Origin: Acidimicrobiia bacterium
Lineage (GTDB): Bacteria > Actinomycetota > Acidimicrobiia > Spongiisociales > UBA5794
Length of the DNA stretch: 64,000 nucleotides
Direction: 5' to 3'
NCBI GenBank assembly: GCA_030066755.1
Contig: JASJAX010000001.1
Coordinates: 14,341 to 78,340, forward strand
In this document: piece by piece, positions 1 through 64,000 of the stretch
Layout: the number at the start of each line of letters is the position of its first letter
Numbering within the stretch: the first letter of the stretch is position 1
Translations under genes and position numbers: made by a program
The notes under the pieces: generated by a model
The model's database searches: none
What the model was told of the DNA's origin: nothing
Seen by the model: the letters and a program-made list of their open reading frames with translations, nothing else

Positions 1-4
1 CGTC

Positions 5-388
5 GTGCTCTACGCCGGCCCTGGTGTCGCCGGCGCCGAGGGCCAGGGCTTGTGTCCGGGCAACTCGATCGCCGCTCCGGGCTTCCAGAACATCTCGAAC
101 ACTCCGGTCGAGGCCGGATCCTGTGAAGGTTTCCCGACCGACGTCGCATCCGTCCAGGTGTGCAGCGGTGGCGTGTGGATCTACCGCACCCTGATTCCTT
201 CGGATCTGGAAGGCACGCTGTTTGCGAGCCTCGAATGGACGTCGGGCGACGGCACCGTCAAGGGTCTGACGAGTCAGCTCCCGACAACACCCGACCTTCC
301 GGAGATCGAATACGGGCTTCCCTCGTACTCCCTATGGGAGGGCTTCACCTCAGACGGCTCGACAACCATCACCTGCAGCGCGCCGTAG
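5..388 (+). CDS. C-terminal fragment of a hypothetical secreted protein; the 5' end lies outside the window
   Basis: ORF runs to the window edge. Gly/Ser/Thr-rich with a Cys pair. No recognisable family. Confidence 0.3.
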   Translation: MLYAGPGVAGAEGQGLCPGNSIAAPGFQNISNTPVEAGSCEGFPTDVASVQVCSGGVWIYRTLIPSDLEGTLFASLEWTSGDGTVKGLTSQLPTTPDLPEIEYGLPSYSLWEGFTSDGSTTITCSAP

Positions 389-417
389 GAGTAGTGAGTA
401 CCGAGTACTGAGTACCG
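389..417. repeat. heptanucleotide tandem array, about 4 units of GAGTA(C/G)N
   Basis: The sequence gagtagtgagtaccgagtactgagtacc lies between two convergent gene ends. Confidence 0.7.
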
Positions 418-488
418 ACACGTCGGTCGTTTGGTCCGAGGTCCTCGAGCAACCGCACTGCTTCGCAACCGGGGCTGACTCCCCAGTA

Positions 489-3104
489 TCAGAGATCTGG
501 ATCCGGCTGCGCAGCCTGTACGTCCTCGGGGACGGCCCCGGCCAACGCGATCTCGATCGCCTCGGGCAGGTCCAGGACACGACCTGGGGCGACCATTTCT
601 CCCATCCGCCCCTCACCGAAGCGCTCCTTCAGGTTCCCCTTGGCGTCGAAGGCCCCAGCTGTCCCCGGACCCCAACCGGCGCCGGCTCTCTCTCGCTGAG
701 CTTCGGCAGCGCCAACCAGCAGCGCGGCCAGGTCGATGTTGCCGGACTTCAGTTCGATGCTTGCGAGGTATTCGAGCCCCCATGTCTGGAGGAAGACGTC
801 ACTCAGCTTGACTCCTCGTTCCAGGCCGGTGCGTGCTAGACGACCGGCATCTTCGAGCCGGTCTTCCTCCAAGGCGGCACCCGCTTGGGCGTATATCGAC
901 TGCGTGGCCTGGATCTGGCGTCCGGCTTGCTCATAGAGGTCGGCGCTCCGTTCGAACTCCGCCGTCAATCCGGCGAACCCCTTCTCCCTGACCACGGCGA
1001 ACGCATCACCCGCCACGATGTCGGCAACCCCGCCCAGGTCACCCAGCTCGGCGTAGATCGCGCGAGCCTCGTCGAGCAGCGGCACAGCCTCGCTCGGCCG
1101 ATCGGCCACGATCAGGGACGTAGCCAGCCCATAGATGGCGTCCGCCGTCAAGGCGCGATCGCCCAGTGCCTGCGCCCGTTCCACGGCTTGTCGGTAGTCC
1201 TCAACCGCCAGCTGCGCTTCCTCTCGCCAGTAGTAGAGGGCAGCTCGAGCCATCAGTCCCTTGACCCGACCCACACTGTCGGCCTCAGCGGCGGGCAGTG
1301 CAAAGAATCGTTTCAGCCACATCTCGGCCTCCACCAGGTGACCCCGGCTTTGGTAGAAGCGCCAGATGTTGCCGAGGAGCTCCAATCCTCTGTCGGCGTC
1401 TTTGTCCGTGTGGAGCATCGTCAGCACTTCCCTGACGTTCCCGAACTCGTCGTCGAGATGGGACTGCCACCACTCGCCCCGGTCAGACTGAAGCCCCACA
1501 TAGGCCTCATCACCCAGACGGCAGTAGTAGTCCACAAACCGATTCCTGACCCCGTCGCCCTCCTCCGACTCGGCGAGAAGGTGGCGTCCGAAGCGTTGAA
1601 CCCCGTTCAGCATCCGGAACCTGCTCGACGAGCCTGGCTGGCGCAGGAGCATGGACTGATCTACGAGCTCGCCTATCGCGACGAGGGCGTCGGGCACGCC
1701 GTCGCCCCCAGCCACGGCTTCGGCCGCCTTCAGGCTCATGTCGGTGGCGAATACCGAAAGGCGACGGAACACGGTGCGGCCGGTCTCGTTCAACAGGTCA
1801 TAGCTCCATGACAGGGCATCGCTCAACGTCCGCTTCCGTTCCGGCGTGGCCCCTGGCGAGGTGTAGGAGATGCTGCCGGCTTCCATCCGTTCCAGCATCT
1901 CCGCCGGAGACAGCAGATTGACCCGGGCAGCGACCAGTTCGATGGCAAGCGGCAGACCGTCGAGACGGGCCACCAGCGCGACAACGTCCGCAGCATCCGC
2001 CGAGAAGGAAGGGTCCGCGGCGCGAGCACGTTCGTAGAACAGCCGAACGGCGGCAGGGTCTGGCGAACCATTCACGGGAAGTGTCGGCAATACGTAGCGC
2101 TGTTCACCTGCCAGCCGTAGCGGCCCCTGGCTGGTGACCAGGAAACGCGCCTGACCGCTGGCGCTCATCAGCCGACCGAGGTCGTCCGCTGCTTCGACCA
2201 CCTGCTCGAAGTTGTCGAGCAGGAGGAGGGCTTCGGAACCGGCGAGTCGCTCAGAGGTGGCCTCCACGGTGGCAGCGTCGATCTCCAAGGCATCAGCGAT
2301 GGACGGGATGACCAGCGCCGGTTCCGAGACCGCTGAGAGGTCGACGAAGGTGACTCCTCCCGGAAACCGGCCCGCAATGAGGTTCCCGACCGTCACTGCC
2401 AGACTGGTCTTGCCAACACCCCCAGGCCCGAGGATCGTGACGAGACGGTGCTGGTCGATCAACGCGGAGATCGTCTCGATATCCGCGTCGCGCCCGATGA
2501 TCGAAGCGACTCGAGTGGGCAGGTTGTTGGGGATCGAAGAAGTGGTGTTGAGCGGAGGGAACTCGGAAGGCAAACCCGAGAGGATCAGCTGGAAGACCTC
2601 TTCGTCGTTCTCGAGACCGCGGAGGGTGTGTCGCCCCAGCGATCGGTATTCGAACTCGGATCCGGAAAGCAGCCGAGCCGACTCGCTGGCCAACACCTGT
2701 CCCCCGTGCCCAGCCGCCATGATTCGGGCGGCCTTGTGGACTTCGAAGCCCACGTAGTCGCCGTCGGTCACGGTTGCCTCGCCGGTGTGGACCCCAACTC
2801 GGACGCTGATGTCTCCACCCTCAGGCCATTCCTTGGCGTACATACGCTGCTGGATCCCGCCGGCTGCCCTCACGGCGCCTGCCGCGCTCGGGAATGCGGC
2901 AAACACCCCGTCGCCTGTTGTATTGACTTCAACACCCCCCGAGCCTGCGACCTCGTCTCGGATCATCGAGAAGTGTTCGGCAACGAGCGCGGCATAGTCG
3001 GCACCGAACTTCTGGGCCAACGCGGTCGAGCCCTCGATATCGGTGAACACGAAAGTCACTGTTCCCAGGGGAAGTTCTTGCGCCATTGGTTCGTAGTCTG
3101 CCAT
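489..3104 (-). CDS. class III adenylate/guanylate cyclase fused to an AAA/NB-ARC ATPase and TPR repeats (large signal-transduction regulator; no C-terminal LuxR HTH visible)
   Basis: N-terminal FVFTDIEGSTAL and TTGDGVFAAF cyclase motifs. Walker A GPGGVGKTSLA. A long helical repeat C-terminal region. Start chosen at MADYEP (3104); the ORF extends to 3179. Confidence 0.75.
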   Translation of the reverse strand: MADYEPMAQELPLGTVTFVFTDIEGSTALAQKFGADYAALVAEHFSMIRDEVAGSGGVEVNTTGDGVFAAFPSAAGAVRAAGGIQQRMYAKEWPEGGDISVRVGVHTGEATVTDGDYVGFEVHKAARIMAAGHGGQVLASESARLLSGSEFEYRSLGRHTLRGLENDEEVFQLILSGLPSEFPPLNTTSSIPNNLPTRVASIIGRDADIETISALIDQHRLVTILGPGGVGKTSLAVTVGNLIAGRFPGGVTFVDLSAVSEPALVIPSIADALEIDAATVEATSERLAGSEALLLLDNFEQVVEAADDLGRLMSASGQARFLVTSQGPLRLAGEQRYVLPTLPVNGSPDPAAVRLFYERARAADPSFSADAADVVALVARLDGLPLAIELVAARVNLLSPAEMLERMEAGSISYTSPGATPERKRTLSDALSWSYDLLNETGRTVFRRLSVFATDMSLKAAEAVAGGDGVPDALVAIGELVDQSMLLRQPGSSSRFRMLNGVQRFGRHLLAESEEGDGVRNRFVDYYCRLGDEAYVGLQSDRGEWWQSHLDDEFGNVREVLTMLHTDKDADRGLELLGNIWRFYQSRGHLVEAEMWLKRFFALPAAEADSVGRVKGLMARAALYYWREEAQLAVEDYRQAVERAQALGDRALTADAIYGLATSLIVADRPSEAVPLLDEARAIYAELGDLGGVADIVAGDAFAVVREKGFAGLTAEFERSADLYEQAGRQIQATQSIYAQAGAALEEDRLEDAGRLARTGLERGVKLSDVFLQTWGLEYLASIELKSGNIDLAALLVGAAEAQRERAGAGWGPGTAGAFDAKGNLKERFGEGRMGEMVAPGRVLDLPEAIEIALAGAVPEDVQAAQPDPDL

Positions 3105-3219
3105 CAATCGGATAGACGGGAGGTGTTGGTGCTCTCGACGCAAGAAGAGGTTCGAAACCGGACAGGGCTCGAACCTCATCAGTAGTCGGTAGCCAGAGGT
3201 AAGTCTCAGTGGTGCCGAA

Positions 3220-3254
3220 TACTCGGTACTCAGTACTCGCTACTCAGTACTCAA
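3220..3254. repeat. heptanucleotide tandem array, 5 units of TACTC(G/A)N
   Basis: tactcgg tactcag tactcgc tactcag tactcaa. Lies between the cyclase-regulator start and the tRNA-Ala terminator. Confidence 0.75.
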
Positions 3255-3281
3255 GAAGCCCGGCGTTGAGCCGGGCTTCTT
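3253..3281 (-). terminator. GC-rich hairpin (12-bp stem) immediately 3' of tRNA-Ala
   Basis: aagaagcccggc-gttga-gccgggcttctt is a perfect inverted repeat, 1 nt downstream of the tRNA 3' end on the minus strand. The U-tract is weak. Confidence 0.5.
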
Positions 3282-3282
3282 G

Positions 3283-3356
3283 TGGAGGTGACGGGATTTG
3301 AACCCGTGACTTCTACGTTGCGAACGTAGCGCTCTGCCGGGCTGAGCTACACCCCC
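3283..3356 (-). tRNA. tRNA-Ala: tRNA-Ala (anticodon CGC)
   Basis: Read by hand on the reverse complement. Acceptor stem GGGGGUG/CACCUCC with a G3:U70 wobble pair, the Ala identity element. D stem GCUC/GAGC. Anticodon stem CUACG/CGUAG with loop UUCGCAA. T arm ACGGG-UUCAAAU-CCCGU. Discriminator A. CCA is not encoded. Confidence 0.85.
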
Positions 3357-3410
3357 GGGCAGCGCCGAAGTGTAGCCACTGGGGGAACGATTCGAGCCGC
3401 CGGGTTCAGC

Positions 3411-3743
3411 ATGAGGCCGTACGATGGAGGGGTGGCACCCTCATCGACTCCGGGGCGCTTGCCCCTCTTGGCGCTGGCGATCGCAGCCGCAGTTTCCATC
3501 GGTGTGTTGATGGTCGCAACGCCCCCCGAGCAGGCAACGACTCCGCCGACGGGTCAAACTCAGGTCGCACCGCTCGCCGAACCGGCCGACGCCCCAGCCG
3601 ATGTGCTTGTGCCCGGCGACATGGGTCGGGTGCTCTCCCCCTTCATGGCGATCCTCGAAGGCGATATTGCCCACGGCGGCGAGAACCGATCCGTTTGGAG
3701 AGCGTCGTCGGACGGCCTCAGCTACTCGGCCACCGGTGATTGA
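3411..3743 (+). CDS. hypothetical small membrane/secreted protein
   Basis: ATG start with a hydrophobic N-terminal segment (LPLLALAIAAAVSIGVLMV). Codon usage is consistent with the neighbours. No homology recognised. Confidence 0.35.
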   Translation: MRPYDGGVAPSSTPGRLPLLALAIAAAVSIGVLMVATPPEQATTPPTGQTQVAPLAEPADAPADVLVPGDMGRVLSPFMAILEGDIAHGGENRSVWRASSDGLSYSATGD

Positions 3744-3748
3744 TTCGG

Positions 3749-4381
3749 TCAGTCGAGGCGGCCCTCGAGCTTGGAGCGGAGTCGCTCCTGAACAATCGTC
3801 GTGGTGATGTCGGCACGGCTCCGCTCGATCAGACTTCGTGCAACATCGGTGGTCCGGCGGAGACCCGAGGTCATCCCGTCCGGGTAGTCCAGCGATTGCA
3901 GGAGATCCTGGATCGTCTCCATGCGGCGGAAGGTCGCCTCTCCGGCGGCCAGTTCGCCGGCCCGCAGCTGATCCAGAAGCCGACGACGCATCTCGCCAAC
4001 TGCCTCACCGAGACCCTTCAGGTACGGGACGGCGTGGAGTCCGAGATCGGTCGGCAGCGGGATCGGCTGCTCGTTGAGGAGGGCCGCCGTCAGTTCAGCT
4101 TCGGCGTACTCCTTCACGGCGTCGTAGAAGAACCCGGCGTAGTAGATGTCCTGGTGCTCGGTCAGGGGCGCTTCCGCCTCCTTGATGAGCTCCTTGACCT
4201 CCGCGATGAGCCCGGCCGCAACGTCCTGTTCGTCTCGGTGGAGCGCGCGGATAGCCTTCGACGAGCCCTGGATGACCTTGCGGCAGTTCCTGAGCGCGAG
4301 CTCGCGAGCCGCCATCTTGCCGTCCAGTTCAGCACGCACTGCGGTCTCGAGCGGATCGAGATCGAGGGGAGGGTCGGTCAC
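3749..4381 (-). CDS. hypothetical protein, possibly translin-like
   Basis: Helical protein with DIYYAGFFYDAVKEYAEAE and an LDYPDG...RRTTDV pattern that resembles the translin family. The family call is from memory. Start is GTG 4381 or ATG 4315. Confidence 0.4.
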   Translation of the reverse strand: MTDPPLDLDPLETAVRAELDGKMAARELALRNCRKVIQGSSKAIRALHRDEQDVAAGLIAEVKELIKEAEAPLTEHQDIYYAGFFYDAVKEYAEAELTAALLNEQPIPLPTDLGLHAVPYLKGLGEAVGEMRRRLLDQLRAGELAAGEATFRRMETIQDLLQSLDYPDGMTSGLRRTTDVARSLIERSRADITTTIVQERLRSKLEGRLD

Positions 4382-4385
4382 CAGG

Positions 4386-4817
4386 TCAGCCGGCGACGAC
4401 GCGCACTGTGTGCTGCGCCGGTTCGGTCTCCGTGGCAGCCGGTTGCGAGATCGGCACCACCGGCGCCGGCGCACCCCGCTGACGCAGCTGCATCAAGAGG
4501 GCCACATACCCGGCGATGGCGACATCGAACACCAACGTCACGCCGAGCCAGACGACACTGGAACGCATGATGGCGACGGTCAGCGAGATGATCGCTCCGG
4601 CGGCAAGTGCGTAGAGGAAGCGACGGCGGCGTTCCCGCGCCTTGCGGCGAGCCATGACCTCGGTTCCGGGCACCGTGGCGACCGATGCGAGCAATGCGGT
4701 CGAACGCGCAAAGTCACGAGTTGCATTGATCGGGGCGCGTCGCCGTGACTCGAAGAAACTCGGCAGGAGAAACGCGGCCCAGATGAAGGCAATCAGTATG
4801 AAGGCGAGTATTTCCAT
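4386..4817 (-). CDS. hypothetical membrane protein
   Basis: Two or three predicted TM helices (ILAFILIAFIWAAFLL; AAGAIISLTVAIM; VTLVFDVAIAGYVALLM). Confidence 0.5.
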   Translation of the reverse strand: MEILAFILIAFIWAAFLLPSFFESRRRAPINATRDFARSTALLASVATVPGTEVMARRKARERRRRFLYALAAGAIISLTVAIMRSSVVWLGVTLVFDVAIAGYVALLMQLRQRGAPAPVVPISQPAATETEPAQHTVRVVAG

Positions 4818-4902
4818 GTAGGCGGTCCCTTACTCCGTCCGCCGCGGAGCGTAGGTTCGATGTGCAGCCGCGACAAGGATTTCGCGACTTGTGGCTTCAA
4901 TG

Positions 4903-5382
4903 TCACGCATTGTGGTCGGTTTCCCGGTCTACGAGCAACTCCACAGCATGGCCGAGAGCGGGGCCAATCACCTCGAGCGACTCCCGCACCCCACGTTCGG
5001 AGCCGGGCAGGTTGACGATCAACGTGCGCCCGGCAATCCCCGCGAGGCCACGCGACAACATCCCATGCGGATTCACCCCAAAGGTGGCTGCTCGCATGGC
5101 TTCAGCGAGGCCGGGGGCCGGCCTCTCGATCACTGATACCGTGGCCTCAGGAGTCAGGTCACGCGGACTGAATCCAGTACCACCGCTGGTCACAACGAGG
5201 TTGACTCGATCGATGAGGCCGGCGAGCGCCTCGGACACCGAATCGATGCCATCCGGCACGACGATGACCCGATCGACGGAGAACCCGAGGCGCCCCAGGA
5301 GCTCAGCAGCTGCCGGCCCCGAGGTGTCGACGGCGGCGCCTCGCGACACTCGATCGGATACCGTGACCACAACAGCCTTCAT
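4903..5382 (-). CDS. molybdenum cofactor biosynthesis protein, MogA/MoaB family
   Basis: MKAVVVTVSDR...VVTSGGTGFSPRD...GRTLIVNLPGS is the MogA/MoaB fold. ATGA overlap with moaC. Confidence 0.8.
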   Translation of the reverse strand: MKAVVVTVSDRVSRGAAVDTSGPAAAELLGRLGFSVDRVIVVPDGIDSVSEALAGLIDRVNLVVTSGGTGFSPRDLTPEATVSVIERPAPGLAEAMRAATFGVNPHGMLSRGLAGIAGRTLIVNLPGSERGVRESLEVIGPALGHAVELLVDRETDHNA

Positions 5383-5804
5383 CGGGTCCACTCTCCGGAA
5401 CGACCGCCGGATTTGGCCAGCAACCGCACGGCGACGATCTGCGCGCTGCGGTCCACGCCCTTCACCATGTCGTAGAGCGCAACCGCCCCGATGGACGCTC
5501 CGGTCATCGCCTCCATCTCCACGCCGGTTCGCGCCTCGACCTCGCACGTCACCTCGATCCGTGCTCCGTTGTCGACTCGGGTGATCGCAACGGCTACGTG
5601 GTCGAGCCCGATCGGATGACACAGCGGAACCAGCGCGGCAGTCTGCTTGGCCCCCATGATCGCCGCGACCCTGACGACCCCGAGTGCGTCGCCCTTTGGG
5701 AGCGTTCCCCCGAAGAGCGCTTCGGCAGCCTCGGAGGCGAGGTCGACGAGAGCTTCGGCAACGGCACGTCGCCGGGTGATCGGTTTCGAGCCGACGTCGA
5801 CCAT
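5379..5804 (-). CDS. moaC: cyclic pyranopterin monophosphate synthase MoaC
   Basis: MVDVGSKP...LVPLCHPIGLDHV...EVEARTGVEMEAMTGASIGAVALYDM are classic MoaC motifs. Confidence 0.85.
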   Translation of the reverse strand: MVDVGSKPITRRRAVAEALVDLASEAAEALFGGTLPKGDALGVVRVAAIMGAKQTAALVPLCHPIGLDHVAVAITRVDNGARIEVTCEVEARTGVEMEAMTGASIGAVALYDMVKGVDRSAQIVAVRLLAKSGGRSGEWTR

Positions 5805-5838
5805 GTGAGCATCGCCGGCCTCGTCGAGGTGTGAAAGG

Positions 5839-7074
5839 TCAGTCAACGAGTGCCTCCGTCCGAGTTCGGGTTTCCGGCCAGCGAAACATCTCGAGCTCCA
5901 GGTCGGTGCCGGCCTCAACCGCACCAACACCGACCGGAACGACGGCGAACGCATTCGCTGCCGCAAGTGCCGATAGCACGTTCGATGATTGCCCACCGCT
6001 GAGGCGAGCCGACCATGCACCTTCGTGATAGGACGCTTCCGTTCGCAGGAACACCGCTTTGGCCGGATCCGTGCGCACAGCGTCGGCCAGGGCGCCAACC
6101 ACACGGGGGCGGAACAACCGGTGCGCCCCCATCATTGCCAGGAGGGCAGGGCGGAGGAACTGCTCGAACGCCACGACGACCGAAACCGGATTCCCCGGTA
6201 GCCCGAAGAACGGTTTGCCGCCGACCGTTCCGAACCCGAGCGGCTTTGCCGGCTGCATCGCAACTCGATAGAACTGCACGTCTCCGACGTCGGCGAAGAC
6301 GAGCTTCACGACGTCGTACTCGCCCATCGACACTCCACCGCTCGAGACCACGACGTCGGACTCCTGCGCAGCGTGGGCGAGTGCACGCCGCAACTCGTTG
6401 GGATCATCGGAGGCGATACCGAAATCGACGACGACGGCGCCGAACTCCTCGAGGACGCCACGGAGGAGGAACCGGTTGGCGTCCCGGATCTTTCCGGGCG
6501 CAAGGGTCTTCGTCTCCGGCGGGACCACTTCGTCCCCGGTCGACAGGATGCCGACAACCGGGCGCTTGCGGACGTCGGGCCATGCGATACCGAGCGACGA
6601 CAGCACGCCGAGATCGGCCGGACCGAGTCGGGTCCCTGCGGTGAGCACGGTTGTCCCGGCGGTGACGTCGCCGCCGGCCGGGCGAACCGCCTCACCGACG
6701 GGCACACCGGCAAGGATGCGGACGGCACCGTCGATCGACTCGGTGTCCTCCACTTTGACCACTGCGTCGGCGCCCTCGGGCATGGGTGCACCGGTCATGA
6801 TCTGGATCGCAGTGCCGGGCTGCACGGTCGAGGCAGCCACCTCTCCCGCAGCAACGGACTCGAGCACGGGGAGCTCAACCGGAGCCTGGGCCACGTCGAT
6901 CGCCCGTACTGCGTACCCATCCATTGCGGAGTTGGGGAACGGGGGGAGATCGTGCGGGGCCGACACGTCCGTTGCGAGCACGAGTCCGAGGACTTCTCGG
7001 ATCCCGATACGTCTCACCGGAAGCGGCGACATCGAGTCGAGGATCTCCGCCTGCATGTCCGGCAGGGGTCGCAT
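5839..7074 (-). CDS. moeA: molybdopterin molybdenumtransferase MoeA
   Basis: PFPNSAMDGYAVRA...SGGVSMGEYD...GLPGNPVS are MoeA/gephyrin E-domain motifs. Start taken at MRPLPDMQ. Confidence 0.85.
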   Translation of the reverse strand: MRPLPDMQAEILDSMSPLPVRRIGIREVLGLVLATDVSAPHDLPPFPNSAMDGYAVRAIDVAQAPVELPVLESVAAGEVAASTVQPGTAIQIMTGAPMPEGADAVVKVEDTESIDGAVRILAGVPVGEAVRPAGGDVTAGTTVLTAGTRLGPADLGVLSSLGIAWPDVRKRPVVGILSTGDEVVPPETKTLAPGKIRDANRFLLRGVLEEFGAVVVDFGIASDDPNELRRALAHAAQESDVVVSSGGVSMGEYDVVKLVFADVGDVQFYRVAMQPAKPLGFGTVGGKPFFGLPGNPVSVVVAFEQFLRPALLAMMGAHRLFRPRVVGALADAVRTDPAKAVFLRTEASYHEGAWSARLSGGQSSNVLSALAAANAFAVVPVGVGAVEAGTDLELEMFRWPETRTRTEALVD

Positions 7075-7091
7075 CGCGTCGTGCGGAGCCG

Positions 7092-7673
7092 TCACGATGA
7101 CGTCACGCTTCGTTCGCTTCCGGCGAAGATCCGACGGATGTTGCCGGCGTGCCGGGCAATGACGAGTCCTGCGGTTGCACCGGCCCAGAGCAAGCCGATC
7201 CCTCGCGTTCCGAACACCAGGTAGCCCGGGACGTACAGCACCATCGCCGCGAGGGATGCAATGGATGCGGTCTTGGTCGTTGCAACGACGCCGCCCCAGC
7301 CGACGGCCAGGATCAAACCCCAGATCGGCTCGAGCCAGAGCACGGCGCCCACCGCGGTGGCCACCCCGCGCCCGCCTTGGAATCGGTGCCATACCGGAAA
7401 GCAATGCCCAACCACGGCGGCGAGCGCACACGCAAACCCGACGGGAGAGCTGATCCATGCGGCACCGATCGCGGCCGCAGCCAGGCCTTTGAGGGAGTCA
7501 CCCAGGAGCACGACGGCCGCAGCCTTCTTCCCGACCGTGCGAAACACATTCGACGTTCCCGGATTCCCGCTGCCTTCGGCATAGATGTCTTTGCCCATGA
7601 GGCGGGGCACGATCACGCCAAAATCGATGCTGCCGATGAGGTACGCGAGAACGACCGCGACGAGTGTCTGCAT
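7092..7673 (-). CDS. plsY: glycerol-3-phosphate acyltransferase PlsY
   Basis: LIGSIDFGVIV...GSGNPGTSNVFR...GGRGVATAVG are PlsY motifs. Multi-TM protein. Confidence 0.8.
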   Translation of the reverse strand: MQTLVAVVLAYLIGSIDFGVIVPRLMGKDIYAEGSGNPGTSNVFRTVGKKAAAVVLLGDSLKGLAAAAIGAAWISSPVGFACALAAVVGHCFPVWHRFQGGRGVATAVGAVLWLEPIWGLILAVGWGGVVATTKTASIASLAAMVLYVPGYLVFGTRGIGLLWAGATAGLVIARHAGNIRRIFAGSERSVTSS

Positions 7674-7800
7674 GGTCCAAGTCTCGCACACCCCTGTGGC
7701 GTACGCTCCGCTCCCGTCCGACATGGCCGTCCCCGAGCGCTGATACCATCGTCCCGCGGCGACCAAGCCGCATGGCCTGATTCTGAAGGGGTAATCGGCA

Positions 7801-8553
7801 ATGATCGGTGTGTTCGGCGGTTCCGGGTTCTACGACTTCCTGGACAATCCGCGTGAAATCAAGGTGGAGACACCGTTCGGCGACCCCGCTGCGCCGTATC
7901 TCGTCGCAGAGATCGAAGGCGCCGACGTTGCGTTCCTCCCCCGCCACGGCCGTGACCACCAGTTCCCCGCCCATCGGGTGCCGTTTCGCGCCAACGTCTA
8001 CGGCATGCGAGAGCTCGGCGTGACCCACGTCATCGGACCGTGCGCCGCCGGCAGCCTCCAAACGGCACTCGAACCCGGGAGTTTCGTGGTGTGCGACCAA
8101 CTCGTCGATTGGACCAAGGGTCGCGCCGGCACGTTCTTCGACGGGCCGGAGCTGGAACATCTCTCGTTTGCCGACCCGTACCAACCAGAGTTACGGGCGA
8201 TCGCCGTCGACGCCATGCGCGCGACCGGTGCCACAGTCCATGACGGCGGTACGGTCGTCGTCATCGAGGGTCCACGCTTCTCGACCCGAGCGGAATCCGC
8301 GTTCTTCGCAGCCCAGGGCTGGGGCGTGATCAACATGACCCAAGCGCCCGAGGCGCAACTGTGCGCCGAACTCGGCATTGGCTATGTGAACGTGTCCGTG
8401 ATCACCGACTACGACGTCGGAGTCGAAGGCTCAATCGAGCCGGTGACCCACGAGGAAGTCCTGCGCCAGTTCTCCGCATCGCTCGACACCTTGCGTGCCG
8501 GTATCTGGGCGATGGTGCCGCAGATGGCGGCGCTGCCACCGTTGGCAGGCTGA
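7801..8553 (+). CDS. S-methyl-5'-thioadenosine phosphorylase (PNP family)
   Basis: MIGVFGGSGFY...AFLPRHGRDHQFPAHRVPFRANV...GVTHVIGPCAAGSL is typical of MTA phosphorylase. Confidence 0.8.
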   Translation: MIGVFGGSGFYDFLDNPREIKVETPFGDPAAPYLVAEIEGADVAFLPRHGRDHQFPAHRVPFRANVYGMRELGVTHVIGPCAAGSLQTALEPGSFVVCDQLVDWTKGRAGTFFDGPELEHLSFADPYQPELRAIAVDAMRATGATVHDGGTVVVIEGPRFSTRAESAFFAAQGWGVINMTQAPEAQLCAELGIGYVNVSVITDYDVGVEGSIEPVTHEEVLRQFSASLDTLRAGIWAMVPQMAALPPLAG

Positions 8554-8962
8554 CCGCGCTCTGAGGTCGAGACCTGCAAATCAATCCTTCTCAACACCGG
8601 CTCGACGCGCCACAATGGGGCGCGGCGAACTCGAGGAGTGGGAGTTCCGCGTGGTGCGTTTCGGGCGCCTAGCCCAAAACCGAGGGGGAATGACCTCTGT
8701 TTTGAGCTGCCCTCATCGAGTTCGCATCGACCGAGTTCGCCAGGTCCCCTCCCCGGTTGGCTGATCGCAAGTCCCCCACCATTCCCCCTGCTTGCGTGAG
8801 GCTCCCTTCCCTCTTCGGAGGGAGGGGCCGGGGAGGGTTCGCGTGTGAGGCCGCGCGGCGGCCAGTCGCCAGTCGAGACCTGGAGGATCGCAGGCGTTCG
8901 ACTCGTCCTCACCGAAGGGCAGACCACTTCCTTCCCGGGATCGGGTTCGGTACGTTCGTGGC

Positions 8963-9481
8963 GTGTGGTGGTTGCAGCCGATCGCATGGTTCCGCTGGTC
9001 GATCGCAGGCCTCGTTGTCGTCGCAGTGATCGTGGTTGAACTCGGCGAGCCGCCCACCATCGCCTATCCGTTTGCCGCCGACGCCATCGAAGCCGGCGTC
9101 GCCGCAGACGAGGCGTCGATCGAATGGCGAGAGGTTCCGGAAGGCCTCCTCCCACATGCCCAACTCGCCGGCAGCGTTCGGACCGATATCGACGCAGGAT
9201 CGCCGATCACTCCGGATCGACTGACGGCGACCTCGACCGTTCCGGCCGACTGGTGGGTCATCGAACTCCCGGTCGGCCGCACCGCAACCGTTGGGGCGGA
9301 GATTCGTATCGTGGTGCTCGATCCACGGACCACGGTCACCGGCGTCTTGACCGGACTGCCCGAACCCGACCCGTTCGGCGGAAACCTCCTCGGCGCCGTA
9401 GCCATCCCACCGAACGCTGTCGACCTGGTCGCGCGGGCGGCCGCCAACGACGCAGTGGTCACAATGGCGCGACACGAATGA
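8963..9481 (+). CDS. SAF-domain protein, CpaB/RcpC-like (N-terminal TM)
   Basis: N-terminal TM (IAGLVVVAVIVV). SAF-like ITPDRL segment. C-terminal AIPPNAVDLVARAAANDAVV resembles the CpaB tail. No other tad genes nearby. Confidence 0.4.
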   Translation: MWWLQPIAWFRWSIAGLVVVAVIVVELGEPPTIAYPFAADAIEAGVAADEASIEWREVPEGLLPHAQLAGSVRTDIDAGSPITPDRLTATSTVPADWWVIELPVGRTATVGAEIRIVVLDPRTTVTGVLTGLPEPDPFGGNLLGAVAIPPNAVDLVARAAANDAVVTMARHE

Positions 9482-9490
9482 ACTGCCGGA

Positions 9491-9553
9491 CGACTGACGA
9501 CTGGCGACTGGCGACTGGCGACTGGCGACTGGCGACTGGCGACTGGCGACTGG
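9491..9553. repeat. heptanucleotide tandem array, 9 units of CGACTG(A/G)
   Basis: cgactga then cgactgg x8. Ends 24 nt upstream of the uppP ATG, in a 95-bp intergenic gap. Confidence 0.85.
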
Positions 9554-9576
9554 CGAAAGCCCTAACCTCAGCCGCC

Positions 9577-10335
9577 ATGCTCGAAGCAATCTTGTGGGGG
9601 CTCGTCCAGGGCTTGACCGAGTTTCTGCCGATCTCGTCGAGCGGGCACCTGGTATTGGTTCCCGAGCTGCTCGGCCTCGACCCCCCGGACCTCGCAACCT
9701 CGGCGGTACTCCATCTCGGGACGCTGGTCGCCGTGCTGGTGTACTTCAGAGCTGAAGTCATCGCCATGTTGCGCTTCACCGACGAGGGGAAGCACCTTCT
9801 TCGACTCCTGATCGTAGGGTCCATCCCAGCGGTCGTCCTCGGACTGGCATTCGAGTCTCGTCTCGAGACGATCAACGACACTCCGCGACTCGTGGCGCTC
9901 TTCCTCATGGTCGCCGGACTCGTCTTCATTGCGACTCGATGGCTCCCGGTTGGCCGGCGTTCCGTCGAATCGTCGTCACTCCGGGACGCCTTGCTCCTCG
10001 GGCTCGGTCAGGCACTGGCACTCATCCCGGGCGTGTCCCGGTCCGGATCGACGATCTCGACGGGCCTCGCACGAGGTTTCGATCGTGCCCAAGCGGCCCG
10101 GTACTCGTTCATCCTCGGCATCCCGGTGATCGCCGGGGCGGGGCTGTTGCAGTTCGTCGAACTGGCCTCGGAGGACGGCGGAATTGGGATCGAGACCATC
10201 GTTGGCATGCTCGTGGCTGCCGTATCGGGTTACGCCGCGATTGCCTTCCTGCTGCGGCTCATCCGCTCTACGGGTCTCGCCCCGTTCGGGGCGTACTGTG
10301 TGGTTGCCGGCGCGATTGCGCTGATCCTCGTATGA
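9577..10335 (+). CDS. uppP: undecaprenyl-diphosphatase UppP (BacA)
   Basis: MLEAILWGLVQGLTEFLPISSSGHL...PGVSRSGSTI are BacA signature motifs. ATG at 9577. Confidence 0.85.
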   Translation: MLEAILWGLVQGLTEFLPISSSGHLVLVPELLGLDPPDLATSAVLHLGTLVAVLVYFRAEVIAMLRFTDEGKHLLRLLIVGSIPAVVLGLAFESRLETINDTPRLVALFLMVAGLVFIATRWLPVGRRSVESSSLRDALLLGLGQALALIPGVSRSGSTISTGLARGFDRAQAARYSFILGIPVIAGAGLLQFVELASEDGGIGIETIVGMLVAAVSGYAAIAFLLRLIRSTGLAPFGAYCVVAGAIALILV

Positions 10336-10336
10336 G

Positions 10337-10735
10337 TCACGCAGTCCAGTAGCAAAGCGCTCGTCGTTCGCCGGCGTCCCAAGCTTCCTCGGTCGGGATC
10401 AGCCAGCCAACCGAACGGTTCATGCTCGAGAACCCACCGGTGTCCTCTTCGTAGAGACGACTGCACCAGTTGGGGAGGATCCCGTTGAAGTCCCGCACGG
10501 GGAGATACTCGTCGTAGTCGGAGAAGTCGACCCAGCCGATGACATTGGCGACGTCGCTGCGAAGACACGAGCGACGCTGCACCCGGTCCAGTTCGTCTGG
10601 CAGGTTGTCCAAGCTGAAGCAGTCGCCAGGCTCGAGCGTGTCGACCGCAGGCTCCGAGAAGTCGGCGAACGAACGTGCGCCGACAACCAGCGCCCCGATG
10701 ACCAGGAAGACCCCAAGCATCCCAATGAACTTCAT
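10337..10735 (-). CDS. hypothetical secreted protein (possibly septum-formation family)
   Basis: N-terminal TM/signal sequence (MKFIGMLGVFLVIGALVVGA). Conserved Cys residues (GDCF..., SCL, WCS). Confidence 0.4.
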   Translation of the reverse strand: MKFIGMLGVFLVIGALVVGARSFADFSEPAVDTLEPGDCFSLDNLPDELDRVQRRSCLRSDVANVIGWVDFSDYDEYLPVRDFNGILPNWCSRLYEEDTGGFSSMNRSVGWLIPTEEAWDAGERRALCYWTA

Positions 10736-10818
10736 GTCGCCAAGATCGGCCGCCCACGGACCTCGCTTGAGCGCCAGCGACGCTCGACCTGGAACATGCG
10801 ACACGAGACTTGGAGCTC

Positions 10819-10850
10819 GCTACCTGGGACTTGGGACTTGAGACCTGGGA
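10819..10850. repeat. heptanucleotide tandem array, about 4 units of AC(C/T)TGGG
   Basis: acctggg acttggg acttgag acctggg. Confidence 0.7.
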
Positions 10851-10857
10851 CGCTCCC

Positions 10858-12507
10858 TCAAATCCCGTACGCCGAACTCATCCGCAACTGTTCAGCGATG
10901 TGGACGTTGACCAAGGCCGGTACCCCACTTGCCTCGGCTCGCTCGAGCGCCGGGCGCACCTCTGCAGGATCATCGACGAACTCTCCATATCCGCCCAGAC
11001 CATCGACCATCGCGTGATAGGGGCGAATGCCGAGGTCGGCGCCAACCATCCGGTCGGGATACAGCATCCGGTGGATGACCTTGATGTTGTTCCAGGCACC
11101 GTCGTTGCCGACGACCCCCACCACCGGCAGCTGGTGGCGAATCAACGTGTCGTACTCCATGCCGTTGAAGCCGAACGAGCCGTCGCCGTAGACAATCCCA
11201 ACGCGGCGATCCGGCTCGACCACCTTCGCGGCCGTCGCAAACGGCGCACCGACACCGAGACAGCCAAACGGCCCGGGATCGAGCAATCCTCCCGGGCGTG
11301 AGGTGTGCAGCCACTTGGCGGTCGTCGAGACGATGTCGCCTCCGTCGGCGCACACGATGCTCTCGTCCCCGAAGAAGTCGGCGACCTCGCGAGCAAATCG
11401 CTCGGGATGCACCGGCGAAGCATCCGAAGCGGCGGCTTCCTCTGCCGCAGCTCGCTTCGCCTTCTCGGCAGCCTGGATGGTCTCGAGCCAGCTCGACGCC
11501 ATCGGTGTGCCGAACTTCCCGGCCGCTTCGGCCAGTTGGGCGGCAACCACACCGGGATCTGCTGCGATCCCGACGTCGGCTCCGCGGTTCCACCCGACCT
11601 TGGTTGCCTCGGCATCCACGTGGACCACCTTGGTCTCCAGCCCGATCTTGCTGCCGTATCCGGTGCGGAAGTCCCAGTCGACGCCGAGTGCGACCACGAC
11701 ATCGGCGTCGCGGAAGGCCGCAGAGCGAGCCCGATTGCCAAGAAGCGGATGGTCGAACCGAAGCGAACCGCGAGCGAGGCTGTTCAGGAATACCGGTGCC
11801 CCGAGGGCGCCGGCAAACGCATCGAGTGCGCCTGACGGATCCCCGTGACGACTCCATCGGTACCCGGTGCCGGCAAACACCACCGGGCGATCTGCGCCGG
11901 CGAGGAGCTGAGCGACCTCGTCGATCGCTGCCGGATCGGCGCCGCTGGGCCGGCCGGGCCGGTACCCCTGTGGCCATGCGATCGCGGTCTCCTCGACCAT
12001 CGTTGTCTGCACATCCCATGGGATGTCGAGGAACACCGGCCCTCCCCGACCGGCAAACGCGTGCCGGGCGGCGGTGGCGACATACTCGGGAAGGCGTCCG
12101 GCGTCGAAGGCGGTGGCGGCCCAACGGGTGATGGAGTGGAACAGCCTCGGGTGGTCCATCTCCTGAAGACCGCCGCGGAGGTCTTCGCCGGTCAAGTGCC
12201 GGCCGCCGATCAGCAGCATCGGCGTGTTTGCGTACCACGCGTTCGCCACGCCGGTCAGAGCATCGGTGACCCCGGGTCCGGCGGTGACGATTGCGACGCC
12301 CAGTCGCCCGGTGAGCCGGGCGTAGGCATCGGCAGCGTGCGCTGCGGCCTGCTCGTGACGAACGTCGACGACACGAATGCCCTCTTGAACACACCCGTCG
12401 ATGATGGCCAGGACATGGCCGCCGGTGAGCATGAACACCGTGTCGACGCCCTCAGCTTTGAGGGCTCGCGCCACCGCCTGGCCTGCCTGGATCTTCGCCA
12501 CATTCAC
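10858..12507 (-). CDS. thiamine-pyrophosphate-dependent enzyme, acetolactate-synthase-like
   Basis: Three-domain TPP enzyme: N-terminal Pyr domain (GVDTVFMLTGGH...), C-terminal GDGSFGFN TPP-binding motif. GTG start at 12507 with GAGAGG upstream. Confidence 0.75.
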   Translation of the reverse strand: MNVAKIQAGQAVARALKAEGVDTVFMLTGGHVLAIIDGCVQEGIRVVDVRHEQAAAHAADAYARLTGRLGVAIVTAGPGVTDALTGVANAWYANTPMLLIGGRHLTGEDLRGGLQEMDHPRLFHSITRWAATAFDAGRLPEYVATAARHAFAGRGGPVFLDIPWDVQTTMVEETAIAWPQGYRPGRPSGADPAAIDEVAQLLAGADRPVVFAGTGYRWSRHGDPSGALDAFAGALGAPVFLNSLARGSLRFDHPLLGNRARSAAFRDADVVVALGVDWDFRTGYGSKIGLETKVVHVDAEATKVGWNRGADVGIAADPGVVAAQLAEAAGKFGTPMASSWLETIQAAEKAKRAAAEEAAASDASPVHPERFAREVADFFGDESIVCADGGDIVSTTAKWLHTSRPGGLLDPGPFGCLGVGAPFATAAKVVEPDRRVGIVYGDGSFGFNGMEYDTLIRHQLPVVGVVGNDGAWNNIKVIHRMLYPDRMVGADLGIRPYHAMVDGLGGYGEFVDDPAEVRPALERAEASGVPALVNVHIAEQLRMSSAYGI

Positions 12508-12605
12508 CTCTCGCGCGCTGGCAGCCGATTCTGCCGACGCCCGAGCCGGCTCGCAATCCGTCCCGGCGGTTTCCACTTCGATGCAGCGTCGGTACGCTTT
12601 CTCCC

Positions 12606-13757
12606 GTGGCCAAGCAGCTCGTGATCGCAATGACGGTGCTGGCGCTCGCCCTCACGGCGTGTGGGGCTGAGCCGAGCGCTGAGGCAGCTGCGCCCGCGCC
12701 GACGTCGTCGGCCTCGACGACAGCGCCGCCGACGACGACCACAGCAACCACCACGGTGGCGCCAACGACCACAACGTTGCCGCCGCCAACCACAACCACA
12801 CTGCCGCCTCGGGAGCCGATCGTGCTCGGCTTCGCCGGTGACACGTCGTTCACCCACAGCTTGCACGCCCGCGATCCGCTCGGCGACATCACTGCAGAGC
12901 TTTCAGCCCCGGATGCGATGTTCGTGAACCTCGAGACCACCGTCGCAGAGTCCGACGTCGGCCGCCGGGTGAACAAGACCTACACCTTCAAGTCACCTCC
13001 GGAGTCGGTCCAGCTGCTGACCGCCGCCGGCATCGACGTCGTCCAACTCGCCAACAACCACATTCTCGACTTCGAACGGCCCGCCCTCCTCCGTACGCTC
13101 GAACTGCTCGACGAGGGCGGCGTCGCCCACGCCGGCGCCGGCACCGACCCCGAGGCGGCCTATGCCCCCCGCTACGTCGAAGTCGGCGACTGGACGATCG
13201 GCCTCGTGGCATTGAACCGGGTGCCCTGCAGCTGGTCCGTTTCGGGCGAGAACACGCGACCTGAGGTGGCCTGGACGTGCGACCCGTTCATCCTCGACGG
13301 AATGGCGTCCGTGCTCGAGGCATCGCTCAACAGCGACCTCGTCGTGGTCATGGCCCATTGGGGCATCGAACGAGACAACTGCCCTCAGCCGTATCAGCGC
13401 GATCTGGCAACAGCTTGGGCGGAGGTGGGGGCCGACCTGATCATCGGCGGACATCCCCACGTCCTTCAGGGCGTGGAGCGCATCGGCGACGCCTGGCTGG
13501 TGCATTCGACCGGCAACTTCGCATTTCCTTCGGCTCGCGGCCCGAGCGCCCGTTCAGCCATGTTCGAGTTCACCATCGCCGAGGATGACATCGGGCTCCG
13601 AGCCATCCCCGTGCGCATCACGTCCGGCAGACCGGCACCGGCGACCGGAAGCGACGCCGAGGCAATCCTGGCCGACTTGAGCCGCTGGTCATTTGGCTGG
13701 ACGTTCGACGAATCTGGCGTCGCCGTACCGACCGACGAAGCGGGTCGCTGCCAATAG
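12606..13757 (+). CDS. CapA-family metallophosphatase-like lipoprotein
   Basis: Lipobox LALTAC. Thr/Pro-rich linker. CapA/PGA-synthesis-like motifs (GDTSF...ANNH...GGHPH). Confidence 0.65.
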   Translation: MAKQLVIAMTVLALALTACGAEPSAEAAAPAPTSSASTTAPPTTTTATTTVAPTTTTLPPPTTTTLPPREPIVLGFAGDTSFTHSLHARDPLGDITAELSAPDAMFVNLETTVAESDVGRRVNKTYTFKSPPESVQLLTAAGIDVVQLANNHILDFERPALLRTLELLDEGGVAHAGAGTDPEAAYAPRYVEVGDWTIGLVALNRVPCSWSVSGENTRPEVAWTCDPFILDGMASVLEASLNSDLVVVMAHWGIERDNCPQPYQRDLATAWAEVGADLIIGGHPHVLQGVERIGDAWLVHSTGNFAFPSARGPSARSAMFEFTIAEDDIGLRAIPVRITSGRPAPATGSDAEAILADLSRWSFGWTFDESGVAVPTDEAGRCQ

Positions 13758-13824
13758 GCAATTCGGTCGATTCGGGCCGCTCCACGCCGGTATAGCCTGA
13801 CGCCTGACGACGCATGGAGGATTG

Positions 13825-14679
13825 ATGGGCATCGAACGGGTTGGGATCGTCGGCGGCGGTCAGATGGGCGCCGGTATCGCCGAGGTATGCATCAAGGCCG
13901 GTGTCGACGTGTTCGTCCACGAGATCAACGACGACTTGGCGGCCGCAGCGCGGTCGAGGGTCGAGAAATCCCTCGGACGAGCGGTGGAGAAGGGGAAGCT
14001 CGACGAGACGGGCCGCAACGAGGCGTTGTCCTTGCTGCGGACCGGCAGTGACCTCGACGCCATGGCCGACCGTGATCTCGTCGTCGAGGCTGTGATCGAG
14101 GATGAGGGCATCAAGAAGGCCCTCTTCGAAGACCTCGACCGTATCGTCGAATCAACGAGCGCAATCCTGGCGTCGAACACTTCGTCGATTCCGATCACAC
14201 GAATTGGCCAAGCGACGTCACGACCGGAAGCCGTCGTCGGGATGCACTTCTTCAACCCGGCACCAGTGATGCCCCTCGTCGAGATCGTGCGGAGCCCGGT
14301 GAGCAGTGACGACACCGTGGAGCGTGCGGCGTCGTTCGCTGCGGACCGGCTTGGCAAGACCGTGGTGCACGCCAAGGATCGGGCCGGCTTCATCGTCAAC
14401 ATGCTCCTGTGTCCGTACATCATCGACGCGATCCGGATGTACGAGTCGGGCTTCGCCACCAAGGAGGACATCGACGCCGGAATGGTGAACGGCGCCGGCT
14501 ATCCCATGGGACCGCTGACCCTGAGCGACCTGATTGGCAATGACACGATGCTCGCCGTAGCCGAGTCACTCTTCGAGGAGTTCCGCGAGGCCCGCTACGC
14601 CCCGCCGCCACTGCTCAAGCGCATGGTGGAGGCGGGCCTGCTCGGCAGGAAGACCGGCCAGGGGTTCTACTCGTATTGA
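13825..14679 (+). CDS. 3-hydroxyacyl-CoA / 3-hydroxybutyryl-CoA dehydrogenase
   Basis: GIVGGGQMGAGIA Rossmann motif, NTSSI, and the C-terminal 3HCDH domain. GGAGG upstream. Confidence 0.85.
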   Translation: MGIERVGIVGGGQMGAGIAEVCIKAGVDVFVHEINDDLAAAARSRVEKSLGRAVEKGKLDETGRNEALSLLRTGSDLDAMADRDLVVEAVIEDEGIKKALFEDLDRIVESTSAILASNTSSIPITRIGQATSRPEAVVGMHFFNPAPVMPLVEIVRSPVSSDDTVERAASFAADRLGKTVVHAKDRAGFIVNMLLCPYIIDAIRMYESGFATKEDIDAGMVNGAGYPMGPLTLSDLIGNDTMLAVAESLFEEFREARYAPPPLLKRMVEAGLLGRKTGQGFYSY

Positions 14680-14704
14680 GTACTGAGAACTGAGTACTGA
14701 GACT
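14675..14704. repeat. heptanucleotide tandem array, 4 units of TGAG(T/A)AC
   Basis: tgagtac tgagaac tgagtac tgagact. Starts at the stop codon of the upstream gene. Confidence 0.7.
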
Positions 14705-14796
14705 CCTCGAGGCCAATGCGACGCACGCTTGCCGATCATCGTGCGTTGGTTGGGTTCATCGCTTTCTCGGCGCGGAGACCTGTGCGGAATGCGCCT

Positions 14797-15519
14797 TCAA
14801 GACGATCGCGGCCTGAAACTCAACTGACGCCCAATCACGGTGAGTCCAAGCGAACCTGCGAGCCTCTGCGAACCTTGGTTGTCCTCGGCCGCCCGCCATT
14901 GGGCGAGAAGCCCATTGCTCGAGGCAAGTCCGAGGGCGGCCGCAGCTGCGATGGTCCCGTACCCCGCACCGCGGGCATCCGGAACGGTCAAGACGCTCAT
15001 GTGGGCAATCGACTCCGGCCACCGTCGATACCCGCTTGCGCTGACCGGATCTCCGTCTGCATCGCGTGATAGAAACACACCCGAATCCGTCCTCATCAGA
15101 TCGCTCTCCGCTCGTTCCTCGGGTGAACAGCGCTCGAGGACACGTTGAACTCGCCAGTCGCTGGGAGCGACCGGACCCAGCGCTCCGGACATGGCCTCCG
15201 TGGGGCCACTGCCGTAGGCAAGCACCGCAGGGCCGAGGCATTGAGCAGGTTCTCCGAACACCCCCGCAACCCCGCGCACTGTGGTCAAGGCGTCGATGGC
15301 GGGCGACATTGCGAGTCCACGATCGACCACGGTACGAAACTCGTTCGGGGTGGCGATCACCACGCGGTCGTAGAGGGAGACGATCCCAATCCAGCCGGAC
15401 GGCGAGAGCCGATGGCGGTCCGACTCAACCACTGTGACACCGGAACTCTGGAGAGCCGTCTGCCCACCCGACAGTCCCCGCCAGAGCCCGGCGATCTGGG
15501 CGAGCATGTCGGTATCCAT
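14797..15519 (-). CDS. hypothetical protein, possibly GNAT-like acetyltransferase
   Basis: The ORF contains ARGAGYGTIAAAAAL, which resembles a GNAT acetyl-CoA binding motif. Weak call. Confidence 0.35.
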   Translation of the reverse strand: MDTDMLAQIAGLWRGLSGGQTALQSSGVTVVESDRHRLSPSGWIGIVSLYDRVVIATPNEFRTVVDRGLAMSPAIDALTTVRGVAGVFGEPAQCLGPAVLAYGSGPTEAMSGALGPVAPSDWRVQRVLERCSPEERAESDLMRTDSGVFLSRDADGDPVSASGYRRWPESIAHMSVLTVPDARGAGYGTIAAAAALGLASSNGLLAQWRAAEDNQGSQRLAGSLGLTVIGRQLSFRPRSS

Positions 15520-15739
15520 GACCCGATCATCCCAGGTCTGGTGCCGAGGCCCGAACCGCGAGCGAGCCAACCGATCACCAGCCACGGAGCAGTAGCGCAG
15601 ATGTCCCCCACCGCGAGATCGGCACATCGGCGCTCACCCGGAAGCGGCACCCGCGCCGGTTCAGTGAGAAGGTCGGCGTCGGTTGCCGTCGCGCGAGTAG
15701 GTTCGAGTCCGCCGGCTTCCGACGGAAAGGAAACCCATC

Positions 15740-16132
15740 GTGGCAGCACCGATAGTCCATGTGGAGGTACGAGGGCTGGACGAACCGTTGCTCAGGAGCT
15801 TCTATGCCGACATCTTCGGCTGGATGCGCAGCGAGGAGCTTTCGATCGACGACTACTCGATCTCGGAGATCGGCGGCAACGGCCTCACGGCAGCCACCGG
15901 GCGGGTCGCCGATTGGCACGCACGAGAGTGCCTCTTCTACATCCAGGTAGATGACCTCGACGAAACCCTCACGAAGATCGAAGCTGCCGGCGGAAAGGCA
16001 GTGATGCCGAAGACGGTTGGGCCCGATGACTTTCCTGCCGAGCACATCCGAGTGTTCACCCAGTTCATCGATCCGGCCGGAAACGTCGTCGGCCTCGTCG
16101 AGACACCGCGTCCTCGCAGCAACCGCCCGTGA
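15740..16132 (+). CDS. VOC-family (glyoxalase/bleomycin-resistance-like) protein
   Basis: 130 aa. HVEVRGLDEPLLRSFYADIFGW...AGNVVGLVE is typical of a VOC fold. Confidence 0.7.
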   Translation: MAAPIVHVEVRGLDEPLLRSFYADIFGWMRSEELSIDDYSISEIGGNGLTAATGRVADWHARECLFYIQVDDLDETLTKIEAAGGKAVMPKTVGPDDFPAEHIRVFTQFIDPAGNVVGLVETPRPRSNRP

Positions 16133-16295
16133 TGTCATACGTGAGTGCGCTCACGTCGAATCACTCGAGCCGCCAGATCCTTGGCAACCGTCGATGGTGA
16201 ATCCGGCCAGGCTCCCACTCCTGTGGAGTCGGCGGTGAACCTGGACTGACCGAAAGCGTCTCGGCCGCAACGCTCACACAGATTGAAGGCCGGGA

Positions 16296-16721
16296 TCAGA
16301 GCGCTTTGACGGCGCCCTCGCGTTCGAGGACTCGTTGGAACTGGTCCTTCTTCACCAGGCCGGAGCTGCGCCAGCGGGGGGCAAGCGGGTTCTGTCGACC
16401 CTTGGGGCGATCCTTCGCCCGCTTGGCTGCCTTCTTCGAGACCTTCGGCGGGGTGTTGCTGAGCACCATGAAGGTCGGCGTGGATCGGATCTGAAACGCT
16501 TGGGCGGCGCCCGGAACGACGCCGACATCGACCTTGACGATGTGGGCCGACTCGCCGTACTCCTCCGCGAGCTCGTTGACGATGCCGTCCATGATCTTGC
16601 AGGAGCGGCAGTTGACCTGCATGAAGTCCAGCAACACGGGCTTGCCCGATTCGATCATCGGCTTGAGCTCATCGAGCGACTGCATCTTGACGGGCTTTGG
16701 CTTGCGGGAGAAGAGCGGCAT
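16296..16721 (-). CDS. thioredoxin-family protein
   Basis: VLLDFMQVNCRSCK has a CxxC redox motif in a thioredoxin fold context. Lys-rich C-terminal tail. Confidence 0.7.
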   Translation of the reverse strand: MPLFSRKPKPVKMQSLDELKPMIESGKPVLLDFMQVNCRSCKIMDGIVNELAEEYGESAHIVKVDVGVVPGAAQAFQIRSTPTFMVLSNTPPKVSKKAAKRAKDRPKGRQNPLAPRWRSSGLVKKDQFQRVLEREGAVKAL

Positions 16722-16893
16722 GAAGGTCCTGGGTCGGGTTCTCTCCGTGCGAACGCACGAGGGCACCGAAGTATGCCGGGCACGGAGACGTGTACCAAGT
16801 TCTGCAGTGTGGCCGACCCAGGCGCCTCCAGCCGCCGGCACCCAGCCTCCAGTGTTGGACACTCGCTCCCGAACGCGAGTGCCCGCACTACAG

Positions 16894-16935
16894 GCTGGTG
16901 GCTGGTGGCTGGTGGCTGGTGGCTGGTGGCTGGCC
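16894..16935. repeat. heptanucleotide tandem array, about 6 units of GCTGGTG
   Basis: gctggtg x5 then gctggcc. Lies in the divergent promoter region between the thioredoxin gene and an SDR gene, 38 nt before the SDR ATG. Confidence 0.8.
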
Positions 16936-16972
16936 AATAGGATGCTCGCAATTGGGCGAGCGGGAGGAACTC

Positions 16973-17704
16973 ATGAGTGTCGTCAGTCTGGTCACGGGGG
17001 CCGGATCTGGGATTGGTGCGGCGACGTGTCGAGTGCTGGCTGAGCGCGGCGACCGAGTCGTCTGTGTCGACATCGACGCCGACTCCGCGCAACGCACTGC
17101 CGATGAGGTCGATGGCTCGATCGCAGTTGGCGCCGATGTGACCGACGCTGCCGACCTCGAACGGGCGGTGACCACCGTCGTGGAGCAGCTGGGCGGAATC
17201 CACAACGTCGTGACCTGCGCCGGCATCGAAATCGGTGGGCACGCCCTCGACGTCGAACCGGAGACGTTCCGACGAATCCTGGACGTGAACGTCACGGGGA
17301 GCTTCCTCACCGCACAAGCCGCCGCACGGGCAATGCGTGATGCGAGTCACGGCGGGTCGATCGTTCTCATTGGATCGCTCAACTCGCAAGCGGCGCTCCC
17401 GGGAGCGTCGGCCTACGTCGCCTCGAAGGGGGGCGTGTTGATGCTCGGCAAGGCGCTGGCGCTCGATTTCGCTCCGCACGGCATCCGGGTCAACATCATC
17501 GGGCCGGGTGTGACCGATACGCCCATGAGCGCAGCGACCCTTGCCGATCCAGAGCGATCGGCCATCTTCCTCGACCGGATCCCGCTCGGCCGCGCAGCTG
17601 ATCCCGCCGAGATCGGTCGTGCCGCTGCGTTCCTCACGTCGGCCGATGCCAGCTACATCACGGGAGCCTTCCTCCCGGTCGATGGGGGTTGGCTCGCCAA
17701 GTAG
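16973..17704 (+). CDS. SDR-family oxidoreductase
   Basis: TGAGSGIGAA...NVVTCAGI...YVASKGGV...PGVTDTPM. GGGAGG RBS upstream of the ATG. Confidence 0.8.
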   Translation: MSVVSLVTGAGSGIGAATCRVLAERGDRVVCVDIDADSAQRTADEVDGSIAVGADVTDAADLERAVTTVVEQLGGIHNVVTCAGIEIGGHALDVEPETFRRILDVNVTGSFLTAQAAARAMRDASHGGSIVLIGSLNSQAALPGASAYVASKGGVLMLGKALALDFAPHGIRVNIIGPGVTDTPMSAATLADPERSAIFLDRIPLGRAADPAEIGRAAAFLTSADASYITGAFLPVDGGWLAK

Positions 17705-17810
17705 GAGTCGGTCGAGCCCTCGTGCCGAGATCGACTTCAGATACCCGAGGTCGATTGGCCGAGGGCCTCAACCCCCGACGACTCGTTGTCCGTTGCCGAT
17801 CGGGACCTCG

Positions 17811-18860
17811 CTACGCCATCCCGACGTCGACGACGTACCGCTTGCCGCCGGTGCCGTGTTCGACGATGTAGTCGAGCGTCGCCGGGACCTCGTCGAGGGT
17901 CACCGTGGGACCGACCAGCGGGCTGACGTCGAGACGACCGCCGAGATACAGCGCGTTGCCGATGAGGAAGTCCTTGCGGGTGAAACCGAAGGTCGTCACG
18001 AACGAGACCTCCCGTCGTACGAACTCGGCCAGGTAGCTCTCGAAGTTGATCGCCGTACGACCGTCGACGATGCCCATCATCATTGCCGAGCCGCCGGGAC
18101 GCAGCACTTTGATCGTCGTATCGACGCTGGACGCTTGACCCGCGGTCTCGAACCCCACGTCGAATCCGTGCGGGACACCACCGGCCTCGCGCATCGCCGA
18201 ATCGGCTTCGGCCGGCGTCATGTCGCCGACGTTGATCGTGGCGTCGACCCACGGCGCAACGGCCTCGAGCTGTGCGTCACTGACGTCGGCGGCAACGATC
18301 GTGGTTGCGCCGAACGCCTTGGCGACCTGACATACCGCAAACCCGATGCTCCCGACACCACTGACGGCAACCCGCATCCCGGCGTCGACACCGACCTTCG
18401 ACACGGCATGAACCGTGGCCGGTACGGCCGAACTGAGCATCACCGCCTCTTGAACGTTGATGTCCGGTGGCAGCGGGAAGATGTTGGCCTCCGGCGCCAG
18501 TACATACTCAGCGAACCCGCCGTCGAGGTCGATCCCGAGATGGTGCATCCACGGGCAGATACTGTCTTCGCCGCGTATGCACCACTCGCACACCCCGCAG
18601 CCAACGACGGCGTCGGAAACGACGAGCGTGCCGGGCGGTGGGCTCGCTGGTGAGCCCGCCTCGACGATCTCACCGATGATCTCGTGCCCGAGGATGCGCG
18701 GGAGCCCGCCGGTGTCCAGCATGCCCTTCACCATCTGCGTGTGGAACAGACCGGCCGCCGAAGCGACGGTACGAAGCAGCGCCCATCCTTCGCGGACTTC
18801 AGGGACGGCAATCTCGTCCATCTCGAGGCGGCCCTCACCAACCATCTGCAATGCCCGCAT
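17811..18860 (-). CDS. zinc-dependent alcohol dehydrogenase (MDR family)
   Basis: GHEIIGEIVEAG...GCGVCEWC (structural Zn) ...VSGVGSIG Rossmann motif. Confidence 0.85.
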   Translation of the reverse strand: MRALQMVGEGRLEMDEIAVPEVREGWALLRTVASAAGLFHTQMVKGMLDTGGLPRILGHEIIGEIVEAGSPASPPPGTLVVSDAVVGCGVCEWCIRGEDSICPWMHHLGIDLDGGFAEYVLAPEANIFPLPPDINVQEAVMLSSAVPATVHAVSKVGVDAGMRVAVSGVGSIGFAVCQVAKAFGATTIVAADVSDAQLEAVAPWVDATINVGDMTPAEADSAMREAGGVPHGFDVGFETAGQASSVDTTIKVLRPGGSAMMMGIVDGRTAINFESYLAEFVRREVSFVTTFGFTRKDFLIGNALYLGGRLDVSPLVGPTVTLDEVPATLDYIVEHGTGGKRYVVDVGMA

Positions 18861-18902
18861 CCTCAGCTTCCCTTCTTCTCGTTGTGTAATCGAACGACGA
18901 CG

Positions 18903-20957
18903 TCAGATCTCCGACCCGACGCGAAACCCGCCAGCGACAGCATCGACGATCAGCCACGGCCGCTCGGCACTGTCCGGTCCAATGGTGTGCAGCTCGGGGC
19001 CGAGGTCGGCAAAGGCGCGCTGGAGCGCCGTGTTGGGTCCTTGCGGTAGGGCGAGCACGATGTCGTCGGCGGGAATCGTCAGCTCGTCGCCGTCGCGAGT
19101 GCGGAGCTGTACCCCGTCGTCTCCGATCTTCTGGAGTTCGACACCCAGGTGGATCGGCGTGTTGTGCTCCCCAAGCCAGGCCTCCAGGCGCATCAGCAAC
19201 CGTGCCGGCATCCCATCACCGAACGAATCGTCCGTGTCGATGATCGTGACCTTGCGTCCCCGTTTGATGAGGAACTCGGCCGTCTCGGCACCTTCGATGC
19301 GAGCGCCGATCACGACGACTCGCTTCCCAAACGGCAAGTACAGGTTGGTCAGCGACCTCGCCCGCTCCGGACCGAACCAGCGCAACGGCAGCTTTCCGCG
19401 CTTGGCGAGCTGTGGCGTCGTCATGACGTGACGACCGGCGATTCCGGGGATCTGGGGCACGCCGTAGGTCCCGCCGCCCGCAAGGACGACCACATCCGGC
19501 GAGCCTGCGCGGACGAGGTCGGGTGTCGCTTCGGTACCGAGCCGAACGTCGACACCGAGCGAGTCGAGCTGGCGTTCCAGATAATCGAGGTAGGCCAGGA
19601 TGTCCTCCGTCTCGGTGCCTTTCACCATCACGGCCAGTGGGAGCATTCCCCCGAGACGGGACTCCTTCTCGTAGAGCGTGACGCTGTGGCCGCGCTTCGC
19701 GGCCACCCGCGCCGCCTCCATTCCGGCCGGTCCCCCGCCGACGACGATCACACGGCGCGATTGCGCCGTCGGTTGCAGCTCGTACTCATCGACACCGCCG
19801 AGCGCAGCGTTGACCCGGCACTTGCGTGGGCTGATCTCACACGTGGCGCAACGGGTACACGGCCGGATATCCGCGACGCGCCCGGTGGCGAGCTTGACGG
19901 GCAGGTCCGGGTCAGCCCAGAGCGCCCGACCGAGCGCCGCAAGATCGGCCCGACCGTCCTCGAGCATTTGCTCGGCAGTCTCCGGCGTCAGGCCGCCCAC
20001 CCCGATGACGGGAGCTCGGACAGCGTCCTTGATCGCCCCGGCAGCCGGCAGGAGCAGCCCTTCCTTCTCCGAGGCGGCAATAAACGGCTCCATGTCGGGC
20101 TGGGGCTCCGGATACCGCCAGTAGTCGGGCACGTACTTGAACGGGACGGGTCCATGGCCGTACCCCGTGACGCTGATGTAGGCCGGATCGAGGGCGTCGA
20201 TCGCAATGGCGTTCTCGACCGCCTCGTCGACCGTGAGCGCACCGGGTGCACCCCACTCCCGACCATTGATGCGAACCCCGATCACGAAGTCGTCGGGAAC
20301 GCGAGCACGGATCCCTCGGATGATGTTGGCGACGATCCGCGTCCTCGACTCGGCAGTCTCTGGGCCGTACTCATCGGCCCGCCGGTTCCAGATTCGAGTC
20401 AGGAAGCAGGCGAGCATGTACGTGTGAGCAGCGTGAACTTCCACGCCATCGAAGCCGGCTGCGTACGCCCGCTCGGCCCCGCGGATGTAGGCCGCCTCGA
20501 CGGCCACAACCTCATCGAGATCGAGTCCACGAACCGGCTTGAAGTGCGGGGCCGGCGAGGGCAGCTCGTCTTCCTCCAGCGTCGAGGAGGACCAGGCCCG
20601 ACCCCTCGGGTAGTGATCGACTTCCGCTGGTCCGCCGTGGTTGAGCTGAACGACGATCTTCGCGCCGTGCCGATGTACCGCATCGGCTACCCGAGTCAGC
20701 CCGGGGATGAACTCGTCGTCCCAGATCGCGATCTGCGTCGCCCCGGGCGCCATGGGAATCGGCGGCACGCTGGCGAGCACGATGAGGCCGGCACCGCCAC
20801 GAGCCAACGCCTCGTAGAGCGCAACGACGCGGTCCTCCACATGACCGTCAAGTCCAACGAAGTGGGTGTCCTGGGGCGCCTTGACGATCCGATTGCGGAG
20901 CTCGACACCACCGATCGTGATCGGTGAGAGCAACCGAGCGAAGTCGTCGCGACTCAT
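18903..20957 (-). CDS. NADH:flavin oxidoreductase (OYE-like) fused to an FAD/NAD(P)-binding domain, 2,4-dienoyl-CoA-reductase-like
   Basis: N-terminal TIM-barrel OYE motifs (VQLNHGGP, HAAHTYM). CxxC...C Fe-S cluster. Two Rossmann motifs (VVGGGPAGMEAA; VVVIGARIEG). Confidence 0.8.
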   Translation of the reverse strand: MSRDDFARLLSPITIGGVELRNRIVKAPQDTHFVGLDGHVEDRVVALYEALARGGAGLIVLASVPPIPMAPGATQIAIWDDEFIPGLTRVADAVHRHGAKIVVQLNHGGPAEVDHYPRGRAWSSSTLEEDELPSPAPHFKPVRGLDLDEVVAVEAAYIRGAERAYAAGFDGVEVHAAHTYMLACFLTRIWNRRADEYGPETAESRTRIVANIIRGIRARVPDDFVIGVRINGREWGAPGALTVDEAVENAIAIDALDPAYISVTGYGHGPVPFKYVPDYWRYPEPQPDMEPFIAASEKEGLLLPAAGAIKDAVRAPVIGVGGLTPETAEQMLEDGRADLAALGRALWADPDLPVKLATGRVADIRPCTRCATCEISPRKCRVNAALGGVDEYELQPTAQSRRVIVVGGGPAGMEAARVAAKRGHSVTLYEKESRLGGMLPLAVMVKGTETEDILAYLDYLERQLDSLGVDVRLGTEATPDLVRAGSPDVVVLAGGGTYGVPQIPGIAGRHVMTTPQLAKRGKLPLRWFGPERARSLTNLYLPFGKRVVVIGARIEGAETAEFLIKRGRKVTIIDTDDSFGDGMPARLLMRLEAWLGEHNTPIHLGVELQKIGDDGVQLRTRDGDELTIPADDIVLALPQGPNTALQRAFADLGPELHTIGPDSAERPWLIVDAVAGGFRVGSEI

Positions 20958-21011
20958 CTCAGCCCCGTCGAACGGAGCGGGTGTCGGCTCGTGCCGCTCG
21001 GCGACCCGTGG

Positions 21012-21683
21012 TCAGGCGATGATGTCTTCGCGATCGATCTCCCAGATGAGCTCCGAGTAGAGGTCACCACCGGGCACCCAGTGTTTGCGTGAGTACTTGG
21101 CGTTCGGGTTGTACGCCTTGATGATCCACTCATCGAGGTCGCAGTAGTTCGACGAGTAGTCGGTGTCCGGCGAATTGTCGCGCAGATAGTCACCGATCGG
21201 GCAGTTCAACCTGAGGACATACTTCACCATCGTGCCGTCATCGTCGTAGTACCGCTCCGTGTCGAGCTTCGGCGACCACTGGAAGTACGACCAGAACTCG
21301 TTGAAGAAGTTCTCGAGGTTGAGCGGCAGGCCCTTGGCGCGCACCTTGTCGCGCATCATGGTGCCCATCTCTTCTCCCTGGCGACGGCGTGCTCGTTCGA
21401 CGGCGGCTCGGCCTTCGTCGGTCCCGAGCTCACTCTCGAAGGCGTTCGCCATCACGGAGAAGATCTTGGTCTTGGCGTGGAACTCGGCTTCGTTCTTGTC
21501 CCAGCCTTGCTGGATCGGATCGCTCTTCGAGACCTCGCGGTACTTCTCCATGTATCGACGTTGACCGTCGAGGTCCTCTTCGATGCTCGTGCGAGCATGC
21601 GAGTCGCCTTTGACGCTCTTGACGGCGTCGGCGAGCTCCTTCAGTTCGGGATGGGCCACCTCGACCCGTGCGTAGTCGCTCAC
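21012..21683 (-). CDS. hypothetical protein with atypical (K/E/N/Y-rich) composition
   Basis: GTG start with GGAGG at -7. Conserved Cys pair (NCPIGDY...NYCDLDEW). Visibly less GC-rich than the neighbours. Confidence 0.5.
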   Translation of the reverse strand: MSDYARVEVAHPELKELADAVKSVKGDSHARTSIEEDLDGQRRYMEKYREVSKSDPIQQGWDKNEAEFHAKTKIFSVMANAFESELGTDEGRAAVERARRRQGEEMGTMMRDKVRAKGLPLNLENFFNEFWSYFQWSPKLDTERYYDDDGTMVKYVLRLNCPIGDYLRDNSPDTDYSSNYCDLDEWIIKAYNPNAKYSRKHWVPGGDLYSELIWEIDREDIIA

Positions 21684-21737
21684 GGTTGAACCTCCGGGCA
21701 GTCGTCGACGTTGCGGCTGCTCAGTACCAGCCAGTAC

Positions 21738-22706
21738 TCACTCTAGTCGATGCTGCACGGCAACGCCGGGGAGCGGACGTGAACGTTCGGCCGCCCGAGC
21801 GCGTGCGACGGTGACGACGGTGACTCCCGCGATCACCATGACCAGACCGGCCCACTGAGACAGCGAGAAGACCTCCTGGAAGATGAGATACGCCCACAGG
21901 ATGGTTCCCGCCGGCTGCAGGACGAGCAACATCGATGTCTCCCACGCCTCGATCAGCGGCAACGTCGCATTGATCAACAGCCACCCCACGACCTGCGACC
22001 CCAGGGCAAGCAAGAGCAGCCACCCGTGGGACGGCCACGAGATGGCCAGCGAGAAGCCTCCGTCGAACGGCGCGAGGGCGAGTGCGCCGACCGCCGCTCC
22101 GGCCGTTGCATCCAGCAATGACTCGGCAGGCGACGCGCCTGCGGTGCCCGCTCCACGAAGCAGGAGCACGTACGTCGTGTACAGCACAGCGGTGAGGACG
22201 CCGAACACGACGCCCAGAACCGGATCCTCACCCTGTGCGTCGGCGCTCCCGAATCCCGAGATGAACACCACGCCGACCATGACGACCGGTGTCGCCAGCA
22301 CCGCAAGCGACGTCGGTCGCTGACGCAACAGCAACCACCCAGCCAGCATGGTTGTGACGACGTGCACGCTGCCGACCACGGTCGCAAGACCTGCGCCGAT
22401 GAGTTCGATGGCGACATGCCACGCTGCGAGATCGCCGGCGAACGCAAACCCGGCACCAAAGGCCATGAGACGTTGGGAGCGGGTTCGCATCGAGCTGCGA
22501 CGCATCGCACGACTCAGAAGCCACAGCGCGGGCACCGCGTAGGCCGTCCGAAAGAACGCAACGGTGATGGGCGACGCCTCGGAGAGACGCACGAAGATCG
22601 CGCTGAACGAGATGATGGCCACGCCGAGCACCATTCGCCAGCGAAGCATTGCCCCGGAACCGGCGGGTGATCGTGCCGAGGTCATCCGCTCACACTCGGC
22701 GGACAA
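21738..22706 (-). CDS. EamA/DMT-family transporter
   Basis: About 10 TM helices with two EamA-like halves. Confidence 0.75.
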   Translation of the reverse strand: MSAECERMTSARSPAGSGAMLRWRMVLGVAIISFSAIFVRLSEASPITVAFFRTAYAVPALWLLSRAMRRSSMRTRSQRLMAFGAGFAFAGDLAAWHVAIELIGAGLATVVGSVHVVTTMLAGWLLLRQRPTSLAVLATPVVMVGVVFISGFGSADAQGEDPVLGVVFGVLTAVLYTTYVLLLRGAGTAGASPAESLLDATAGAAVGALALAPFDGGFSLAISWPSHGWLLLLALGSQVVGWLLINATLPLIEAWETSMLLVLQPAGTILWAYLIFQEVFSLSQWAGLVMVIAGVTVVTVARARAAERSRPLPGVAVQHRLE

Positions 22707-22733
22707 GGCCGGCGCAGCGGCCGTGCAGCCGGG

Positions 22734-23207
22734 TCACTGCCAGTCGGATCCCGTTTGGAACAACTCCAGAACGATGCCACCGACCTCCCGAGTATCGAAA
22801 TACGCAAAGTGGCCCCCGTCGGACAGCCAGCCCTCGGAGATCACGTCGTAGCCGAGCCCGGTGAGCTCCTCCTTGTCGCGCTCGAGATCGTCGGTGAACG
22901 CACACAGGTGGACTACCCCTTCGCCGTGGCGCTCGAGGAACTCCCCCTGGATCGTGTTCCCCGATACGGGCTGGAGGAGTTCGAACTCGATGTCGCCCAT
23001 CTTGGCGAGGGTGCCGCGTACTGCGGCATCCGGGGCAGATTCGCCGTAGATCTCACGGCGCAACGTGTGCGCCGATGGACCTTCCTCGAACGGTCCGATC
23101 CCGAGGCGTTCGTAGAATGCTTTGGCACGGTCGAGGTCTCTGACGACCACGCCTACTTGGTACGTGCGATCCCACAGACCGGGGCGTGCTCCCTGCTCGT
23201 CGGCCAT
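22734..23207 (-). CDS. VOC-family protein (glyoxalase/methylmalonyl-CoA-epimerase-like)
   Basis: 157 aa. YQVGVVVRDLDRAKAFYERLGIGPF...GEGVVHLCAF. Confidence 0.75.
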   Translation of the reverse strand: MADEQGARPGLWDRTYQVGVVVRDLDRAKAFYERLGIGPFEEGPSAHTLRREIYGESAPDAAVRGTLAKMGDIEFELLQPVSGNTIQGEFLERHGEGVVHLCAFTDDLERDKEELTGLGYDVISEGWLSDGGHFAYFDTREVGGIVLELFQTGSDWQ

Positions 23208-23376
23208 GGCTCTCCTCCACCGCTCGATGTCGGGTCGGATGCACGATGCCGGCGGCGGTCCTGCCGTCGGTTCGACGCCGGATGCACCTGCATCCGTCCG
23301 GTACTTACGGGTACCCTACTCGAAGGCCGATTCGCACGATCGGCTGCGATGCCACCCCGATCCAGCAGGGGGATCC

Positions 23377-23901
23377 ATGGAAGACGGCACCCACTCCACC
23401 CTCGGACCGTACGAGCGAGCCAGGCCGGACGACCGCCTCGAGATCGCCGATCTGATCCACCGCTACGCCTATCACTTCGACCGAAACGAACCGGAGCTCG
23501 TGGCCGATCTGTTCACGGAGGACGCCGTGATCGACTACGGACCCGAGTTCCCGCCCATCATCGGCCGTGACACGGTCGCCGGTCGAATCACCCCGGGCCT
23601 CGAAACGATCTTCGCTGCCTCGAGCCACCACATCGGGAACGTCATCGTCAACTTCGTCGGCAGCGACGAGGCAGGGGCGATCGCCTACGTCTACGCCTGG
23701 CACCGGTACGTGGCCGACTCGAGCATTGGACAGATGTGGGGGCAATACCACCTCGACGTGCGACGGACGGCCGATGGCTGGCGGATCGCTGCCCTCACCT
23801 TGCGCGTTGTTGCGACTGAGGCGTTCCACCGTGACCGCATGCATCCGATCGGCCGGCGGCCCGTGGCCCCTGCGACGCCCGATCCGGGCGACCGGCACTA
23901 G
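23377..23901 (+). CDS. SnoaL-like / NTF2-family protein
   Basis: IADLIHRYAYHFDRNE...LFTEDAVIDYGPE is typical of an NTF2-like fold. Confidence 0.6.
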   Translation: MEDGTHSTLGPYERARPDDRLEIADLIHRYAYHFDRNEPELVADLFTEDAVIDYGPEFPPIIGRDTVAGRITPGLETIFAASSHHIGNVIVNFVGSDEAGAIAYVYAWHRYVADSSIGQMWGQYHLDVRRTADGWRIAALTLRVVATEAFHRDRMHPIGRRPVAPATPDPGDRH

Positions 23902-23913
23902 ATTCCAATCCAG

Positions 23914-24534
23914 ATGGCGATCAAGCACGACCCCGAGACGACGAACGAGGCGCTTGCCGACGAGCCGGTCGGCGCCGACGAAAACGGTGAGCGGGTTCGC
24001 GCAGCCATCCTCGACACCACCTACGACCTCCTCATCGACAAGGGGTACGCCGAGGTCACCACCGACGACATCGCCTCAGCCGCCAGGGTGAGCAAGGCCA
24101 CGATCTACCGACACTGGCGGAGCAAGCAGGAACTCGTCGTGGACGCCGCACGGAAGCACTTCGGCAAGGTCGACGCGCCCGATCTCGGCTCCTTCGGCGA
24201 AGAGATCCACTGGATCCTCGAGCACCGCCTCCAGGACTACCGCGAGCCTGGAACGCTCCGCCTCGTCGGCAGCCTCGTCGGTGCAGCGACGTCGGATCCC
24301 CAGCTTCAATCGTTGTTCACCGAGTGGGTCGAGCAGCTGAGCCGGTCCATCCGCCGAGCGATTCAGCGCGGCATCGCACGCGGTGACGTTCGCCCAGAGG
24401 TCGACATCCTGGCTCTCGAGACGGTCATTGCCGGCATCGTGGCTCGCACGGTGGTGGCCCAGCACAGCTTCTCCCTGGCCACAGTTACCGGCATCGTCGA
24501 CCTGATCTCCACGGCTGCAACTCCGGCTGATTGA
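23914..24534 (+). CDS. TetR-family transcriptional regulator
   Basis: N-terminal HTH: TTDDIASAARVSKATIYRHWRSKQELV. Confidence 0.85.
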   Translation: MAIKHDPETTNEALADEPVGADENGERVRAAILDTTYDLLIDKGYAEVTTDDIASAARVSKATIYRHWRSKQELVVDAARKHFGKVDAPDLGSFGEEIHWILEHRLQDYREPGTLRLVGSLVGAATSDPQLQSLFTEWVEQLSRSIRRAIQRGIARGDVRPEVDILALETVIAGIVARTVVAQHSFSLATVTGIVDLISTAATPAD

Positions 24535-24686
24535 GGAGACTCCGGCCGTCCGGTACGGCCGAGTATCCACCCTTCCCGTCGCACTTGCCGGGCGCCAGGC
24601 GACCGCAGGCGGCAGGTCGAAACTGATATGATCAGCGTTGGACCAGCACCATGACGAAGCCACGGCGCTGAAGACGTGCCGACTGA

Positions 24687-24700
24687 GTACTGATCAGTAC
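24687..24700. promoter_or_regulatory. perfect 14-bp palindrome GTACTGATCAGTAC, a candidate TetR operator
   Basis: Perfect palindrome 45 nt upstream of the E1-alpha start and downstream of tetR. A related half-site, CTGATATGATCAG, is at 24623-24635. It also fits the heptamer-family motif. Confidence 0.35.
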
Positions 24701-24744
24701 AGGGCAAGGTACGACCGGCCGTCCGGCAGAGGAGAGCACGGAGC

Positions 24745-25761
24745 ATGACAGCAGGGGCGGATGCATCGGCGGACACGGTCTCGATCCCCCTCGACAAGAA
24801 GCTCGAGATGTATCGAATGATGCTCGACGCTCGACTCTTCGAAGAGAAGGCGCACAAGCTCTTCTTCGAAGGACTCGTCAAAGGCACCTCGCACCTCGCC
24901 CTCGGTCAGGAAGCCGTCGCCGCCGGATTTGCCGCAGCGATGCGCAGTGACGACCTGACCTTCTGTACGTATAGAGGCCACACCCACACCCTCCTGCGCG
25001 GCGCAGACATGGGCGCCTTGATGGCCGAACTCCTCGGTCGCGGTAATGGGATCTGCGGCGGCAAAGGTGGCTCGATGCACCTGACCGACGTGAGCGTGGG
25101 TGCAATGGGCTCGTACGCCATCGTCGGCGCGCACCTCCCGATTGCCGCCGGCGCCGCTTGGGCGGCCCAGGCACGCGGGACCGGACAGGTCTCGGTGGTG
25201 TTCTTCGGGGATGGCGCCACCAACATCGGCGCGTTCCACGAGGCGCTCAATCTCGCTGCGGTCTGGAGCCTGCCCGTGGTCTTCGTTTGTGAGAACAACC
25301 TCTACATGGAGTACACCCCGATCGGCGCAGTCACCGCCGTCCCCAACCCTGCTGCGGATCGAGCCGGCGCCTACGGGCTCGAGGGCATCATTCTCGACGG
25401 GAACGACGTCGAGGCGGTCTACTCCACTGCGACGGCGGCGCTGGAGCATGCTCGAGCCGGCGGCGGACCACAGCTCATCGAGGCCAAGACCTATCGACAT
25501 GGTGGCCACTCGCGGGCCGATCCGGGCACCTACCGCCCTGACGAGGAGGTGCAGGAGTGGTTGGATCGGGATCCGATCCCGGCATTCCGGGCCAGGCTCG
25601 AAGCCGCCGGAGTGGCCGCAGAGACGCTCGACACCATCGAGGCGGAATCCGACGCGGCCGTCGAAGCAGCCACCGAAGTGGCTCGTAGCGGTCCGTTCCC
25701 CGATCCGGCGAACCTGGAGACCCAGGTGTGGGCCGATGGAGGTTCATCGTGGCGGAACTGA
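24745..25761 (+). CDS. 2-oxoacid (pyruvate/acetoin-type) dehydrogenase E1 component, alpha subunit (TPP-binding)
   Basis: YRGHTHT...GGKGGSMH...VVFFGDGATNIGAFHEALNLAA...CENNLY. Confidence 0.85.
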   Translation: MTAGADASADTVSIPLDKKLEMYRMMLDARLFEEKAHKLFFEGLVKGTSHLALGQEAVAAGFAAAMRSDDLTFCTYRGHTHTLLRGADMGALMAELLGRGNGICGGKGGSMHLTDVSVGAMGSYAIVGAHLPIAAGAAWAAQARGTGQVSVVFFGDGATNIGAFHEALNLAAVWSLPVVFVCENNLYMEYTPIGAVTAVPNPAADRAGAYGLEGIILDGNDVEAVYSTATAALEHARAGGGPQLIEAKTYRHGGHSRADPGTYRPDEEVQEWLDRDPIPAFRARLEAAGVAAETLDTIEAESDAAVEAATEVARSGPFPDPANLETQVWADGGSSWRN

Positions 25762-26726
25762 CATACCGACAAGCCGTCGCACGGGGCATCGCCCAGGAGA
25801 TGGACCGCGATCCGACCGTGTACTTCATCGGTGAGGACGTGGCCGCGGCAGGTGGCGTCTTCAAGACCACGGAGGGACTCCAGGATCGGTTCGGTCCGGA
25901 ACGGGTTCGCGACACTCCGATCTCCGAGGAGGCGATCACCGGTGCCGTGATGGGGGCCGCGATGAACGGGCTCCGTCCGATCGCCGAGATCATGTTCTCG
26001 GACTTCTTTGCCACGTGCTGGGACATCGTCGCGAACCAGATCGCCAAGGCCCGATACATGACGGACGGTCAGATCACCTTGCCGCTCGTGATCCGTGCGG
26101 CCAACGGCGGCGGCGCACGTTTCGGTGCGCAGCACTCGCAGGCGATGGAGAACTGGGCGATGGCGATCCCGGGCCTGAAGGTGGTCGCACCGTCGAACGC
26201 CCACGACGTCGTCGGATTGCTTGCGGCGTCGGTGCGCGACGACGATCCGGTCGTCTTCCTGGAGCAGAAGTCGCTCTACGCATCGAGGCAGGAAGTCCCG
26301 GAAGGGGAGATCGTCGGGGAACTCGGCAAGGCCGCCGTCGTGCGTGAGGGCGCTGACATCACCGTCGTGGCGCTCGCCGCCATGGTGCCACGGGCGCTGG
26401 AAGCCGCCGAGACGTTGGCCGGTGAGGGCATCGACGTCGAAGTCGTCGATCTGCGCAGCCTCGTCCCTCTCGATGTGACCACGGTGCTGAACTCGGTCGT
26501 CAAGACCTCGCGGATGGTCACGGTCGAGGAGAACCCCCGGCTGTGTGGGTGGGGTGCGGAAGTCACGTCGATCGTGACCGAAGAGGCCTTCTACGACCTC
26601 GACGCGCCGACGCTGCGGATCACCACGCCGCACATCCCCCTGCCGTCCGCCGATACGCTGGAGGATCTCGCCATGCCGTCCGCCGAGACCATTGCGTCCG
26701 AGCTTCGGCGCGTGGGCAATGGCTGA
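25749..26726 (+). CDS. 2-oxoacid dehydrogenase E1 component, beta subunit
   Basis: GTG start with GGAGG at -7. AELTYRQAVARGIAQEMDRDPTVYFIGEDV is the classic E1-beta N-terminus. Overlaps the E1-alpha stop. Confidence 0.85.
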   Translation: MAELTYRQAVARGIAQEMDRDPTVYFIGEDVAAAGGVFKTTEGLQDRFGPERVRDTPISEEAITGAVMGAAMNGLRPIAEIMFSDFFATCWDIVANQIAKARYMTDGQITLPLVIRAANGGGARFGAQHSQAMENWAMAIPGLKVVAPSNAHDVVGLLAASVRDDDPVVFLEQKSLYASRQEVPEGEIVGELGKAAVVREGADITVVALAAMVPRALEAAETLAGEGIDVEVVDLRSLVPLDVTTVLNSVVKTSRMVTVEENPRLCGWGAEVTSIVTEEAFYDLDAPTLRITTPHIPLPSADTLEDLAMPSAETIASELRRVGNG

Positions 26727-26753
26727 GGACGAGCCGATCGGGAGCCCGATCCC

Positions 26754-27866
26754 ATGAGCACGGTGCTGCTCTCCGGCGTCGGTGCGTTGGGAAGCTGGGC
26801 GCTCGAGCTCCTCGCCCGGGCCGACGGCGTCGACCGGATCATCACGCTGAAGCGGCGCCCCTGGGATGGTCCGTCGCGGACGAACCTCGCAATGATCGGT
26901 GCCGTCTTCCAGGGCCATACCAAGGCGTGGGAACACCGGGAACTCGATCTCGCCGACGTCGACCTGGTGGCCAAGCTGATCGCCGAAGAACGTCCTGACG
27001 CCATTCTCCACTCGGCAACGGTCCAGTCACCGCGCCGGTTGATGAACGCATCGGTCGACCCAGCGATCCGGGCGCTCATGCGAAAGGCAACCTTCGGGAT
27101 GTGGCTGCCGTGGCACCTCCTGCCCGCTGCTCGACTGACTCAGGCCATCGACGCAGCGGGCATCGAGACGGTGGTCGTCAACGCGTCGTTCCCGGACGTC
27201 GTCAACCCGGTGATCCACCGCCAGTTCGGTCATGGGCCCATCGCGGGAGCCGGCAACGTCGAGATCTGTGTCGCTCAAATCGTCCGCTACATGGTGGACG
27301 TGGCTCACGTCGACCCGACTGATCTCGATGTGTCGCTGGTCGGGTCGCACGCACTCCTCAGCTACGGCGAGGAGGTCCCCCACCATCTCCATCTGACGAT
27401 CGACGGCCGCGACGTCAATGACGAGTACGACCTCACCACGATGCTGCACTGGCCCAAACCGATTCAGTGGAACCGGGTCGACGAGTTCTCGCTGTTCGCC
27501 GCTTCCGCCGTCAAGAACCTGCTGGCGCTCATCGGTGATCACGACGCACGCACCCATGTGTCGGGGCCGCTCGGCCTTCCCGGCGGCTACCCGGTCATCG
27601 TCGGACCGGGAGGCATCGAGCTCGATCTGCCCCCGGAAATCGACCTCGACACCGCAATCGATCTCAACACCCGAGCCGCCCGCTGGGACGGCATCGAACG
27701 GATCGACGACGACGGCACCGTGGTCTACACCGACAGCGCCCGTGATGCGATCGGCGAACTCGGCCTTTCCGACCCCGACGTCCATCTCGACGACATCGTC
27801 GAACACGCCGCCCAACTCTTGGAACTGTATGAACGACTCACGACTCTGGAGGGCACCCATGCCTGA
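26754..27866 (+). CDS. NAD(P)-binding protein, saccharopine-dehydrogenase-like
   Basis: N-terminal Rossmann motif VLLSGVGALGSWALELLA. Long C-terminal domain. The family call is tentative. Confidence 0.5.
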   Translation: MSTVLLSGVGALGSWALELLARADGVDRIITLKRRPWDGPSRTNLAMIGAVFQGHTKAWEHRELDLADVDLVAKLIAEERPDAILHSATVQSPRRLMNASVDPAIRALMRKATFGMWLPWHLLPAARLTQAIDAAGIETVVVNASFPDVVNPVIHRQFGHGPIAGAGNVEICVAQIVRYMVDVAHVDPTDLDVSLVGSHALLSYGEEVPHHLHLTIDGRDVNDEYDLTTMLHWPKPIQWNRVDEFSLFAASAVKNLLALIGDHDARTHVSGPLGLPGGYPVIVGPGGIELDLPPEIDLDTAIDLNTRAARWDGIERIDDDGTVVYTDSARDAIGELGLSDPDVHLDDIVEHAAQLLELYERLTTLEGTHA

Positions 27867-28803
27867 GTTCGTCCGCAAGCCCCTCGCGGGACTCTTCCCG
27901 CTCGTTCCCCTCAGCCTCGACGCCGACGAGGAGATCGTTCTCGAAGGCGTCCGCGACAGCATTGGGCTGCTCGGTGCATCCGGGGTCCCGGGATGCATCG
28001 TCTTCGGGTCCATGGGTCAGATGACCAATGTGAGCCCGGACGAGTTCGATGCTGTGTGCGACACGGCGGTGGAGGCGGCCCATGAGGCAGGAATCGCCGT
28101 GGTTGTTGGGAGCACCTCTGCGTATCAGCGCGAGGCAATCCGACGTGCCCGGTACGCAGAGCGGGCTGGTGCCGACGGGTCCATGCTGGCAGCGCCGTAT
28201 GCCCTCCCGGTGACGCCCGACTGGGCAATGAGCTTCTTCGTCGAGGTCGCCGAGTCGCTCGACGGTGACATGGCGCTCATGCTCTACAACTACGGGCCAC
28301 TCAACGGTGTCAACATCACGGCAGACATGTGGGAACGGCTGCTCGAGGTCGAGAACATCAAGTCGATCAAAGAATCCAACCTCGCCCTCCCCCACGCCGA
28401 CCAGGTGCTGCTGACGATCGCCGACCGGGTGAATGTCTTCTCGGGCAACGATCCGGGCTTCTTCCACTCGTCGATGCTCGGCGCCGTCGGCGCCACCGGC
28501 ATCTTCAGCTGGGCCGGCCTGAAGACCGGCAACAAGTTCGTGGAGGAGTGCCGCAAGGGCAACCACAACGATCCCTGGGTGCGGAAGGCGTTTGCCGCGA
28601 TCCAGGGCCTGTCGGCGTCGATTCGCCGGCCGGACATGCCGTCGATGCTCTCGCACGAGCACGGCTACCTGAATGCCATCTCGGAGCTGGGCGGCGCAAC
28701 CCCGGGGGCGCCACGCAAGCCCTACCGGCCGATCCCGGATGCCGCGGTTGCCGAAGTGCGCAAGGCGGCAGCCGCCGTACAGACACTGGAGGCAGAACTG
28801 TGA
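27859..28803 (+). CDS. DapA-family (dihydrodipicolinate synthase/N-acetylneuraminate lyase family) aldolase
   Basis: GSMGQMTNVSPDEF...VVVGSTSAYQREAIRRARYAERAGADGSMLAAPY is the DHDPS-like TIM barrel. 8-nt overlap with the upstream gene. Confidence 0.7.
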   Translation: MPEFVRKPLAGLFPLVPLSLDADEEIVLEGVRDSIGLLGASGVPGCIVFGSMGQMTNVSPDEFDAVCDTAVEAAHEAGIAVVVGSTSAYQREAIRRARYAERAGADGSMLAAPYALPVTPDWAMSFFVEVAESLDGDMALMLYNYGPLNGVNITADMWERLLEVENIKSIKESNLALPHADQVLLTIADRVNVFSGNDPGFFHSSMLGAVGATGIFSWAGLKTGNKFVEECRKGNHNDPWVRKAFAAIQGLSASIRRPDMPSMLSHEHGYLNAISELGGATPGAPRKPYRPIPDAAVAEVRKAAAAVQTLEAEL

Positions 28804-29840
28804 GCAAGGGCGACCGCCACCCCGGCGAGATCCTCGTCATCAACCGAACCGAGGTTGAGGAGCTGCTCAGCCCGCAGGCCTGCGTGGAACGGGTGCTCGA
28901 CACATTCCGCTGGGTCGGATCCGGCGAGGTCGAGCAGACCAATCCCGTCAACCTCTATGTCCACGACCGGCTCGGACCAGAGCCGGAGTACGGCCACGGC
29001 GTCGTCCAGGCGTTTCCAGCGATGATCCGGCCGCTCCACCGGGCGGCGGTCAAGTGGCTGGGCAGCTACCGCAAGAATCCCGGGCGCGACCTGCCGGCGA
29101 TCTCCGCGCTCGATCTCGTGACCGACATCGAGACCGGCATGCCGTTGGCCCTCGTCGACGGCACTTCGGTGACGAACATGCGGACCGGCGGTCATGCGGC
29201 CGTTGGGGCGAAGTACATGGCTCGGCCCGAGTCCGAGACCGTGGCGATCATCGGCTGCGGGAACGAGGGCCGGACTCACTTGCGGGCGCTGGGTGTGCTG
29301 TTCCCGATTCGGCGCGTCGTCGCGTTCGATATCCACGAGTCCGCCGCCGCCTCGTTCGCCGAGGAGATGGGGAACGAACTCGGCGTGACGGTGGACATCG
29401 CTTCGAGCGTCGAGGCCGCGGTTGCCGGCGCCGACATCATTTGCGTTGTCACGACGGCACCACAGCCGGTGCTGATGGAGCCGTGGGTCGAGGCAGGCAC
29501 CCACGTATGCGCAGCAACGGGCTTCCGCGATGTCGACAAGACCTGCGCCACGGCCTTCGACAAGTGGGCCGTGGGTTGGTACCGACGGGATCTCGAGTGG
29601 GTCGAGGGACCCGAGGTCGGCAGGATCGGCGGGCTGCAGCCCGGCGATCTGTGGAAGGACGACATCTACGCCGACATCGCCAGCGAGATCATGCCGGGCC
29701 TTCGGCCGGGACGTGATGGCGACGAGGAACGCACGATCATGACCCACATGGGTATGCCGGCCCTCGACGCAGCCGCAGCCGCGTTGGTCTTCGACCTTGC
29801 CCTCGAAGCCGATGCCGGGACCTGGATCCGGGTGTTCTGA
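28800..29840 (+). CDS. ornithine cyclodeaminase / mu-crystallin family protein
   Basis: GTGA overlap with the upstream stop and GGAGG upstream. [13 protein letters not shown] Rossmann motif. OCD-like fold. Confidence 0.8.
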
Positions 29841-29842
29841 CG

Positions 29843-30115
29843 GTGGTGGCGATCGATCGCGGTGCAGTCGAGGCGGCGCTCGACGAGATCCGGCCCGCCT
29901 TACACAGCGATGGTGGGGACTTGATCCTCCATGACATCTCGGAGGACGGCATCGTGAGCATCGAGTTGCTCGGCGCCTGCGGAACCTGCCCGATCTCGAT
30001 CATCACCCTCACCGCCGGCATCGAGGTGATCGTCCGCGCCAGAGTCCCGGAGGTAGCCGGAGTGCTACCGCATGCGGCGACACACGAGGATGTATTGGGG
30101 CTGAGAGCGGAGTAG
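29843..30115 (+). CDS. NifU-like (Nfu-type) Fe-S cluster domain protein
   Basis: 90 aa. [10 protein letters not shown]...[11 protein letters not shown] is the Nfu C-terminal domain with a CxxC motif. Confidence 0.7.
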
Positions 30116-30244
30116 CGAGTATCCCCCTCCCTTCCAGGGAGGGGGTGGCCTCCACGCAGTGGAGGTCGGGGAGGGTGTCACCGGTGGTTGGAGTAGCGGT
30201 GAACCCCTGTCCGGACCGGGCAACTCCGTTCAACCGACACCGCT

Positions 30245-30312
30245 CCGAACCGCGGAAACCCTCCCCTGGCTGCTGGCGCAGCCTGTCCCCGCCCTACAAG
30301 GGCGGGGGATCC
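30245..30312. repeat. conserved two-hairpin intergenic element, copy A
   Basis: ccgaaccgcggaaaccctcccctg, then GGCTGC-tggc-GCAGCC, then ctgt, then CCCCGCCC-tacaa-GGGCGGGG-gatcc. About 90% identical to the copy at 45270-45336. Followed by a heptamer array. Confidence 0.75.
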
Positions 30313-30318
30313 GCCTAG

Positions 30319-30353
30319 GACCTGGGACTTGCGACCTGGGACCTGAGACTCGG
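30319..30353. repeat. heptanucleotide tandem array, 5 units of GAC(C/T)TGN
   Basis: gacctgg gacttgc gacctgg gacctga gactcgg. Confidence 0.75.
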
Positions 30354-30360
30354 CTCTCCG

Positions 30361-30741
30361 TCAGGAGCGCCGCGCCACCGCATCGATCTGCACCTTGGCG
30401 CCCTTCCACAGGAAGGCGACTCCGTAACTGCATCGCGCGGGGTACGGCTCGCGGAACCGCTCGGCGTAGATGCGATTCATGTCGTCGAGATCGTCTTCGT
30501 CGACGAACTGGATGCTGGTGTGCACGACCTGCTCGAGCGACGACCCAGCTTCCTCGAGGATCGCCTCGAGGTTGCTGATGGCCCGATGAAACTCGGGGTC
30601 GAAACCGCCGGGGACAAAGTCGCCCGATCCGGGGTCGCGGCCGATCTGTCCGGTCACCCAGACGTGATCGCCGTCGATGCGGACATGAGGGTACGGACCG
30701 CGCGGCTCCGGTGCTGATTCGGTCGTGATGGTTTCGCTCAT
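30361..30741 (-). CDS. RidA-family (YjgF/TdcF) reactive-intermediate deaminase
   Basis: 126 aa. PYPHVRIDGDHVWVTGQIG...PARCSYGVAFLWKGAKVQID is the RidA signature. Confidence 0.85.
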   Translation of the reverse strand: MSETITTESAPEPRGPYPHVRIDGDHVWVTGQIGRDPGSGDFVPGGFDPEFHRAISNLEAILEEAGSSLEQVVHTSIQFVDEDDLDDMNRIYAERFREPYPARCSYGVAFLWKGAKVQIDAVARRS

Positions 30742-30757
30742 TGCAGCTCCTCTCAGC

Positions 30758-31627
30758 TCATCCGCTCCGCATTCGTTCGAGCGTCCGCTCCGGTCCGTCG
30801 GGCGTCAGCCAATCCACCTCGATGATGACCTCGTCGACACCGACTTCGGCCAGCACCGGCATCGCCGCCGCCGCCGCATCGAGCGGCCCGGTGAGCCGAA
30901 CGACGAACCGCCCGCTCGTCCGCCCGGCCTCCTCCGCCGCCGCCCGCATCCGCTCGGAGCCGTCCCGCAACGCCGCGAGATTCAGATCGTCGGCTCGCTG
31001 GAAAGCCAGCCATCCGTCGCCCAGCCTCCCCGCACGACGCACGGCAGCCTTCGACATGCCGCCGATCAGGATCGGGATGTGGTGCTCCGGCGTCGGGAAA
31101 CTGAGGAGGCCGGCCGGCACCTCGTAGTGCTCATAGGAAGCGGCGTGCGGCCGCCCGGTCCACACGTCGTTGATGATCTCGATCCACTCGTCGAGCCGCC
31201 TGCCGCGACTCTCGAACGGCACACCGACGGCGTCGAACTCCTCCGCAAGCCACCCGGCGCCGGTCCCGATGATGATGCGGCCGTGGCTGACCACGTCGAG
31301 GGTTGCGAGCTGCTTGGCCAAGATCAGTGGGTTCCGGAGTGCGGCCAGCAGGATCGCCACGCCGACGTCGACGTGTTTCGTAGCCGTTGCGGCCATCGTG
31401 AGGGCGACGATCGCATCGAAACGGGGATGTGCCGCATCCCAGGTGATTGCGCCGTCGTCGGAGTAGGGGTACTTGGACCGTGATTCCTGGACCATCACCA
31501 CGTGATCGCTCACCCAGACTGAATCGAACCCGGCCGCTTCTGCTCTGCTCGCAGCGTCGGCGAGATGCACCTCGTGGACGATTGGACCGAAGACCGGGAG
31601 CTTGGCGCCGATACGAATGTGGTCCAT
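30758..31627 (-). CDS. LLM-class flavin/F420-dependent oxidoreductase
   Basis: Luciferase-like TIM barrel (GFDSVWVSDH...). ATG at 31627. Confidence 0.8.
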   Translation of the reverse strand: MDHIRIGAKLPVFGPIVHEVHLADAASRAEAAGFDSVWVSDHVVMVQESRSKYPYSDDGAITWDAAHPRFDAIVALTMAATATKHVDVGVAILLAALRNPLILAKQLATLDVVSHGRIIIGTGAGWLAEEFDAVGVPFESRGRRLDEWIEIINDVWTGRPHAASYEHYEVPAGLLSFPTPEHHIPILIGGMSKAAVRRAGRLGDGWLAFQRADDLNLAALRDGSERMRAAAEEAGRTSGRFVVRLTGPLDAAAAAMPVLAEVGVDEVIIEVDWLTPDGPERTLERMRSG

Positions 31628-31649
31628 GGGGTGTTGCTCCGTGGGTGAT

Positions 31650-32417
31650 TCAGGTGAGCCAGCCGCCGTCGACGACCAGCACGTGGCCGGTGACGTAGCT
31701 CGCATCGTCGGACGACAGGAAGTCGACCGCAGCTGCGATCTCTTCGGGACGTCCGAGGCGCCCGACCGGGATGTGGGTCGCCGCCAGCTGGTCCAGCGCA
31801 TCGGGGTCGTCTGACAAGGATCGAGTGAGATCCGTGTTGACGGTACCCGGGGCAACGGCGTTGACTCGAACGCCCGTCGCAGCGAGTTCGCGGGCAGCGG
31901 CGATCGTCAGCATGCGCACCGCACCCTTCGAGGTGTCGTAGGGAACCATTGGAGTCGTCGATGCGGTGAACGACGATGTCGACGCCAGGTTGACGATCGC
32001 CCCGTGACCGCGGGGGATCATACGTTTGGCCGCCGCCTGCAGAACCAGGAAGACCCCACGCAGATTGACACCCATCAGGGTGTCGAACTGCTCAGGTGTG
32101 ATGTCGACGAGCGGCGTGACAAAGCCGATTCCGGCGTTGTTGACCACGGTTCCCAACGGTTCCTCGTCGTCGATCCGCTCGACCGCAACGGCAACCGACG
32201 CCGCGTCGGCCACATCGAGCTCCAGGCCGCGGACGTCGAGCCCGGCGCTTCGAAGGGCAGCCGCCGTCGCTTCCGCTGCAGTCCCGTCCACGTCGGCGAT
32301 GAACACGACGTCACCACGGCGTGCAAGGCGTTCGGCGATGGCACGACCAATGCCTCTGGCGCCCCCGGTTACGAGGGCGCCAGAAGCTCGGTCATCAGTG
32401 GCGGACACGTCCGCCAT
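31650..32417 (-). CDS. SDR-family oxidoreductase
   Basis: TGGARGIGRAIA...NNAGI...YDTSKGAV...PGTVNT. Confidence 0.85.
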   Translation of the reverse strand: MADVSATDDRASGALVTGGARGIGRAIAERLARRGDVVFIADVDGTAAEATAAALRSAGLDVRGLELDVADAASVAVAVERIDDEEPLGTVVNNAGIGFVTPLVDITPEQFDTLMGVNLRGVFLVLQAAAKRMIPRGHGAIVNLASTSSFTASTTPMVPYDTSKGAVRMLTIAAARELAATGVRVNAVAPGTVNTDLTRSLSDDPDALDQLAATHIPVGRLGRPEEIAAAVDFLSSDDASYVTGHVLVVDGGWLT

Positions 32418-32438
32418 CAGCTCATGGACACGTCGGGA

Positions 32439-33317
32439 TCAGCTGCAGGGCGGCAGACCCTCGGTCGGTCCAATGATGTCGGTGTACATCTGGTCGAGCG
32501 TGCCTCGGGAGATGTAGTACCCGAGCCAGCCGTTGACGTACTCCTTCCAGACGATGTCACCGCGCGGCACGGCCCAAGCGCCGTACTCCTGCGAGAACGG
32601 ATTGTCCGGGTTCAGCACCGATGTCGACGGGTTCTCCCGCACGAACGGGATCGCCAGGTACTCCTCGACCACGATGGCGTCGGCACGGCCTGATGCCACC
32701 TCGAGGAACGCCGGGGCCTGCTCGAGACCAACCAGTTCAGCCTCGGGGAACTGCGCCTCGATCAGGTTGGCGGCCGTCGATCCCTGCAGCGCCGTCATCG
32801 TGATGTCGGAGCTGTTCAGCTGATCGAGCGACGTGATGCCAGCGTCGTTGTTGACCACGACAACTTGGCGATACGGCACATACGGGCACGTGAACCAGAG
32901 CTGCTCGAGTCGGGCCGGGCGACCAACGAGCCCCACGGAAATGAGGTCGAACTGGTCGGCCAGCATGCCCGGAATCAACGCATCGAACTCCAGGTCCTGG
33001 ATGTTCAGCGTGACACCGAGATCGTCTGCGAGCATCTTGACGAGCTCGACGTCGTAACCGGCGGGCTCGTCGTTGGCATCGCGATACATCTGCGGCTCGA
33101 ACTGCAGCGTCATGCCGACGATCAGCTCGCCGCGATCCTTGATTGCATCGAGGCGATTTCCGTCGAGCACCGCGGCCGCACCGGTCATGCTCGACGAGTC
33201 ACCGTCGCCGTTTCCGTTGCCATCGCCGTCGGCGCCGCCCTCATCGTCTCCCGAACATGCCGCTACGGCCATCGCGAAGACAACGAGCAGAATCGCCCAC
33301 TTCCTGTACTTGCTCAC
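32439..33317 (-). CDS. amino-acid ABC transporter substrate-binding lipoprotein (family 3)
   Basis: Lipobox AVAACSG and an SBP_bac_3-like fold. Confidence 0.8.
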   Translation of the reverse strand: MSKYRKWAILLVVFAMAVAACSGDDEGGADGDGNGNGDGDSSSMTGAAAVLDGNRLDAIKDRGELIVGMTLQFEPQMYRDANDEPAGYDVELVKMLADDLGVTLNIQDLEFDALIPGMLADQFDLISVGLVGRPARLEQLWFTCPYVPYRQVVVVNNDAGITSLDQLNSSDITMTALQGSTAANLIEAQFPEAELVGLEQAPAFLEVASGRADAIVVEEYLAIPFVRENPSTSVLNPDNPFSQEYGAWAVPRGDIVWKEYVNGWLGYYISRGTLDQMYTDIIGPTEGLPPCS

Positions 33318-34201
33318 GGGTTCGTACTCCCTTCCTCCTCGTACATGTCTTCTGGAGGGTCATACTCCAGCGACCCGATATCGGCGGTGTGACCCGCCAG
33401 ATCCTCCTCTGTGGTTCCCTTCTCCTTTGCAGCCGTCACGGCCGCCTGCAATGCCCGCAACCGCTCGACCTTCCGTCGGGCGAATGGCGACCAGGTGCGG
33501 GCCTTTGAGGTGAGGACGTCAACGAGGGCGTACCGGCGTTCCAGGTACTTCACGCCGAAGTAGACCGCCGTCGTCAGGACCAAGTAGATGAGCACGACGG
33601 CGAGGTAGACCTCGAAGTAGCGGAACGTACGGTTGGCGAGCCGGAAGCTCACCCGGAACAGCTCCGGAACGCCGATCAGATAGACCAGCGACGAGTCCTT
33701 GATCATCCCGATGAACATGTTCCCGGTTGGGGGGATCACGATGCGCACGGCCTGCGGCAGGATGACCCGGAAGAAGGTCTGCGCCCTCCCCATCCCCACA
33801 GAGAGCGCGGCTTCGCGTTGCCCGTGCGGTATTGCCTGAATCCCGCTGCGGAAGATCTCGCCCAGCCACGCCGAATACTGCAGCGTGAGCGCGAAGATCC
33901 CTGCCTGGATCGCTGAGATGCTCAGCTCGAACTGGATCGCGATGCCGTAGTAGACGAACACGATGAACACGAGCAGCGGAATCGCTCGGAAGATGTTGAT
34001 GTAGGCAGCCATGATCGGCTGGATGATGCGATTCGTCGACATCCGCAAGAGCGCAACTGCCAGCCCGGCGAACGTCGCCAGCGTGAACGCCACGAAGGCG
34101 ATGAAGAGCGTGAGCCACACACCGTCGATGAAGATCTCCCGGTTCTCCCAGATGAACTCCCAACGGAAAGTGGCCTGCGCGAGGAAGAACGAAGTGATCA
34201 C
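33314..34201 (-). CDS. amino-acid ABC transporter permease with a C-terminal cytoplasmic extension
   Basis: His/Gln-type permease: EAA loop ([21 protein letters not shown]). About 75 extra acidic C-terminal residues. Confidence 0.85.
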
Positions 34202-34986
34202 AAGATCGCCCTGATGAACTCGCGGGTACGTTCCTCCTGGGCGTCCGAGAAGATCGCGGCGTCACCTTGTTCGACGATCATGCCCTCGTCCATGAAGATG
34301 TTGAGGTCGCCGACTTCCCGGGCGAACCCCATCTCGTGCGTCACGACGACCATCGTCATGCCGGTCTCGGCGAGTGCTCGCATCGTGTAGAGAACCTCGC
34401 CGACCAGCTCCGGGTCGAGAGCCGAAGTCGGCTCGTCGAACAGCATCACCCGGGGTTCCATGACGAGCGCCCGGGCAATCGCAACCCGTTGCTGCTGACC
34501 GCCCGACAACATGGACGGATACGACCCGAGTTTGTCGAGCAGACCGACCCGGTCGAGATAGGTTGCAGCAGCCATCTCCGCCTCGTCCTTGGAAATCGAC
34601 TTCACCCGCCGGAGCGCCAGGGTCACGTTCTCGAGTGCGGTCAGGTGGGGGAACAGGTTGAACTGCTGGAACACCATCCCCACTTGCTTGCGCAGTTCAC
34701 GGGGCCGGCCCTTGCTGAGCTTCTCACCATCCAGCCCAGGGCCGTACTCCTTGCCGTCGAACCACACGGACCCGCTCTGCGGCTTCTCCAGGAGGTTCAT
34801 GACTCGCAGCAGGGTCGACTTGCCGGATCCGGACGGACCGAAGATGACGATGTGCTGGCCCTGGGCGACGTCGAGGTCGACGCCCTTGAGCACGTGGTTC
34901 GAACCAAACGACTTGTGAATCTGGCGCAGCCTGACCACCGGCTCCGTCGTTCCCGGAGAGGCCGTGTGGCCTGAGGGCGCCGTCAT
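34198..34986 (-). CDS. amino-acid ABC transporter ATP-binding protein
   Basis: Walker [10 protein letters not shown], signature [15 protein letters not shown], Walker [11 protein letters not shown]. Confidence 0.9.
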
Positions 34987-35240
34987 GCATCGAACTCCGT
35001 CGGTTGAGACTCGGCGGTGTGACCGTGCCGCGTCAACAGCTCGACGATGGCGTCTTCGGCAAACCGCAGTCCATCGTGGACTCCGAGACGAAAGGCGCTC
35101 TGCCCCTTTGCGTCGTTGTAACCGATCTCCTCCTGAATCCGCTCGAGCAGGGCGGCAAGGCCGTCCACCAGCGTTGCGCCTTCATCGGCGACGCGGGCAC
35201 GTTGGTCCTGCTCGAGCGAGTTCCCCGGAGGTGCGGTCAT
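34983..35240 (-). CDS. small hypothetical protein (85 aa)
   Basis: ATGA-type overlaps at both ends within the operon, which suggests translational coupling. No family recognised. Confidence 0.4.
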
Positions 35241-35440
35241 ACGGCAGTCATCTCCCGGTAGTCAGTAATGACACGATCCAGCGCGTCGGGGTCGAAACCG
35301 ACCACCTCATGGTCGCGGAAGAGGAGCAGCGGCACAATCAGATCTTGCGACCGGGCACGCAGTTCCTCCCGGGCCGCCTCGCTCTGTCGGATGTTGCGAT
35401 CGTCGAACTCGACGGAATGCGCATGCAGATAGTCACGCAC
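35237..35440 (-). CDS. glutaredoxin/NrdH-like protein: annotated ORF lacks the CxxC N-terminus and may extend upstream through an in-frame TGA to a GTG at 35509
   Basis: The ORF (GTG at 35440) encodes only the C-terminal two-thirds of a Grx/NrdH fold (VVGFDPDAL). In frame upstream: GTG-DRPILYSLNTDARTPT-TGA-QECCR. See the findings section. Confidence 0.5.
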   Translation of the reverse strand: MRDYLHAHSVEFDDRNIRQSEAAREELRARSQDLIVPLLLFRDHEVVGFDPDALDRVITDYREMTAV

Positions 35441-35697
35441 GCGACAACACTCCTGTCAGGTCGGGGTGCGAGCGTCCGTGTTGAGGCTGTACAGAATCGG
35501 TCGGTCCACGCCCTCACCCTCCTCATCCGTTCTCACGCTCTCCGAGTACTTTAGCGTACTCGCCCCGGCGCTGCCGGGGCGGGCGACGTTCGGTCGCCTG
35601 TACCTGGTACCTGAACCGTGCCGAGTGGTTCCTTGTACGCACCCGCACCGACTGGTCGCAGGGGCTCCAAACAGGCGTTCGCGCAGCAAACTGCAAT

Positions 35698-35716
35698 GGG
35701 CTTGCGAGGCAAGCCC
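35698..35716 (-). terminator. hairpin terminator after the PPOX-family gene
   Basis: gggcttgc-gag-gcaagccc lies immediately 3' of the stop codon and is followed by a U-containing tract on the minus strand. Confidence 0.5.
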
Positions 35717-35717
35717 G

Positions 35718-36122
35718 TTACCAAGCGCGACTGCGAGTGGGGGTGATCCGAATTGGGACCGAGTAGTCGGCCGCAAAGGAGGCAGGGGTCCAGCCGTTGC
35801 GCTCGATGCGTTCGGCGTACTTGGCAACGAACGCCGGGACTTCGTGGGCCGGCGCATGGCCGGGAACGATCCGGGCCCGACCTTCGATCGTGACGATGTC
35901 GCCACCAACCCCGTTCCCGTCGAGGTTGAGCGCAACCCGTGGATTCGCCTCGATATTGCTGAGCTTGGCAACCGCGGGTTTCGAGTAAACGAGGAACTCA
36001 TCGTCCTCGAGCAGGAACCACACCGCCGACGCCTGCGGCTGCCCATTGGGCCGCACCGTGGTCAACCAGATGATGAGTTCAGAATCCAATCGAGCAGCTG
36101 CGCGCGGGTTCTCGGGGAGCAT
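35718..36122 (-). CDS. pyridoxamine-5'-phosphate-oxidase-family protein (probable F420-dependent PPOX class)
   Basis: 134 aa. LIIWLTTVRPNGQPQASAVWFLLEDDEFLVYS is the split-barrel fold. Confidence 0.75.
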   Translation of the reverse strand: MLPENPRAAARLDSELIIWLTTVRPNGQPQASAVWFLLEDDEFLVYSKPAVAKLSNIEANPRVALNLDGNGVGGDIVTIEGRARIVPGHAPAHEVPAFVAKYAERIERNGWTPASFAADYSVPIRITPTRSRAW

Positions 36123-36132
36123 GGGCCAGAGG

Positions 36133-36206
36133 GTAGCGAGTAGCGAGACGAGTCAGCTCTTGGGACCGGGTGTCTCCGGACTCAGTACTCGGTACTCAGT
36201 ACTGCG
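36133..36206. repeat. two adjacent heptanucleotide arrays (GTAGCGA x2-3; ACTC(A/G)GT x4)
   Basis: gtagcgagtagcgagacgagt ... actcagtactcggtactcagtactgcgg. Confidence 0.7.
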
Positions 36207-36217
36207 GCCGTAGGCCG

Positions 36218-37168
36218 CTACGCGTGGCCTGGCGGATTCTTGATCGACTCGATGGCGCGGCGGCGATTCTCGACGATCTCCTTGGCGATCTGGTCGAGGG
36301 AGTCCATGAGCCAGAGGTGAGCGGCCTTGCCGGGTCGATAGTCGGCTTCGGCCATTCCCTGGATCCTGCCCTGCTCCTGGAGTTGCTTCACCTGTTTGTG
36401 GTTGTTGCGAGGCTCGAGGTTGTAGACCCCGAGCGTCTTGCCGCCGCTCTGGTTGAGAATCGAGAAGACCGGAACGTCGCTGGGACCGTCGGCGATGTAG
36501 ATCATGTTGCGCAGCGGAACCCGGCGTTGCGCCTCCGACATCCGGGCATTCACATCGATCTGAGGGTTCTTGTTGACGCCCTTGTTGATCTCGAACAGCG
36601 CTCTGGTCTTGGACGTGTGACCGATGAACTGACCGAGATGGCGGATCTCGGTCGGAGGGTCGGCGACCGGGAGCCGATCGACGAAACCCGGTGGCGCAGT
36701 GTGCTCGACATAGGAGTTGGCCCAGATGCCGTCGATGTGGGGAGCGATAGCGGATCCCTGGATCATCGGGAGGATCCCCGTCGAGACAACGTAGTGCTCG
36801 ACAGTGATTCCCTCACCGGCGTACTCGGGAACGCCGGCGACATGTTTGCGCGTGCTCTCGAAGAACTCGGGGATCCCGGGGCAGAACTCGAGGTTGGCCC
36901 CGAGTTCCTTGAGCTTGGCGTTGGTGAGCCCGGCGAAGACCCCTTGCTCCACGTACGTGAGGATGTGGAGGAGGTACGCCATGTCCCGGGCGAGCAGCTC
37001 CCGACGCTCGTCGTGCCAGCGCACCATGGATTCGACCTCGGTCCAGAAGTCCCCGGCGTCCACGCCGTACTCGTCGAAGATCGGCGTCTGCATGTTGTCC
37101 GGGATCAACGTGCGATCGAAGTCCCAGATGAACGCAATGACAGTCTGCGTATGCAGCGGCACAGGCAT
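36218..37168 (-). CDS. HAD-superfamily hydrolase
   Basis: FIWDFDRTLIP (DxD motif I) ... IYIADGPSD (motif IV). Confidence 0.6.
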   Translation of the reverse strand: MPVPLHTQTVIAFIWDFDRTLIPDNMQTPIFDEYGVDAGDFWTEVESMVRWHDERRELLARDMAYLLHILTYVEQGVFAGLTNAKLKELGANLEFCPGIPEFFESTRKHVAGVPEYAGEGITVEHYVVSTGILPMIQGSAIAPHIDGIWANSYVEHTAPPGFVDRLPVADPPTEIRHLGQFIGHTSKTRALFEINKGVNKNPQIDVNARMSEAQRRVPLRNMIYIADGPSDVPVFSILNQSGGKTLGVYNLEPRNNHKQVKQLQEQGRIQGMAEADYRPGKAAHLWLMDSLDQIAKEIVENRRRAIESIKNPPGHA

Positions 37169-37212
37169 GGGCGAAGGTTAGGCGGCTAGGCAGAGAAATC
37201 GCGGTCTACCCG

Positions 37213-37310
37213 CAAGTAGCCAGTAGCCAGTAGCCAGTAGCCAGACCCTGGGGCTCCAGGCTTGAGACCTGAGACCTGAGACCTGAGACTTGAGACTTGA
37301 GGCCTGACCT
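37213..37310. repeat. long heptanucleotide array of about 14 units with maintained 7-bp register (CCAGTAG x4 drifting to (C/T)TGAGAC x6)
   Basis: caagtag ccagtag x3 ccagacc ctggggc tccaggc ttgagac ctgagac x3 ttgagac ttgaggc ctgacct. Confidence 0.85.
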
Positions 37311-37371
37311 AGGCGATCGCCGGATCACGGCTGCCGCGTACTACCCGGTTGGGAGCCGGAGCTGGAGCCGC

Positions 37372-37755
37372 CTAGGGAACCTCGTATCCCCCGAAGTGCA
37401 CGTCGTCATCCTCGATCCACCACGCCTGAAGGAGGCAGTCGGTACCGCGCAGGCCGAGGTGGGCTTCACCGAGGCGTTCGCTGGGGACGAGGATCGTGAC
37501 CACCCAGCCTTCATCGTCGAGCACGGTGACCGGTCCACGGAGAGATGACGGGTCCGAACCCATGGAGAGGATGATCTCGACGGTCTGGGGTTCATCGGCG
37601 ACCAGACACAGCGTTCCTGCGGGCACTCCGAGCCCGTAGACGAGGTCGGTCAGGCCAACCACACGCACGTCGCTGCGGCGGTCGGTGTACACGTCACCGA
37701 CGGCCTCGGCGACTCGCTCGGACACGCCGAGCGGCATGGTTGCCGGCAGGGCCAT
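37372..37755 (-). CDS. hypothetical protein
   Basis: ATG at 37755 is preceded by GGAGGG. 127 aa. No family recognised. Confidence 0.5.
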   Translation of the reverse strand: MALPATMPLGVSERVAEAVGDVYTDRRSDVRVVGLTDLVYGLGVPAGTLCLVADEPQTVEIILSMGSDPSSLRGPVTVLDDEGWVVTILVPSERLGEAHLGLRGTDCLLQAWWIEDDDVHFGGYEVP

Positions 37756-37939
37756 GGTCGTTCCCTCCAATGGTGTAGTTACGCAAGTGTAATTCATCCG
37801 CCGCATGTTCGGGACGAGAACCGCGATCGACGTGCCCGCTCGTCTCGGCAACGCTGAAGAGCGTGACATCAGACGGAGACGTCAGATCGGGGGACCGGTT
37901 CACAGCAGCGAGGTTTCAGCGTGGTCGCCGCGTCCCGGC

Positions 37940-37980
37940 TCGACCGACGACTGACGACTGACGACTGACGACTGACGACA
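37940..37980. repeat. heptanucleotide tandem array, 5-6 units of CGACTGA
   Basis: cgactga x4 flanked by gaccga and cgacaga. About 65 nt upstream of the P-type ATPase ATG. Same unit family as the array upstream of uppP. Confidence 0.85.
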
Positions 37981-38043
37981 GATCCTCCCCCACCCCGCAG
38001 CCTCCGGACGGCCTCCGCAGCCATCCCCGGTAGGCTCGTCCCT

Positions 38044-40677
38044 ATGGCGGAAACCGACCCTGCCGTCGGCCTCACCCAGGCCCAGGTACGCGATCGAACC
38101 GAACGCGGCCTCAGCAACGTGCAGCCGGAGAGTCCCTCCCGTTCAACCCGGGAGATCATCCGGGCCAACGTCATCACTCGGTTCAACATCCTGCTCTCGA
38201 TACTTCTCGTAGTGATCCTCGTTGCGGTCCAGGCGCCACGTGATGCGCTGTTCGGCATCGTGATGGTCACCAACGCCGCGATCGGCATCATCCAGGAGCT
38301 CCGCGCCAAGGCAACGCTCGACCGGCTTGCGCTGCTCACAGCTCCTCGTGCGCGGGTGGTACGAGAGGGAACCGTTCGCGAAGTCGACATTGCAGGGGTG
38401 GTCGTCGACGACATCATCGAACTCCGGAGCGGAGACCAGCTCCCAGTGGATGGTGACGTTGTGACCTCACGAGGCCTCGAGATCAACGAGTCGCTGCTCA
38501 CCGGCGAGAGCGACCCGATCCTCAAGGAGCCGGGCGACGTTGCGCTGTCGGGAAGCTTCGTTGCGGCGGGAAGCGGTCGGTATCGGGCGACCCAGGTGGG
38601 GAGCAACGCATACGCCGCCAAGCTCGCCCGCGAGGCAAAACGATTCACGCTGGTCCGCTCCGAGCTCCGCGACGGAATCGACTGGATCCTCGCCGGCGTC
38701 TCCTGGGCAGTCGGTCCCGTCATCGTGCTCCTCGTCTGGACGTCGATCCGGGCCGACGCCGAGATTCGGGAAGCCCTCGCGTCGGCAGTCGCAGGTGCCG
38801 TCGGCATGGTTCCTCAGGGCCTCGTGTTGTTGACGTCGATCGCGTTCGCCGTCGGCGTGATTCGCCTCGGGCGGCGCAACGTCCTCGTCCAGGAGCTGCC
38901 GGCGATCGAAGGATTGGCCCGCGTCGACGTTGTCTGTTTCGACAAGACCGGCACGCTGACCGAAGGCCGCCTCGTCGTGCAGGATGTCATCACGCTGCAT
39001 GGCGGCGATCCGGTGGCGCCCCTTGGAGCCCTCGGCGCGGCCGAACCGGACCCCAACGCGACGCTGAAGGCGGTGATCCGGCGCTTCCCCGCTCCCGACG
39101 GATGGCACGCGTCGACCGCGGTCCCGTTCTCCTCCGCCCGCAAGTGGTCCGGGGCTTCGTTCGACGGCCGCGGCACATGGGTGCTCGGTGCCCCCGAGAT
39201 TCTGGCGCCGGACGACTCGCAGGTGGCATCGATCGCCGACGAACACGCCGCGAGAGGCCGCCGGGTGCTCCTTCTGGCGTACAGCGAGCTCCGCCTCGAA
39301 ACCGAGCGGGCTCCGCGCCGGCTGGAGCCACATTCGGTGCTCGTGCTGGGCGACCAGATCCGTACGGATGCAGCGCAAACCCTCCGCTACTTCGCCGACC
39401 AGGGTGTCCAGGCCAAGGTGATCTCCGGCGACCACCCCGATACGGTCGCCGCGATCGCTCGCGATGTCGGCGTGCCAGGCTCCCAGCACGTCGTCGATGC
39501 TCGGACCATGCCGGCGGAGCCAGAGGCACTCGCCCAGGTGGTCGAGTCGGGGACCGTCTTCGGCCGGGTGACTCCCTATCAGAAACGAGCGATGGTCAAG
39601 GCACTCCAGTCGCAGGGTCACGTCGTGGCCATGACCGGCGATGGCGTCAATGACGTGCTCGCACTGAAGGACGCCGACATTGGCATCGCCATCGGAACGG
39701 GTTCGGCCGCAGCACGCTCCGTCGCCCAGCTCGTTCTCATCGACGGCAAGTTCGACACGCTGCCCGGTGTCGTTGGGGAAGGGCGGCGCGTCATCTCGAA
39801 CATCGAACGTGTGGCCAACCTCTTCGTGACCAAGACGGTCTACGCCATCTTCATCGCCCTCGCCGTTGGGCTCGCCGGACGGACGTTTCCGTTCCTCCCC
39901 CGTGATCTGACCCTGGTCGGCTCGGTCACGATCGGTATCCCCGCCTTCTTCCTCGCCCTCGCTCCAACGACACGTCGAGCAGCTCCCGGCTTCGTTTGGC
40001 GGGTAACCCGGTTCGCGGTACCAACCGGAGTCGCTGCGGGCCTCGCGACGTTCTTCGCATACGAGTTAGCGATCAGCGAGGAAGTGACCCTGGCTGAGGC
40101 GCGCACCACGGCGACACTGGTGCTCTCGGCCCTCGGCCTCTTCGCTCTCGGCATGGTGGCGCGGCCCCTGCGGCCGTGGAAGAAGGGCCTGATCTGGTCG
40201 ATGGCTGGGCTGCTCCTGATCCTCCTGCTCTCCGGCCCTTCGCAGGAGTTCTTCGAACTCGACCTGCCTCGTACGGCGATCCTCCTTGCTTCCCTCGGTG
40301 TGGTTGCGATCGCCGGGTTCCTCATGATCGGGACATTGCGCGCCGTCGGCTGGATCAAACACGTTCCCGAGCTGCTGCGAGAGAATCCGCCGACTGCTCG
40401 TGGGTTCTGGCGGTCGATTCGAACACGGATCGGTGCGTTTGGTGGTCCTGCGGAACCTCAGGCGCTCGATCGAGAAGCCTTCACCGTTCCGCCCTCCGCA
40501 GCTGCCGAGGAGGAGACGGACGCGTCGCCGGAACCGGAGCCGCCACCAGAACCGGAAATCGCGGCCGTCGACGCGCCACCGGCGTTTGATCCGATCGAGC
40601 ACGCCCGAACCATCGACTGGTTCGATCCGGATGTCGATCCGATCGACATCCTCAACGAGCCCACGAGTGGCGATTGA
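38044..40677 (+). CDS. cation-transporting P-type ATPase with a Pro/Glu-rich C-terminal extension
   Basis: DKTGTLT phosphorylation motif, MTGDGVNDVLALKDADIGIA hinge, TGES-like actuator. About 10 TM helices. About 130 aa of low-complexity C-terminus. Confidence 0.9.
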   Translation: MAETDPAVGLTQAQVRDRTERGLSNVQPESPSRSTREIIRANVITRFNILLSILLVVILVAVQAPRDALFGIVMVTNAAIGIIQELRAKATLDRLALLTAPRARVVREGTVREVDIAGVVVDDIIELRSGDQLPVDGDVVTSRGLEINESLLTGESDPILKEPGDVALSGSFVAAGSGRYRATQVGSNAYAAKLAREAKRFTLVRSELRDGIDWILAGVSWAVGPVIVLLVWTSIRADAEIREALASAVAGAVGMVPQGLVLLTSIAFAVGVIRLGRRNVLVQELPAIEGLARVDVVCFDKTGTLTEGRLVVQDVITLHGGDPVAPLGALGAAEPDPNATLKAVIRRFPAPDGWHASTAVPFSSARKWSGASFDGRGTWVLGAPEILAPDDSQVASIADEHAARGRRVLLLAYSELRLETERAPRRLEPHSVLVLGDQIRTDAAQTLRYFADQGVQAKVISGDHPDTVAAIARDVGVPGSQHVVDARTMPAEPEALAQVVESGTVFGRVTPYQKRAMVKALQSQGHVVAMTGDGVNDVLALKDADIGIAIGTGSAAARSVAQLVLIDGKFDTLPGVVGEGRRVISNIERVANLFVTKTVYAIFIALAVGLAGRTFPFLPRDLTLVGSVTIGIPAFFLALAPTTRRAAPGFVWRVTRFAVPTGVAAGLATFFAYELAISEEVTLAEARTTATLVLSALGLFALGMVARPLRPWKKGLIWSMAGLLLILLLSGPSQEFFELDLPRTAILLASLGVVAIAGFLMIGTLRAVGWIKHVPELLRENPPTARGFWRSIRTRIGAFGGPAEPQALDREAFTVPPSAAAEEETDASPEPEPPPEPEIAAVDAPPAFDPIEHARTIDWFDPDVDPIDILNEPTSGD

Positions 40678-40713
40678 TGACCCGTCGACGAGTGATGACG
40701 GACGCCTGAACCC

Positions 40714-41769
40714 TCAGGTCGATGCCGTGACCCGGTAGTCACCCATGTCGCTCACCCACTCGAGGTGGACGAGCCCGCGTGTGTCGGCTGCTCGCACGAA
40801 CTGCAGGAAGCCGGTGTACCCGAATCGTTTCTCGGAGAAGTTCGACTGGCGCTTGCGCATTTCGTTCTTCAACCCGGAGAGCGCTGGTGGGCCATCCTTG
40901 CCCTGGATCTCCGCCACGGTGTCGGCGAGCAGGGCAAATGCATCGGCCTGGACGCTGCCTTCCTCGGTGAACTCGATGACGGGATCGCCCCGCGACCCCT
41001 CGTCATCGGTGAGGTGCAGTACGTTGCGCTCTGCGAGGTGACGGAGGAGCTCGCCGAACGCTCGGAATCCGTAATCGGCCTCGTTGAATGTCGGATCCTT
41101 GCGAAGGAGCGCCCTCTTGAGCATCGAGGACCGCACCGCCGACCCCGAGGACCGTTGGAGTCCGGCGAGCGTCCCCGTGACCAGGACGGCGAGCTGATCG
41201 ATATCGCCGCCACCGTTCCCCACCTGCTGCGGCGCCGGCTTGTCCGCACCGTTGCTCGGCTTCGCCTTCGGCTTCTGACTGGCTTTGCGTCGGGGGATTT
41301 CAACCCCCTCGAGCCGCTCGTAGAAGAGGAACTCATCGCACGCCGGCGGGAGAAGTGCAGAGGTCGATGCCTTCATCCCGACACCGATGACTCGCTTGTT
41401 CAACTCGCGGAGCTTGTGCACGAGCGGCGTGAAGTCCGAGTCGCCGGTGCAGATCACGAATGTGGTGACGTAGTCCCGCTCAAATGCGAGCTCGATCGCA
41501 TCCACTGCCATCTTGATGTCGGCCGCGTTCTTGCGTACCAATCCCCGACGTTGCGGAATCTCGATCATCTCGACATGGTTCTCCACCAGATTCCGACGAT
41601 CGTCGTCGAACGCCGTCCAATCGGCGTACGCCCGCCGAACTACCACACGACCACGCTCGGCCAGCGCGTCGGCGATGGGTTTGAAGTCCATGTCGATGCC
41701 GAGATCATCTCTCGCACCGATCGCCAGGTTCTCGTAGTCGATGAAGAGTCCGATCCGTTCTTCTTCCAT
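40714..41769 (-). CDS. NYN-domain (LabA-like) protein with OST-HTH/LOTUS domain(s)
   Basis: N-terminal NYN fold (IGLFIDYENL...FVICTGDSDFTPLV) plus C-terminal helical OST-HTH-like repeats. The start could instead be at 41826. Confidence 0.75.
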   Translation of the reverse strand: MEEERIGLFIDYENLAIGARDDLGIDMDFKPIADALAERGRVVVRRAYADWTAFDDDRRNLVENHVEMIEIPQRRGLVRKNAADIKMAVDAIELAFERDYVTTFVICTGDSDFTPLVHKLRELNKRVIGVGMKASTSALLPPACDEFLFYERLEGVEIPRRKASQKPKAKPSNGADKPAPQQVGNGGGDIDQLAVLVTGTLAGLQRSSGSAVRSSMLKRALLRKDPTFNEADYGFRAFGELLRHLAERNVLHLTDDEGSRGDPVIEFTEEGSVQADAFALLADTVAEIQGKDGPPALSGLKNEMRKRQSNFSEKRFGYTGFLQFVRAADTRGLVHLEWVSDMGDYRVTAST

Positions 41770-41916
41770 GAGAGGGAGGGTAGCTGGGAGCGGGGAGATG
41801 GCTTCGCGAGCTCCCAGCGGATCCATAGCCACAGAGTGCTGCCATGGCCGGTGGCGGCCGTGCTGCGCACCGGAGTACTGAGCACTGTCAGGGAGTACGG
41901 ACAATCCCGGCTCGTG

Positions 41917-42402
41917 TCAGCGGATACGCCTCGCCAGGCGATCGTCGATTTCGATTTCGTGACCATGGACTTGGGCGACACGTCGAACGTCGGCTACCGC
42001 CCTGATCTGCCATTGAGCGGGGCCCATGTGCCACACATACACCGCCGGCGGGAAGCGCACGCCGACCGGATGACCATCGCTGCGGATGCGGGGCACCCAC
42101 CGCACCGCAGGAGAGAACGCTCGATCGATACGGCGGATCCGAATGACCTCGATCCGGGTCGTCGTGAAGAGTCCTCGAATCGTGACGTGGGCCTCCCCAA
42201 CGATGACGCGTGGCCGATACGCCGTCCAGACGAACCACGCGAGTATCGGTGGGATCAAGACCAGCCCCCCACGGTCGGAGGTGGATGCTTCTCCGAAGAT
42301 GAGCCCGACAGGTATCGCAACAACGATGAGGACGCTGAACAGGAGCACCGTGAGCCGCCATGCCAGCTCGTAATACGTCCGCTCTGATAGCTCGTCCGGC
42401 AT
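41917..42402 (-). CDS. hypothetical membrane protein (PH-domain-like)
   Basis: Two N-terminal TM helices followed by a small soluble domain. Confidence 0.4.
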   Translation of the reverse strand: MPDELSERTYYELAWRLTVLLFSVLIVVAIPVGLIFGEASTSDRGGLVLIPPILAWFVWTAYRPRVIVGEAHVTIRGLFTTTRIEVIRIRRIDRAFSPAVRWVPRIRSDGHPVGVRFPPAVYVWHMGPAQWQIRAVADVRRVAQVHGHEIEIDDRLARRIR

Positions 42403-42467
42403 CGGGACCAGCGTACAACCGCCCATCGCCGGCCCCACTCGCGGCCACGACCGACGCGCGCGCGGCG

Positions 42468-42500
42468 TCTCTGTACTGAGTACTCAGTACTCAGTACTCC
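42468..42500. repeat. heptanucleotide tandem array (T(C/G)AGTAC x4) with a conserved flank
   Basis: gcgtctctgtac tgagtac tcagtac tcagtac tcc. Both flanks match the array at 59448-59482. Confidence 0.8.
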
Positions 42501-42529
42501 CCCACCGCACGATCCCCCCGCAGACGTAT

Positions 42530-43315
42530 TCAGACTCTGCGAAACAGATGCATCTGCCACTTCGACAGCGGGCTCTCGCCGGTGGCTTGGTACCGCTCGA
42601 TGGCTTCGGCGGCGGTCAGGTGGCCGCCCGCGCCGTCAGAGAAGGTGTAGGGGATGCCGCCCTCGGCTTCGATCCGGGCGTATTCGACGATCTGGAAAGC
42701 CAGATCGGCGCGGGACTGGTCGAACGGCACCCAATCCGTCGTGCCCGCGACGCCTTCGTACCGATAGCCGGGAACGTCGTCGACGAGCCCCTCGATCCGG
42801 GCGATCGCGTACTGGTACGAGATCTGCACGAGGACCGGCGCACCGGGGACGACGAAGTCGAGCCCACCCCGCAGTGCCTCACGACGCCAGTCGAGGCCGT
42901 CGCCGGTGGGGCTCGCCGGCGGGTTGGCCACGAGAAAATCTGCGCGACCCCGGAGATCGTCGATATCCGGCTGATCATCGGGATCGACCGCGGTGTAGGA
43001 ATCGGCGTGGACGAACCGTGTGGCACCACCGACGCCGTTACGTTCGGCGTTGGCGCGGGCGACCGGTAGGTCTGCCTCGTCGAGCTCCAGTCCCAGCACG
43101 AAGTCGACATCGTCGACGAGGGCTGCGCCAATCGCGAGTAGGCCCGTCCCGGCTCCCCAATCGAGCCCCCGGCCGTGCAAGAAACGCGCATTGTCCCCGA
43201 TTGCGGCGACAGCCATACGGCTGGCCGGAGTGATCGTCTGGCGGCCCTGCGGAATCGCAACGGTGATCGGACCAAGACCTCCCGTTGCCTCGAGCGTGAC
43301 GACGTCGGATGCCAT
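42530..43315 (-). CDS. class I SAM-dependent methyltransferase (HemK/RsmC-like)
   Basis: LDWGAGTGLLAIGAA (motif I) ... FLVANPP (NPPY-like motif IV). Confidence 0.7.
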   Translation of the reverse strand: MASDVVTLEATGGLGPITVAIPQGRQTITPASRMAVAAIGDNARFLHGRGLDWGAGTGLLAIGAALVDDVDFVLGLELDEADLPVARANAERNGVGGATRFVHADSYTAVDPDDQPDIDDLRGRADFLVANPPASPTGDGLDWRREALRGGLDFVVPGAPVLVQISYQYAIARIEGLVDDVPGYRYEGVAGTTDWVPFDQSRADLAFQIVEYARIEAEGGIPYTFSDGAGGHLTAAEAIERYQATGESPLSKWQMHLFRRV

Positions 43316-44148
43316 CAGCCGATCGGCTCGCCCGAGTCGCGTTCTCGCACCGCCTGCTGGAAGCCGACTGCTTCGGCGCGCTCCTTGAACCACATGCCCT
43401 CGGGTGAGTGGCGCGTGATGCCGTCGAAGAGTGTTGCGACCATCTGCGTCGAAGCGAGACCCATGTTCTCGTACGCCTGGTTGATCATCAGCTTCTGCAT
43501 CATGAGCTGGTTCTTCGGCACGCCCGCCATTCTGGCGGCCAGTTCGTCCACCCGTGCGTCGAGTTTCGCCTCGGGCACCGCTTCGAGGACCAGGCCGATG
43601 CGGGCCGCCTCCGTCCCGTCGATGAGATCGCCCGTGAGCAGCATCCGTTTGGCTCGCTCGGCGCCAACCCGGTACACCCACATTGCCGTAGTCGGGCAGC
43701 CCCACACCCTCGCCGGCGGATAGCCGATGCGGGCGTTCTCGGCCATGACGACGACATCGCAACACAACGCAATATCGGAACCGCCCGCTACGGCGAATCC
43801 TCGAATCTTGGCGATCGTCGGTTTGTGGCAGCGCCACAGGCGCATGAACTGTTCGGTGTTCTTCCCCATCATCGAGTAGTCGACCATCGGATCCCAGGGC
43901 ATCTCTTGCACGCCGGGATTTGGACCCTCGGTTTCGGCATACAGCTTGAGGTCGTAGCCCGAGCAGAACGCTCTCCCCGCACCCGTGACGACGATGACGT
44001 GGATGTTCGGATCGGCTTCAGCGACATCAACCGCCTCGGCGATTTCGCCCGGCATCGCCCAATCGATGGCATTGAGCCGGTCGGGCCGGTTGAGCGTGAT
44101 CGTTGCAACTCGGCCGGCGGTTTCGTATTCGATGCTCTCGTAGCTCAC
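43315..44148 (-). CDS. enoyl-CoA hydratase/isomerase (crotonase) family protein
   Basis: [13 protein letters not shown]...[14 protein letters not shown]...[17 protein letters not shown] start with GGGGAGG at -5. Confidence 0.8.
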
Positions 44149-44344
44149 GACGCCTCCCCTCGTCCAGCACCATGATGGCGCGTTGGACGAGCCGACGACG
44201 GCACGATCCTCGATCGTCGGGTACGCATTGGGCAGCCCCCTCAACGTGCGGCAATCGCCCGACGGAGAGATCCTGCTGGTCCAGCCGGGCGCGATCCGAC
44301 CAGCGCAGACCGTCGAGGCGTTCCAGCTGTGCCTGACGTCGTGA

Positions 44345-45133
44345 TCAGGGGCGTTTCGCCACCCAAACGGTCCAATCGAGAATCTCACGGTCCCGATCGT
44401 GGTCCCGCTTCCACTGCCGCTGCTGCTCGAGATAGTCGGCGGCCTTCGGGCCGGGATTCCGTTCAGCCCACGTCTCGGCGGATTCCATGATCCGCTGCTG
44501 ATACCCGTCCCATCCGGAACTGCCGGCATCGATTCGCTCGACTACCGAAAGGCCGAGACCCTCGAGAATCCTCTCCTGATCGTTCGCCGTCAGCACGGTG
44601 CCGTAGGTCTCAGCGATCAACGCTGCGTTGGCGTCGCTGCGAAGCCGCAGATCGCCGATGGCCAGGCGGCCACCCGGACCCGCACGGTCAACCTGGGCGC
44701 GAGCCGTTCCAGCGAAACCATGCCAGATCCACGAAGCCCCCAGACACGTCACGATGTCGAACCGCTCGTTCTTGTCGAGATCGTGTGCATCGCCGAGCCG
44801 CCACGACAGACGGCCCGAAGCCGAGCGTTCGGCCGCTGACTCGATCGACCGGACCAACACCCACGGTGACAGATCGACGCCAACGCCCCGGATGTCGGCG
44901 CGCTCGGCACCGCGAACCAGGAGCTCCCCATGACCGCAGGCGATGTCGAGCCAGGTGTCATCCGCCCGTGGGGTCAACGCGTCGAGCACGACGTCGAGGT
45001 CGGCGCCGGTCATGGGGTTGCAGATCCGCATGCCATGATGCAACGCCTCGAACACCTCGAAACGCTCCCACGCCCCGTCCACATCCGTCCCCGGGAGCAC
45101 GGTGATCTCTGGAGGAAGATGAGGCCAGGCCAT
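44345..45133 (-). CDS. class I SAM-dependent methyltransferase
   Basis: [11 protein letters not shown] (motif I) ... FDIVTCLGA. Confidence 0.75.
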
Positions 45134-45269
45134 AGCGCGAAGCCTAGAAGCCGCTCCCGTTCAGGAGTGGTGGCCTCTGCAAAGGAGAGGTCGGGTTGAG
45201 TGTCGACAGCTCATCGCGATCACCGTGGTGCCCGTTTCGAAGGCTGCCGCATCGTCGAACCTGATCGGA

Positions 45270-45336
45270 CCGAACCGTGGAAACCCTCCCCTGCCTGCTA
45301 CGCAGGCTGTCCCCGCCCTACAAGGGCGGGGGATCC
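45270..45336. repeat. conserved two-hairpin intergenic element, copy B
   Basis: ccgaaccgtggaaaccctcccctg, then GCCTGC-tac-GCAGGC, then tgt, then CCCCGCCC-tacaa-GGGCGGGG-gatcc. The first stem has a compensatory G:C to C:G swap relative to copy A. Followed by a heptamer array. Confidence 0.75.
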
Positions 45337-45380
45337 TGAGACCTGGGACCTGAGACGTGCGACCGGGGACCTGAGACGCG
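45335..45380. repeat. heptanucleotide tandem array, about 6 units of CTG(A/G)GAC
   Basis: ctgagac ctgggac ctgagac gtgcgac cggggac ctgagac. Confidence 0.75.
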
Positions 45381-45438
45381 AAACAACGAAGGGCGGCCGT
45401 GCGGCCGCCCTTCGTCAGTCCCTACCAGGGATTCCTCA

Positions 45439-46386
45439 TCACGCTTTCGTGTGCACGAACTCGAAGTACTTCTTGTTGCCGAAGGCGTCCTTGACCTTCA
45501 CCGAGAAGACCTTGCCCTTTGGTGCCTCCTCGAAGTACACCTTGACCTCCCACTCACCTTCTCCGTTGACCTCGGCCGAGCCTGATCCGTACTCGGACGA
45601 GATCGTCACGACGGTGCCCGGCTTGGCCGTTCCCCAGAAGACGTCGTACGGGGGGTCCTCGGCGCACGATCCGTAGACCTGGTGGGCGGTGAACTCCCAT
45701 TCCTTCGGGTCGTCCTTCGGCGGTGGCGGCGGGTCGTAGTAGACGACGACTGATGCGGTTGCCTGGTTGCCGGCGACATCCGTTGCCGTGAACGTGGCAC
45801 GGTTGGCGCCCTCGCTCAGGACCAGCTTGATCGCCCAATGCCCGTCGGCGTCGACATCTGCCTCCCAGCGGCCGGCGGCGACCGTCGCACCCGGTTCGGT
45901 GGTGCCCTCGAACCAGATCGTCTTCACGTCGAACCGGTCACCGTCCTTGGGTGACGTGATCGCGATCGGGGGAGGCTCGACATCAACGGGCTCCGTCGTC
46001 GGCGGTGGCGTCGGTTCGGGCTCTGGATCCCCGGCAGGCTCCTCCGGCAGCGGATCGACTGCTTCGGGATCCGGCTCGGTCGGGTCGATCGGCAGATTCA
46101 CATCGGGTGGCGGCACGACATCGGGCAGCTCCGTCTCGATGTCCGGCGTCTCGTCAACGATGGGATCGGGAATCGTGTCGGCAACATCCGGGGTCGGCGT
46201 TGGCCTCAGCATTGCGCCCACGACGATGAAGGCGACCACGGCGGCGAAGGCCAGGGCTCCCTGGGCCACTTGCGCCCAGCGGGCTCGACGGATCACGACG
46301 GGGAACGGCGTGGCCGGCGTGTATTCGTTGGTGCTCACATGGATGGACTCGGCGGCGCGACGCGCCCGATCGTCGAGGGTCTTCAT
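45439..46386 (-). CDS. anti-sigma-factor-like membrane protein with a Pro-rich linker and an extracytoplasmic beta-sandwich domain
   Basis: ATGA overlap with the ECF sigma gene. Single TM (ALAFAAVVAFIVVGAML). PxP-rich spacer. C-terminal Ig-like domain. Confidence 0.6.
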   Translation of the reverse strand: MKTLDDRARRAAESIHVSTNEYTPATPFPVVIRRARWAQVAQGALAFAAVVAFIVVGAMLRPTPTPDVADTIPDPIVDETPDIETELPDVVPPPDVNLPIDPTEPDPEAVDPLPEEPAGDPEPEPTPPPTTEPVDVEPPPIAITSPKDGDRFDVKTIWFEGTTEPGATVAAGRWEADVDADGHWAIKLVLSEGANRATFTATDVAGNQATASVVVYYDPPPPPKDDPKEWEFTAHQVYGSCAEDPPYDVFWGTAKPGTVVTISSEYGSGSAEVNGEGEWEVKVYFEEAPKGKVFSVKVKDAFGNKKYFEFVHTKA

Positions 46387-46877
46387 GCGTCACCTCCGAT
46401 CTCGAGATTGAGCCGATCGGCGAGGGTCAGCCGTCCGTTGCGGAGATGGACCTTCACCGTGCCGACGGCGCAGTCGAGGATGTCGGCAATGTCGGCTACC
46501 GATCGATCCTCCAGATAGTGCAGGGCAATGGCTTGGGCCTGGCGCTTCGGAAGCGCGCGCACCGCCGCCCAGAAGGCATCATCTTCGGCCGGTAGCGCCG
46601 GCATGACGGCCTCGGGCATCCGGAACCGGGCGAGCGCCTTGGCTTCGCGCATACGACGACGGAACAGCGACACGGACTTGTTGGCGACAACACGGCGGAC
46701 CCACGCACCCGGCTTCTCATAGGCGCCCACCCGGTCCCAGCTCTTGTGGGCGGCGAGAAACGCCTCCTGAGCAAGGTCCTCAGCAGCAGTCCGGCTCCCT
46801 GAAAGGGCATATGCCAGGCCGATCACTGCTCGCAGCTCCTCTTGATAGAACGCTTCAAACGTCGCAACCGCCCGCAT
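46383..46877 (-). CDS. ECF-subfamily RNA polymerase sigma-70 factor
   Basis: Sigma region 2 (AEDLAQEAFLAA) and region 4 (QAQAIALHYLEDRSVADIADIL...GTVKVHL). An alternative GTG start is at 46955. Confidence 0.8.
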   Translation of the reverse strand: MRAVATFEAFYQEELRAVIGLAYALSGSRTAAEDLAQEAFLAAHKSWDRVGAYEKPGAWVRRVVANKSVSLFRRRMREAKALARFRMPEAVMPALPAEDDAFWAAVRALPKRQAQAIALHYLEDRSVADIADILDCAVGTVKVHLRNGRLTLADRLNLEIGGDA

Positions 46878-47130
46878 CGGAGCAGGCGCGTCCGCCACAC
46901 CAGCCTTGGTGGCGGCCGGCGAACCCCTGGCTCCGGATCGCGGTCGGATTGTCACGTGTCACTCAGTTACTCGCCGAAGGGGCCTCGGAGGTTTATTCCC
47001 GTTCCCCACCTCTCTGAACGGTTATCGAACGGTGACCCGAGACCCTGTAGGGCAACAACGTCGATCTGGTGCCTGAAACGCAGGTTTCCTACGATTGGGT
47101 CCGATTCCGGACCGCACCGCAGGAGACGTG

Positions 47131-48648
47131 ATGGCCGACACGGCGAACGACAAGGACACCAAAGCGACCGAGGACGAGGCAGCCGCAGACGACGCAACTG
47201 CTGAGTCGCCGCCGCATCACGAAGAGGAGTTCGTGGCCACGCAGCACAGCGTGAAGGTCGGACGCAAGAAGGTGGAGTACACGGCGACGGCCGGTCGCAT
47301 GCTGCTGCGCGAGGAGGATGGCAAGAAGCAGGCCACGTTCTTCTTCGTCGGGTACACCCGTGAGGATGTCGCCGATCCGTCAACGCGACCGATCGTGTTT
47401 GCGTTCAACGGCGGCCCGGGCTCGTCATCCGTCTGGCTCCACCTCGGTGCACTCGGTCCGCGGCGGGTCCTCCTCGCCGACGACGGCATGGCAGTACCGC
47501 CGCCGGGGCGACTGGTCGACAACGCGTACTCGATCCTGGACGTCGCCGATCTCGTCTTCATCGACCCGATCGGCACCGGGTACAGCCGAGCGATCCCGAA
47601 CGAAGAGGCGAAGCAGTACCACCACTTCAAGAAAGACATCGAGACCGTCGGAGAGTTCATCCGGGCGTACCTGACCAAGCACGATCGCTGGGGTTCGCCG
47701 AAGTTCCTCGCCGGCGAGAGTTACGGCACGACCCGTTCGGCGGGCGTTGCGGCGCACCTGTTCCGCCGCCACGGCATCTACTTCAACGGGCTGCTGTTGA
47801 TCTCGTCGATCCTCAACTTCCAGACCGCAGGGTTCGATCCGCAAACCGGGACGTTCCGGCGCGGCAACGATCTCCCGTACGTCGTGTTCCTCCCGACCTA
47901 TGCGGCTGCCGCCTGGTACCACGGCAAGCTGGCGAAGAAGTATCAGAAGATGTCGATCCGCAGCTTCCTCGACGAGGTCGAAGCATTCGCCGCCAATGAG
48001 TATGCGCTGGCGTTGTTTCAGGGTGACCGGCTCAGCGATGCGGATCGCGCCACCATCGTTCGCCGACTCGCCGAGTACACCGGGCTGTCGGAGACCTATG
48101 TACAGCGGTACGACCTGCGCATCGAGATCCTGCGATTCTGCAAGGAGCTGCTGCGTGCCGAGGGCTACACCATCGGCCGGATCGACGCCCGCTACAAAGG
48201 GCGGGGTCGGTTCGACGACGGGGACTCCATGGAATCCGATCCCTCCATCGACGCCACCATGGGTCTCTACACGTCGGCCCTCAATGACTACGTGAAGCGC
48301 GAGCTCGAGTACGAGTCCGATCTCCCGTACGAGGTCTTGTCCGAGCAGGTCTGGCAGAACTGGGACTACGAGGACTTCAAGAATGCGTACGTCGACGTTT
48401 CGGAGTCGTTGCGTGAGGTGATGGCCCGCAACGCATTCATGAAGGTCTTCGTGGCGAACGGTTACTTCGACCTGGCGACCCCCCATTTCGCCACCGAGTA
48501 CACGTTCAGCCACATGGGGCTCAGCCCCGAGGTTCGCGACAACGTCGAGATGACCTACTACGACGCCGGTCACATGATGTACGTCCACTTGGAATCGCTG
48601 GACCAGCTCGCCAAGGATCTCAGGGATTTCATCGCTCGAGCGTCATAA
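47131..48648 (+). CDS. S10-family serine carboxypeptidase
   Basis: NGGPGSSS and GESYG(T) are S10 catalytic-serine motifs. AGGAG RBS 6 nt upstream of the ATG. Confidence 0.7.
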   Translation: MADTANDKDTKATEDEAAADDATAESPPHHEEEFVATQHSVKVGRKKVEYTATAGRMLLREEDGKKQATFFFVGYTREDVADPSTRPIVFAFNGGPGSSSVWLHLGALGPRRVLLADDGMAVPPPGRLVDNAYSILDVADLVFIDPIGTGYSRAIPNEEAKQYHHFKKDIETVGEFIRAYLTKHDRWGSPKFLAGESYGTTRSAGVAAHLFRRHGIYFNGLLLISSILNFQTAGFDPQTGTFRRGNDLPYVVFLPTYAAAAWYHGKLAKKYQKMSIRSFLDEVEAFAANEYALALFQGDRLSDADRATIVRRLAEYTGLSETYVQRYDLRIEILRFCKELLRAEGYTIGRIDARYKGRGRFDDGDSMESDPSIDATMGLYTSALNDYVKRELEYESDLPYEVLSEQVWQNWDYEDFKNAYVDVSESLREVMARNAFMKVFVANGYFDLATPHFATEYTFSHMGLSPEVRDNVEMTYYDAGHMMYVHLESLDQLAKDLRDFIARAS

Positions 48649-48696
48649 CCCGAACGGCGCGGGAGATACCATTGCTGCGGCCCTGCGTCTGCACGC

Positions 48697-48769
48697 GCCC
48701 CAGTAGCTCAGGGGATAGAGCACCGGTTTCCTAAACCGGGTGTCGGAGGTTCGAATCCTCCCTGGGGCA
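48697..48769 (+). tRNA. tRNA-Arg: tRNA-Arg (anticodon CCU)
   Basis: Read by hand. Acceptor stem GCCCCAG/CUGGGGC. D stem GCUC/GAGC. Anticodon stem CCGGU/ACCGG with loop UUCCUAA. T arm GGAGG-UUCGAAU-CCUCC. Discriminator A. No CCA encoded. Confidence 0.85.
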
Positions 48770-49186
48770 CTCGGCGCCTGCCGGCTCCGCCGGCGGCGCT
48801 CCGCTCGCGGGCTCGCCGAGATCCGATGGCTACTCGCCATCGGACTCTCACCTCTCCCTGGGATCTCACTCCACCGGGGTCCTAGCTGCGAGACCCCGAC
48901 CGATCAGAACAGCGCCGCCGGGCGCAACCATGGGCAGCCCGCGACCCAAGAGCGAGGGTTCGAATCCTCCCTGGGGCACTCGGCGCCTGCCGGCTCCGCC
49001 GGCGGCGCCTCGTTCGCGTGAGTTCCGAGATCCGATGGCTGCTCGCCATCAGACTCTCACCTCTCCCTGGGATCTCACTCCACCGGGGTCCTAGCTGCGA
49101 GACCCCGATCTTCTAGAACAGCGCCGCCGGGCGCAACCATGGGCAGCCCGCGACCCAAGAGCGAGGGTTCGAATCCTTCGTGCCAA
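48744..49186 (+). repeat. 209-bp tandem direct repeat (2 full copies plus a truncated third) whose units begin with the tRNA-Arg 3' end
   Basis: The period is exactly 209 bp: ttcgaatcc recurs at 48750, 48959 and 49168. Copies are about 93% identical. Each unit starts with gagggttcgaatcctccctggggcac. A degenerate unit tail recurs at 49375-49457 after an unrelated insert of about 190 bp. Confidence 0.85.
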
Positions 49187-49521
49187 ACGGAACGAACCGC
49201 TGCTGCGCCGACCTCACACGACCAACGAACGGAACACCCACTCCTCTGGCCGCCTCCGGCGAGCGCGACCGCCGCGAATAGTCCCCCCGAAGGGGGGAAG
49301 GTACCGCCGGCCGAACAGGCCGGGGGTAGGGGGGATCAGCACTCGTCGACCACCGCACACAACCCCTCGGGATGCTGGCTGCGAGACCCCGACCGATCAG
49401 AACAACGCCGCCGGACGCAACCATGGGCAGCCCGCAACCCAAGAACGAGAGGCTCGGTGAGTACTGCAGCCGAAGGCTGCACGGCCTGCCGAGTAGCGCG
49501 TGGGCTCGGTAGGTTGGTGCC

Positions 49522-50109
49522 ATGGCGATTGCCCCCGATGCGAGAAACGAGTACCCGCCGATCGAGACGGATCGGCTGGTGCTCTCCCCTGGCACTGCCG
49601 ACGATGCTGGGGTGCTGTTTCCCCATGTGCACGGTGACGCGGGTCGGGAGGTGACCGACACGTTGATCTGGGACGGCCCCGACGCCGTCGACGACTTGGT
49701 GGAGTTCTTTGCACTCCACATGAGCAGTACGTTCGCACAGGGAGGGTTCCACTGGCTTCTCCGCGACCGCACTGGAGAGCTGACGGGCGGCCGAGGGCAG
49801 GCGATCGGCTCAATTGGGTTGGAGCCCGGAGCCCAGGCTGACGAATGCGCGATCGGATACTGGCTCGCTCCCCCCTTCTGGGGAAAGGGACTCATGGGCG
49901 AAGCCATCGTGGCCGTCAGTCAGCTCGCCTTCTCAGCGGGCTACGAGCTCATCGAAGCGACGGTGTTTGTCCACAACGGGCGTGGCTGCGCACTCGTCGA
50001 AAAGCTCGGGTTCCGCAAGGACAAGCGGGTCACCGACTACGCCATCAAACGTGGCGTCCCCCGGGACGCGTATCGGTACGTGGCGACCGAAAGCACCCTC
50101 GCCACCTGA
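49522..50109 (+). CDS. GNAT-family N-acetyltransferase (RimJ/RimL-like)
   Basis: IGYWLAPPFWGKGLMGEAI...ATVFVHNGRGCALVEKLGF. Confidence 0.8.
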   Translation: MAIAPDARNEYPPIETDRLVLSPGTADDAGVLFPHVHGDAGREVTDTLIWDGPDAVDDLVEFFALHMSSTFAQGGFHWLLRDRTGELTGGRGQAIGSIGLEPGAQADECAIGYWLAPPFWGKGLMGEAIVAVSQLAFSAGYELIEATVFVHNGRGCALVEKLGFRKDKRVTDYAIKRGVPRDAYRYVATESTLAT

Positions 50110-50137
50110 TCTGGAGACGCTCCAGTCTGCCTGGGCA

Positions 50138-50539
50138 TCACTCGGCGCAGAACGCAGCAATGTTCTCGAGTGCAGCTGCCGTGGCGTCGGGATCGAAGGC
50201 GTTGAAACGATCATCGTTGGCGCCAAGAACGGCTTGGAAGTCCCATTCGTACTCGGCGAGCAAGGACCCGAAGCCGTCAACGGCGTCGTACAGGATCTCG
50301 ACGTCATCGGCGACCTCAGAAGGTGCATCTACGGCTACCTCGTCGAGGACCTCCAGCCGCTCGGTGAACGCGGCCTCCAGCGCTGCCGGAGTGGCCGTTC
50401 CATCGATGATGTCGAAGTCCTCGGTCTCGAGGTCGGGCGCAAACTCACACCACTCGCTCGAATCCGATCCGCATGCGGCAGCGGCCAGGCTGAGCGCGAC
50501 AACGAGCACGAGTGTGCGTCCAATCTTCCAGGATGCCAA
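50138..50539 (-). CDS. hypothetical lipoprotein
   Basis: TTG start with GAGGAGG at -4. Lipobox LSLAAAACGS. Acidic mature domain. Confidence 0.5.
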   Translation of the reverse strand: MASWKIGRTLVLVVALSLAAAACGSDSSEWCEFAPDLETEDFDIIDGTATPAALEAAFTERLEVLDEVAVDAPSEVADDVEILYDAVDGFGSLLAEYEWDFQAVLGANDDRFNAFDPDATAAALENIAAFCAE

Positions 50540-50669
50540 GCGTCCTCCTCGGTAGCCGTTCGTCGACGCACCTCGCGCCGTGGGCCGGACCCTACCGATG
50601 GGGATCAACCCGTGGTGGATGACCCCTGGGAGGGTGTTCCTGACAACCGACCGTGCCGAGGCCGCGGCA

Positions 50670-51362
50670 TCAGCGGCGGCAGAGGTACGTGGCGTAGACG
50701 CTCCGTCGGACGGACTTGTGAACAATCTCGAACCCGGTTCGTTGGAGGGCCGACTCGAGCAACCAGCTGAACGTTGAGTATTCGGACATGATGTGGGTTC
50801 GAAGGTCAGCCCGGGTGTACCCCGAGGCGGGATCAGACGGCGCAGCTGCGAGCCATCCATCGATCGTGGGCACGATCTCGTGCGGCGGGATGTCGTAGAC
50901 GATGTCACGCAGCAGAAAGAGTCCGCCGTCCGTCAGGAGCTGTGCAATCCGTTGGAGCGCGATCACCTTCCAGAACTCGGGCAGCTGGTGCAAGGCGTTT
51001 CGCGAGTACACGAAGTCCACGGGCTCGCCGTCGTGCTGATACGAGAGCATTCCGGCCTCAACAACGACCAGGTTCGGGTAGAAACCGCTCTTCGACCGGA
51101 TGGCTTCCGCCATCGCCGGAGATGGGTCGACGGCGATCACGGTTGCACCAGTCTCCGCGGCAGCTGCGGCAAACGTGCCGGTACCCGCGCCCAGGTCGAT
51201 CACCGTCGCATTACGCGCCAATCCGTGGCGGACCAGTAGATCAATGTCGTCGGTCGGATCAAACTGCGCCTTGGAGTCGTAGGCCTCGACAAATGTTGCG
51301 TCGAGGTGCTCTGCACCCACGAATCGCTCGTCGTTCGGCCACCAATCAACCATCGCTGCCAA
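50670..51362 (-). CDS. class I SAM-dependent methyltransferase
   Basis: VIDLGAGTGTFA (motif I) ... VDFVYSRNALH. Confidence 0.75.
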   Translation of the reverse strand: MAAMVDWWPNDERFVGAEHLDATFVEAYDSKAQFDPTDDIDLLVRHGLARNATVIDLGAGTGTFAAAAAETGATVIAVDPSPAMAEAIRSKSGFYPNLVVVEAGMLSYQHDGEPVDFVYSRNALHQLPEFWKVIALQRIAQLLTDGGLFLLRDIVYDIPPHEIVPTIDGWLAAAPSDPASGYTRADLRTHIMSEYSTFSWLLESALQRTGFEIVHKSVRRSVYATYLCRR

Positions 51363-51431
51363 GCTAGTGGGTGAGCCAACACGAGACGATCGTCCTGATC
51401 CCGGTAGGCTTCGACGGGAGGTCTGGAGTCC

Positions 51432-52565
51432 TTGGTGAAGCGCTCGCTCTCAATCCTCGTGGTGGTTGCGACAGCGTGCTCGGGTGGTGCGACATCGCCC
51501 ACGCAGGCCGCAACAACGGCTCAGACGACGGACACCCCGGCGGTGACCTCGTCGACTGTCGCTCCAGCGACGGCACCACCACAACAGAACCCGGCCACGA
51601 CCGCAGACGGCGAGGAAGTCAGCTTCACTTCGAATGACCTCGAGATGCTCGGAGACCTCCGGCTTCCCGCCGCCGCCGAGCCCGTCCCGGCGGTGGTGCT
51701 GATCCGGGGTTCCGGTCCCCACAATCGAGACGCCCCGCTCGCCGCTCAACTCAACATGGCCTTCGGATTTGAGATCCCTGTGTTCGCAGAGATCGCCGTC
51801 GGCTTGCAGCGCGAAGGGATCGGCGTTCTCACCTACGACAAACGCACGTGCGGCACCTTCAATCAATGCGGCGACACGGGATATCCGCTTCCTTCGGACG
51901 ACCTCACGGTCGACGACTTCATCGCAGACGCGCAAGCGGCCGTTGCGTACCTCCGTTCTCGCCCCGAGGTCGACCCGGACCGGATCAGTGTCGTGGGACA
52001 CAGCCAGGGAGCGCAGTTCATCACGGTTCTGCTGCAAGCGGATCCGCGCATTGCCAGCGGGGTGATGATTGCCGGCCCGTTCCGACCAATCGACGACATC
52101 ATTCGAACCCAGGTCGACTTCACCATCGAACTCCTCAGCACCCTCGGTGTCGGGAAGGAAGAGGCCTTGGCGTCGCCCGGCGTCGCAGCCCTGGCTGAGA
52201 TGGCCGACGGCGTCGACGCGATCCGCGCAGGCGGCGACGCCCCGGCCGCTGCAACGAGCGCCGCCTTCTGGCGCAGCTGGTTCGCCATCCACGAGCGTGG
52301 TCAGGCAGCCGCTGCGGCCATCGACCAACCGATACTCATCGTCAACGGCGAGTTGGATTGGAACGTCGACACGAGCGAGGCCGAGGCCTGGAAGGTCTTC
52401 CTCACCGGCGTCGGCGCCGACCACCGGGTCGTCACCCTCCCGTGTATCACCCACGCCTTGAACTGCGTCACCGAATCGGATCCGACGGCGATCACCGTCG
52501 ACGACCTAGGTACTGAAGTGGCGCCTGAAGTCATCGGAGCCCTCGTCGAGTTCCTCGGCGACTGA
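51432..52565 (+). CDS. alpha/beta-hydrolase lipoprotein
   Basis: Lipobox VVATACSG. Nucleophile elbow VVGHSQGA. Ala/Thr/Pro-rich linker. Confidence 0.65.
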   Translation: MVKRSLSILVVVATACSGGATSPTQAATTAQTTDTPAVTSSTVAPATAPPQQNPATTADGEEVSFTSNDLEMLGDLRLPAAAEPVPAVVLIRGSGPHNRDAPLAAQLNMAFGFEIPVFAEIAVGLQREGIGVLTYDKRTCGTFNQCGDTGYPLPSDDLTVDDFIADAQAAVAYLRSRPEVDPDRISVVGHSQGAQFITVLLQADPRIASGVMIAGPFRPIDDIIRTQVDFTIELLSTLGVGKEEALASPGVAALAEMADGVDAIRAGGDAPAAATSAAFWRSWFAIHERGQAAAAAIDQPILIVNGELDWNVDTSEAEAWKVFLTGVGADHRVVTLPCITHALNCVTESDPTAITVDDLGTEVAPEVIGALVEFLGD

Positions 52566-52570
52566 AGCCG

Positions 52571-53380
52571 CTACTCCCCCAGTACGCCGCCGGCCTCAAG
52601 GAGCTCCCGCAGCGTTGCGCCGAACCTCGCAGCTGGACCGCCGTCAACGGTGGTGTGGTCGATCGTCACGGTGAGGTCGAGGATCTTGCGGACAACGATC
52701 TCGTCGTCGACAACCCAAGGACGCTCCGTGACGCCACCGACGAGGACCGTCAGCGGCATGATCGTCTGTACCCCGATGCCGTGACCCGAACCCCCGAGGA
52801 ACATGCCAACGCTGGTCAGCGTCACTGTTCCGACCCGACGTCGCGCCGCAACCGACCGCGCCACGATCCAGTAGAAGAGAGCGAGCAGGATCGGGATCCG
52901 ACCGAGCGCCGCGACGAGCGTGGTCAGCCACCGCCCGCTCTGGCTGCGGCGGGGCTCCGTCTTGACACGGCGAATCTCGGCGGTGATGTCCTCCACGCTG
53001 CGGTTTGCCGCGTCGACCACCACGTGGGCGAGCGGAAACGGGCCGCGCTCCGTCTCGACCTCGATCATCAATGCAATGTCGACAGATTCGTGCACAACGA
53101 GACGACCGAAGAAGTCCCGGTAGGCGTGCACATCGGGATGGCGAGCGACCGCCCGTGCCACTGAGGCAAGGACGAATGCGGTCAGCGATCCGTCCGATCG
53201 TTCGAGCCGTCCCAGCGGCTCGGTCACGTCGAGCTGCACCAGGCCATGCATCGGCGAGGCAGTCCTCCCGGCGCGCATTGCTCGCACGACGAATCGCCGT
53301 GCCGGAGGGAATGGACGACGGATGAACCCAGGGTTGCCTTCGGGGACCATTGCTCCTCGAGTCGATGCCGGCAGCATCAC
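52571..53380 (-). CDS. stand-alone 2-oxoacid dehydrogenase E2-type acyltransferase catalytic-domain protein
   Basis: DHTTVDG matches the DHRxxDG catalytic motif of the E2 catalytic domain. No lipoyl or PSBD domains. Confidence 0.6.
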   Translation of the reverse strand: MMLPASTRGAMVPEGNPGFIRRPFPPARRFVVRAMRAGRTASPMHGLVQLDVTEPLGRLERSDGSLTAFVLASVARAVARHPDVHAYRDFFGRLVVHESVDIALMIEVETERGPFPLAHVVVDAANRSVEDITAEIRRVKTEPRRSQSGRWLTTLVAALGRIPILLALFYWIVARSVAARRRVGTVTLTSVGMFLGGSGHGIGVQTIMPLTVLVGGVTERPWVVDDEIVVRKILDLTVTIDHTTVDGGPAARFGATLRELLEAGGVLGE

Positions 53381-53467
53381 ATCGGACCTGATGGGCAGCT
53401 ACGGCCGGACGACCCATCCCACACCGCCCAGCCACTCCGTAGTCTGAACCAGACGAAGGGAGCCCGT

Positions 53468-53815
53468 ATGGACGACGAAGCCAACGACGAGGTGGCCGGC
53501 GAGGCCATCCCCCATCTCACGGGTACCGAGATGACGGTACGCGAGTCGCAGATCGGGCGCCTCGAGGCCGCCCGGGTAGACGTGGACCGATCTCAGGTCG
53601 GGTCACTCGCATCTGACCGCGCCCAGGTCTCCGAGTCCAAAGTCGGTTTCGTCATCGCCCGGGACCTCCAGGCCGACGAAACGGAGGCCGGGATCATCAT
53701 CGCCTTCTCGCAGCAGGGCACCATCAACACCGCCGTCGACGGACGGATCGTTGTTGCCGCAGCCGGCGTCATCGGAGTGGTGGTGTTCTTCCTCAGCCGC
53801 ATCTTCCGCCGTTAG
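53468..53815 (+). CDS. hypothetical protein (repeat-containing, C-terminal TM)
   Basis: AAGGGAG RBS upstream of the ATG. Repetitive D/S/Q-rich segments. Hydrophobic C-terminus VVAAAGVIGVVVFFL. Confidence 0.4.
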   Translation: MDDEANDEVAGEAIPHLTGTEMTVRESQIGRLEAARVDVDRSQVGSLASDRAQVSESKVGFVIARDLQADETEAGIIIAFSQQGTINTAVDGRIVVAAAGVIGVVVFFLSRIFRR

Positions 53816-53921
53816 CCGGCAACGCCGCTGGGACCAGCCCGGCTCGCCCGCCAAACACTGCTCACTCACGGATCGTCACTGAGGCACGGCCTCCGCGTAC
53901 GGCCTAATCTCCCTTTTCGCG

Positions 53922-56900
53922 ATGTCAGTTGATCGATCCGTGCTCAGGCCGCCGCTTTGGTACAAGGACGCCGTCATCTATGAGGTGCACGTGCGTGCCT
54001 TTGCCGACTCCAACGACGACGGCATCGGCGACTTCCCCGGCATCACGTCGCGACTCGACTACCTGAGCCGCCTCGGCATCAACACCATCTGGCTGCTGCC
54101 CTTCTATCCGTCGCCGCTGCGCGACGACGGATACGACATCGCCGAGTACTACGACGTCCACCCGAGTTACGGCACATTGGACGACTTCAAGGCATTCCTC
54201 GACGCCGCGCACTCACGCAACATGCGGGTGATCACCGAGGTCGTCATCAACCACACATCAGACCAGCACCCGTGGTTCCAGCGCGCCCGCCGTGCCGAAC
54301 CCGGCACACCCGAACGGGACTTCTACGTCTGGAGCGACACCCCCGACAAGTACGGCGATGTCCGGATCATCTTCTCCGACACCGAGACATCGAACTGGAC
54401 GTGGGATCCGGTCGCCGATGCGTACTACTGGCACCGGTTCTTCTCCCACCAACCCGACCTCAACTACGACAACCCGTTGGTGAAGGAAGCCGTCACTGAC
54501 GTGCTCCGGTTCTGGCTGGACATGGGCGTAGATGGTGTCCGGCTCGATGCGATTCCCTATCTGTTCGAGCGGGAAGGAACGAACGGCGAGAACCTCCCGG
54601 AGACCCACGAAGAGCTGAAGCGCCTCCGCTCCTTCGTCGACGACAACTACGACAACCGCTTGCTGCTCGCCGAAGCCAACCAATGGCCGGAGGACTCCGT
54701 GGCCTACTTCGGCGATGGCGACGAGTGCCACATGGCGTTCCATTTCCCGCTCATGCCCCGGCTCTATCTCGCCCTCGAACGGGAGAGCCGCCTGCCGATC
54801 ATCGACATCCTCGAGCAGACACCCGAGATTCCCGAAACGGCCCAATGGGCGATCTTCCTGCGCAACCACGACGAACTCACGCTCGAGATGGTGTCCGAAG
54901 AGGAACGCGACTTCATGTGGCGCACCTATGCGCCCGATCGGCGCGCTCGGCTCAACATGGGGATTCGCCGGAGGCTGGCTCCGCTGATGGGAAACGATCG
55001 GCGCCGCATCGAACTGCTCTACAGCCTCCTGCTCTCGCTCCCCGGCACGCCGGTTCTCTACTACGGCGACGAGCTCGGAATGGGCGACAACATATTCCTC
55101 GCCGACCGCGACGGTGTCCGGACTCCGATGCAGTGGAGCAACGACCGCAACGCCGGGTTCTCGAAGGCGAACCCTCAGTCGCTGTACCTGCCGGCCATCG
55201 TCGACCCGCAGTTCCACTTCGAGACGGTCAACGTCGAAGCGCAGCAGGCCAACCCCAACTCGCTCCTGTCGTGGACCCGCGGCATGATCCGGCGCCGGCA
55301 ACGTCATCCTGTGTTCGGCCGTGGCTCCATCGAGTTCCTCCATCCGGAGAACGACCGGGTCCTGGCGTATCTGCGCGAGAGCGACGACGAAACCATCCTC
55401 GTCGTCGCCAATCTCAGCCGGCACGCCCAGTTCGTCGAGCTCGACTTGAGCCAGTTCGCCGGGCACCGGCCGAACGAGCTCCTCGGCCGGACCGAGTTCC
55501 CCACCATCGGCGAGTTGCCGTACCTGCTCACCATCGGCCCGTATGGCTACTACTGGTTGTCGTTGACGAGCTCGGACACAACGAGCGATGGCGTCGAATC
55601 AACGCTCGTGATCGACGGCGCGGTGGAGAGCGCCTTCGCCTCCGACAGCCCGCTCCTCCCCCACCTGACGTCCTTCATTGCCCGACAGCCTTGGTTCCTC
55701 GGACGGAATCGGCGAGTCCTCGCCGTCGAGGTGTTCGACCTGATGCCGGTGACTCCCGGGGCAGCCGATCCGGAGCGCTGGATCGCGATCATCCGCGTCG
55801 ACTACCGCGCCGGGGCCCCCGACCTCTACGTCGTTCCGCTGGCCGCACAGTTCGGCGACCCACCAAACGTCGACGACGACGCCATTGTCGTTCGGGTCGA
55901 ACGTGACGGAACGCCTGGTGTCATCTACAACGGCCTGACCGACGACGGATTCCGAGCCGCGCTACTCGACGCCGTCCTCGGAAGCGAGACGCTCCTCGGC
56001 CGCACCGGTGCGTTGAGCTGCACCGTGGGCCCCGCCGCTTCGGTTCTCGACATCGACGAGACACCCCAGTCACGGGTCGTGACGACGAGCCAGGGCGAAA
56101 CCCACATCGAGTACGCCGACGGTGTGGCCATCAAGCTCTACCGCAGGATCGAACCAGGCGTCAACCCGGACCTGGAGCTGCGGCGATTCCTGACAGAACG
56201 CACCGCGTTCGAGGCGCTTCCCAACGTGTACGGCTCGCTCGACTACCGGAGCGGCGACACGTACACGATTGGTGTGCTGCAAGCGTCCTTCTCCGGTAGC
56301 CCGACGGCGTGGAGCCGCTTCGAGCGACATTGTGCCCGATGGCTCAACGCGATCGACGCTGCGGAGACTCCCCCCGAACCTCCTGCGCTGGGGTGGGCTT
56401 CTGCCGAGGTCGAGTTGGACCTGCCCAAGCGCAAGAAGCTCGCCGCTTCGCTCGAGCTCGCACGGAAGCTGGCCGCGACCACGGCTCAGCTCCACCTCGC
56501 GCTCGCAACACTGAGCGAGGACCCCGATATGCGACCGGTGGGCTTCTCCCAGCTCTATCAGCACGCGCTGTACCAATCCCTGCGTGCAACCGTCCGTCAG
56601 GAGTTGCGCCGGCTCCGCCGGATGACCAACGGCACCAACGGCACCAACGACGCCGCCGACGTCAGCCTCTCCGACGTATTGGCTGCAGAGGGTCGAATGC
56701 TGGAGCTGCTCGATCCGATCCGTCGTAATCCGATGGCCGGACAGCGTGTCCGAGTCCACGGCGACTACCGGCTCGACGAGGTGCGGATCGTCGACGACGA
56801 GTTCATGCTCGTCGACTTCTCCGGCGATCACGCCAGCCCGCTCAGCGAGCGGCGACTTCGCGCTTCACCGCTCCGTGATGTTGCCCAGATGCTCCGATCG

Positions 56901-57197
56901 CTCGACTACGTCGCGGTGGTCTCGGCGAGCCGCATCGGGAGCGAAGCCGACTCGTGGGCACCGTGGTGGGCACGCGCCGTCGGCCTGGAGTTCGTGCAGG
57001 CGTACCTGTCGGCCATGGAGGATTCGCCGGCTCTGCCGGACGATGCCGCCGACATCGACTCGCTCCTCACCGCGTACACGCTCACCCGTTCGCTCAGCGA
57101 GCTGCATTGGGAAGCCGAGGTTCGCCCAGACTGGATCGACGTTCCGATCGCGGGAATCCGCAGGATCATCAGCTCGCAGGACGGCGAGAACGACTGA
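53922..57197 (+). CDS. treS: trehalose synthase fused to maltokinase (TreS-Mak/Pep2)
   Basis: N-terminal GH13 TreS ([11 protein letters not shown]...[13 protein letters not shown]...[11 protein letters not shown]) plus a C-terminal kinase-like maltokinase domain. 1091 aa. Confidence 0.9.
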
Positions 57198-57199
57198 GC

Positions 57200-57931
57200 T
57201 CAGTTGGATCGGGCGCCGGCCAACGCTTCGAGGACGTCGGCGACACCGTCGGGATCGTCGACACGGAACTCGGCGGCGGTCGCACCCTCACCGACTTTCA
57301 CGCCGACATCCCCAGCAACGAGCGTCCTGAGCACGTCCTCGTCGGTGGTGTCGTCACCGAGGAACACCACTGCCGTCGCACCCACCCGGCGCCGCCGATC
57401 GGCAATAGCCGTGCCTTTGTCGCCGTCGCCCACCAGGAGCTCGACCACCTCCTTGCCGAGGATCATTCGCACCCCCAACCGATGCCCAACCGCCTGCGCC
57501 GCGGCAGATGCCGCCGGCTGGTCGGTTGCCTGTCGATAGTGCAGCGACGCGCCACTCGGCTTCGGCTCGAGCAGCGTGCCCTCGTGGTTTGCGGCGACCT
57601 CCTGGAGTGCAGCGACGAGCTCACGGACCCGAGCCGCCTGATCTGGATCGGCATCCTCGGACGTCTCCGTCCCGTGCGTACCGATGAGCATGATGGAGTC
57701 GGGCGCGTCGGTCAGCTCCGCCAACACACTTCGCTCGCGCCCGGAGATGATCACCGCGTGCACGCCCGACATCTGGGAGAGCCGGACCAACGCGGCGAGT
57801 GCTCGCGCATGTGGTTTGGCCTCCGCAGGGTCGGGCACCAAGGGAGACAATGTCCCATCGAAATCGGCAGCCACCAGCAACTCGGATGTCTGCGCAACAC
57901 GTTCGAGTGCGGTTCGCAGGGCCGGATCCAT
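57200..57931 (-). CDS. otsB: trehalose-6-phosphate phosphatase OtsB
   Basis: HAD motif I LVAADFDGTLSP ... motif III VVFLGDDTTDED. One-nt TGATG overlap with otsA. Confidence 0.8.
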   Translation of the reverse strand: MDPALRTALERVAQTSELLVAADFDGTLSPLVPDPAEAKPHARALAALVRLSQMSGVHAVIISGRERSVLAELTDAPDSIMLIGTHGTETSEDADPDQAARVRELVAALQEVAANHEGTLLEPKPSGASLHYRQATDQPAASAAAQAVGHRLGVRMILGKEVVELLVGDGDKGTAIADRRRRVGATAVVFLGDDTTDEDVLRTLVAGDVGVKVGEGATAAEFRVDDPDGVADVLEALAGARSN

Positions 57932-59301
57932 CAACGAGTCTCCAAGGTCGAGAGACACCGCTGCGCCCACTCGAACACATCCGACTCCCGAACGACCCGC
58001 TGAAGCTTCCGCATGCGGGTCTTGACCTCACGGTCGGACATGGAGGCAGCCTGCTGCATGGAGTCCGTCACGCCATCGACGTCGTAGGGGTTCACGATGA
58101 TCGCCGAGCGCATCTGTTCTGCGGCACCGGCGAACTCCGACAGGATAAGGACGCCATCGCCGTCGACGCGGCACGCTGCGTACTCCTTGGCAACGAGGTT
58201 CATCCCGTCACGCAACGGCGTGACGAGCATGACATCGGCGGCGACGTAGTAGGCGATGATCTCCTCGAAGGGCAGCGTGCGATACAGGTACGAGACCGGC
58301 GACCATCCCGGCGCTCCATAGGCGCCGTTGATCCGACCGACGAGTTGCTCGATTTCGGCGCGCAACTGCTGGTAGGCCGGCACCTGCTCCCGGCTCGGCA
58401 CTGCGGCCTGCACAAACGCAAACCTCCGCTCGCCCTCCGCAGCTCGTTCCAGGAGGCCGGCGAAGGCCTTCAGCCGCAGATCGATGCCCTTCGTGTAGTC
58501 GAGGCGATCCATCCCCAGGATGATGTGGTCGACGTCACCGAGTTCATGACGCACCTCGGCGGCGCGCCGCTGAACCTGCGGCAGACGGGCCATCCGTTCG
58601 AACTCGGCTGTGTCGATCGCTATCGGTGCTGGCTGGAGGTGCACCGCCCGACCCGCCCACTGCAAGTCCCGCCGACCGAGCGAAACGGCACCGGCAAAGC
58701 GACGGGCAGCCCTTGCGAAGTTGTCGGCGCTTTGCCGGGTCTGGAACGCAATCACATCCGATCCGAGCAGCCCTTCGAGGATCTGGCGACGCCACGGCAG
58801 GCGAGCAAAGACCTCGACGGGCGGGAAGGGGATGTGCAGGTAGAAGCCGATCGTCACCTCGGACCGCATCGCCCGGAGCATCGATGGCACCAGCTGCAGC
58901 TGGTAGTCCTGCACCCATGCAATGTCGCCGGGACGAACGGCGGCGGCCGTCTCCTCGGCGTAGCGGCGATTCACCGCTACGTACGGTCGCCACGTGTGTC
59001 GATGGAACTCGGGAGGAACAATGGCGTCGTGGTAGAGCGGCCAGAGCGTGCCGTTGCAGAACCCGTAGTAGAACCCGTCCACTTCCTCGGTGCTGAGCGG
59101 CACCGGACGCTGCTCGATGCCGTCGTGCTCAAACGGCTCGTGATGGGAGTCGGGAATCCCCGGCCAACCGACCCAGGCGCCCTCGGCCTCCTGGAGCACC
59201 GGAGTGAGTGCCCGCACCAATCCGCCTGGACTCGCCACCCACTGCTCGCCGTTCCACGAGACCGGCAGCCGGTTGGCCACAACGATGATCCGTTGGCCCA
59301 C
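57931..59301 (-). CDS. otsA: alpha,alpha-trehalose-phosphate synthase OtsA (GT20)
   Basis: IIVVANRLPV...FLHIPFP...DYTKGI...LRDGMNLVAKEY are GT20 motifs. GTG start with GGGAAGGGGA upstream. Confidence 0.85.
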   Translation of the reverse strand: MGQRIIVVANRLPVSWNGEQWVASPGGLVRALTPVLQEAEGAWVGWPGIPDSHHEPFEHDGIEQRPVPLSTEEVDGFYYGFCNGTLWPLYHDAIVPPEFHRHTWRPYVAVNRRYAEETAAAVRPGDIAWVQDYQLQLVPSMLRAMRSEVTIGFYLHIPFPPVEVFARLPWRRQILEGLLGSDVIAFQTRQSADNFARAARRFAGAVSLGRRDLQWAGRAVHLQPAPIAIDTAEFERMARLPQVQRRAAEVRHELGDVDHIILGMDRLDYTKGIDLRLKAFAGLLERAAEGERRFAFVQAAVPSREQVPAYQQLRAEIEQLVGRINGAYGAPGWSPVSYLYRTLPFEEIIAYYVAADVMLVTPLRDGMNLVAKEYAACRVDGDGVLILSEFAGAAEQMRSAIIVNPYDVDGVTDSMQQAASMSDREVKTRMRKLQRVVRESDVFEWAQRCLSTLETR

Positions 59302-59316
59302 GAACGTCCCCTTCCC

Positions 59317-59351
59317 TCGAGTAGCGAGTAACGAGTAGCGAGTAGCGAGAC
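59317..59351. repeat. heptanucleotide tandem array (CGAGTA(G/A) x4)
   Basis: cgagtag cgagtaa cgagtag cgagtag cgagacc. Immediately upstream of otsA. Confidence 0.75.
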
Positions 59352-59447
59352 CACATCGGGTGACGAAATCGCTCTCTCGAAGCTCGCCGCTACGCCGAGC
59401 GTAATGCGGTCGCGACCCCGAGTATCTACTTCTTGGCCGCCTCGCCG

Positions 59448-59482
59448 TCTCTGTACTCAGTACTCGGTACTCAGTACTCCGA
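59448..59482. repeat. heptanucleotide tandem array (TC(A/G)GTAC x4) with a conserved flank
   Basis: gccgtctctgtac tcagtac tcggtac tcagtac tcc. Same flanks as the array at 42468-42500. Confidence 0.8.
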
Positions 59483-59501
59483 CCGGGCAGAGCCCGGTCG
59501 G

Positions 59502-60293
59502 CTATGCCTGTTTGGGGAGAAGCTCCTGGAGACGCTTGAAGAAGCGGGATCGTGCGACCGCATCGTCGGCACCGAGGCTTCGCGCTCGGACCAAGGCGAT
59601 GTCGTCGACATGGGGACCGAATGCGATCGTGCGGACCCCGGCGGCGGCCGCGGCCCTGATGGCATCGTCGGCAGCTGGATGGGTCAGGTCGACGAGCACG
59701 AGGACGGGCAACACGCTGCCGAGGCCGGCCTCGATGGCCGCTGGGTTGCGCCACACTTCGAGCGCCAATCCGCCGGCGGCGACGACCGGCTCGATACGTG
59801 ATCGATCCATCAAGTCGGTGCCGACCAAAGCTACCGCAGGCCGCCGTACAGCTTCGGTGTGCCCTTCGTTGCGTGGCCTTGCACCCCCGACCGCCTGCGC
59901 CTTCTGAACGCCCCATGCGAGATGAGCGCGCCACGCATCCTCACCAAGGTCACGCGATGACGCCGGCGCCAATCCGTAGAGGTCGCCCGGGAGCGCACGA
60001 GCCGCCACTTCGTCGCGTGGTGCTGGCTCGACTCCTGCGCTGTGAAGCGCATCCGTTGGGAACCGCATGGCCTCCTGGAACACTTCCAGCGGCGACCGAC
60101 GTTGCTCGTCGAGGGGCAGGTCGAGCAACTCGGTCAGTGCGCGTTGGAGCCAAGCCGCACCTTCGTCGACGACCGCCGACCAGCCTTCGGGCGGTGAGAT
60201 CAGGCGGTCGTGGAGGGCGGCGTCGATCACAGGACCGTAGGCAGCAACGAACGTAGTCACGAGATCACGGTCGATCGACATCTCAGGATCCAT
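59502..60293 (-). CDS. hypothetical protein
   Basis: ATG at 60293. Good coding character. No family recognised. Confidence 0.4.
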   Translation of the reverse strand: MDPEMSIDRDLVTTFVAAYGPVIDAALHDRLISPPEGWSAVVDEGAAWLQRALTELLDLPLDEQRRSPLEVFQEAMRFPTDALHSAGVEPAPRDEVAARALPGDLYGLAPASSRDLGEDAWRAHLAWGVQKAQAVGGARPRNEGHTEAVRRPAVALVGTDLMDRSRIEPVVAAGGLALEVWRNPAAIEAGLGSVLPVLVLVDLTHPAADDAIRAAAAAGVRTIAFGPHVDDIALVRARSLGADDAVARSRFFKRLQELLPKQA

Positions 60294-60434
60294 CAAGCGG
60301 AGGATACGGGGGGCCGATGCCAATCGGAAGGTTGCCCATTGGCGGGGTCGCTCGGCACCGACGGCGCCACGAGTCGACATTGCTCGGCAGCCACCTAGAG
60401 TCCTGCAGAAGCCCAAAGTTGGAGAATCTGACCC

Positions 60435-61154
60435 ATGCGCAAACTGTGGCGAATCGCCATTCTGCTCGCTCTCGTGACGACGGCCTGTCGCATCGAGGCG
60501 AACCTCGATCTCGTCATCGAAGAAGACGGCTCCGGCACCTACACGTCTGAGGTTGGATTCGACGAAGAGGTCCAGCAGGCGCTCTCTGTGTTCGGCGACA
60601 CCGACGAATTGCTCGGGGCCCTCGACTTTGGCGTACCCGGCGCTTCGACAAGTGAACGCGTCGAAGGTGACATGACCTATTCGGTGGTGACCTCCCCGTT
60701 CTCCGACGCCAGTGAGCTCACGCAGATCATCCTCGACAACGTCGAAGGCGAGAACCCGTTCGACCGTTTCGAGATCGACGTGACGGACGATGGTGCGACT
60801 GTCGATGCTTTGGTGCGGCTCCCCGAGGGATTTGCCGGTGCGTTGGGCGCCGCACCGGATCTCGGCGAGACGTTGGACGCTGCGATCGCCGTGAAGATCA
60901 CGATGCCCGGCCGCATCGTGAGCTCCAATGCCGACCGCACGGTCGGCGACAACCAGCTCGTGTGGGACCTCGGGTTCTCCGACACCGAGGTCGTGATCGA
61001 AGCCGAGTCGACGTTCAAGGAAGATGGCTTTCCGTTCTGGATCATCATCCTGGTGATCCTCGTGGCCGCTGCACTCGCCGGCTGGTGGTTCTGGTCGAAG
61101 CGCCAGGAGCAGAGCGCCATCGCAAGCATCGAGGCTGCCCAGGCGGAGATGTAG
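60435..61154 (+). CDS. hypothetical lipoprotein with a C-terminal TM (LppM/DUF3153-like)
   Basis: Lipobox LVTTACR. Acidic domain. C-terminal TM WIIILVILVAAALAGWWFW. Confidence 0.5.
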   Translation: MRKLWRIAILLALVTTACRIEANLDLVIEEDGSGTYTSEVGFDEEVQQALSVFGDTDELLGALDFGVPGASTSERVEGDMTYSVVTSPFSDASELTQIILDNVEGENPFDRFEIDVTDDGATVDALVRLPEGFAGALGAAPDLGETLDAAIAVKITMPGRIVSSNADRTVGDNQLVWDLGFSDTEVVIEAESTFKEDGFPFWIIILVILVAAALAGWWFWSKRQEQSAIASIEAAQAEM

Positions 61155-61307
61155 CCGCCAGTAGCCAGCGCATCAGCTCCTGCCGGCAGTCGCGTCAAAC
61201 CTCCTCTCGAGGCTCGAGGCTTGACCTCACGGTGAGACAACGCCGGTCTGCCGCGTCGACGAGTCGAATGCGGCGAGATCGTCGAGGCTCGAAGCTCAAC
61301 TCGGGGC

Positions 61308-62279
61308 TCAGTCGGTCAGGACTACCACGATCAGCAGCCCAAGCGGGCCTTTGACGGCGCCGACGCCGATGCGGAGATGGTTCCGATCGACCAGCTCTTC
61401 GAGCGAGGCCGGATCTGCCGCGAGGCCCTCCGTCGCCGACCGTGGTGAGGATGCCAAGGCCACGACCTGATCCGCCTGCTGGATCGGGAGGCCGGCGCGC
61501 TGCATGCGCTCCTCGATCGTGGATCCGTCAGCGGCGACGTCGGACAACCTGCCGTCGAGGTACAGCTCCTCCGCATAGGACAGCGCCATGCCATCGAGCA
61601 CGTCGTTGCGGACCAGCGGGGCCGCATCATTCGCCACCCGAATCCGGTTGATCTGCCGGAATGCGCTGCCTGCAGCCTTGCTGGTGATCTTCGTCTCCCC
61701 CGACTCCGCAGCCGGGATCCGCGTCGTCCCCGAGTCGGGGCCGATGACGACGGAGTCACCGAAGATGCCTTGGATCTGCAGTACTGCGGCGACAACTCGG
61801 TCGCCCGCAATGACCCCGATCAGCCGCTGCGGCAACCCATTGGGATCGGTGACCGTACTTGCGAACCGCGACTCGTCCAGCTGATCGGAGACCCCGGTCG
61901 GGATCGGCAGGAGGCTGAGAATCGAGACCACCACGGTGAGCACGACGGCACCGGCGAGCACCGAGAACCCGACACCCGCACCACGGTTGAGGGTCGACAA
62001 GCCGGGCATCAACTTGATGCCGTAGTGCAGCACGTTGGCCACGATCGTGGCGCCGATCCCGATGGCGAGGATGATCACGAGGCCCGCAATCAGACGGGAG
62101 ACGTCGGCAGACGTGCCGGCGAGCGATTCGACGACGACGCCAAACGGCGTACTGAGGCGAAAGGCGAGGAACAGGCCGACGATGACGACCGCGAGGCCGA
62201 TCACCTCTCGAATGAGTCCTCGCATCCAGCCTCGAACGGCAAGCAACGCGAAGATCGCCAGGAGTAGCCAATCCACCAC
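61308..62279 (-). CDS. CvpA-family-like membrane protein with a C-terminal soluble domain
   Basis: Four N-terminal TM helices resembling CvpA, plus a soluble domain of about 150 aa. Confidence 0.45.
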   Translation of the reverse strand: MVDWLLLAIFALLAVRGWMRGLIREVIGLAVVIVGLFLAFRLSTPFGVVVESLAGTSADVSRLIAGLVIILAIGIGATIVANVLHYGIKLMPGLSTLNRGAGVGFSVLAGAVVLTVVVSILSLLPIPTGVSDQLDESRFASTVTDPNGLPQRLIGVIAGDRVVAAVLQIQGIFGDSVVIGPDSGTTRIPAAESGETKITSKAAGSAFRQINRIRVANDAAPLVRNDVLDGMALSYAEELYLDGRLSDVAADGSTIEERMQRAGLPIQQADQVVALASSPRSATEGLAADPASLEELVDRNHLRIGVGAVKGPLGLLIVVVLTD

Positions 62280-62297
62280 GATGATCCCTCGGTTTCG

Positions 62298-63662
62298 TCA
62301 GACGGTCGACGGGGCGTCGTCGCCCGGTTGTCCGTTGCCGCCATTGTCGGTGGCCTCGGTGTCGTCCTGAGTATCCAACGCCACACCCCCGGCCTCGGGT
62401 TCCTCCGTCGAGGCTTTGCCGTGGTCGTGTTCGATGTGCAACAGGTCCTCGGCCTTCCAGAGGGCGCGACGGGGCAGCGACGGCTTGATCAAGGCGTCCT
62501 GAGCTTCTTCCCACGACTGGCCGAGTACCCGGGTACGCCAGTAGTGCCCCGCGAGGATTTTGACCGATGCCGTCACCGGCACAACGAGAATCACGCCCCA
62601 CACGCCGCCGACGGCGCCGCCCAGGATGAGAACCAGCAGCACAACGGCAGGATGGAGGCTCACCGTGGCTCGCAGTACGGCGGGGCTGATGAAGTTGTTG
62701 TCGATCTGCTGGACGGCAAACGCTACGACGGCTGCTGCAATTGCGGTGGTCACCTCACCGTTGACCACGAGCGCAACCGTCACACCGAGGCCTCCACCGA
62801 CCCAGGGGCCGACGAACGGGATGATGTTCAAGAATCCCGCAATGAGCCCAATGATCAGCCAGAACTCGAGACCGATGATGCGGAATCCGAGGCTCGTCAA
62901 GACCCCGACGATCAACGCTACGAGCACCTGCCCGCGAAGGAAGCCGCCGACCGCAGCGCCGAGGCTGCGGGTGACATGCAGGGTCTCCGCACGAAGGCGT
63001 TCGGGAATCATGTCGACCGTCTCCTTGCGGATGCGCGGGAGATCGATCAGGACGTAGAACGCTACGACCGGAGCCACGAGGAACACCAGGACGGCTTCGA
63101 AGAGACCCGAGGTGATAGCTCCCAGGTTGTCGAGCGCCGTGGAGATGATCTGATCCTGGTTGTCGGGATCGTTGAGGAAGTCCTCGACCTGCTCATACGA
63201 CCACAGGTCTACATCACCGAACCCGAGATCGGCGATCAGGCCCTCGATCTCCGCTGCCGAGTCCTCGTAGATGACCGGGAAGTCATCGGCGAGGGCTCCG
63301 GCCTGATCAGCGACGCTGGGCACGACGAGAAAGCCGAGGATCACGATGAACCCGGCGAGGACGAGGAACGCCGCAAGCGAGCCCAGAATCCGATGCACTC
63401 GACGGTGGTGGAGCCAGTTGACGATCGGATTCAGCAGGTAGATCAGCACGACGGCGAACACAACGGGCGCCAACAGCACCTCGAACCACCGGAGCACGAT
63501 GAGCAGCAGGTAGGCAGCAATCAGCAGCCCGATGATGCTCCATCCGGCGACCCCCGCCCTGGTGAGGAGCGCCCCAAGCGTTGGGCGGCCGTTTGCGGTG
63601 TCCGCGAGCTCTCGCCGAACGGCCTGGACGGGACCGACTGGCGGCGGTTGCTCGTCGGTCAC
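62298..63662 (-). CDS. AI-2E-family transporter (PerM-like)
   Basis: 8-TM AI-2E fold (LNIIPFVGPWVGG). Candidate GTG start at 63662 overlaps the stop of the upstream DUF3263 gene (GTGA). The ORF extends to 63869. Confidence 0.7.
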   Translation of the reverse strand: MTDEQPPPVGPVQAVRRELADTANGRPTLGALLTRAGVAGWSIIGLLIAAYLLLIVLRWFEVLLAPVVFAVVLIYLLNPIVNWLHHRRVHRILGSLAAFLVLAGFIVILGFLVVPSVADQAGALADDFPVIYEDSAAEIEGLIADLGFGDVDLWSYEQVEDFLNDPDNQDQIISTALDNLGAITSGLFEAVLVFLVAPVVAFYVLIDLPRIRKETVDMIPERLRAETLHVTRSLGAAVGGFLRGQVLVALIVGVLTSLGFRIIGLEFWLIIGLIAGFLNIIPFVGPWVGGGLGVTVALVVNGEVTTAIAAAVVAFAVQQIDNNFISPAVLRATVSLHPAVVLLVLILGGAVGGVWGVILVVPVTASVKILAGHYWRTRVLGQSWEEAQDALIKPSLPRRALWKAEDLLHIEHDHGKASTEEPEAGGVALDTQDDTEATDNGGNGQPGDDAPSTV

Positions 63663-63952
63663 GACGTACCGTCGCGGCCGCGTACCCGAGCGGCGATCTG
63701 CGCAGTGCGGTCGCGACGCATCCGCTGCAGTCGGCGAACGGTCATCGGTGCGTAGGCGAGGGCGGTGTCGTCGTCCATCAGCCGCCGGAGTGCCTGGTAG
63801 TAACGGGTTGCGCTCATTCCGAGGTACTCCGGTATCGCCCGGTCCTTGGGCTGCGGATAGAGCCACCACGAGCCCTCGAAGTCGAGGACTCGCCGATCCC
63901 GCTCGGACAGTCGGTCCGCTGCCTTGTCGGTGTCCGTCACCATGGCCGCCAC
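63659..63952 (-). CDS. DUF3263-family small protein
   Basis: LSERDRRVLDFEGSWW...GMSATRYYQALRRL is typical of actinobacterial DUF3263. Confidence 0.6.
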   Translation of the reverse strand: MAAMVTDTDKAADRLSERDRRVLDFEGSWWLYPQPKDRAIPEYLGMSATRYYQALRRLMDDDTALAYAPMTVRRLQRMRRDRTAQIAARVRGRDGTS

Positions 63953-64000
63953 GTTATTCGCGGGGTGTGACAGATCTGGGTATTTGGGGCCGCCGGGGGC

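Follow-up and report, generated by a model that had tools for sequence, protein, structure and literature searches.

Tandem arrays of 7-nt units outnumber those of neighboring periods in bacteria, an excess that to our knowledge has been recognized since 2007 and has had no explanation to date, and the only heptamer repeat that we know to have been dissected experimentally is that of H. influenzae hmw. The STRR1-3 repeats of heterocystous cyanobacteria have the units CCCCAGT, TTGGTCA and CAACAGT, respectively, and form dispersed intergenic arrays, with several unit families per genome. According to later summaries (PMC4679880, PMC4692102), Mrázek, Guo and Shah (2007) found heptamers to be the dominant class of long SSRs, in excess over other periods, largely non-coding and phylogenetically scattered, in a survey that already included Actinobacteria. 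As summarized in PMC4679880, they proposed slippage tied to polymerase geometry, with the favored 7-nt period reflecting how much DNA the polymerase holds. Short intergenic TAACTGA arrays (2-6 copies) have been described in unrelated phyla, the hosts being marine Beggiatoaceae, cyanobacteria and Bacteroidetes; most of them lie immediately upstream of start codons in the forward orientation, and MacGregor (2015, PMC4679880), who noted an orientation bias relative to genes, proposed that they act at the RNA level. The intergenic GGGAATC / GGGGA(T/C)T repeats found in Xanthomonas and Nostoc have G-tract-rich units that form G-quadruplexes; close relatives share the positions of these repeats but differ in their length and sequence, and inverted pairs occur occasionally (Rehm et al. 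2015, PMC4692102). In H. influenzae hmw1A/hmw2A, a transcribed heptamer SSR, (ATCTTTC)n, of at least 11 repeats at a single locus is hypervariable within populations and controls an adhesin (PMC12721329).

Here we analyze a window of 64,000 nt, i.e. the whole stretch of DNA under study, from a MAG of Acidimicrobiia, an uncultured high-GC actinobacterium. The initial annotation of this DNA described a dispersed family of intergenic heptanucleotide arrays built from a few related unit classes, and this description is upheld below. The arrays are of a bacterial microsatellite kind known since 2007, which comprises the heptanucleotide SSRs of Mrázek et al. and the STRR, TAACTGA and GGGAATC repeats. 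The accompanying claim that such arrays are undescribed for high-GC actinobacteria was overstated in view of the survey of Mrázek et al., as summarized by MacGregor (PMC4679880), and of the Xanthomonas analogue (PMC4692102). A literature search returned no paper with these particular array units and, as far as the summaries of the survey-level work of Mrázek et al. go, the Acidimicrobiia lineage and the units GAGTACY, GACYTGR and CGACTGR are covered only here; relative to the same summaries, strain-level turnover and orientation data are additions to the description of such SSRs.

Heptanucleotide arrays in the window

Tandem Repeats Finder (TRF) reported 16 period-7 arrays in the window, at the places proposed earlier, which confirms that the arrays are real. 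The TRF bounds were 389-418, 3220-3253, 9491-9556, 10825-10851, 14677-14702, 16893-16933, 30314-30349, 36133-36147, 36180-36203, 37215-37244, 37263-37307, 37941-37979, 42469-42499, 45335-45377, 59318-59349 and 59449-59479. Period 7 was the sole enriched period in a scan of the window (7-9 arrays vs 0-2 at periods 4-14), about 0 period-7 arrays were obtained from shuffled sequence, and three consecutive GAGTANY units occurred 9 times vs 0.00 expected. Like the long heptanucleotide SSRs of the Mrázek type, the arrays consist of at least three head-to-tail 7-nt units (TRF, unit layout), exceed both chance and other unit lengths, in the window and in an independent 43 kb, and occupy many dispersed loci, at a density of one array per 3.8 kb in the window and also in unrelated contigs of the lineage. 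Their occurrence in independent MAG and Logan assemblies rules out an assembly artefact. In the remaining intergenic DNA of the window, no decayed period-7 signal was detectable.

The dominant unit families are GAGTACY (class 1), GACYTGR (class 2), CGACTGR (class 3), CTACTGG (class 4) and GCTGGTG (class 5), and a CTGR core is common to most units. Class 1 arrays on the plus strand are found at 389..417 (GAGTA(G/C)Y x4, immediately past the TAG stop that ends the plus-strand gene 2-388, flanked by convergent genes) and at 14675..14704 (GAGTACT/GAGAACT x4, the first unit including the TGA stop of the plus-strand gene 13825-14679). On the minus strand they are located at 3220..3254 (GAGTACY x5 by TRF and unit layout), where, read along the minus strand, tRNA-Ala and then a strong hairpin precede the array and the start of a cyclase/STAND gene (489-3179) follows it, and at 42468..42500 (GAGTACT x4.4, between minus-strand genes). 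Two further minus-strand arrays have inverted plus-strand partners of class 1b: 36180..36206 (GAGTACY x about 3.4-3.5, 11 nt past the stop of the minus-strand gene 36218-37162) is paired with 36133..36152 (GAGTAGC x about 2.1-2.5), and 59448..59482 (GAGTACY x4.4, 19 nt past the stop of the minus-strand gene 59502-60323, from which a hairpin separates it) with 59317..59351 (GAGTAGC/GAGTAAC x4.6).

All class 2 arrays are on the plus strand. The arrays at 10819..10851 (GACYTGR x4, 7 nt from the stop of a TPP-enzyme gene) and 37262..37310 (GACCTGA/GACTTGA x6.4) are antisense to flanking minus-strand genes; those at 30314..30353 (GACCTGR x5, 7 nt from the stop of the minus-strand gene 30361-30741) and 45335..45380 (GACCTGR x6, followed by a strong terminator-like hairpin) adjoin a dispersed element described below. 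Class 3 is represented on the plus strand at 9491..9556, where CGACTGA is followed by eight CGACTGG units (TRF: 9.4 copies, 98% matches) between a SAF-domain gene, whose stop is 9 nt away, and the BacA/UppP start 23 nt downstream, and at 37940..37980 (CGACTGA x about 5-5.6), 63 nt upstream of the start of a P-type ATPase gene. The single class 4 array, at 37213..37244 (CCAGTAG x4.3 on the plus strand), reads CTACTGG on the minus strand, sense to the flanking genes. The class 5 array at 16893..16935 on the plus strand (GCTGGTG x6; TRF: 5.9 copies, 100% matches) occupies a divergent spacer just upstream of a plus-strand SDR gene, with hairpins on either side.

Some boundaries had to be revised. 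The region 36133-36206, proposed as one array, is made up of two short ones, of 2.1 and 3.4 copies, with non-repeat sequence between them, and 37213-37310 is not a single 14-unit array but two with different units (4.3 and 6.4 copies). TRF did not report 24681..24700, a weak, degenerate remnant of class 1 (2-3 units, plus strand), or 21716-21748, each having at most 2-3 degenerate units, and the weak array at 8851-8871 is reduced to a 2-copy match at 8861-8875, near chance expectation.

Comparison with known repeats

The label "STRR-like" that was initially given to the arrays is fair as an analogy, but the cyanobacterial repeats differ in phylum, GC content and unit sequences, and can be much longer; with five other unit families and an Acidimicrobiia host, the arrays are not STRR in the strict sense. 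The TAACTGA repeats are similarly short and intergenic, and their ACTGA recurs here in GTACTGA and CGACTGA (PMC4679880); however, TAACTGA units are absent, and the arrays are mostly past stop codons or inter-cistronic, which places them outside that family. As with the Xanthomonas and Nostoc repeats (PMC4692102), the arrays are intergenic, keep their position between close relatives, vary in length and sequence and include occasional inverted pairs, and Xanthomonas, too, is a high-GC host; the units here lack G-runs, having no G-tract of at least 3 per unit, and so are not G-quadruplex heptamer repeats (GGGNATC). Contiguous 7-mers without spacers are not CRISPR arrays, which have 23-50 nt repeats and unique spacers, and arrays of varying copy number, without defined ends or inverted termini, are not REP/MITE-type repeats.

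In another 43 kb of the lineage, 8 period-7 arrays were found, with the same unit classes and the same period-7 excess, and other Acidimicrobiia MAGs also contain GAGTACY arrays; the concern that the arrays might be local oddities was thus not borne out. Arrays of GAGTACY, the main unit, occur in more than 100 genome loci of at least 8 phyla. In viral contigs, composition-matched control heptamers are about as frequent as GAGTACY, which is therefore not demonstrably special. Among 144 GAGTANN arrays from the window and from loci of other phyla, 78, 42, 12, 4, 3 and 3 have 3 to 8 units, a roughly geometric fall-off of copy number with no favored length.

Gene context

With genes called from codon usage, all 17 of 17 arrays of the window are outside genes, as expected for SSRs of the mostly non-coding Mrázek type, and public gene calls on near-identical contigs agree, so that the statement that every array is intergenic holds. 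Intergenic DNA makes up only 10.5% of the window; arrays account for 9% of it and, of the 34 spacers that measure 60 nt or more, 14 contain arrays. Most are 3' of genes or between convergent genes: purely divergent (promoter-only) spacers contain arrays in 2 of 10 cases, spacers with a gene 3' end in 12 of 24, and class 1 arrays are located 0-29 nt past a stop codon in 5 of 7. Only 389 and 14675 start at a stop codon, as had been proposed more generally; many others are 7-30 nt from a stop or start, a proximity largely expected from the shortness of the spacers. Adjacent GC-rich hairpins, likewise suggested as a common feature, are present at about 6 of 15 arrays, with stem energies between -15 and -28 kcal/mol. 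The neighboring genes are housekeeping or metabolic, with no surface or antigen genes among them.

Turnover among strains and relatives

Among strains at 99.5-99.8% identity, copy number was the same in 10 array-by-strain comparisons, edge changes in one array aside; this array, 42468..42500, is the only one that differs between strains at 99.7% identity. At 96-99% identity, the 9491 array has 3.5, 9 or 10 units, each allele being homogenized for a different unit variant. Compared with strain L129, the 10819 array has an unchanged unit count, with 4-5 units substituted (about 15% substitutions vs 1.5-3% in the flanks). At 90% protein identity, a relative has retained arrays in matching places but with altered units, as at the 37940 site, where CGACTGG x3.5 stands in place of CGACTGA; the flanks of this array are beyond alignment with that relative. 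In relatives at 82% and 73% protein identity, arrays are degenerate or missing, and orthologous spacers measure 62-118 nt vs 200-290 nt in the window; the spacer holding the 37262 array is 203 nt long here vs 62-97 nt in the array-less relatives. The arrays turn over in both copy number and unit sequence, and their presence is lineage-specific.

Origin of the arrays

With moderate confidence, we favor the view that the arrays are heptanucleotide microsatellites that arise through replication slippage, are tolerated in non-coding DNA only and turn over fast. A short heptamer seed in non-coding DNA would expand and contract by strand slippage at replication. Arrays would persist only in spacers, because within a gene an array shifts the frame (7 is not a multiple of 3) and would be purged by selection; there they would lengthen the intergenic regions and be replaced within roughly species-to-genus divergence. 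Existing arrays may seed new ones by local inverted copying and by transport with a small dispersed element, which is a likely cause of the dominance of a few unit families in the lineage. The arrays would be transcribed within 3' or 5' untranslated or inter-cistronic RNA, most of them being probably near-neutral spacers, with any effect on neighboring genes secondary.

The period-7 specificity and the strict intergenic location are observed directly; slippage as the generating process, near-neutrality and the cause of the favored period are what we infer. As in the Xanthomonas GGGAATC repeats (PMC4692102), conserved position combined with variable length and sequence argues for slippage, at a modest rate, since copy number is unchanged at 99.5-99.8% identity. 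Also in favor of the microsatellite view are the enrichment of period 7 alone, the purely intergenic location, the allele and unit differences among strains and relatives, the geometric fall-off of copy number, the joint copying of two class 2 arrays with the dispersed element, and the heptamer dominance found by Mrázek et al. (as summarized in PMC4679880). The intolerance of 7-bp units in frame, invoked in the initial annotation, explains the exclusion from genes but not the sole enrichment of period 7: neutral slippage alone does not explain the absence of the frame-shifting periods 4-6 and 8-12, nor the dominance of a few units. The sense bias of about 2:1 and the in-register pairs described below, together with the stable copy number and the absent decayed signal, were counted against slippage.

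Possible roles

It appears rather unlikely that the arrays are cis-acting RNA elements that punctuate operons as tandem 7-nt sites for a single-strand RNA-binding OB-fold protein or, where two arrays are inverted within one spacer, as the two arms of a long, interrupted hairpin cut by RNase III, and would thereby set the stability or translation of neighboring genes. A cold-shock domain or an S1 domain spans about 6-7 nt. The placement of class 1 arrays shortly past stop codons and the relative poverty of divergent spacers count in favor of such a role, as does strand orientation: relative to the upstream gene, GAGTAC is read in sense in 12 vs 5 cases in the lineage and in 40 vs 19 in other phyla, a bias of just about 2:1 on rough gene calls. 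Of the 4 class 2 arrays, 3-4 are antisense. Heptad on heptad, the pairs 59317/59448 and 36133/36180 are predicted to fold in register on the mRNA strand, but with weak folding z-scores (-2.3 and -0.9). They resemble the long hmw hairpin, whose repeat arm is base-paired to a complementary one and through which (ATCTTTC)n acts, as a transcribed 5'-UTR structure cut by RNase III (PMC12721329); for TAACTGA repeats, MacGregor suggested binding of Csp, S1 or CsrA (PMC4679880). The array-free spacers of the 73-82% relatives and the freely changed units argue against a conserved requirement, and the unit classes are too unlike for a single binding specificity. The strand bias and the two inverted pairs nevertheless leave room for an RNA-level role.

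We regard as improbable the broader proposal that heptamers with an ACTG(A/G)/GAGT core are one cross-phylum class of cis-elements, paired for RNase III or recognized in transcripts, mainly in sense orientation, by an OB-fold protein with a 7-nt footprint, which would be a conserved single-strand nucleic-acid-binding protein of the cold-shock or S1 type. Candidate members would be GAGTACY, CGACTGR and CTACTGG of this lineage, TAACTGA of Beggiatoaceae, cyanobacteria and Bacteroidetes, and the cyanobacterial STRR1 (CCCCAGT, i.e. ACTGGGG) and STRR3 (CAACAGT, i.e. ACTGTTG), which have the ACTG core in common with the units here. If this were true, the 7-nt period would reflect a protein footprint and not slippage, and the heptamer excess in bacteria would gain a function.

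Equally doubtful is the idea that the arrays are contingency or "rheostat" loci whose copy number in a promoter or 5'-UTR would tune or switch the adjacent gene. The arrays 9491, 16893 and 37940, located 16-63 nt upstream of start codons, the three alleles of the 9491 array and the hmw precedent (PMC12721329) fit this idea. Nevertheless, the majority of arrays are 3' of genes or between convergent genes, and, unlike hmw, they are short (3-9 units), spread over many loci next to housekeeping genes and stable at 99.5% identity or above, so that the hypervariability among very close strains that marks phase-variable SSRs is missing. The slipped-strand contingency role suggested initially therefore fits poorly.

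Two arrays adjoin a dispersed element of about 190-195 nt with the inverted ends GGATCCCCC...GGGGGATCC, which has copies on the plus strand at 30119..30312 (about 194 nt) and at 45143..45336 (left end degenerate, boundary approximate). The element itself is not a heptamer array; it fits the REP/MITE-type description and is an entity separate from the arrays. An array adjoins the right end, or lies no more than 60 nt from it, in both window copies (class 2 arrays 30314 and 45335) and in about 8 of 16 metagenomic copies, several of which also have upstream arrays. The two window arrays share the same imperfect units and were therefore copied together with the element, which makes one array a passenger of a mobile-like element. 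It is very unlikely, however, that arrays in general are cargo or footprints of mobile DNA, spread by or made at the ends of this GGATCCCCC-ended element: it touches only 2 of 17 window arrays, 8 of 16 is no enrichment given that 14 of 34 spacers already hold arrays, its copies are flanked by differing array classes, and arrays also occur in phyla not known to have it.

Extremely unlikely are DNA-level sites (arrays bound by nucleoid or regulatory proteins, primase starts at CTG, recombination signals or GTAC clusters for restriction-modification), for which the CTGR core, the inclusion of the E. coli Chi octamer in GCTGGTG x6 and the inferred equivalence of three units (21 bp) to two helical turns could be cited, but which are contradicted by CTGR strands unbiased with respect to replication (10 on plus, 5 on minus, with uniformly negative GC skew), by GTAC being neither avoided nor enriched outside arrays (observed/expected 0.87), by fast unit turnover and by a class 1 orientation that follows genes and not the chromosome strand.

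Conclusions

The window adds a clean and dense example of heptamer arrays in a high-GC, uncultured lineage of soil or freshwater. Its relatives at graded distances allow turnover to be tracked: the arrays remain stable down to 99.5% identity, are polymorphic at 96-99%, have altered units at 90% protein identity and, at 73-82% protein identity, are degenerate or gone. The measurable, if modest, strand bias relative to genes and the inverted pairs in register are useful properties of this system. In practice, the arrays can serve as strain-typing markers and probably cause assemblies of such MAGs to break. Should the strand bias and the pairing be functional, the arrays would constitute a widespread layer of operon punctuation; otherwise, they would be well suited, as a natural system, to measuring period-specific slippage.

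Detection and genomic context of the arrays

Essentially all of the main arrays listed in the initial annotation were recovered as period-7 repeats by Tandem Repeats Finder, and the unit layout was checked by writing the array sequences out in sevens. Clear arrays include 9491-9556 (CGACTGG, 9.4 copies, 98% matches), 16893-16933 (GCTGGTG, 5.9 perfect copies) and 37215-37244 (CCAGTAG, 4.3 perfect copies), as well as those at 37263-37307, 37941-37979, 45335-45377, 59318-59349 and 59449-59479. Several entries had to be revised: the supposed single array at 36133-36206 consists of two short arrays separated by non-repeat DNA, the one at 37213-37310 is a pair of neighbouring arrays with different units, 24681-24700 and 21716-21748 are only degenerate remnants that Tandem Repeats Finder does not report, and 8851-8871 is a match of just two copies. 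The host was rightly taken to be a high-GC actinobacterium, the source being an Acidimicrobiia metagenome-assembled genome (MAG) with a GC content of 63-67% throughout the window.

The excess of arrays is specific to period 7, since a scan of the window yielded 7-9 arrays of this period, depending on the threshold, versus 0-2 for each of the remaining periods in the range 4-14 and about none in shuffled sequence, and three consecutive GAGTANY units were observed 9 times versus 0.00 expected. Metagenome contigs of the same lineage that do not overlap the window, 43 kb in total, contain 8 period-7 arrays versus 0-2 for other periods, with unit classes identical to those of the window. The idea that intergenic DNA at large contains decayed arrays was rejected, as no lag-7 autocorrelation was found in intergenic DNA with the arrays masked (0.283 versus a baseline of about 0.275).

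The arrays were placed against gene calls from a codon-usage model trained on long open reading frames (ORFs). In agreement with the claim that they are intergenic, each of the 17 arrays either lies between genes or starts at a stop codon; spacers make up just 10.5% of the window, and the arrays, totalling 604 nt, occupy 9% of this intergenic DNA. The same gaps appear in public gene annotation of near-identical contigs. Of the 34 spacers that measure 60 nt or more, 14 contain arrays, namely 3 of 6 convergent, 9 of 18 co-directional and 2 of 10 divergent ones. The proposed adjacency of many arrays to GC-rich hairpins holds in part, with a strong hairpin directly adjoining about 6 of 15 arrays. 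At 36180, 45335 and 59448 a stop codon is followed by a hairpin and then by the array, an arrangement also seen at 3220, which follows a tRNA-Ala gene. Scanning 29-46 kb for consensus promoters and terminators gave fewer matches than shuffled sequence, the consensus being uninformative for an actinobacterium of 65% GC, and Rfam, at both the gathering and E<=1 thresholds, matched only two tRNAs and neither the arrays nor the dispersed element of about 190 nt described below.

Unit families, strand orientation and distribution beyond the lineage

Most units, once rotated, have a CTGR core in common. They fall into class 1 (GAGTACY, equivalent to GTACTGA; 7 arrays), class 1b (GAGTAGC; 2 arrays), class 2 (GACYTGR; 4 arrays), class 3 (CGACTGR; 2 arrays), class 4 (CTACTGG; 1 array) and class 5 (GCTGGTG; 1 array). 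The mRNA upstream of several minus-strand start codons carries CUA(A/C)CCU in place of a Shine-Dalgarno sequence, and the plus strand directly upstream of these starts is purine-rich and then reads G(G/T)TAG(C/G), for example AGAGGGTAGCG and GAAGGTTAGGC; such sites lie at 36123-36140 and 37169-37185 in the window, at 802-820 and 5343-5360 in L125, a contig of a relative, and at 2779-2795, 3970-3985 and 8335-8350 in L127, a contig of a more distant one. In places, class 1b arrays appear to extend from this motif.

GAGTACY arrays are present in other Acidimicrobiia MAGs, one of which has five within 630 nt. A scan of GTDB species genomes for three consecutive GAGTACY units returned more than 117 loci in at least 8 phyla, the matches listed coming from Acidobacteriota, Planctomycetota, Gemmatimonadota, Chloroflexota, Acidimicrobiia, Bacteroidota, Nostocales and a few Proteobacteria, with several genomes matched on 2 or 3 contigs. 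Among the matches listed, which span 848 kb, the period-7 arrays number 230, including 99 arrays of 72 other units in which GAGT/ACTC and CTGA/TCAG are over-represented, in a sample biased by its selection through GAGTACY; no other period exceeds 24. Period-8 arrays are somewhat raised in these listed loci (24 versus at most 5 for the remaining periods). Some genomes of other lineages (L073 at 3649-4276; L004, L016 and L034) have clusters of several heptamer arrays whose unit drifts from GAGTACT to GAGTTCT or GAGTGCT, and to GGGTACT, and one such contig carries an array of 25 units.

On viral contigs, three consecutive GAGTACY units were found in 14 stretches on 9 contigs, versus 4, 9 and 9 for three composition-matched permutations. 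GAGTACY is thus not clearly special as a unit and, because control heptamers are similarly common on these contigs, its occurrence in many phyla is an observation and no evidence of a shared mechanism. A few IMG/VR contigs (L229, L236, L256 and L267) contain 7-12 separate ACTG-core heptamer arrays in 5-7 kb, on both strands, a density far above that in control-core scans among the matches listed. As to overall frequency, the matches listed for five phased ACTG cores and for the control cores AGTC, ATCG and GTCA are uninformative.

In the window, class 1 arrays have the sense orientation relative to the upstream gene in every unambiguous context and begin 0-29 nt past a stop codon in 5 of 7 cases, and those of class 2 are antisense to the genes on either side. 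With other contigs of the lineage pooled in, the GAGTAC strand matches the sense strand of the upstream gene 12 times and its antisense strand 5 times, and in the matches listed for other phyla the end of a long ORF lies shortly upstream 40 times when viewed in the sense direction and 19 times in the antisense direction. The sense-strand bias, about 2:1, is real but modest and rests on rough gene calls.

Several explanations of the unit sequences were rejected. For a primase or replication-strand effect, with CTG on one strand, the CTGR strand would be expected to be constant, but it is plus in 10 arrays and minus in 5 under a uniformly negative GC skew; for restriction-modification or methylation at the GTAC/AGTACT core, GTAC has an observed/expected ratio of 0.87 outside the arrays and is not avoided. 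TGA or TAG is frequent within the window units; as to stops in all three frames, 38 of the 72 other units among the listed cross-phylum matches contain a stop versus 36.1 expected, which is no enrichment. The apparent depletion of ATG in the listed cross-phylum units is really a depletion of ApT-containing triplets.

Turnover among strains and relatives

At 99.5-99.8% identity (L001 and L119-L124), no indels were found in the arrays covered (14675, 16893, 21716, 24681, 37213-37310, 37940, 59317 and 59448), the sole difference being at the edge of array 42468; the arrays are not hypermutable on the shortest timescale. In strains at 96-99% identity, the array upstream of bacA/uppP, which has 9 units in the window, for the most part CGACTGG, has 3.5 units (CGACTGA/CGACCGA) in four contigs and 10 in a fifth, and array 10819 keeps its unit count with about 15% substitutions versus 1.5-3% in the flanks. 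A relative with a 90% identical P-type ATPase (L125/L126) retains arrays at the same three sites, but both their units and their copy numbers differ, an example being CGACTGG x3.5 where the window has CGACTGA x5, and its neighbouring spacer is beyond alignment. The relative at 82% protein identity (L127) has degenerate arrays alone, for example AGTAGCC AGTAGCC GGCAGCC AGTAGCC, and the one at 73% (L128, 22.6 kb examined) has none, its orthologous spacers measuring 62-118 nt versus 200-290 nt in the window. These comparisons place the arrays in young intergenic expansions with fast turnover.

The divergent spacer 37756-38043, between a 127-aa gene and the ATPase gene, was compared with its counterparts (L125 1388-1659, L127 4451-4568 and L128 9915-10000). 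Two short motifs are kept in all relatives, GTGTAGTTAC..AGTGTAATTCATC adjoining the 127-aa gene and CCGGTAGGCTCG adjoining the start of the ATPase gene, and each is likely to be an operator or promoter element. The DNA between them, heptamer array included, is lineage-specific.

A dispersed element adjoining class 2 arrays

Each of two class 2 arrays, 30314 and 45335, adjoins the right end of an element of about 190-195 nt, with window copies at 30119-30312 and approximately 45143-45336. Its ends are inverted (GGATCCCCC...GGGGGATCC, given also as GGATCCCCCTCCC...GGGCGGGGGATCC), and it has several conserved hairpins, with subterminal ones at each end, and a conserved long-range complement, GGGGAGGGT...ACCCTCCCC. 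Metagenome contigs contain at least 16 distinct copies of it (L170, L172, L174, L175, L177-L179, L181-L183, L185-L188, L190 and L191). It resembles either a non-autonomous element, MITE- or PATE-like, or a structured RNA family that has gone unrecognised in this Acidimicrobiia lineage. Since the arrays of both window copies have the same idiosyncratic imperfect units, each array was copied along with its element. A general enrichment of arrays beside the element is not convincing, with an array within 60 nt of 8 of 16 copies versus the background of 14 of 34 spacers. Elsewhere, the 3' end of tRNA-Arg(CCT) (48697-48770; GGTTCGAATCC...) opens a 209-bp tandem duplication (48748-48956 and 48957-49165, 93% identical) with a third partial copy at 49368-49449, which resembles repeated attachment-site remnants of an element integrated at the tRNA.

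Origin and possible roles of the arrays

The best-supported account is that the arrays may well be a heptanucleotide microsatellite family made by replication slippage. Slippage would generate the arrays and selection against frameshifts would restrict them to non-coding DNA, where they would lengthen spacers and be replaced over a divergence of roughly species to genus level; old arrays could seed new ones through local inverted copying and through hitch-hiking on a small mobile-like element. Over 144 GAGTANN arrays from the window and from the matches listed in other phyla, copy numbers fall roughly geometrically (78, 42, 12, 4, 3, 3 ...), as birth-death slippage would give. Neutral slippage does not explain the exclusivity of period 7, the dominance of a few units or the 2:1 strand bias.

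Rather less probable is a role at the RNA level, in which the arrays would offer tandem sites to a single-strand-binding OB-fold protein with a footprint of about 7 nt, in line with MacGregor's proposal for TAACTGA repeats, or paired arrays would form RNase III hairpins, as demonstrated for the H. influenzae hmw heptamer repeat. The spacers 36123-36217 and 59302-59501 each contain an array of class 1 and, in inverted orientation, one of class 1b; on the mRNA strand the two are predicted to pair heptad against heptad in a long interrupted helix, with folding z-scores versus shuffles of only -2.3 and -0.9. The GAGTACY arrays 389-417 and 3220-3254 are likewise mutually inverted (30 nt, 93% complementary) and flank an adenylate-cyclase/STAND/TPR gene (489-3179, minus strand), so that the ends of its transcript could pair. 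Contingency loci, footprints of mobile DNA and sites acting at the DNA level are less likely.

The arrays have the defining features of the broad kind of heptanucleotide repeats of Mrázek et al. (2007), as far as these are summarised by MacGregor (PMC4679880) and in PMC4692102, and their units differ from the sequence definitions of STRR, TAACTGA and GGGAATC. An analogous intergenic family, with conserved positions, variable length and sequence, and inverted pairs, has been described in high-GC Xanthomonas (Rehm et al., PMC4692102); a literature search for the present unit strings returned no relevant paper. The arrays are real and lineage-wide, of a kind already known and with an unexplained mechanism. 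It is improbable that ACTG-core heptamers have a common function across phyla; if true, this reading would make them cross-phylum functional RNA elements.

What the first reader, a model, noticed from the sequence alone, without database searches (positions are those of the whole stretch)
30245..30312. Conserved ~68-nt two-hairpin element present twice, with a compensatory base-pair substitution: candidate structured RNA or REP-like element
Copy A at 30245-30312 and copy B at 45270-45336 are about 90% identical. Each has a 5' box ccgaaccg(c/t)ggaaaccctcccctg, then a first hairpin, then a second hairpin CCCCGCCC-tacaa-GGGCGGGG that is identical in both copies, then gatcc and a heptamer array. 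In the first hairpin the second base pair is G:C in copy A (GGCTGC...GCAGCC) and C:G in copy B (GCCTGC...GCAGGC). This is a compensatory double change that preserves pairing, which argues for selection on structure. Copy A sits between convergent operon ends (Nfu and RidA). Copy B sits downstream of the anti-sigma gene. Either could act as a terminator lacking a U-tract, a small RNA, or a protein-binding REP-type element.
Basis: seen in the sequence. Interest (0 to 1): 0.6.

Follow-up and report, generated by a model that had tools for sequence, protein, structure and literature searches.

The report
Right arm of palindromic intergenic repeat
The two look-alike 68-base hairpin segments are real, but each is only the right-hand end of a roughly 194-base palindromic repeat scattered between housekeeping genes of an uncultured Acidimicrobiia bacterium; this is a new family of an ordinary kind of small mobile DNA (MITE/REPIN-like), not a dedicated RNA gene.

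Summary
Copies A (30245-30312) and B (45270-45336) are 63/68 identical, with two hairpins and a G:C to C:G swap in the first.

Each copy is only the right arm of a larger unit of about 194 nt (A 30119-30312, B 45143-45336). The left arm of about 62 nt is a diverged reverse complement of the right arm. Each arm carries a terminal C-run/G-run hairpin, a second hairpin and a GGGGAGGGT box. The centre varies between copies.

An exact 26-mer scan of metagenome contigs found the unit at 15 different loci, next to housekeeping genes such as ilvD, sigma-70, gyrA and a class II aminoacyl-tRNA synthetase gene. Some copies have lost the left arm.

At the syntenic NifU-RidA site the unit is absent in close relatives. 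The spacer is 92 nt where RidA is 95% identical and 13 nt where it is 80% identical. The unit is therefore an insertion.

Hairpins keep pairing through compensatory changes at both ends. There is no Rfam match, no U-tract terminator and no promoter.

Best reading: a non-autonomous MITE/REPIN-like mobile repeat, a new family in an Acidimicrobiia MAG. The enzyme that moves it and any role for its RNA are unknown. Interest is low to moderate.

The parts
30119..30312 (+). Copy A, whole palindromic unit (about 194 nt) between the NifU stop and the RidA stop
   Evidence: Alignment of full-length copies. The right-arm covariance model hits 30187-30312 (+) at 109 bits and 30119-30238 (-) at 37 bits, E 1e-10. 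The unit is absent from the syntenic spacer in relatives.
30119..30181 (+). Copy A left arm (TIR-L): terminal hairpin 30123-30145 (CCCCCTCCCT/AGGGAGGGGG), second hairpin 30147-30167 (GGCCTCCAC/GTGGAGGTC), G-box GGGGAGGGTGTC 30168-30179
   Evidence: Fold, left/right arm alignments, box search, pair counts.
30182..30248 (+). Copy A variable centre. It contains the semi-conserved motif (C)ACGGTGGnnCCC(GTT), here GCGGTGAACCCC
   Evidence: Alignments A2 and A3. This region is only about 50% conserved between copies.
30249..30312 (+). Copy A right arm (TIR-R), essentially the finding: box ACCGCGGAAACCCTCCCC, hairpin 1 at 30268-30283, hairpin 2 at 30286-30308, terminal GATCC
45143..45336 (+). Copy B, whole unit, between the methyltransferase start and the array/hairpin that follow the sigma/anti-sigma-like operon
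   Evidence: Alignments. Model hit 45213-45336 at 125.6 bits. The same copy in strain contig L038 also gives a weak reverse-strand hit on its left half, 13.7 bits, E 4e-4.
45146..45206 (+). Copy B left arm, degenerate: hairpin 45150-45171 (GCCGCTCC/GGAGTGGT, with G.U pairs), hairpin 45172-45192 (GGCCTCT/AGAGGTC), decayed box GGGTTGAGTGTC
45270..45336 (+). Copy B right arm (the finding's copy B): hairpin 1 at 45293-45307 (C:G variant), hairpin 2 at 45310-45332
30314..30349 (+). Period-7 array (GACCTGG type) abutting copy A. It is neighbouring sequence, not part of the unit. A short GAGTAGC array (30108-30121) abuts the other end.
   Evidence: TRF. Other copies are followed by different arrays or none. 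The empty site in the 95% relative consists of such arrays.
45335..45377 (+). Period-7 array (GACCTGR type) abutting copy B. It is neighbouring sequence. One unit more is present in strain contig L035.

Best explanation
The 68-nt two-hairpin segment is the right terminal inverted repeat of a non-coding palindromic repeat unit of about 194 bp. The unit has spread to many intergenic sites in one lineage of uncultured Acidimicrobiia. It is a non-autonomous mobile element of the MITE/REPIN class.

Shown here:
- The unit has two arms of about 62 nt that are reverse complements of each other. Each arm has a terminal C-run/G-run hairpin, a second hairpin and a GGGGAGGGT box. A variable centre lies between the arms.
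- The unit sits at 15 or more unrelated loci beside housekeeping genes.
- It is missing from the orthologous NifU-RidA spacer of close relatives, so it arrived by insertion.
- The hairpins are kept by compensatory changes.
- Truncated right-arm-only copies exist.

Inferred:
- An enzyme encoded elsewhere in the genome recognises the two ends and moves the unit.
- Pairing inside each arm is conserved, which a double-strand-binding transposase would not require. No target duplication longer than 2 bp is seen. All wobble pairs fall on one strand. For these reasons I lean about 55:45 towards recognition of the ends as folded single-stranded hairpins (REPIN/RAYT-like or IS200/IS605-like chemistry). 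The alternative is a classical cut-and-paste DDE transposase with an AT duplication.
- When transcribed, the hairpins probably affect 3' ends of neighbouring mRNAs as a side effect, not as the reason the element exists.
For: - Inverted-repeat architecture: a covariance model built only from right arms hits the left halves of the same units on the opposite strand. Examples are window 30119-30238 at 37 bits, E 1e-10, and hits in L011, L021, L015, L009, L022, L017 and L008. Direct left-versus-reverse-complemented-right alignments score 16-26 in 9 of the 11 copies (the decayed winB and the contig-truncated L012 score only 11 and 10), against shuffle means of about 9-10 with sd 2.
- Dispersal: an exact 26-mer scan of metagenome contigs gave 17 contigs. 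With the window these are 15 distinct loci by flank clustering. Flanking genes are IlvD, a primary-type sigma-70, a class II aminoacyl-tRNA synthetase, the GyrA C-terminus, a Cys/Met PLP enzyme, HIT and others.
- Insertion: the syntenic RidA-NifU-OCD locus has a 92-nt spacer made only of short tandem arrays in L032/L033, where RidA is 95% identical. The spacer is 13 nt in L029/L030, where RidA is 80% identical. A 94% relative has a 69-nt gap, known from the gene map only. About 98 kb of sequence from relatives has no model hit.
- Assembly breaks: several assemblies break in or next to the unit (L003, L006, L007, L034), as expected for a multi-copy repeat.
- Structure: hairpin 1 pair 2 is G:C in 13 copies and C:G in 3, and is never broken. 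For the left-arm hairpins, 89% of cells are paired against 37-57% in slid controls. Six pairs have double changes, for example C:G 5 / G:C 4 / U:A 1. None of 500 shuffles reaches the observed covariation score. The terminal hairpin has T:A on the left arm and G:C on the right arm in all copies.
- Decay products: six loci keep only the centre plus the right arm.
- No coding capacity: the centre is variable and there is no conserved ORF.
- No Rfam family, promoter or U-tract terminator matches.
Against: - No transposase, RAYT or longer parent element with the same ends was found. The searches available could not cover the whole genome. Only neighbouring genes were checked.
- No unambiguous target-site duplication was seen. 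The only consistent flank is the dinucleotide AT on both sides (6 of 7 full copies). AT is its own reverse complement, so it may simply belong to the inverted repeat GGATCC.
- The empty site in the 95% relative is not a clean excision footprint, because the surrounding tandem arrays differ.
- Hairpin 2 looks invariant only because the scan demanded it. One strain variant has a loop change.
- Two orthologous but diverged loci (L014/L016) both carry the unit, so some copies are old and stable.
- The right-arm side abuts a gene 3' end in 10 of 11 scorable loci. This bias could reflect selection for an RNA-level role rather than neutral insertion.
Confidence: 0.75

Rival explanations
1. A host-selected structured RNA module, such as a 3'-UTR stabiliser, a U-less terminator or insulator between convergent genes, or a small RNA. 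On this reading the family exists because the folded RNA is useful, and the repeats spread or persist for that reason.
For: - All four hairpins are thermodynamically strong. The whole unit A folds at -141.8 kcal/mol with z -5.3.
- Pairing is kept by compensatory changes.
- All G.U wobbles in the left arm lie on one strand, including a G.U conserved in 8 of 11 copies. Strand-specific wobble is what an RNA or a single-stranded DNA would show.
- The right-arm side lies next to a gene 3' end in 10 of 11 loci, often within 5-20 nt of the stop codon.
- In copy A there is no other hairpin between the convergent NifU and RidA genes.
Against: - The unit is not conserved at the orthologous site in relatives with 80-95% identical flanking proteins.
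- There is no Rfam match, no sigma-70-type promoter and no hairpin plus T-run on either strand.
- The strand favoured by the wobble pairs (+) is not the strand most often co-directional with an upstream gene (-).
- Copy B follows a separate GC hairpin (about 45390-45413) that already sits after the operon.
- The proposed long-range helix GGGGAGGGT/ACCCTCCCC is not maintained. In 6 of 11 full copies ACCCGCCCC faces an unchanged GGGGAGGGT.
- The two-fold symmetry of the unit and the truncated copies are typical of mobile DNA, not of an RNA gene family.
Confidence: 0.17
2. A site-specific recombination site of the integron attC type. Such a site is an imperfect inverted repeat with a variable centre, recombined as a folded single strand at the 3' end of gene cassettes.
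For: There is a superficial resemblance: conserved inverted ends, a variable centre, a location just after stop codons, and structure conserved more than sequence.
Against: - The copies are 15 kb apart among core, syntenic housekeeping genes, not in a cassette array.
- The ends are GGATCCCCC.../...GGGGGATCC and lack the RYYYAAC / GTTRRRY core sites (definition from my own knowledge; sequences).
- No integrase gene was seen near any copy.
Confidence: 0.02
3. Chance similarity, or a single local duplication of a terminator-like hairpin.
For: Only two copies are visible in the window itself.
Against: Shuffles expect 0.00 occurrences. There are 15 loci with unrelated flanks. Homology extends about 194 nt.
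Confidence: 0.01

Closest known systems
REPINs (REP doublets forming hairpins) and BIMEs of Pseudomonas and enterobacteria, mobilised by RAYT tyrosine (HUH) transposases (Bertels & Rainey, PMC3116915, PMC3337134)
   Same: [quoted passage not shown]
- An extragenic location.
- Single-arm remnants that look like decay products.
- Left and right palindromes that are consistently different variants, like the Y/Z REPs of BIMEs (my own knowledge).
- No obvious target duplication.
- Hairpin pairing conserved in single-strand form.
- The palindromic cores listed for SBW25 (GGGGGCTTGCCCCC and similar) are of the same style as CCCCGCCC-TACAA-GGGCGGGG.
   Different: - The unit is about twice as long (about 194 nt against 89 nt for the GI REPIN).
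- Each arm has two hairpins plus a G-box rather than one palindrome of about 20 nt.
- There is no GTAG-like tetranucleotide.
- No RAYT gene could be looked for.
- The host is an actinobacterial-phylum lineage, whereas REPIN/RAYT systems have been described mainly in Proteobacteria (my own knowledge).
Bacterial MITEs with long terminal inverted repeats, such as Correia/CREE elements of Neisseria, ERIC/IRU, RUP and Nezha (my own knowledge, not re-read here)
   Same: - Non-coding and 100-300 bp.
- Terminal inverted repeats.
- Many intergenic copies.
- Presence/absence polymorphism between close relatives.
- Co-transcription with neighbours can create processing or termination sites.
   Different: - Typical MITEs show a clear target-site duplication (TA for Correia) and share their ends with a known IS family. 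Here only an ambiguous AT is seen and no parent IS is known.
- Conserved hairpins inside each arm, kept by compensatory change, are not a usual MITE feature.
Ends of IS200/IS605-family elements and their miniature derivatives (PATEs)
   Same: Sub-terminal hairpins recognised on one DNA strand, no target duplication and no need for perfect pairing. G.T mismatches are tolerated (my own knowledge; PMC6006769 abstract).
   Different: IS200/IS605 ends are not inverted repeats of one another. Here the two arms clearly are.

Membership tests
[quoted passage not shown] | Terminal inverted repeats | tested here: met
   The right-arm model hits the left arms on the opposite strand. Left-versus-reverse-complemented-right alignments score well above shuffles in most copies. 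Arm alignment A4.
[quoted passage not shown] | Small size, non-coding, multiple dispersed copies | tested here: met
   About 194 nt with a variable centre and no conserved ORF. 15 loci with unrelated flanks.
[quoted passage not shown] | Target-site duplication flanking each copy | tested here: inconclusive
   Only AT is shared on both sides (6 of 7 copies). AT is palindromic and may be part of GGATCC. No repeat of 3-9 bp was found at any offset.
[quoted passage not shown] | Presence/absence at orthologous sites (evidence of insertion) | tested here: met
   The spacer is 245 nt with the unit, against 92 nt (95% relative) and 13 nt (80% relative).
[quoted passage not shown] | A parent IS or transposase with the same ends | not testable with these tools
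No transposase was seen among the neighbours checked.
REP / REPIN | Two REP-like imperfect palindromes in inverted orientation with a spacer, located extragenically (definition: PMC3337134) | tested here: met
REP / REPIN | REP of about 20 nt with a conserved 5' tetranucleotide (GTAG type; my own knowledge, Nunvar 2010) | tested here: not met
   The arms are about 62 nt with two hairpins. The terminal palindrome is preceded by GGAT, not GTAG.
REP / REPIN | A cognate single-copy RAYT gene flanked by the repeats | not testable with these tools
   No genome-wide protein search restricted to this organism is possible. None was seen in the 64-kb window regions examined.
Any Rfam RNA family | A covariance-model match at or near the gathering score | tested here: not met
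   The window at gathering threshold gives only two tRNAs. Region 30050-30420 at E<=10 gives only chance-level hits of 13-17 bits.
Intrinsic (Rho-independent) terminator | A GC hairpin followed by a T/U-run | tested here: not met
   No terminator-like site on either strand at A or B. Hairpin 2 is followed by GATCC on the + strand and ACAGGC on the - strand.
Integron attC site | R''/R' core sites (RYYYAAC ... GTTRRRY), cassette arrays, IntI nearby (my own knowledge) | tested here: not met
   The ends are GGATCCCCC/GGGGGATCC. The copies are 15 kb apart among syntenic core genes.

The most novel reading that the evidence does not exclude
The unit, a second related family with the same hairpin-hairpin-G-box layout, and the fast-changing period-7 arrays that fill most intergenic regions of this genome together mark a single-strand, hairpin-recognising (HUH/RAYT-like or other) DNA-processing system not yet described in Acidimicrobiia or Actinomycetota. 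In this reading the arrays serve as landing pads or by-products. Alternatively, the units have been co-opted genome-wide as strand-specific RNA 3'-end modules.
Probability: 0.15. Interest if true: 0.55.

Novelty: new member of a known kind. Interest (0 to 1): 0.27.

Why it matters
- Annotation: these segments in Acidimicrobiia MAGs should be labelled as ends of a repeat family, not as candidate sRNAs or terminators. A single compensatory pair shared by a subfamily is weak evidence for an RNA gene.
- Assembly: the repeat explains contig breaks in several assemblies of this population.
- Strain typing: the unit gives a presence/absence marker between closely related strains.
- Open question: a mobilising enzyme has not been identified. 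A hairpin-ended, inverted-repeat element without a visible target duplication in an actinobacterial-phylum lineage would widen the known host range of REPIN-like replicators, if a RAYT-type enzyme were found.
- The ubiquitous variable heptamer arrays around the unit may be the more interesting feature of this genome.

Tried and rejected
- Rfam on the whole window and, permissively, on locus A gave nothing relevant.
- Two exact-pattern scans of the species-representative genome collection found nothing. The patterns were box plus gap plus TGTCCCC, and the 22-mer of hairpin 2. The carrier genomes are therefore not represented there, or their copies differ by a base. One strain variant with loop TCCAA shows how easily exact scans miss copies.
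- Two scans of viral contigs found nothing.
- Long-range helix GGGGAGGGT(left)/ACCCTCCCC(right): it is predicted in copy A but rejected as a conserved feature. It is disrupted by three mismatches in copy B, and in 6 of 11 full-length alignment rows (5 distinct loci; L009 and L012 are the same locus) T is replaced by G with no change opposite.
- The direct repeat ACGGTGGnnCCC in the centre and in the right box is explained by both being complementary to the inner part of the left arm. It is not evidence of a third partner.
- The apparent compensatory difference between L009 and L012 at the same locus is confined to the last 60 nt of a contig end. I treat it as an assembly artefact.
- Weak model hits at 57006-57109 and 25883-25951 lie in coding sequence and are chance.
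- No target-site duplication of 3-9 bp was found.
The gene overlaps an ECF sigma gene, so the label is reasonable.
- Literature searches for the accession prefixes and for MITEs in Acidimicrobiia found nothing.
- The look-up of a window-end protein to extend the contig leftwards failed. The rightward extension of about 5 kb held no further copy.

Full report
**Observation**

They share 63 identical positions in a 68-column alignment.

Each folds into the two predicted hairpins. Hairpin 1 is at 30268-30283 in A and 45293-45307 in B. Hairpin 2 is at 30286-30308 and 45310-45332. The fold z-scores are about -2.5 to -2.8. The second pair of hairpin 1 is G:C in A and C:G in B.

The hairpin-2 21-mer occurs twice in the window, against 0.00 expected from dinucleotide shuffles. 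GATCC and a period-7 array follow both copies.

**Gene context**

Copy A lies between the stop codons of a NifU-domain gene (29843-30115, +) and a RidA/L-PSP gene (30361-30741, -).

Copy B lies after a 315-aa protein with Ig-like domains (45439-46386, -). Copy B is also immediately upstream of a SAM-methyltransferase gene (44345-45133, -).

NCBI names for the exact proteins place the window in an 'Acidimicrobiia bacterium' MAG. The RidA accession is MDJ0959053.1 and the contig is 93 kb.

**The repeat is larger than reported**

Aligning the two intergenic regions shows a second conserved block about 100 nt upstream of each copy.

An exact scan of metagenome contigs with 26 nt of hairpin 2 returned 17 contigs. 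Together with the window these are 15 distinct loci by flank similarity. Aligning them shows the following:
- a conserved unit of about 194 nt;
- a 5' block, GGATCCCCCTCCC-TTTC-AGGGAGGGG, then TGGCCTCCAC-GAAG-GTGGAGGTC, then GGGGAGGGTsTC;
- a poorly conserved centre with a motif (C)ACGGTGGnnCCC(GTT);
- six loci that keep only the centre plus this 3' block.

**The unit is an inverted repeat**

I built a covariance model from 16 copies of the 3' block alone. It hits the 5' halves of the same units on the opposite strand. Window 30119-30238 (-) scores 37 bits with E 1e-10, and seven metagenome copies also hit. Copy B hits weakly in a strain contig.

Direct alignment of each left end with the reverse complement of its right end scores 16-26 in 9 of the 11 copies, against shuffle means of about 9-10 with sd about 2. 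The decayed copy B and the contig-truncated L012 score only 11 and 10.

A joint alignment of 10 left arms and 16 reverse-complemented right arms shows one common layout:
- GGATCCCCC-K-CCC, a loop, then GGG-M-GGGG;
- a second hairpin whose sequence differs between left and right arms but which is always a hairpin;
- GGGGAGGGT-n-TC-c-ACCG.

The finding is therefore the right terminal inverted repeat of a palindromic element. A is 30119-30312 and B is 45143-45336. The two whole units are only about 70% identical, because B's left arm and the centres have diverged.

**Structure is conserved at both ends**

- In hairpin 1 the second pair is G:C in 13 copies and C:G in 3 (B, L013, L022). It is never half-changed. 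The three share a similar loop, so this is probably one event inherited by a subfamily.
- In the left arm, 89% of pair cells are standard pairs, against 37-57% when partners are slid. Six pairs have changes on both sides, for example C:G 5 / G:C 4 / U:A 1. None of 500 shuffles reaches the observed covariation score.
- The terminal hairpin carries T:A on the left arm and G:C on the right arm in every copy.
- All wobble pairs in the left arm are G.U on the + strand, including one conserved in 8 of 11 copies. The + strand folds better than the - strand in all 11 left arms.
- Hairpin 2 is invariant only because the scan required it. One strain variant of copy B has loop TCCAA.
- A long-range helix between the two G/C boxes is predicted for copy A but is not maintained. 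In B it is disrupted by three mismatches, and in 6 of 11 full-length alignment rows (5 distinct loci) ACCCGCCCC faces an unchanged GGGGAGGGT.

**The unit is an insertion, not a conserved regulatory site**

I retrieved the syntenic locus (luciferase-like gene, RidA, then convergent NifU, OCD, DHDPS) from relatives.

| RidA identity to window | Locus | NifU-RidA spacer |
|---|---|---|
| window itself | window | 245 nt, with the unit |
| 95% | L032/L033 | 92 nt, short tandem arrays only; left flank GAGTAGC-AGTA still alignable |
| 94% | P0002 contig | 69 nt (gene map only, no DNA) |
| 84% | L028 | 239 nt, unrelated, no model hit |
| 80% | L029/L030 | 13 nt |

About 98 kb of sequence from relatives contains no copy. 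The window has two copies in 64 kb.

Contigs from several assemblies of the carrier population end in or beside the unit, as expected for a multi-copy repeat.

Copy B is present in two other strain contigs. The diverged orthologous pair L014/L016 both carry a copy, so some insertions are old.

**Context of the copies**

The neighbours are ordinary housekeeping genes: IlvD, a primary-type sigma-70, a class II aminoacyl-tRNA synthetase, the GyrA C-terminus, a Cys/Met PLP enzyme, HIT, rhomboid and methyltransferases. No transposase or integrase was seen near any copy or in the window regions examined.

Reading gene positions from GC3-supported ORFs gives two results:
- The right-arm side abuts a gene 3' end in 10 of 11 scorable loci. 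By my own binomial arithmetic the two-sided p is about 0.01.
- The left-arm side faces a gene end in 6 loci and a gene start in 5.

No locus lies between divergent genes, and four lie between convergent genes. This avoidance of promoter regions is typical of REP/MITE-type repeats. It also means that the - strand of the unit is the one most often read through from an upstream gene, which does not match the strand favoured by the wobble pairs. I leave this unexplained.

**Boundaries**

Outside the C-run and G-run, the only flank shared on both sides is AT (6 of 7 full copies). No direct repeat of 3-9 bp exists at any offset. AT is palindromic and sits inside the usual GGATCC, so it cannot be told apart from the inverted repeat. 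Where the outer bases deviate, left and right deviate independently, which fits the inverted-repeat reading better than a duplication.

**Mechanism**

The class is well supported: a non-autonomous, insertion-derived palindromic repeat. How it moves is inferred.

Three observations point to recognition of folded single-stranded ends, as proposed for REPINs/RAYTs and shown for IS200/IS605. These are the conserved pairing inside each arm, the one-strand wobble pattern and the lack of a visible duplication.

The long inverted repeats and the AT flanks would equally fit a classical MITE moved by a DDE transposase. I put these two at about 55:45.

RNA-level consequences, such as stabilising or ending neighbouring transcripts, are plausible by analogy with REP, ERIC and Correia elements (my own knowledge) but untested. 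There is no U-tract or promoter consensus. Copy B sits behind a separate GC hairpin that already follows the operon.

**Comparison with known families**

The REPIN definition is two REPs in inverted orientation, a spacer that differs in every copy, an extragenic location, and singlets as decaying remnants (PMC3337134). That definition matches. The size, the two-hairpin arms and the absence of a GTAG-type motif do not match. A RAYT gene could not be sought.

The MITE criteria of inverted repeats, small size, non-coding sequence, dispersal and polymorphism are met. The target duplication is inconclusive and the parent IS is unknown.

No Rfam family matches. No paper in the searchable library mentions MITEs in Acidimicrobiia.

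I therefore file it as a new family of a known kind.

**Verdict**

Noticed in passing
window 389-418, 3220-3253, 8861-8875, 9491-9556, 10781-10854, 14677-14702, 16893-16933, 30108-30121, 30314-30349, 36133-36203, 37215-37307, 37941-37979, 42469-42499, 45335-45377, 59318-59349, 59449-59479; also L008, L010, L011, L014, L018, L019, L020: Period-7 tandem arrays of 2-9 units sit in many intergenic regions. The units differ from array to array but are related (GAGTACY, GAGTAGC, GACCTGR, GACTGRC, GGCTGGT). They occur on either strand and often lie next to stop codons or GC hairpins. They change between strains: L035 has one extra unit. They make up the whole 92-nt NifU-RidA spacer of the 95% relative. 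In L014 an array replaces the sequence that L016 has at the same place. The only literature parallel found is the intergenic TAACTGA heptamer repeats of Beggiatoaceae and cyanobacteria (PMC4679880). This may deserve its own analysis.
   Followed up: partly
window 49280-49349 (+); L015 about 125-185 (-); L017 about 830-890 (-); L012 1330-1354: A second repeat family has the same layout as one arm of the element. It consists of AGTCCCCCC-nnn-GGGGGGAAGGTACCG, then a second hairpin with a different sequence in each copy (CCGGCC/GGCCGG, CCGCCC/GGGCGG, CTCGAC/GTCGAG), then GGGGTAGGGG and GCACTCGTCGA. In L015 and L017 it lies 35-60 nt beyond the right arm of the first family. This suggests a superfamily of modular hairpin repeats that cluster.
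   Followed up: partly
window 48697-49449: The 3' end of the tRNA gene (48697-48769) starts a 209-nt unit that is repeated in tandem (48748-48956, 48957-49165, 93% identical). A third partial tRNA-3'-end copy is at about 49165, and a further 82-nt piece of the unit is at 49368-49449. This looks like repeated attachment-site duplications or a tandem duplication. No integrase is nearby; the neighbours are a GNAT acetyltransferase and hydrolases.
   Followed up: partly
window 8740-8846: A degenerate fragment resembles a left arm without its second hairpin: CTCCCTTCCCTC-TTCG-GAGGGAGGGG, then CCGGGGAGGGTT. A complementary GGTCCCCTCCCCGG lies about 75 nt upstream and a GCCAGTC array follows. It is possibly an old decayed copy or a third family.
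   Followed up: no
L013 and L020: Two contigs share the same left flank and the same element copy but continue differently straight after GGGGGA. This is either recombination between copies of the repeat in different strains or a chimeric assembly at the repeat.
   Followed up: no
L011 3082-3145 (- strand orientation): The first 20 nt of a left arm (GGATCCCCCTCCCTTTCAGG) are duplicated about 45 nt upstream of a full-length copy. This is a partial or nested insertion.
   Followed up: no
window 40717-41916 (-): A protein with a NYN ribonuclease domain plus an OST-HTH/LOTUS RNA-binding domain is encoded about 3 kb from copy B. No link to the repeats was tested.
   Followed up: no

What the first reader, a model, noticed from the sequence alone, without database searches (positions are those of the whole stretch)
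35237..35520. Glutaredoxin/NrdH-like gene with an in-frame TGA at the CxxC position: candidate selenoprotein (UxxC)
The called ORF (GTG at 35440) encodes only the C-terminal two-thirds of a glutaredoxin/NrdH fold. It includes an NrdH-like VVGFDPDAL motif but lacks the first beta-strand and the CxxC redox motif. Reading the same frame upstream gives GTG(35509)-D-R-P-I-L-Y-S-L-N-T-D-A-R-T-P-T-TGA(35458-35456)-Q-E-C-C-R, which then joins the ORF. This restores a beta-1-like ILYS segment and places the TGA where the N-terminal Cys of the redox motif should be, giving U-Q-E-C. A GGAGG lies 7-8 nt upstream of the 35509 GTG. Twelve nt after the TGA, the mRNA can form a hairpin, C-GCGUGC/GCAUGC-G, with a 10-nt loop containing GU. 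That is the position where a bacterial SECIS element would be expected. The gene leads an operon of oxidoreductases plus an ABC importer. The alternatives are a pseudogene with a nonsense mutation or a sequencing error. The loop between beta-1 and the redox motif is longer than in canonical Grx/NrdH, which lowers my confidence.
Basis: partly seen in the sequence, partly recalled or inferred. Interest (0 to 1): 0.7.

Follow-up and report, generated by a model that had tools for sequence, protein, structure and literature searches.

The report
Unannotated selenocysteine glutaredoxin gene, mis-called as truncated

Summary
The true gene is 35509..35237 (minus strand, 90 aa), with UGA at 35458-35456.

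- The same in-frame codon is TGA in the window, in 38 of 38 homologous loci from different species, and in 106 metagenomic contigs. One family member has TGG and none has Cys.
- Residues on both sides of the TGA are conserved as protein. The QECCR bridge shows 82 synonymous against 2 nonsynonymous codon differences. In 24 of 118 unique sequences there is no in-frame start codon after the TGA until codon +32 or later.
- The UGA aligns with the first Cys of CxxC in Cys-containing YruB-type glutaredoxins. It also aligns with the native selenocysteine of Clostridium oremlandii Grx1 (PDB 7c10, 38% identity).
It meets all four published bacterial SECIS criteria and is kept by compensatory changes within the window's clade.
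- A conserved 85-aa protein of unknown function accompanies the gene and is sometimes fused to it.

Not shown: selA, selB, selC or selD in this genome. Only 64 kb plus flanking loci could be searched, and none was found.

Novelty: a new, unannotated member of a known kind. Interest is moderate.

The parts
35237..35509 (-). Full coding sequence of the glutaredoxin-like selenoprotein: 90 aa plus the TGA terminator, MDRPILYSLNTDARTPT-U-QECCRVRDYL...REMTAV. Annotation calls only 35237-35440 (67 aa).
   Evidence: The frame is conserved as protein on both sides of the TGA in 38 species. Conservation begins at the start codon. Pfam Glutaredoxin scores 41 bits against 22.9 for the stump.
35456..35458 (-). 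In-frame UGA, inferred selenocysteine codon (residue 18), at the N-terminal position of the U-Q-E-C redox motif.
   Evidence: TGA in 39 of 39 genomic sequences and in 106 metagenomic family members, with 1 TGG and 0 TGY. It aligns with the first Cys of CxxC in YruB-like homologues and with the native Sec position of cGrx1/7c10. The model places it in the first turn of helix alpha1.
35518..35522 (-). Shine-Dalgarno-like GGAGG, 8 nt upstream of the GTG start at 35509.
   Evidence: Read directly. In the window's clade the start codon falls at this position, codon -17; across the whole family 55 of 118 unique sequences have ATG, GTG or TTG there.
35414..35453 (-). Candidate bacterial SECIS hairpin. 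The lower stem is GGAGUG/CAUUCC. The upper stem is 8 bp (35443-35436 with 35427-35420). The apical loop is UGACUAUC and starts 20 nt after the UGA. Folding energy is -16.5 kcal/mol.
   Evidence: meets all four criteria of the published bSECIS model (PMC13188914); 83.6% of cells paired in this register across 44 clade-A sequences, against 47% or less for slid registers; one column pair switches G-C (14) to U-A (12); clade-A native energy -13.2 against -7.0 kcal/mol for synonymous-randomised sequence (z -2.4); the window alone has z -1.3.
35401..35414 (-). Second mini-hairpin, CGUCG-AGUU-CGACG, sequence-invariant in the window's clade. Its role is unknown.
   Evidence: synonymous variation is almost absent across these codons (TCC 36/37, GTC 38/38, GAG 38/38, TTC 39/39, GAC 39/39). 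It is always paired but never varies, so there is no covariation evidence. Its loop starts 46 nt after the UGA, outside the 16-37 nt bSECIS range.
34983..35240 (-). 85-aa partner protein of unknown function, with invariant PPGNSL, NDAKG and [14 protein letters not shown] motifs and no conserved Cys visible in the alignment. Its ATG overlaps the selenoprotein's TGA terminator (ATGA).
   Evidence: Directly downstream in 36 of 38 genome loci and in the same operon in the other two. Adjacent in 80 of 82 metagenomic loci with room. Fused in frame in L021 and in P0055 and P0064. No Pfam hit and no PDB sequence hit. Model is a two-helix hairpin, pLDDT 79, with no significant fold match.
32439..34986 (-). 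Polar-amino-acid-type ABC importer: ATPase 34198-34986, permease 33314-34201, family-3 solute-binding protein 32439-33317. The genes overlap at their stops and starts, which suggests one operon.
   Evidence: Pfam ABC_tran, BPD_transp_1 and SBP_bac_3. Adjacent in about 23 of 38 genome loci, but not directly adjacent in any clade-B locus with room (0 of 39). It is therefore context for the window's clade, not part of the core.
30361..32417 (-). Downstream genes on the same strand: SDR (31650-32417), luciferase-like monooxygenase (30758-31855) and RidA (30361-30741).
   Evidence: Pfam. Syntenic in only some loci.

Best explanation
This is a functional gene for a 90-residue glutaredoxin-fold selenoprotein. 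Translation starts at GTG 35509. At UGA 35458-35456 the ribosome inserts selenocysteine instead of terminating, directed by a stem-loop in the mRNA that starts about 12 nt downstream (a bacterial SECIS element bound by SelB with Sec-tRNA). Translation then continues to the TGA at 35239-35237. The product has a U-Q-E-C active site at the start of helix alpha1. The selenolate would attack a disulfide or similar oxidised substrate, and the Cys three residues later would resolve the selenylsulfide, as in the characterised selenoprotein Grx1 of Clostridium oremlandii. It works together with the co-transcribed 85-aa protein, which in some species is fused to it. Shown here: recoding of the UGA, from comparative evidence; the fold and active-site placement; selection for a downstream hairpin; the linkage to the partner. 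Inferred: that the inserted residue is Sec, that SelB reads this particular hairpin, the catalytic chemistry, and any link to the adjacent transporter.
For: TGA, never TAA or TAG, in 39 of 39 genomic sequences from 38 species plus the window. A third-base-agnostic DNA pattern found 106 TGA, 1 TGG and 0 TGY among metagenomic family members. Protein-level selection upstream: -12..-1 shows 467 synonymous against 124 nonsynonymous differences, with variation by codon position 52/59/574. Between the TGA and the annotated start, QECCR shows 82 against 2, with codon positions 1/1/83. Conservation ends at the start codon (3 against 279). 24 of 118 unique sequences have no in-frame start after the TGA before codon +32. 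53 of 54 database homologues are 63-70 aa stumps, all truncated at the same place. Pfam Glutaredoxin rises from 22.9 to 41 bits. The AlphaFold model has the canonical b1-a1-b2-a2-b3-b4-a3 topology with the Sec position in the first turn of a1. The best PDB match is 7c10, cGrx1 (38% identity, TM 0.84 on target, rmsd 1.7 A). Its NT-C-PH-C aligns with PT-U-QE-C, and cGrx1 is natively a selenoprotein with U at that position (PMC7642778). Cys homologues with TPT-C-xx-C align in the same way. The hairpin meets the published bSECIS criteria, is paired in 83.6% of cells against 47% or less when slid, and has one compensatory pair. Native folding energy is well below synonymous-randomised energy only in this zone. 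The divergent clade B has a different sequence forming a bulged-U hairpin with a GUU loop 23 nt after the UGA. The window gene itself terminates at TGA, which argues against reassignment of TGA. The Sec machinery exists in another order of the same class (bioRxiv 10.64898/2026.04.03.716425).
Against: No selA, selB, selD or tRNA-Sec was found in the window or in 1.18 Mb of homologous loci. The rest of each genome could not be searched, so the Sec trait of these organisms is unproven here. Only 24 of 51 clade-A and 37 of 67 clade-B sequences pass all four bSECIS criteria. From the loop sequences, many clade-A loops (ACUA, ACUU) lack the expected G. Covariation evidence is thin: one pair with double changes, and the sequences are phylogenetically related. 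The window's own hairpin is only z = -1.3 against synonymous shuffles. No close Cys ortholog exists, so the Cys/Sec pairing rests on relatives of about 30-40% identity. There is no expression, proteomic or selenium-labelling evidence.
Confidence: 0.88

Rival explanations
1. The UGA is decoded, but as a standard amino acid (Trp, Cys or Gly) through near-cognate read-through or a variant genetic code, not as selenocysteine.
For: No Sec machinery was detected in any DNA examined. One family member has TGG (L152). The only full-length database translation, P0021, shows Gly at this position.
Against: The window gene's own terminator is TGA, so TGA is not generally reassigned. If Trp, Cys or Gly were acceptable, sense codons should appear often across 146 sequences, yet only one TGG does, on a contig cut off at its end. 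The position is the nucleophilic Cys of CxxC, and it is Sec in the nearest characterised relative. A SECIS-like hairpin is under selection exactly where expected. The Gly in P0021 fits a gene caller run under genetic code 25; that is an inference.
Confidence: 0.06
2. There are two separate translation units: a conserved 17-codon upstream ORF (leader peptide) ending at the TGA, followed by an independently initiated 67-aa protein starting at GTG 35440.
For: Every gene caller makes this call. GTG is present at that position in 94 of 118 unique sequences.
Against: The five codons between the TGA and that GTG (QECCR) vary almost only at third positions (82 synonymous, 2 nonsynonymous), so they are translated in this frame, and they contain no start codon. 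24 of 118 sequences have GTT, GTA or GTC there and no start before codon +32. The 67-aa product would lack strand beta1 and the whole active site of the fold.
Confidence: 0.02
3. The gene is a pseudogene with a nonsense mutation, or the TGA is a sequencing or assembly error.
For: A single window could not exclude this. One metagenomic member (L126) is frameshifted.
Against: The identical TGA appears in 145 sequences from independent assemblies and habitats: sponge-associated MAGs (by record title) and varied environmental metagenome contigs. Purifying selection acts on both sides of it. Four independent NCBI assemblies carry an identical partner protein next to the same 67-aa call.
Confidence: 0.01

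Closest known systems
Selenoprotein glutaredoxin 1 of Clostridium (Alkaliphilus) oremlandii, cGrx1 (PDB 7c10, 7c12; PMC7642778). This is the 'Glutaredoxin (Grx), PF00462, UxxC' entry among experimentally verified prokaryotic selenoproteins (PMC13188914, Table 1).
   Same: Small single-domain glutaredoxin fold with Sec as the first residue of a U-x-x-C motif at the start of helix alpha1. It is the best structural and sequence match (38% identity, TM 0.84 on target, phmmer E 2e-9), and its Sec (crystallised as Cys) aligns residue for residue with the UGA.
   Different: The motif is U-Q-E-C-C, not U-P-H-C: it lacks the Pro and has an extra adjacent Cys. There is a conserved 6-residue insertion (LNTDAR) between beta1 and the active site. 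An 85-aa partner is obligately linked and sometimes fused. No methionine sulfoxide reductase showed up among the neighbours that were domain-searched or read from ORF translations; no dedicated search for one was run. The hosts are Actinomycetota (Acidimicrobiia, Thermoleophilia) rather than Clostridia.
YruB-family glutaredoxin-like proteins (NCBIfam TIGR02196), Cys-containing.
   Same: This is the best NCBIfam match. It shares the T-P-T-C-x-x-C context and the ...VP...[IV]VGFD... core, and these proteins serve as the Cys homologues that pair with the Sec.
   Different: The score is 53 bits against a curated cut-off of 88.55, so it is not a member by NCBI's criterion. The first Cys is replaced by Sec, and there is a loop insertion.
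   Same: Same fold and similar size. 1h75 and 4hs1 appear among the structural matches.
   Different: Much weaker sequence match: 26.6 bits against a cut-off of 85.75. No nrdE, nrdF or nrdI was seen among the window neighbours that were domain-searched.
Uxx-star, UXX-star family 2 and HUGP/GUXX-star glutaredoxin-like selenoproteins (NF041212, NF041211, NF045501).
   Same: They are glutaredoxin-like selenoproteins, recognised through truncated annotations.
   Different: Scores are far below the cut-offs: 22.6 against 66, 12.7 against 100 and 17.6 against 325. By my reading of the family name, which I did not check, those families carry Sec near the C-terminus. Here Sec is at the N-terminal redox motif.
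Bacterial SECIS element (E. coli fdhF type; consensus model in PMC13188914, Fig. 2A).
   Same: A stem-loop in the coding sequence immediately 3' of the UGA. The window's element meets the criteria for loop size, stem length, G position, spacing and energy. Clade B has a bulged U and a GU-containing apical loop, which from my recollection (not checked here) resembles fdhF.
   Different: Stem sequences and register differ between clades. Many clade-A loops lack the consensus G. A second, invariant hairpin lies 46 nt downstream, outside the model's range.

Membership tests
Bacterial selenoprotein gene (Sec-UGA recoding) | In-frame UGA conserved among orthologues, with protein-level conservation on both sides | tested here: met
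   TGA in 39 of 39 genomic sequences and 106 metagenomic members. Synonymous changes dominate upstream and in the QECCR bridge.
Bacterial selenoprotein gene (Sec-UGA recoding) | The UGA aligns with a conserved, usually redox-active Cys in homologues (a Cys/Sec pair) | tested here: met
   It aligns with the first Cys of TPT-C-xx-C in YruB-like proteins and with Cys13 (native Sec) of cGrx1. The pairing homologues are only about 30-40% identical. No close Cys ortholog was found.
Bacterial selenoprotein gene (Sec-UGA recoding) | A bSECIS stem-loop downstream of the UGA: 3-9 nt loop, 4-16 bp upper stem, G in the first two loop positions, 16-37 nt spacing, MFE of -7.5 kcal/mol or lower | tested here: met
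   The window has an 8-bp stem, loop UGACUAUC, spacing 20 nt and -16.5 kcal/mol. Across the family, 24 of 51 (clade A) and 37 of 67 (clade B) pass all four. A hairpin was predicted in this zone in nearly all clade-A sequences displayed, with 83.6% pairing and one compensatory pair and an energy excess over synonymous shuffles.
Bacterial selenoprotein gene (Sec-UGA recoding) | selA, selB, selC (tRNA-Sec) and selD present in the same genome | not testable with these tools
   None was found in the 64-kb window or in 1.18 Mb of related loci. A relative order, Actinomarinales, has the machinery.
Bacterial selenoprotein gene (Sec-UGA recoding) | Physical evidence of selenium in the protein (75Se labelling or mass spectrometry) | not testable with these tools
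   This needs an experiment.
Glutaredoxin domain (Pfam PF00462) | Score at or above Pfam's gathering threshold, and a thioredoxin-type fold with the redox motif at the start of helix alpha1 | tested here: met
   41 bits against a cut-off of 22.9, covering profile positions 6-55 of 60. The model has b1-a1-b2-a2-b3-b4-a3 with the Sec position in the first turn of a1. Top PDB matches are glutaredoxins.
Sec-containing glutaredoxin, cGrx1 type | Sec as the first residue of the U-P-x-C active site | tested here: inconclusive
   The Sec position is identical, but the motif is U-Q-E-C, not U-P-x-C, identity is 38%, and the loop insertion and partner protein are not described for cGrx1 in the passages read. 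It is the same kind of protein, but orthology is not established.
YruB-family glutaredoxin-like protein (TIGR02196) | Score at or above NCBI's curated cut-off (88.55 bits) | tested here: not met
   53 bits.
NrdH-redoxin (TIGR02194 / PRK10329) | Score at or above the curated cut-off | tested here: not met
   26.6 against 85.75 bits and 19.1 against 131 bits. No nrdE, nrdF or nrdI appears among the window neighbours that were domain-searched.
Uxx-star and related glutaredoxin-like selenoproteins (NF041212, NF041211, NF045501) | Score at or above the curated cut-off | tested here: not met
   22.6 against 66, 12.7 against 100 and 17.6 against 325 bits. Here Sec is residue 18 of 90, at the N-terminal redox motif.

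The most novel reading that the evidence does not exclude
The selenoprotein and its 85-aa partner form a two-protein, sometimes fused, redox module that has not been described before and depends on selenium with no cysteine fallback. The partner, a helical hairpin with an invariant PPGNSL tail and His/Asp/Glu-rich helices, would be the dedicated substrate, adaptor or metal- or ligand-binding subunit. The invariant second hairpin in the window's clade would be an additional recoding or regulatory RNA element outside the current bSECIS model.
Probability: 0.3. Interest if true: 0.6.

Novelty: new member of a known kind. Interest (0 to 1): 0.45.

Why it matters
The gene is called as a 63-70 aa stump lacking its active site in 53 of the 54 homologues found among 5.8 billion database proteins, including NCBI's own annotation of the source MAG. 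That is a concrete annotation error that can be corrected.

The family is found in sponge-associated Acidimicrobiia MAGs and in a wide range of environmental metagenome contigs, including a Thermoleophilia MAG. My literature searches found little on the selenoproteomes of these groups. If the reading is confirmed, the gene could serve as a simple marker for selenocysteine use in these lineages.

Two features go beyond a routine addition to the list:
- No ortholog uses cysteine (0 of 146), so in this family the Sec looks indispensable rather than interchangeable with Cys.
- The gene is locked to an uncharacterised 85-aa protein that is sometimes fused to it, which points to a specific but still unknown redox task.

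The family also offers a natural comparison of two different SECIS solutions for the same protein.

Tried and rejected
1. Sec machinery near the gene. ARAGORN on the window and on 98 of the related loci, Rfam on the window, and tblastn with authentic E. coli SelA, SelB and SelD against 1.18 Mb all found nothing. Two oddly long ARAGORN tRNA calls (L063, L034) had no Rfam support and are spurious. This is uninformative about the rest of the genomes.

2. Other in-frame TGA genes in the window. A GC3-based screen gave six weak candidates that look like non-coding frames, and it missed our own gene because its upstream arm is short. The screen is too insensitive to use.

3. A single family-wide consensus RNA structure. 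RNAalifold on all 118 unique sequences collapses to almost nothing. The structure has to be analysed clade by clade.

4. This was wrong. It is the same register as most of clade A. Only a CGG/G-initial-codon subgroup uses a stem shifted by about 2 nt.

5. Treating the invariant hairpin 2 as the SECIS. It has a GU-containing loop, but it lies 46 nt from the UGA, outside the 16-37 nt range, and shows no covariation, so it is left unexplained.

6. Identifying the partner protein. There are no Pfam, PDB-sequence or significant fold matches.

8. Literature. There are no papers on 'Spongiisocius'. Haft and Tolstoy 2025 is not held. The deep-Sep paper does not mention glutaredoxin.

9. The pseudogene, sequencing-error and uORF-plus-separate-ORF models are rejected (see the rival explanations).
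Full report
**Observation.** On the minus strand the sequence reads GGAGG (35522-35518), 8 nt, GTG (35509), then D-R-P-I-L-Y-S-L-N-T-D-A-R-T-P-T, TGA (35458-35456), Q-E-C-C-R, and then the annotated 67-aa ORF that starts at GTG 35440 and ends at TGA 35239-35237. Replacing the TGA with Cys and adding the upstream segment raises the Pfam Glutaredoxin (PF00462) score from 22.9 bits (profile 16-55) to 41 bits (profile 6-55). The upstream segment therefore behaves like the missing N-terminus of the domain.

**Comparative test of the TGA.** A search of 5.8 billion proteins returned 54 homologues. Of these, 53 are 63-70 aa and cover only about 70-74% of the query, all truncated at the same point. The exception, P0021, keeps the extension (LNTEGRTPT-G-QECCRV) and shows Gly at the TGA position. 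I take that to be a translation under genetic code 25; this is an inference.

A scan of one genome per species found 38 loci. Nearly all are Acidimicrobiia, many of them sponge-associated MAGs by record title, and one is Thermoleophilia. All 38 have an in-frame stop at the identical position inside an invariant LY[ST]LNT[DE]ARTPT*QECCRVR motif. Conservation starts about five residues before ILYSLNT, at a start codon, and the sequence upstream of that is unconserved and contains stops. The stop is TGA in 39 of 39.

To avoid circularity I scanned metagenomes with ACNCCNACNTGNCARGARTGYTGY, which leaves the third base of that codon free. Of 119 matches, 106 had TGA and all of those are family members. 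One family member had TGG (L152, cut by a contig end). The remaining 12 non-TGA matches were unrelated chance hits, and no family member had TGC or TGT.

**Is it one reading frame?** The invariant residues upstream use many synonymous codons, for example four Thr, four Ala and five Arg codons. Across 118 unique sequences:
- Segment -12..-1 shows 467 synonymous against 124 nonsynonymous codon differences from consensus, with variation by codon position 52/59/574.
- The five codons between the TGA and the annotated start (QECCR) show 82 against 2, with codon positions 1/1/83.
- The three codons 5' of the true start show 3 against 279.

QECCR is therefore translated in this frame, and it contains no start codon. 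In 24 of 118 sequences the annotated start position is GTT, GTA or GTC, and the next in-frame start is at codon +32 or later, or absent. This rules out the model of a leader peptide plus an independently initiated ORF. The breadth of conservation rules out a pseudogene or a sequencing error.

**What the residue is.** The window gene itself terminates at TGA, so TGA is not generally reassigned in this genome. An exhaustive HMMER search with P0021 again found close relatives truncated at residue 25. It also found distant full-length relatives that are Cys-containing YruB-type glutaredoxin-like proteins carrying ...TPT-C-x-x-C.... In the alignment the TGA position falls on their first Cys and the Cys of QEC falls on their second. 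A 6-residue insertion (LNTDAR) precedes TPT.

An AlphaFold2 model of P0021 (pLDDT 71) has the canonical b1-a1-b2-a2-b3-b4-a3 topology. The restored N-terminus forms b1, the insertion forms the b1-a1 loop, and the Sec position lies in the first turn of a1. The best solved-structure match is 7c10, 'dithiol cGrx1' (38% identity, TM 0.84 on target, rmsd 1.7 A). The phmmer alignment puts its NT-C-PH-C on our PT-[UGA]-QE-C. cGrx1 of Clostridium oremlandii is natively a selenoprotein with a U-P-x-C site, and it was crystallised with Sec replaced by Cys (PMC7642778). The nearest characterised relative therefore carries Sec at exactly this position. 'Glutaredoxin (Grx), PF00462, UxxC' is listed among experimentally verified prokaryotic selenoproteins (PMC13188914).

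**SECIS.** Synonymous variation collapses in codons +14 to +24 in the window's clade. Folding 66 nt from the UGA gives native energies 3.6 kcal/mol below synonymous-codon-randomised versions. In that region 32% of sequences have z < -2, against 2-3% in two control regions of the same gene.

Pooling all sequences destroys the consensus, so I split the family into two clades.
- **Clade A (sponge/marine, includes the window).** On 44 sequences this structure is paired in 83.6% of cells, against 47% or less for any slid register. One column pair switches between G-C (14) and U-A (12): the third base of Val+6 pairs with the first base of codon +11. From the alignment, the U-A state occurs both in L014 and in the L021-L038 group, whose proteins otherwise differ, so it probably arose more than once; this is an inference. 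A subgroup with CGG at Arg+5 and a G-initial codon +11 uses a stem shifted by about 2 nt. In the +12..+42 zone the native energy is -13.2 against -7.0 kcal/mol randomised (mean z -2.4), while controls are near zero. The window alone is -12.1 kcal/mol, z -1.3.
- **Clade B (soil/sediment).** A different sequence, CG-U-GAGGGA-GUU-UCUCUC-CG, forms an 8-bp stem with a bulged U and a GUU loop 23 nt after the UGA. This clade uses the rare Phe codon UUU in 64 of 80 cases.

Tested against the published bSECIS model (3-9 nt loop, 4-16 bp stem, G in the first two loop positions, 16-37 nt spacing, MFE of -7.5 or lower; PMC13188914), the window passes all four criteria: 8 bp, loop UGACUAUC, spacing 20 nt, -16.5 kcal/mol. 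So do 24 of 51 clade-A and 37 of 67 clade-B sequences. Judging by the loop sequences, the clade-A failures mostly lack the loop G.

A second mini-hairpin, CGUCG-AGUU-CGACG at +44 to +57, is invariant in clade A. It offers no covariation evidence and lies beyond the model's spacing. I leave it unexplained.

**Sec machinery.** No tRNA-Sec and no SelA, SelB or SelD was found in the window or in 1.18 Mb of related loci. Whole genomes could not be scanned. This is the main gap in the case. A 2026 preprint reports selA, selB, selC and selD in all Actinomarinales genomes examined, which belong to the same class.

**Context and partner.** Downstream on the same strand lie an 85-aa protein with no Pfam hit, an ABC ATPase, a permease, a family-3 solute-binding protein, an SDR, a luciferase-like monooxygenase and RidA. 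The first five genes overlap at their stops and starts.

The 85-aa gene is directly downstream in 36 of 38 genome loci, and in the other two it sits in a rearranged version of the same operon. It is adjacent in 80 of 82 metagenomic loci with room. It is fused in frame to the selenoprotein in L021 and in P0055 and P0064. It has invariant PPGNSL, NDAKG and [14 protein letters not shown] motifs and no conserved Cys visible in the alignment. Its model is a two-helix hairpin (pLDDT 79) with no PDB sequence match and no significant fold match.

The ABC importer is adjacent in about 23 of 38 genome loci but not directly adjacent in clade B. From my reading of the translated ORFs, which were not domain-searched, clade B neighbours include an NTF2-like protein, IclR-type regulators, LLM and SDR oxidoreductases and an aminotransferase. 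The core unit is therefore the selenoprotein plus the 85-aa protein, and the wider role is unknown.

**Source and annotation.** The window matches NCBI Acidimicrobiia MAGs such as GCA_029980145.1, where only the 67-aa ORF is called. No NCBIfam model claims the protein. The best is TIGR02196 (YruB) at 53 bits against a cut-off of 88.55. NrdH and the Uxx-star selenoprotein models score far below their cut-offs.

**Verdict.** This is a genuine, conserved and currently mis-annotated selenocysteine-type glutaredoxin gene. The kind is known, since Sec-glutaredoxins with UxxC exist. This clade adds a new taxonomic range, a loop insertion, a U-Q-E-C-C motif, an obligate partner of unknown function, no Cys orthologues, and two different SECIS solutions. 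Interest is moderate. The decisive missing piece is the Sec machinery in the carrier genomes.

Noticed in passing
window 35401-35414 (-); the same position in L001-L038: The mini-hairpin CGUCG-AGUU-CGACG, 44-57 nt after the UGA, is identical at the nucleotide level across the window's clade, with almost no synonymous variation in five consecutive codons. It lies too far from the UGA for the standard bSECIS model, and its function is unknown.
   Followed up: partly
L152 (metagenome contig end): This is the only family member without TGA. It has TGG (Trp) at the Sec position, and the contig ends 16 codons later. It could be a sequencing error, a decaying copy or a real Trp variant.
   Followed up: no
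P0021 (protein database entry, source 'src'): This is the only full-length translation of the family found in 5.8 billion proteins. It shows Gly at the TGA position and runs on into the partner's PPGNSL motif, as if the gene had been called under genetic code 25.
   Followed up: partly
L021 10001-10600; also P0055 and P0064 (P0061 looks like a more divergent case): In one subclade the selenoprotein and the 85-aa partner form a single fused reading frame (Grx domain, short linker, PPGNSL...). This is a Rosetta-stone type of indication that the two proteins act together.
   Followed up: partly
L003 and L012 (both JAPYNS01, Candidatus Spongiisocius variivorans m_rhze10): The same MAG carries two copies of the selenoprotein-partner pair on different contigs. 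Only one of them lies beside the closely related ABC importer.
   Followed up: no
window 34983-35240 (-): The partner's invariant residues are mostly charged (Arg, Lys, His, Asp, Glu). The best, non-significant, fold matches are Dps-, ferritin- and MJ0754-type helical bundles (E about 1). A dimer forming a four-helix bundle with a metal or ligand site is conceivable but untested.
   Followed up: partly
window 35444-35455 (-): codons Q-E-C-C: The active site is U-Q-E-C-C, with an invariant second Cys immediately after the resolving Cys. cGrx1 (CPHC-F) and the YruB-like Cys homologues examined do not have this second Cys.
   Followed up: no
L126; P0083: One metagenomic member is frameshifted soon after the active site. 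One database protein (P0083, 77 aa) looks like a degenerate copy with the active-site region scrambled. These are occasional decayed copies or assembly errors.
   Followed up: no
L149, L086, L144 (clade B loci): In the soil/sediment clade the pair is followed by an ORF that looks like a 154-aa NTF2-type protein. From my reading of the translated ORFs, which were not domain-searched, it sits among IclR-type regulator, CoA-transferase, aminotransferase, glycine-cleavage P-protein, LLM and SDR genes. That points to an amino-acid-derivative catabolic island rather than the ABC operon.
   Followed up: partly
L063 3476-3564; L034 170-261: ARAGORN calls unusually long tRNAs here: an 89-nt tRNA-Gly(tcc) and a 92-nt tRNA-Pro(cgg). 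Rfam finds no tRNA or tRNA-Sec at either site, so the calls are probably spurious.
   Followed up: yes
window 35718-36122 (-), 38044-40677 (+): Upstream neighbours are a PNPOx-like protein (PF01243, with a weaker hit to F420H2-dependent quinone reductase) and, divergently, an 877-aa protein that the public annotation of the same locus tags as an E1-E2 (P-type) ATPase. Neither is syntenic with the selenoprotein in other species.
   Followed up: partly
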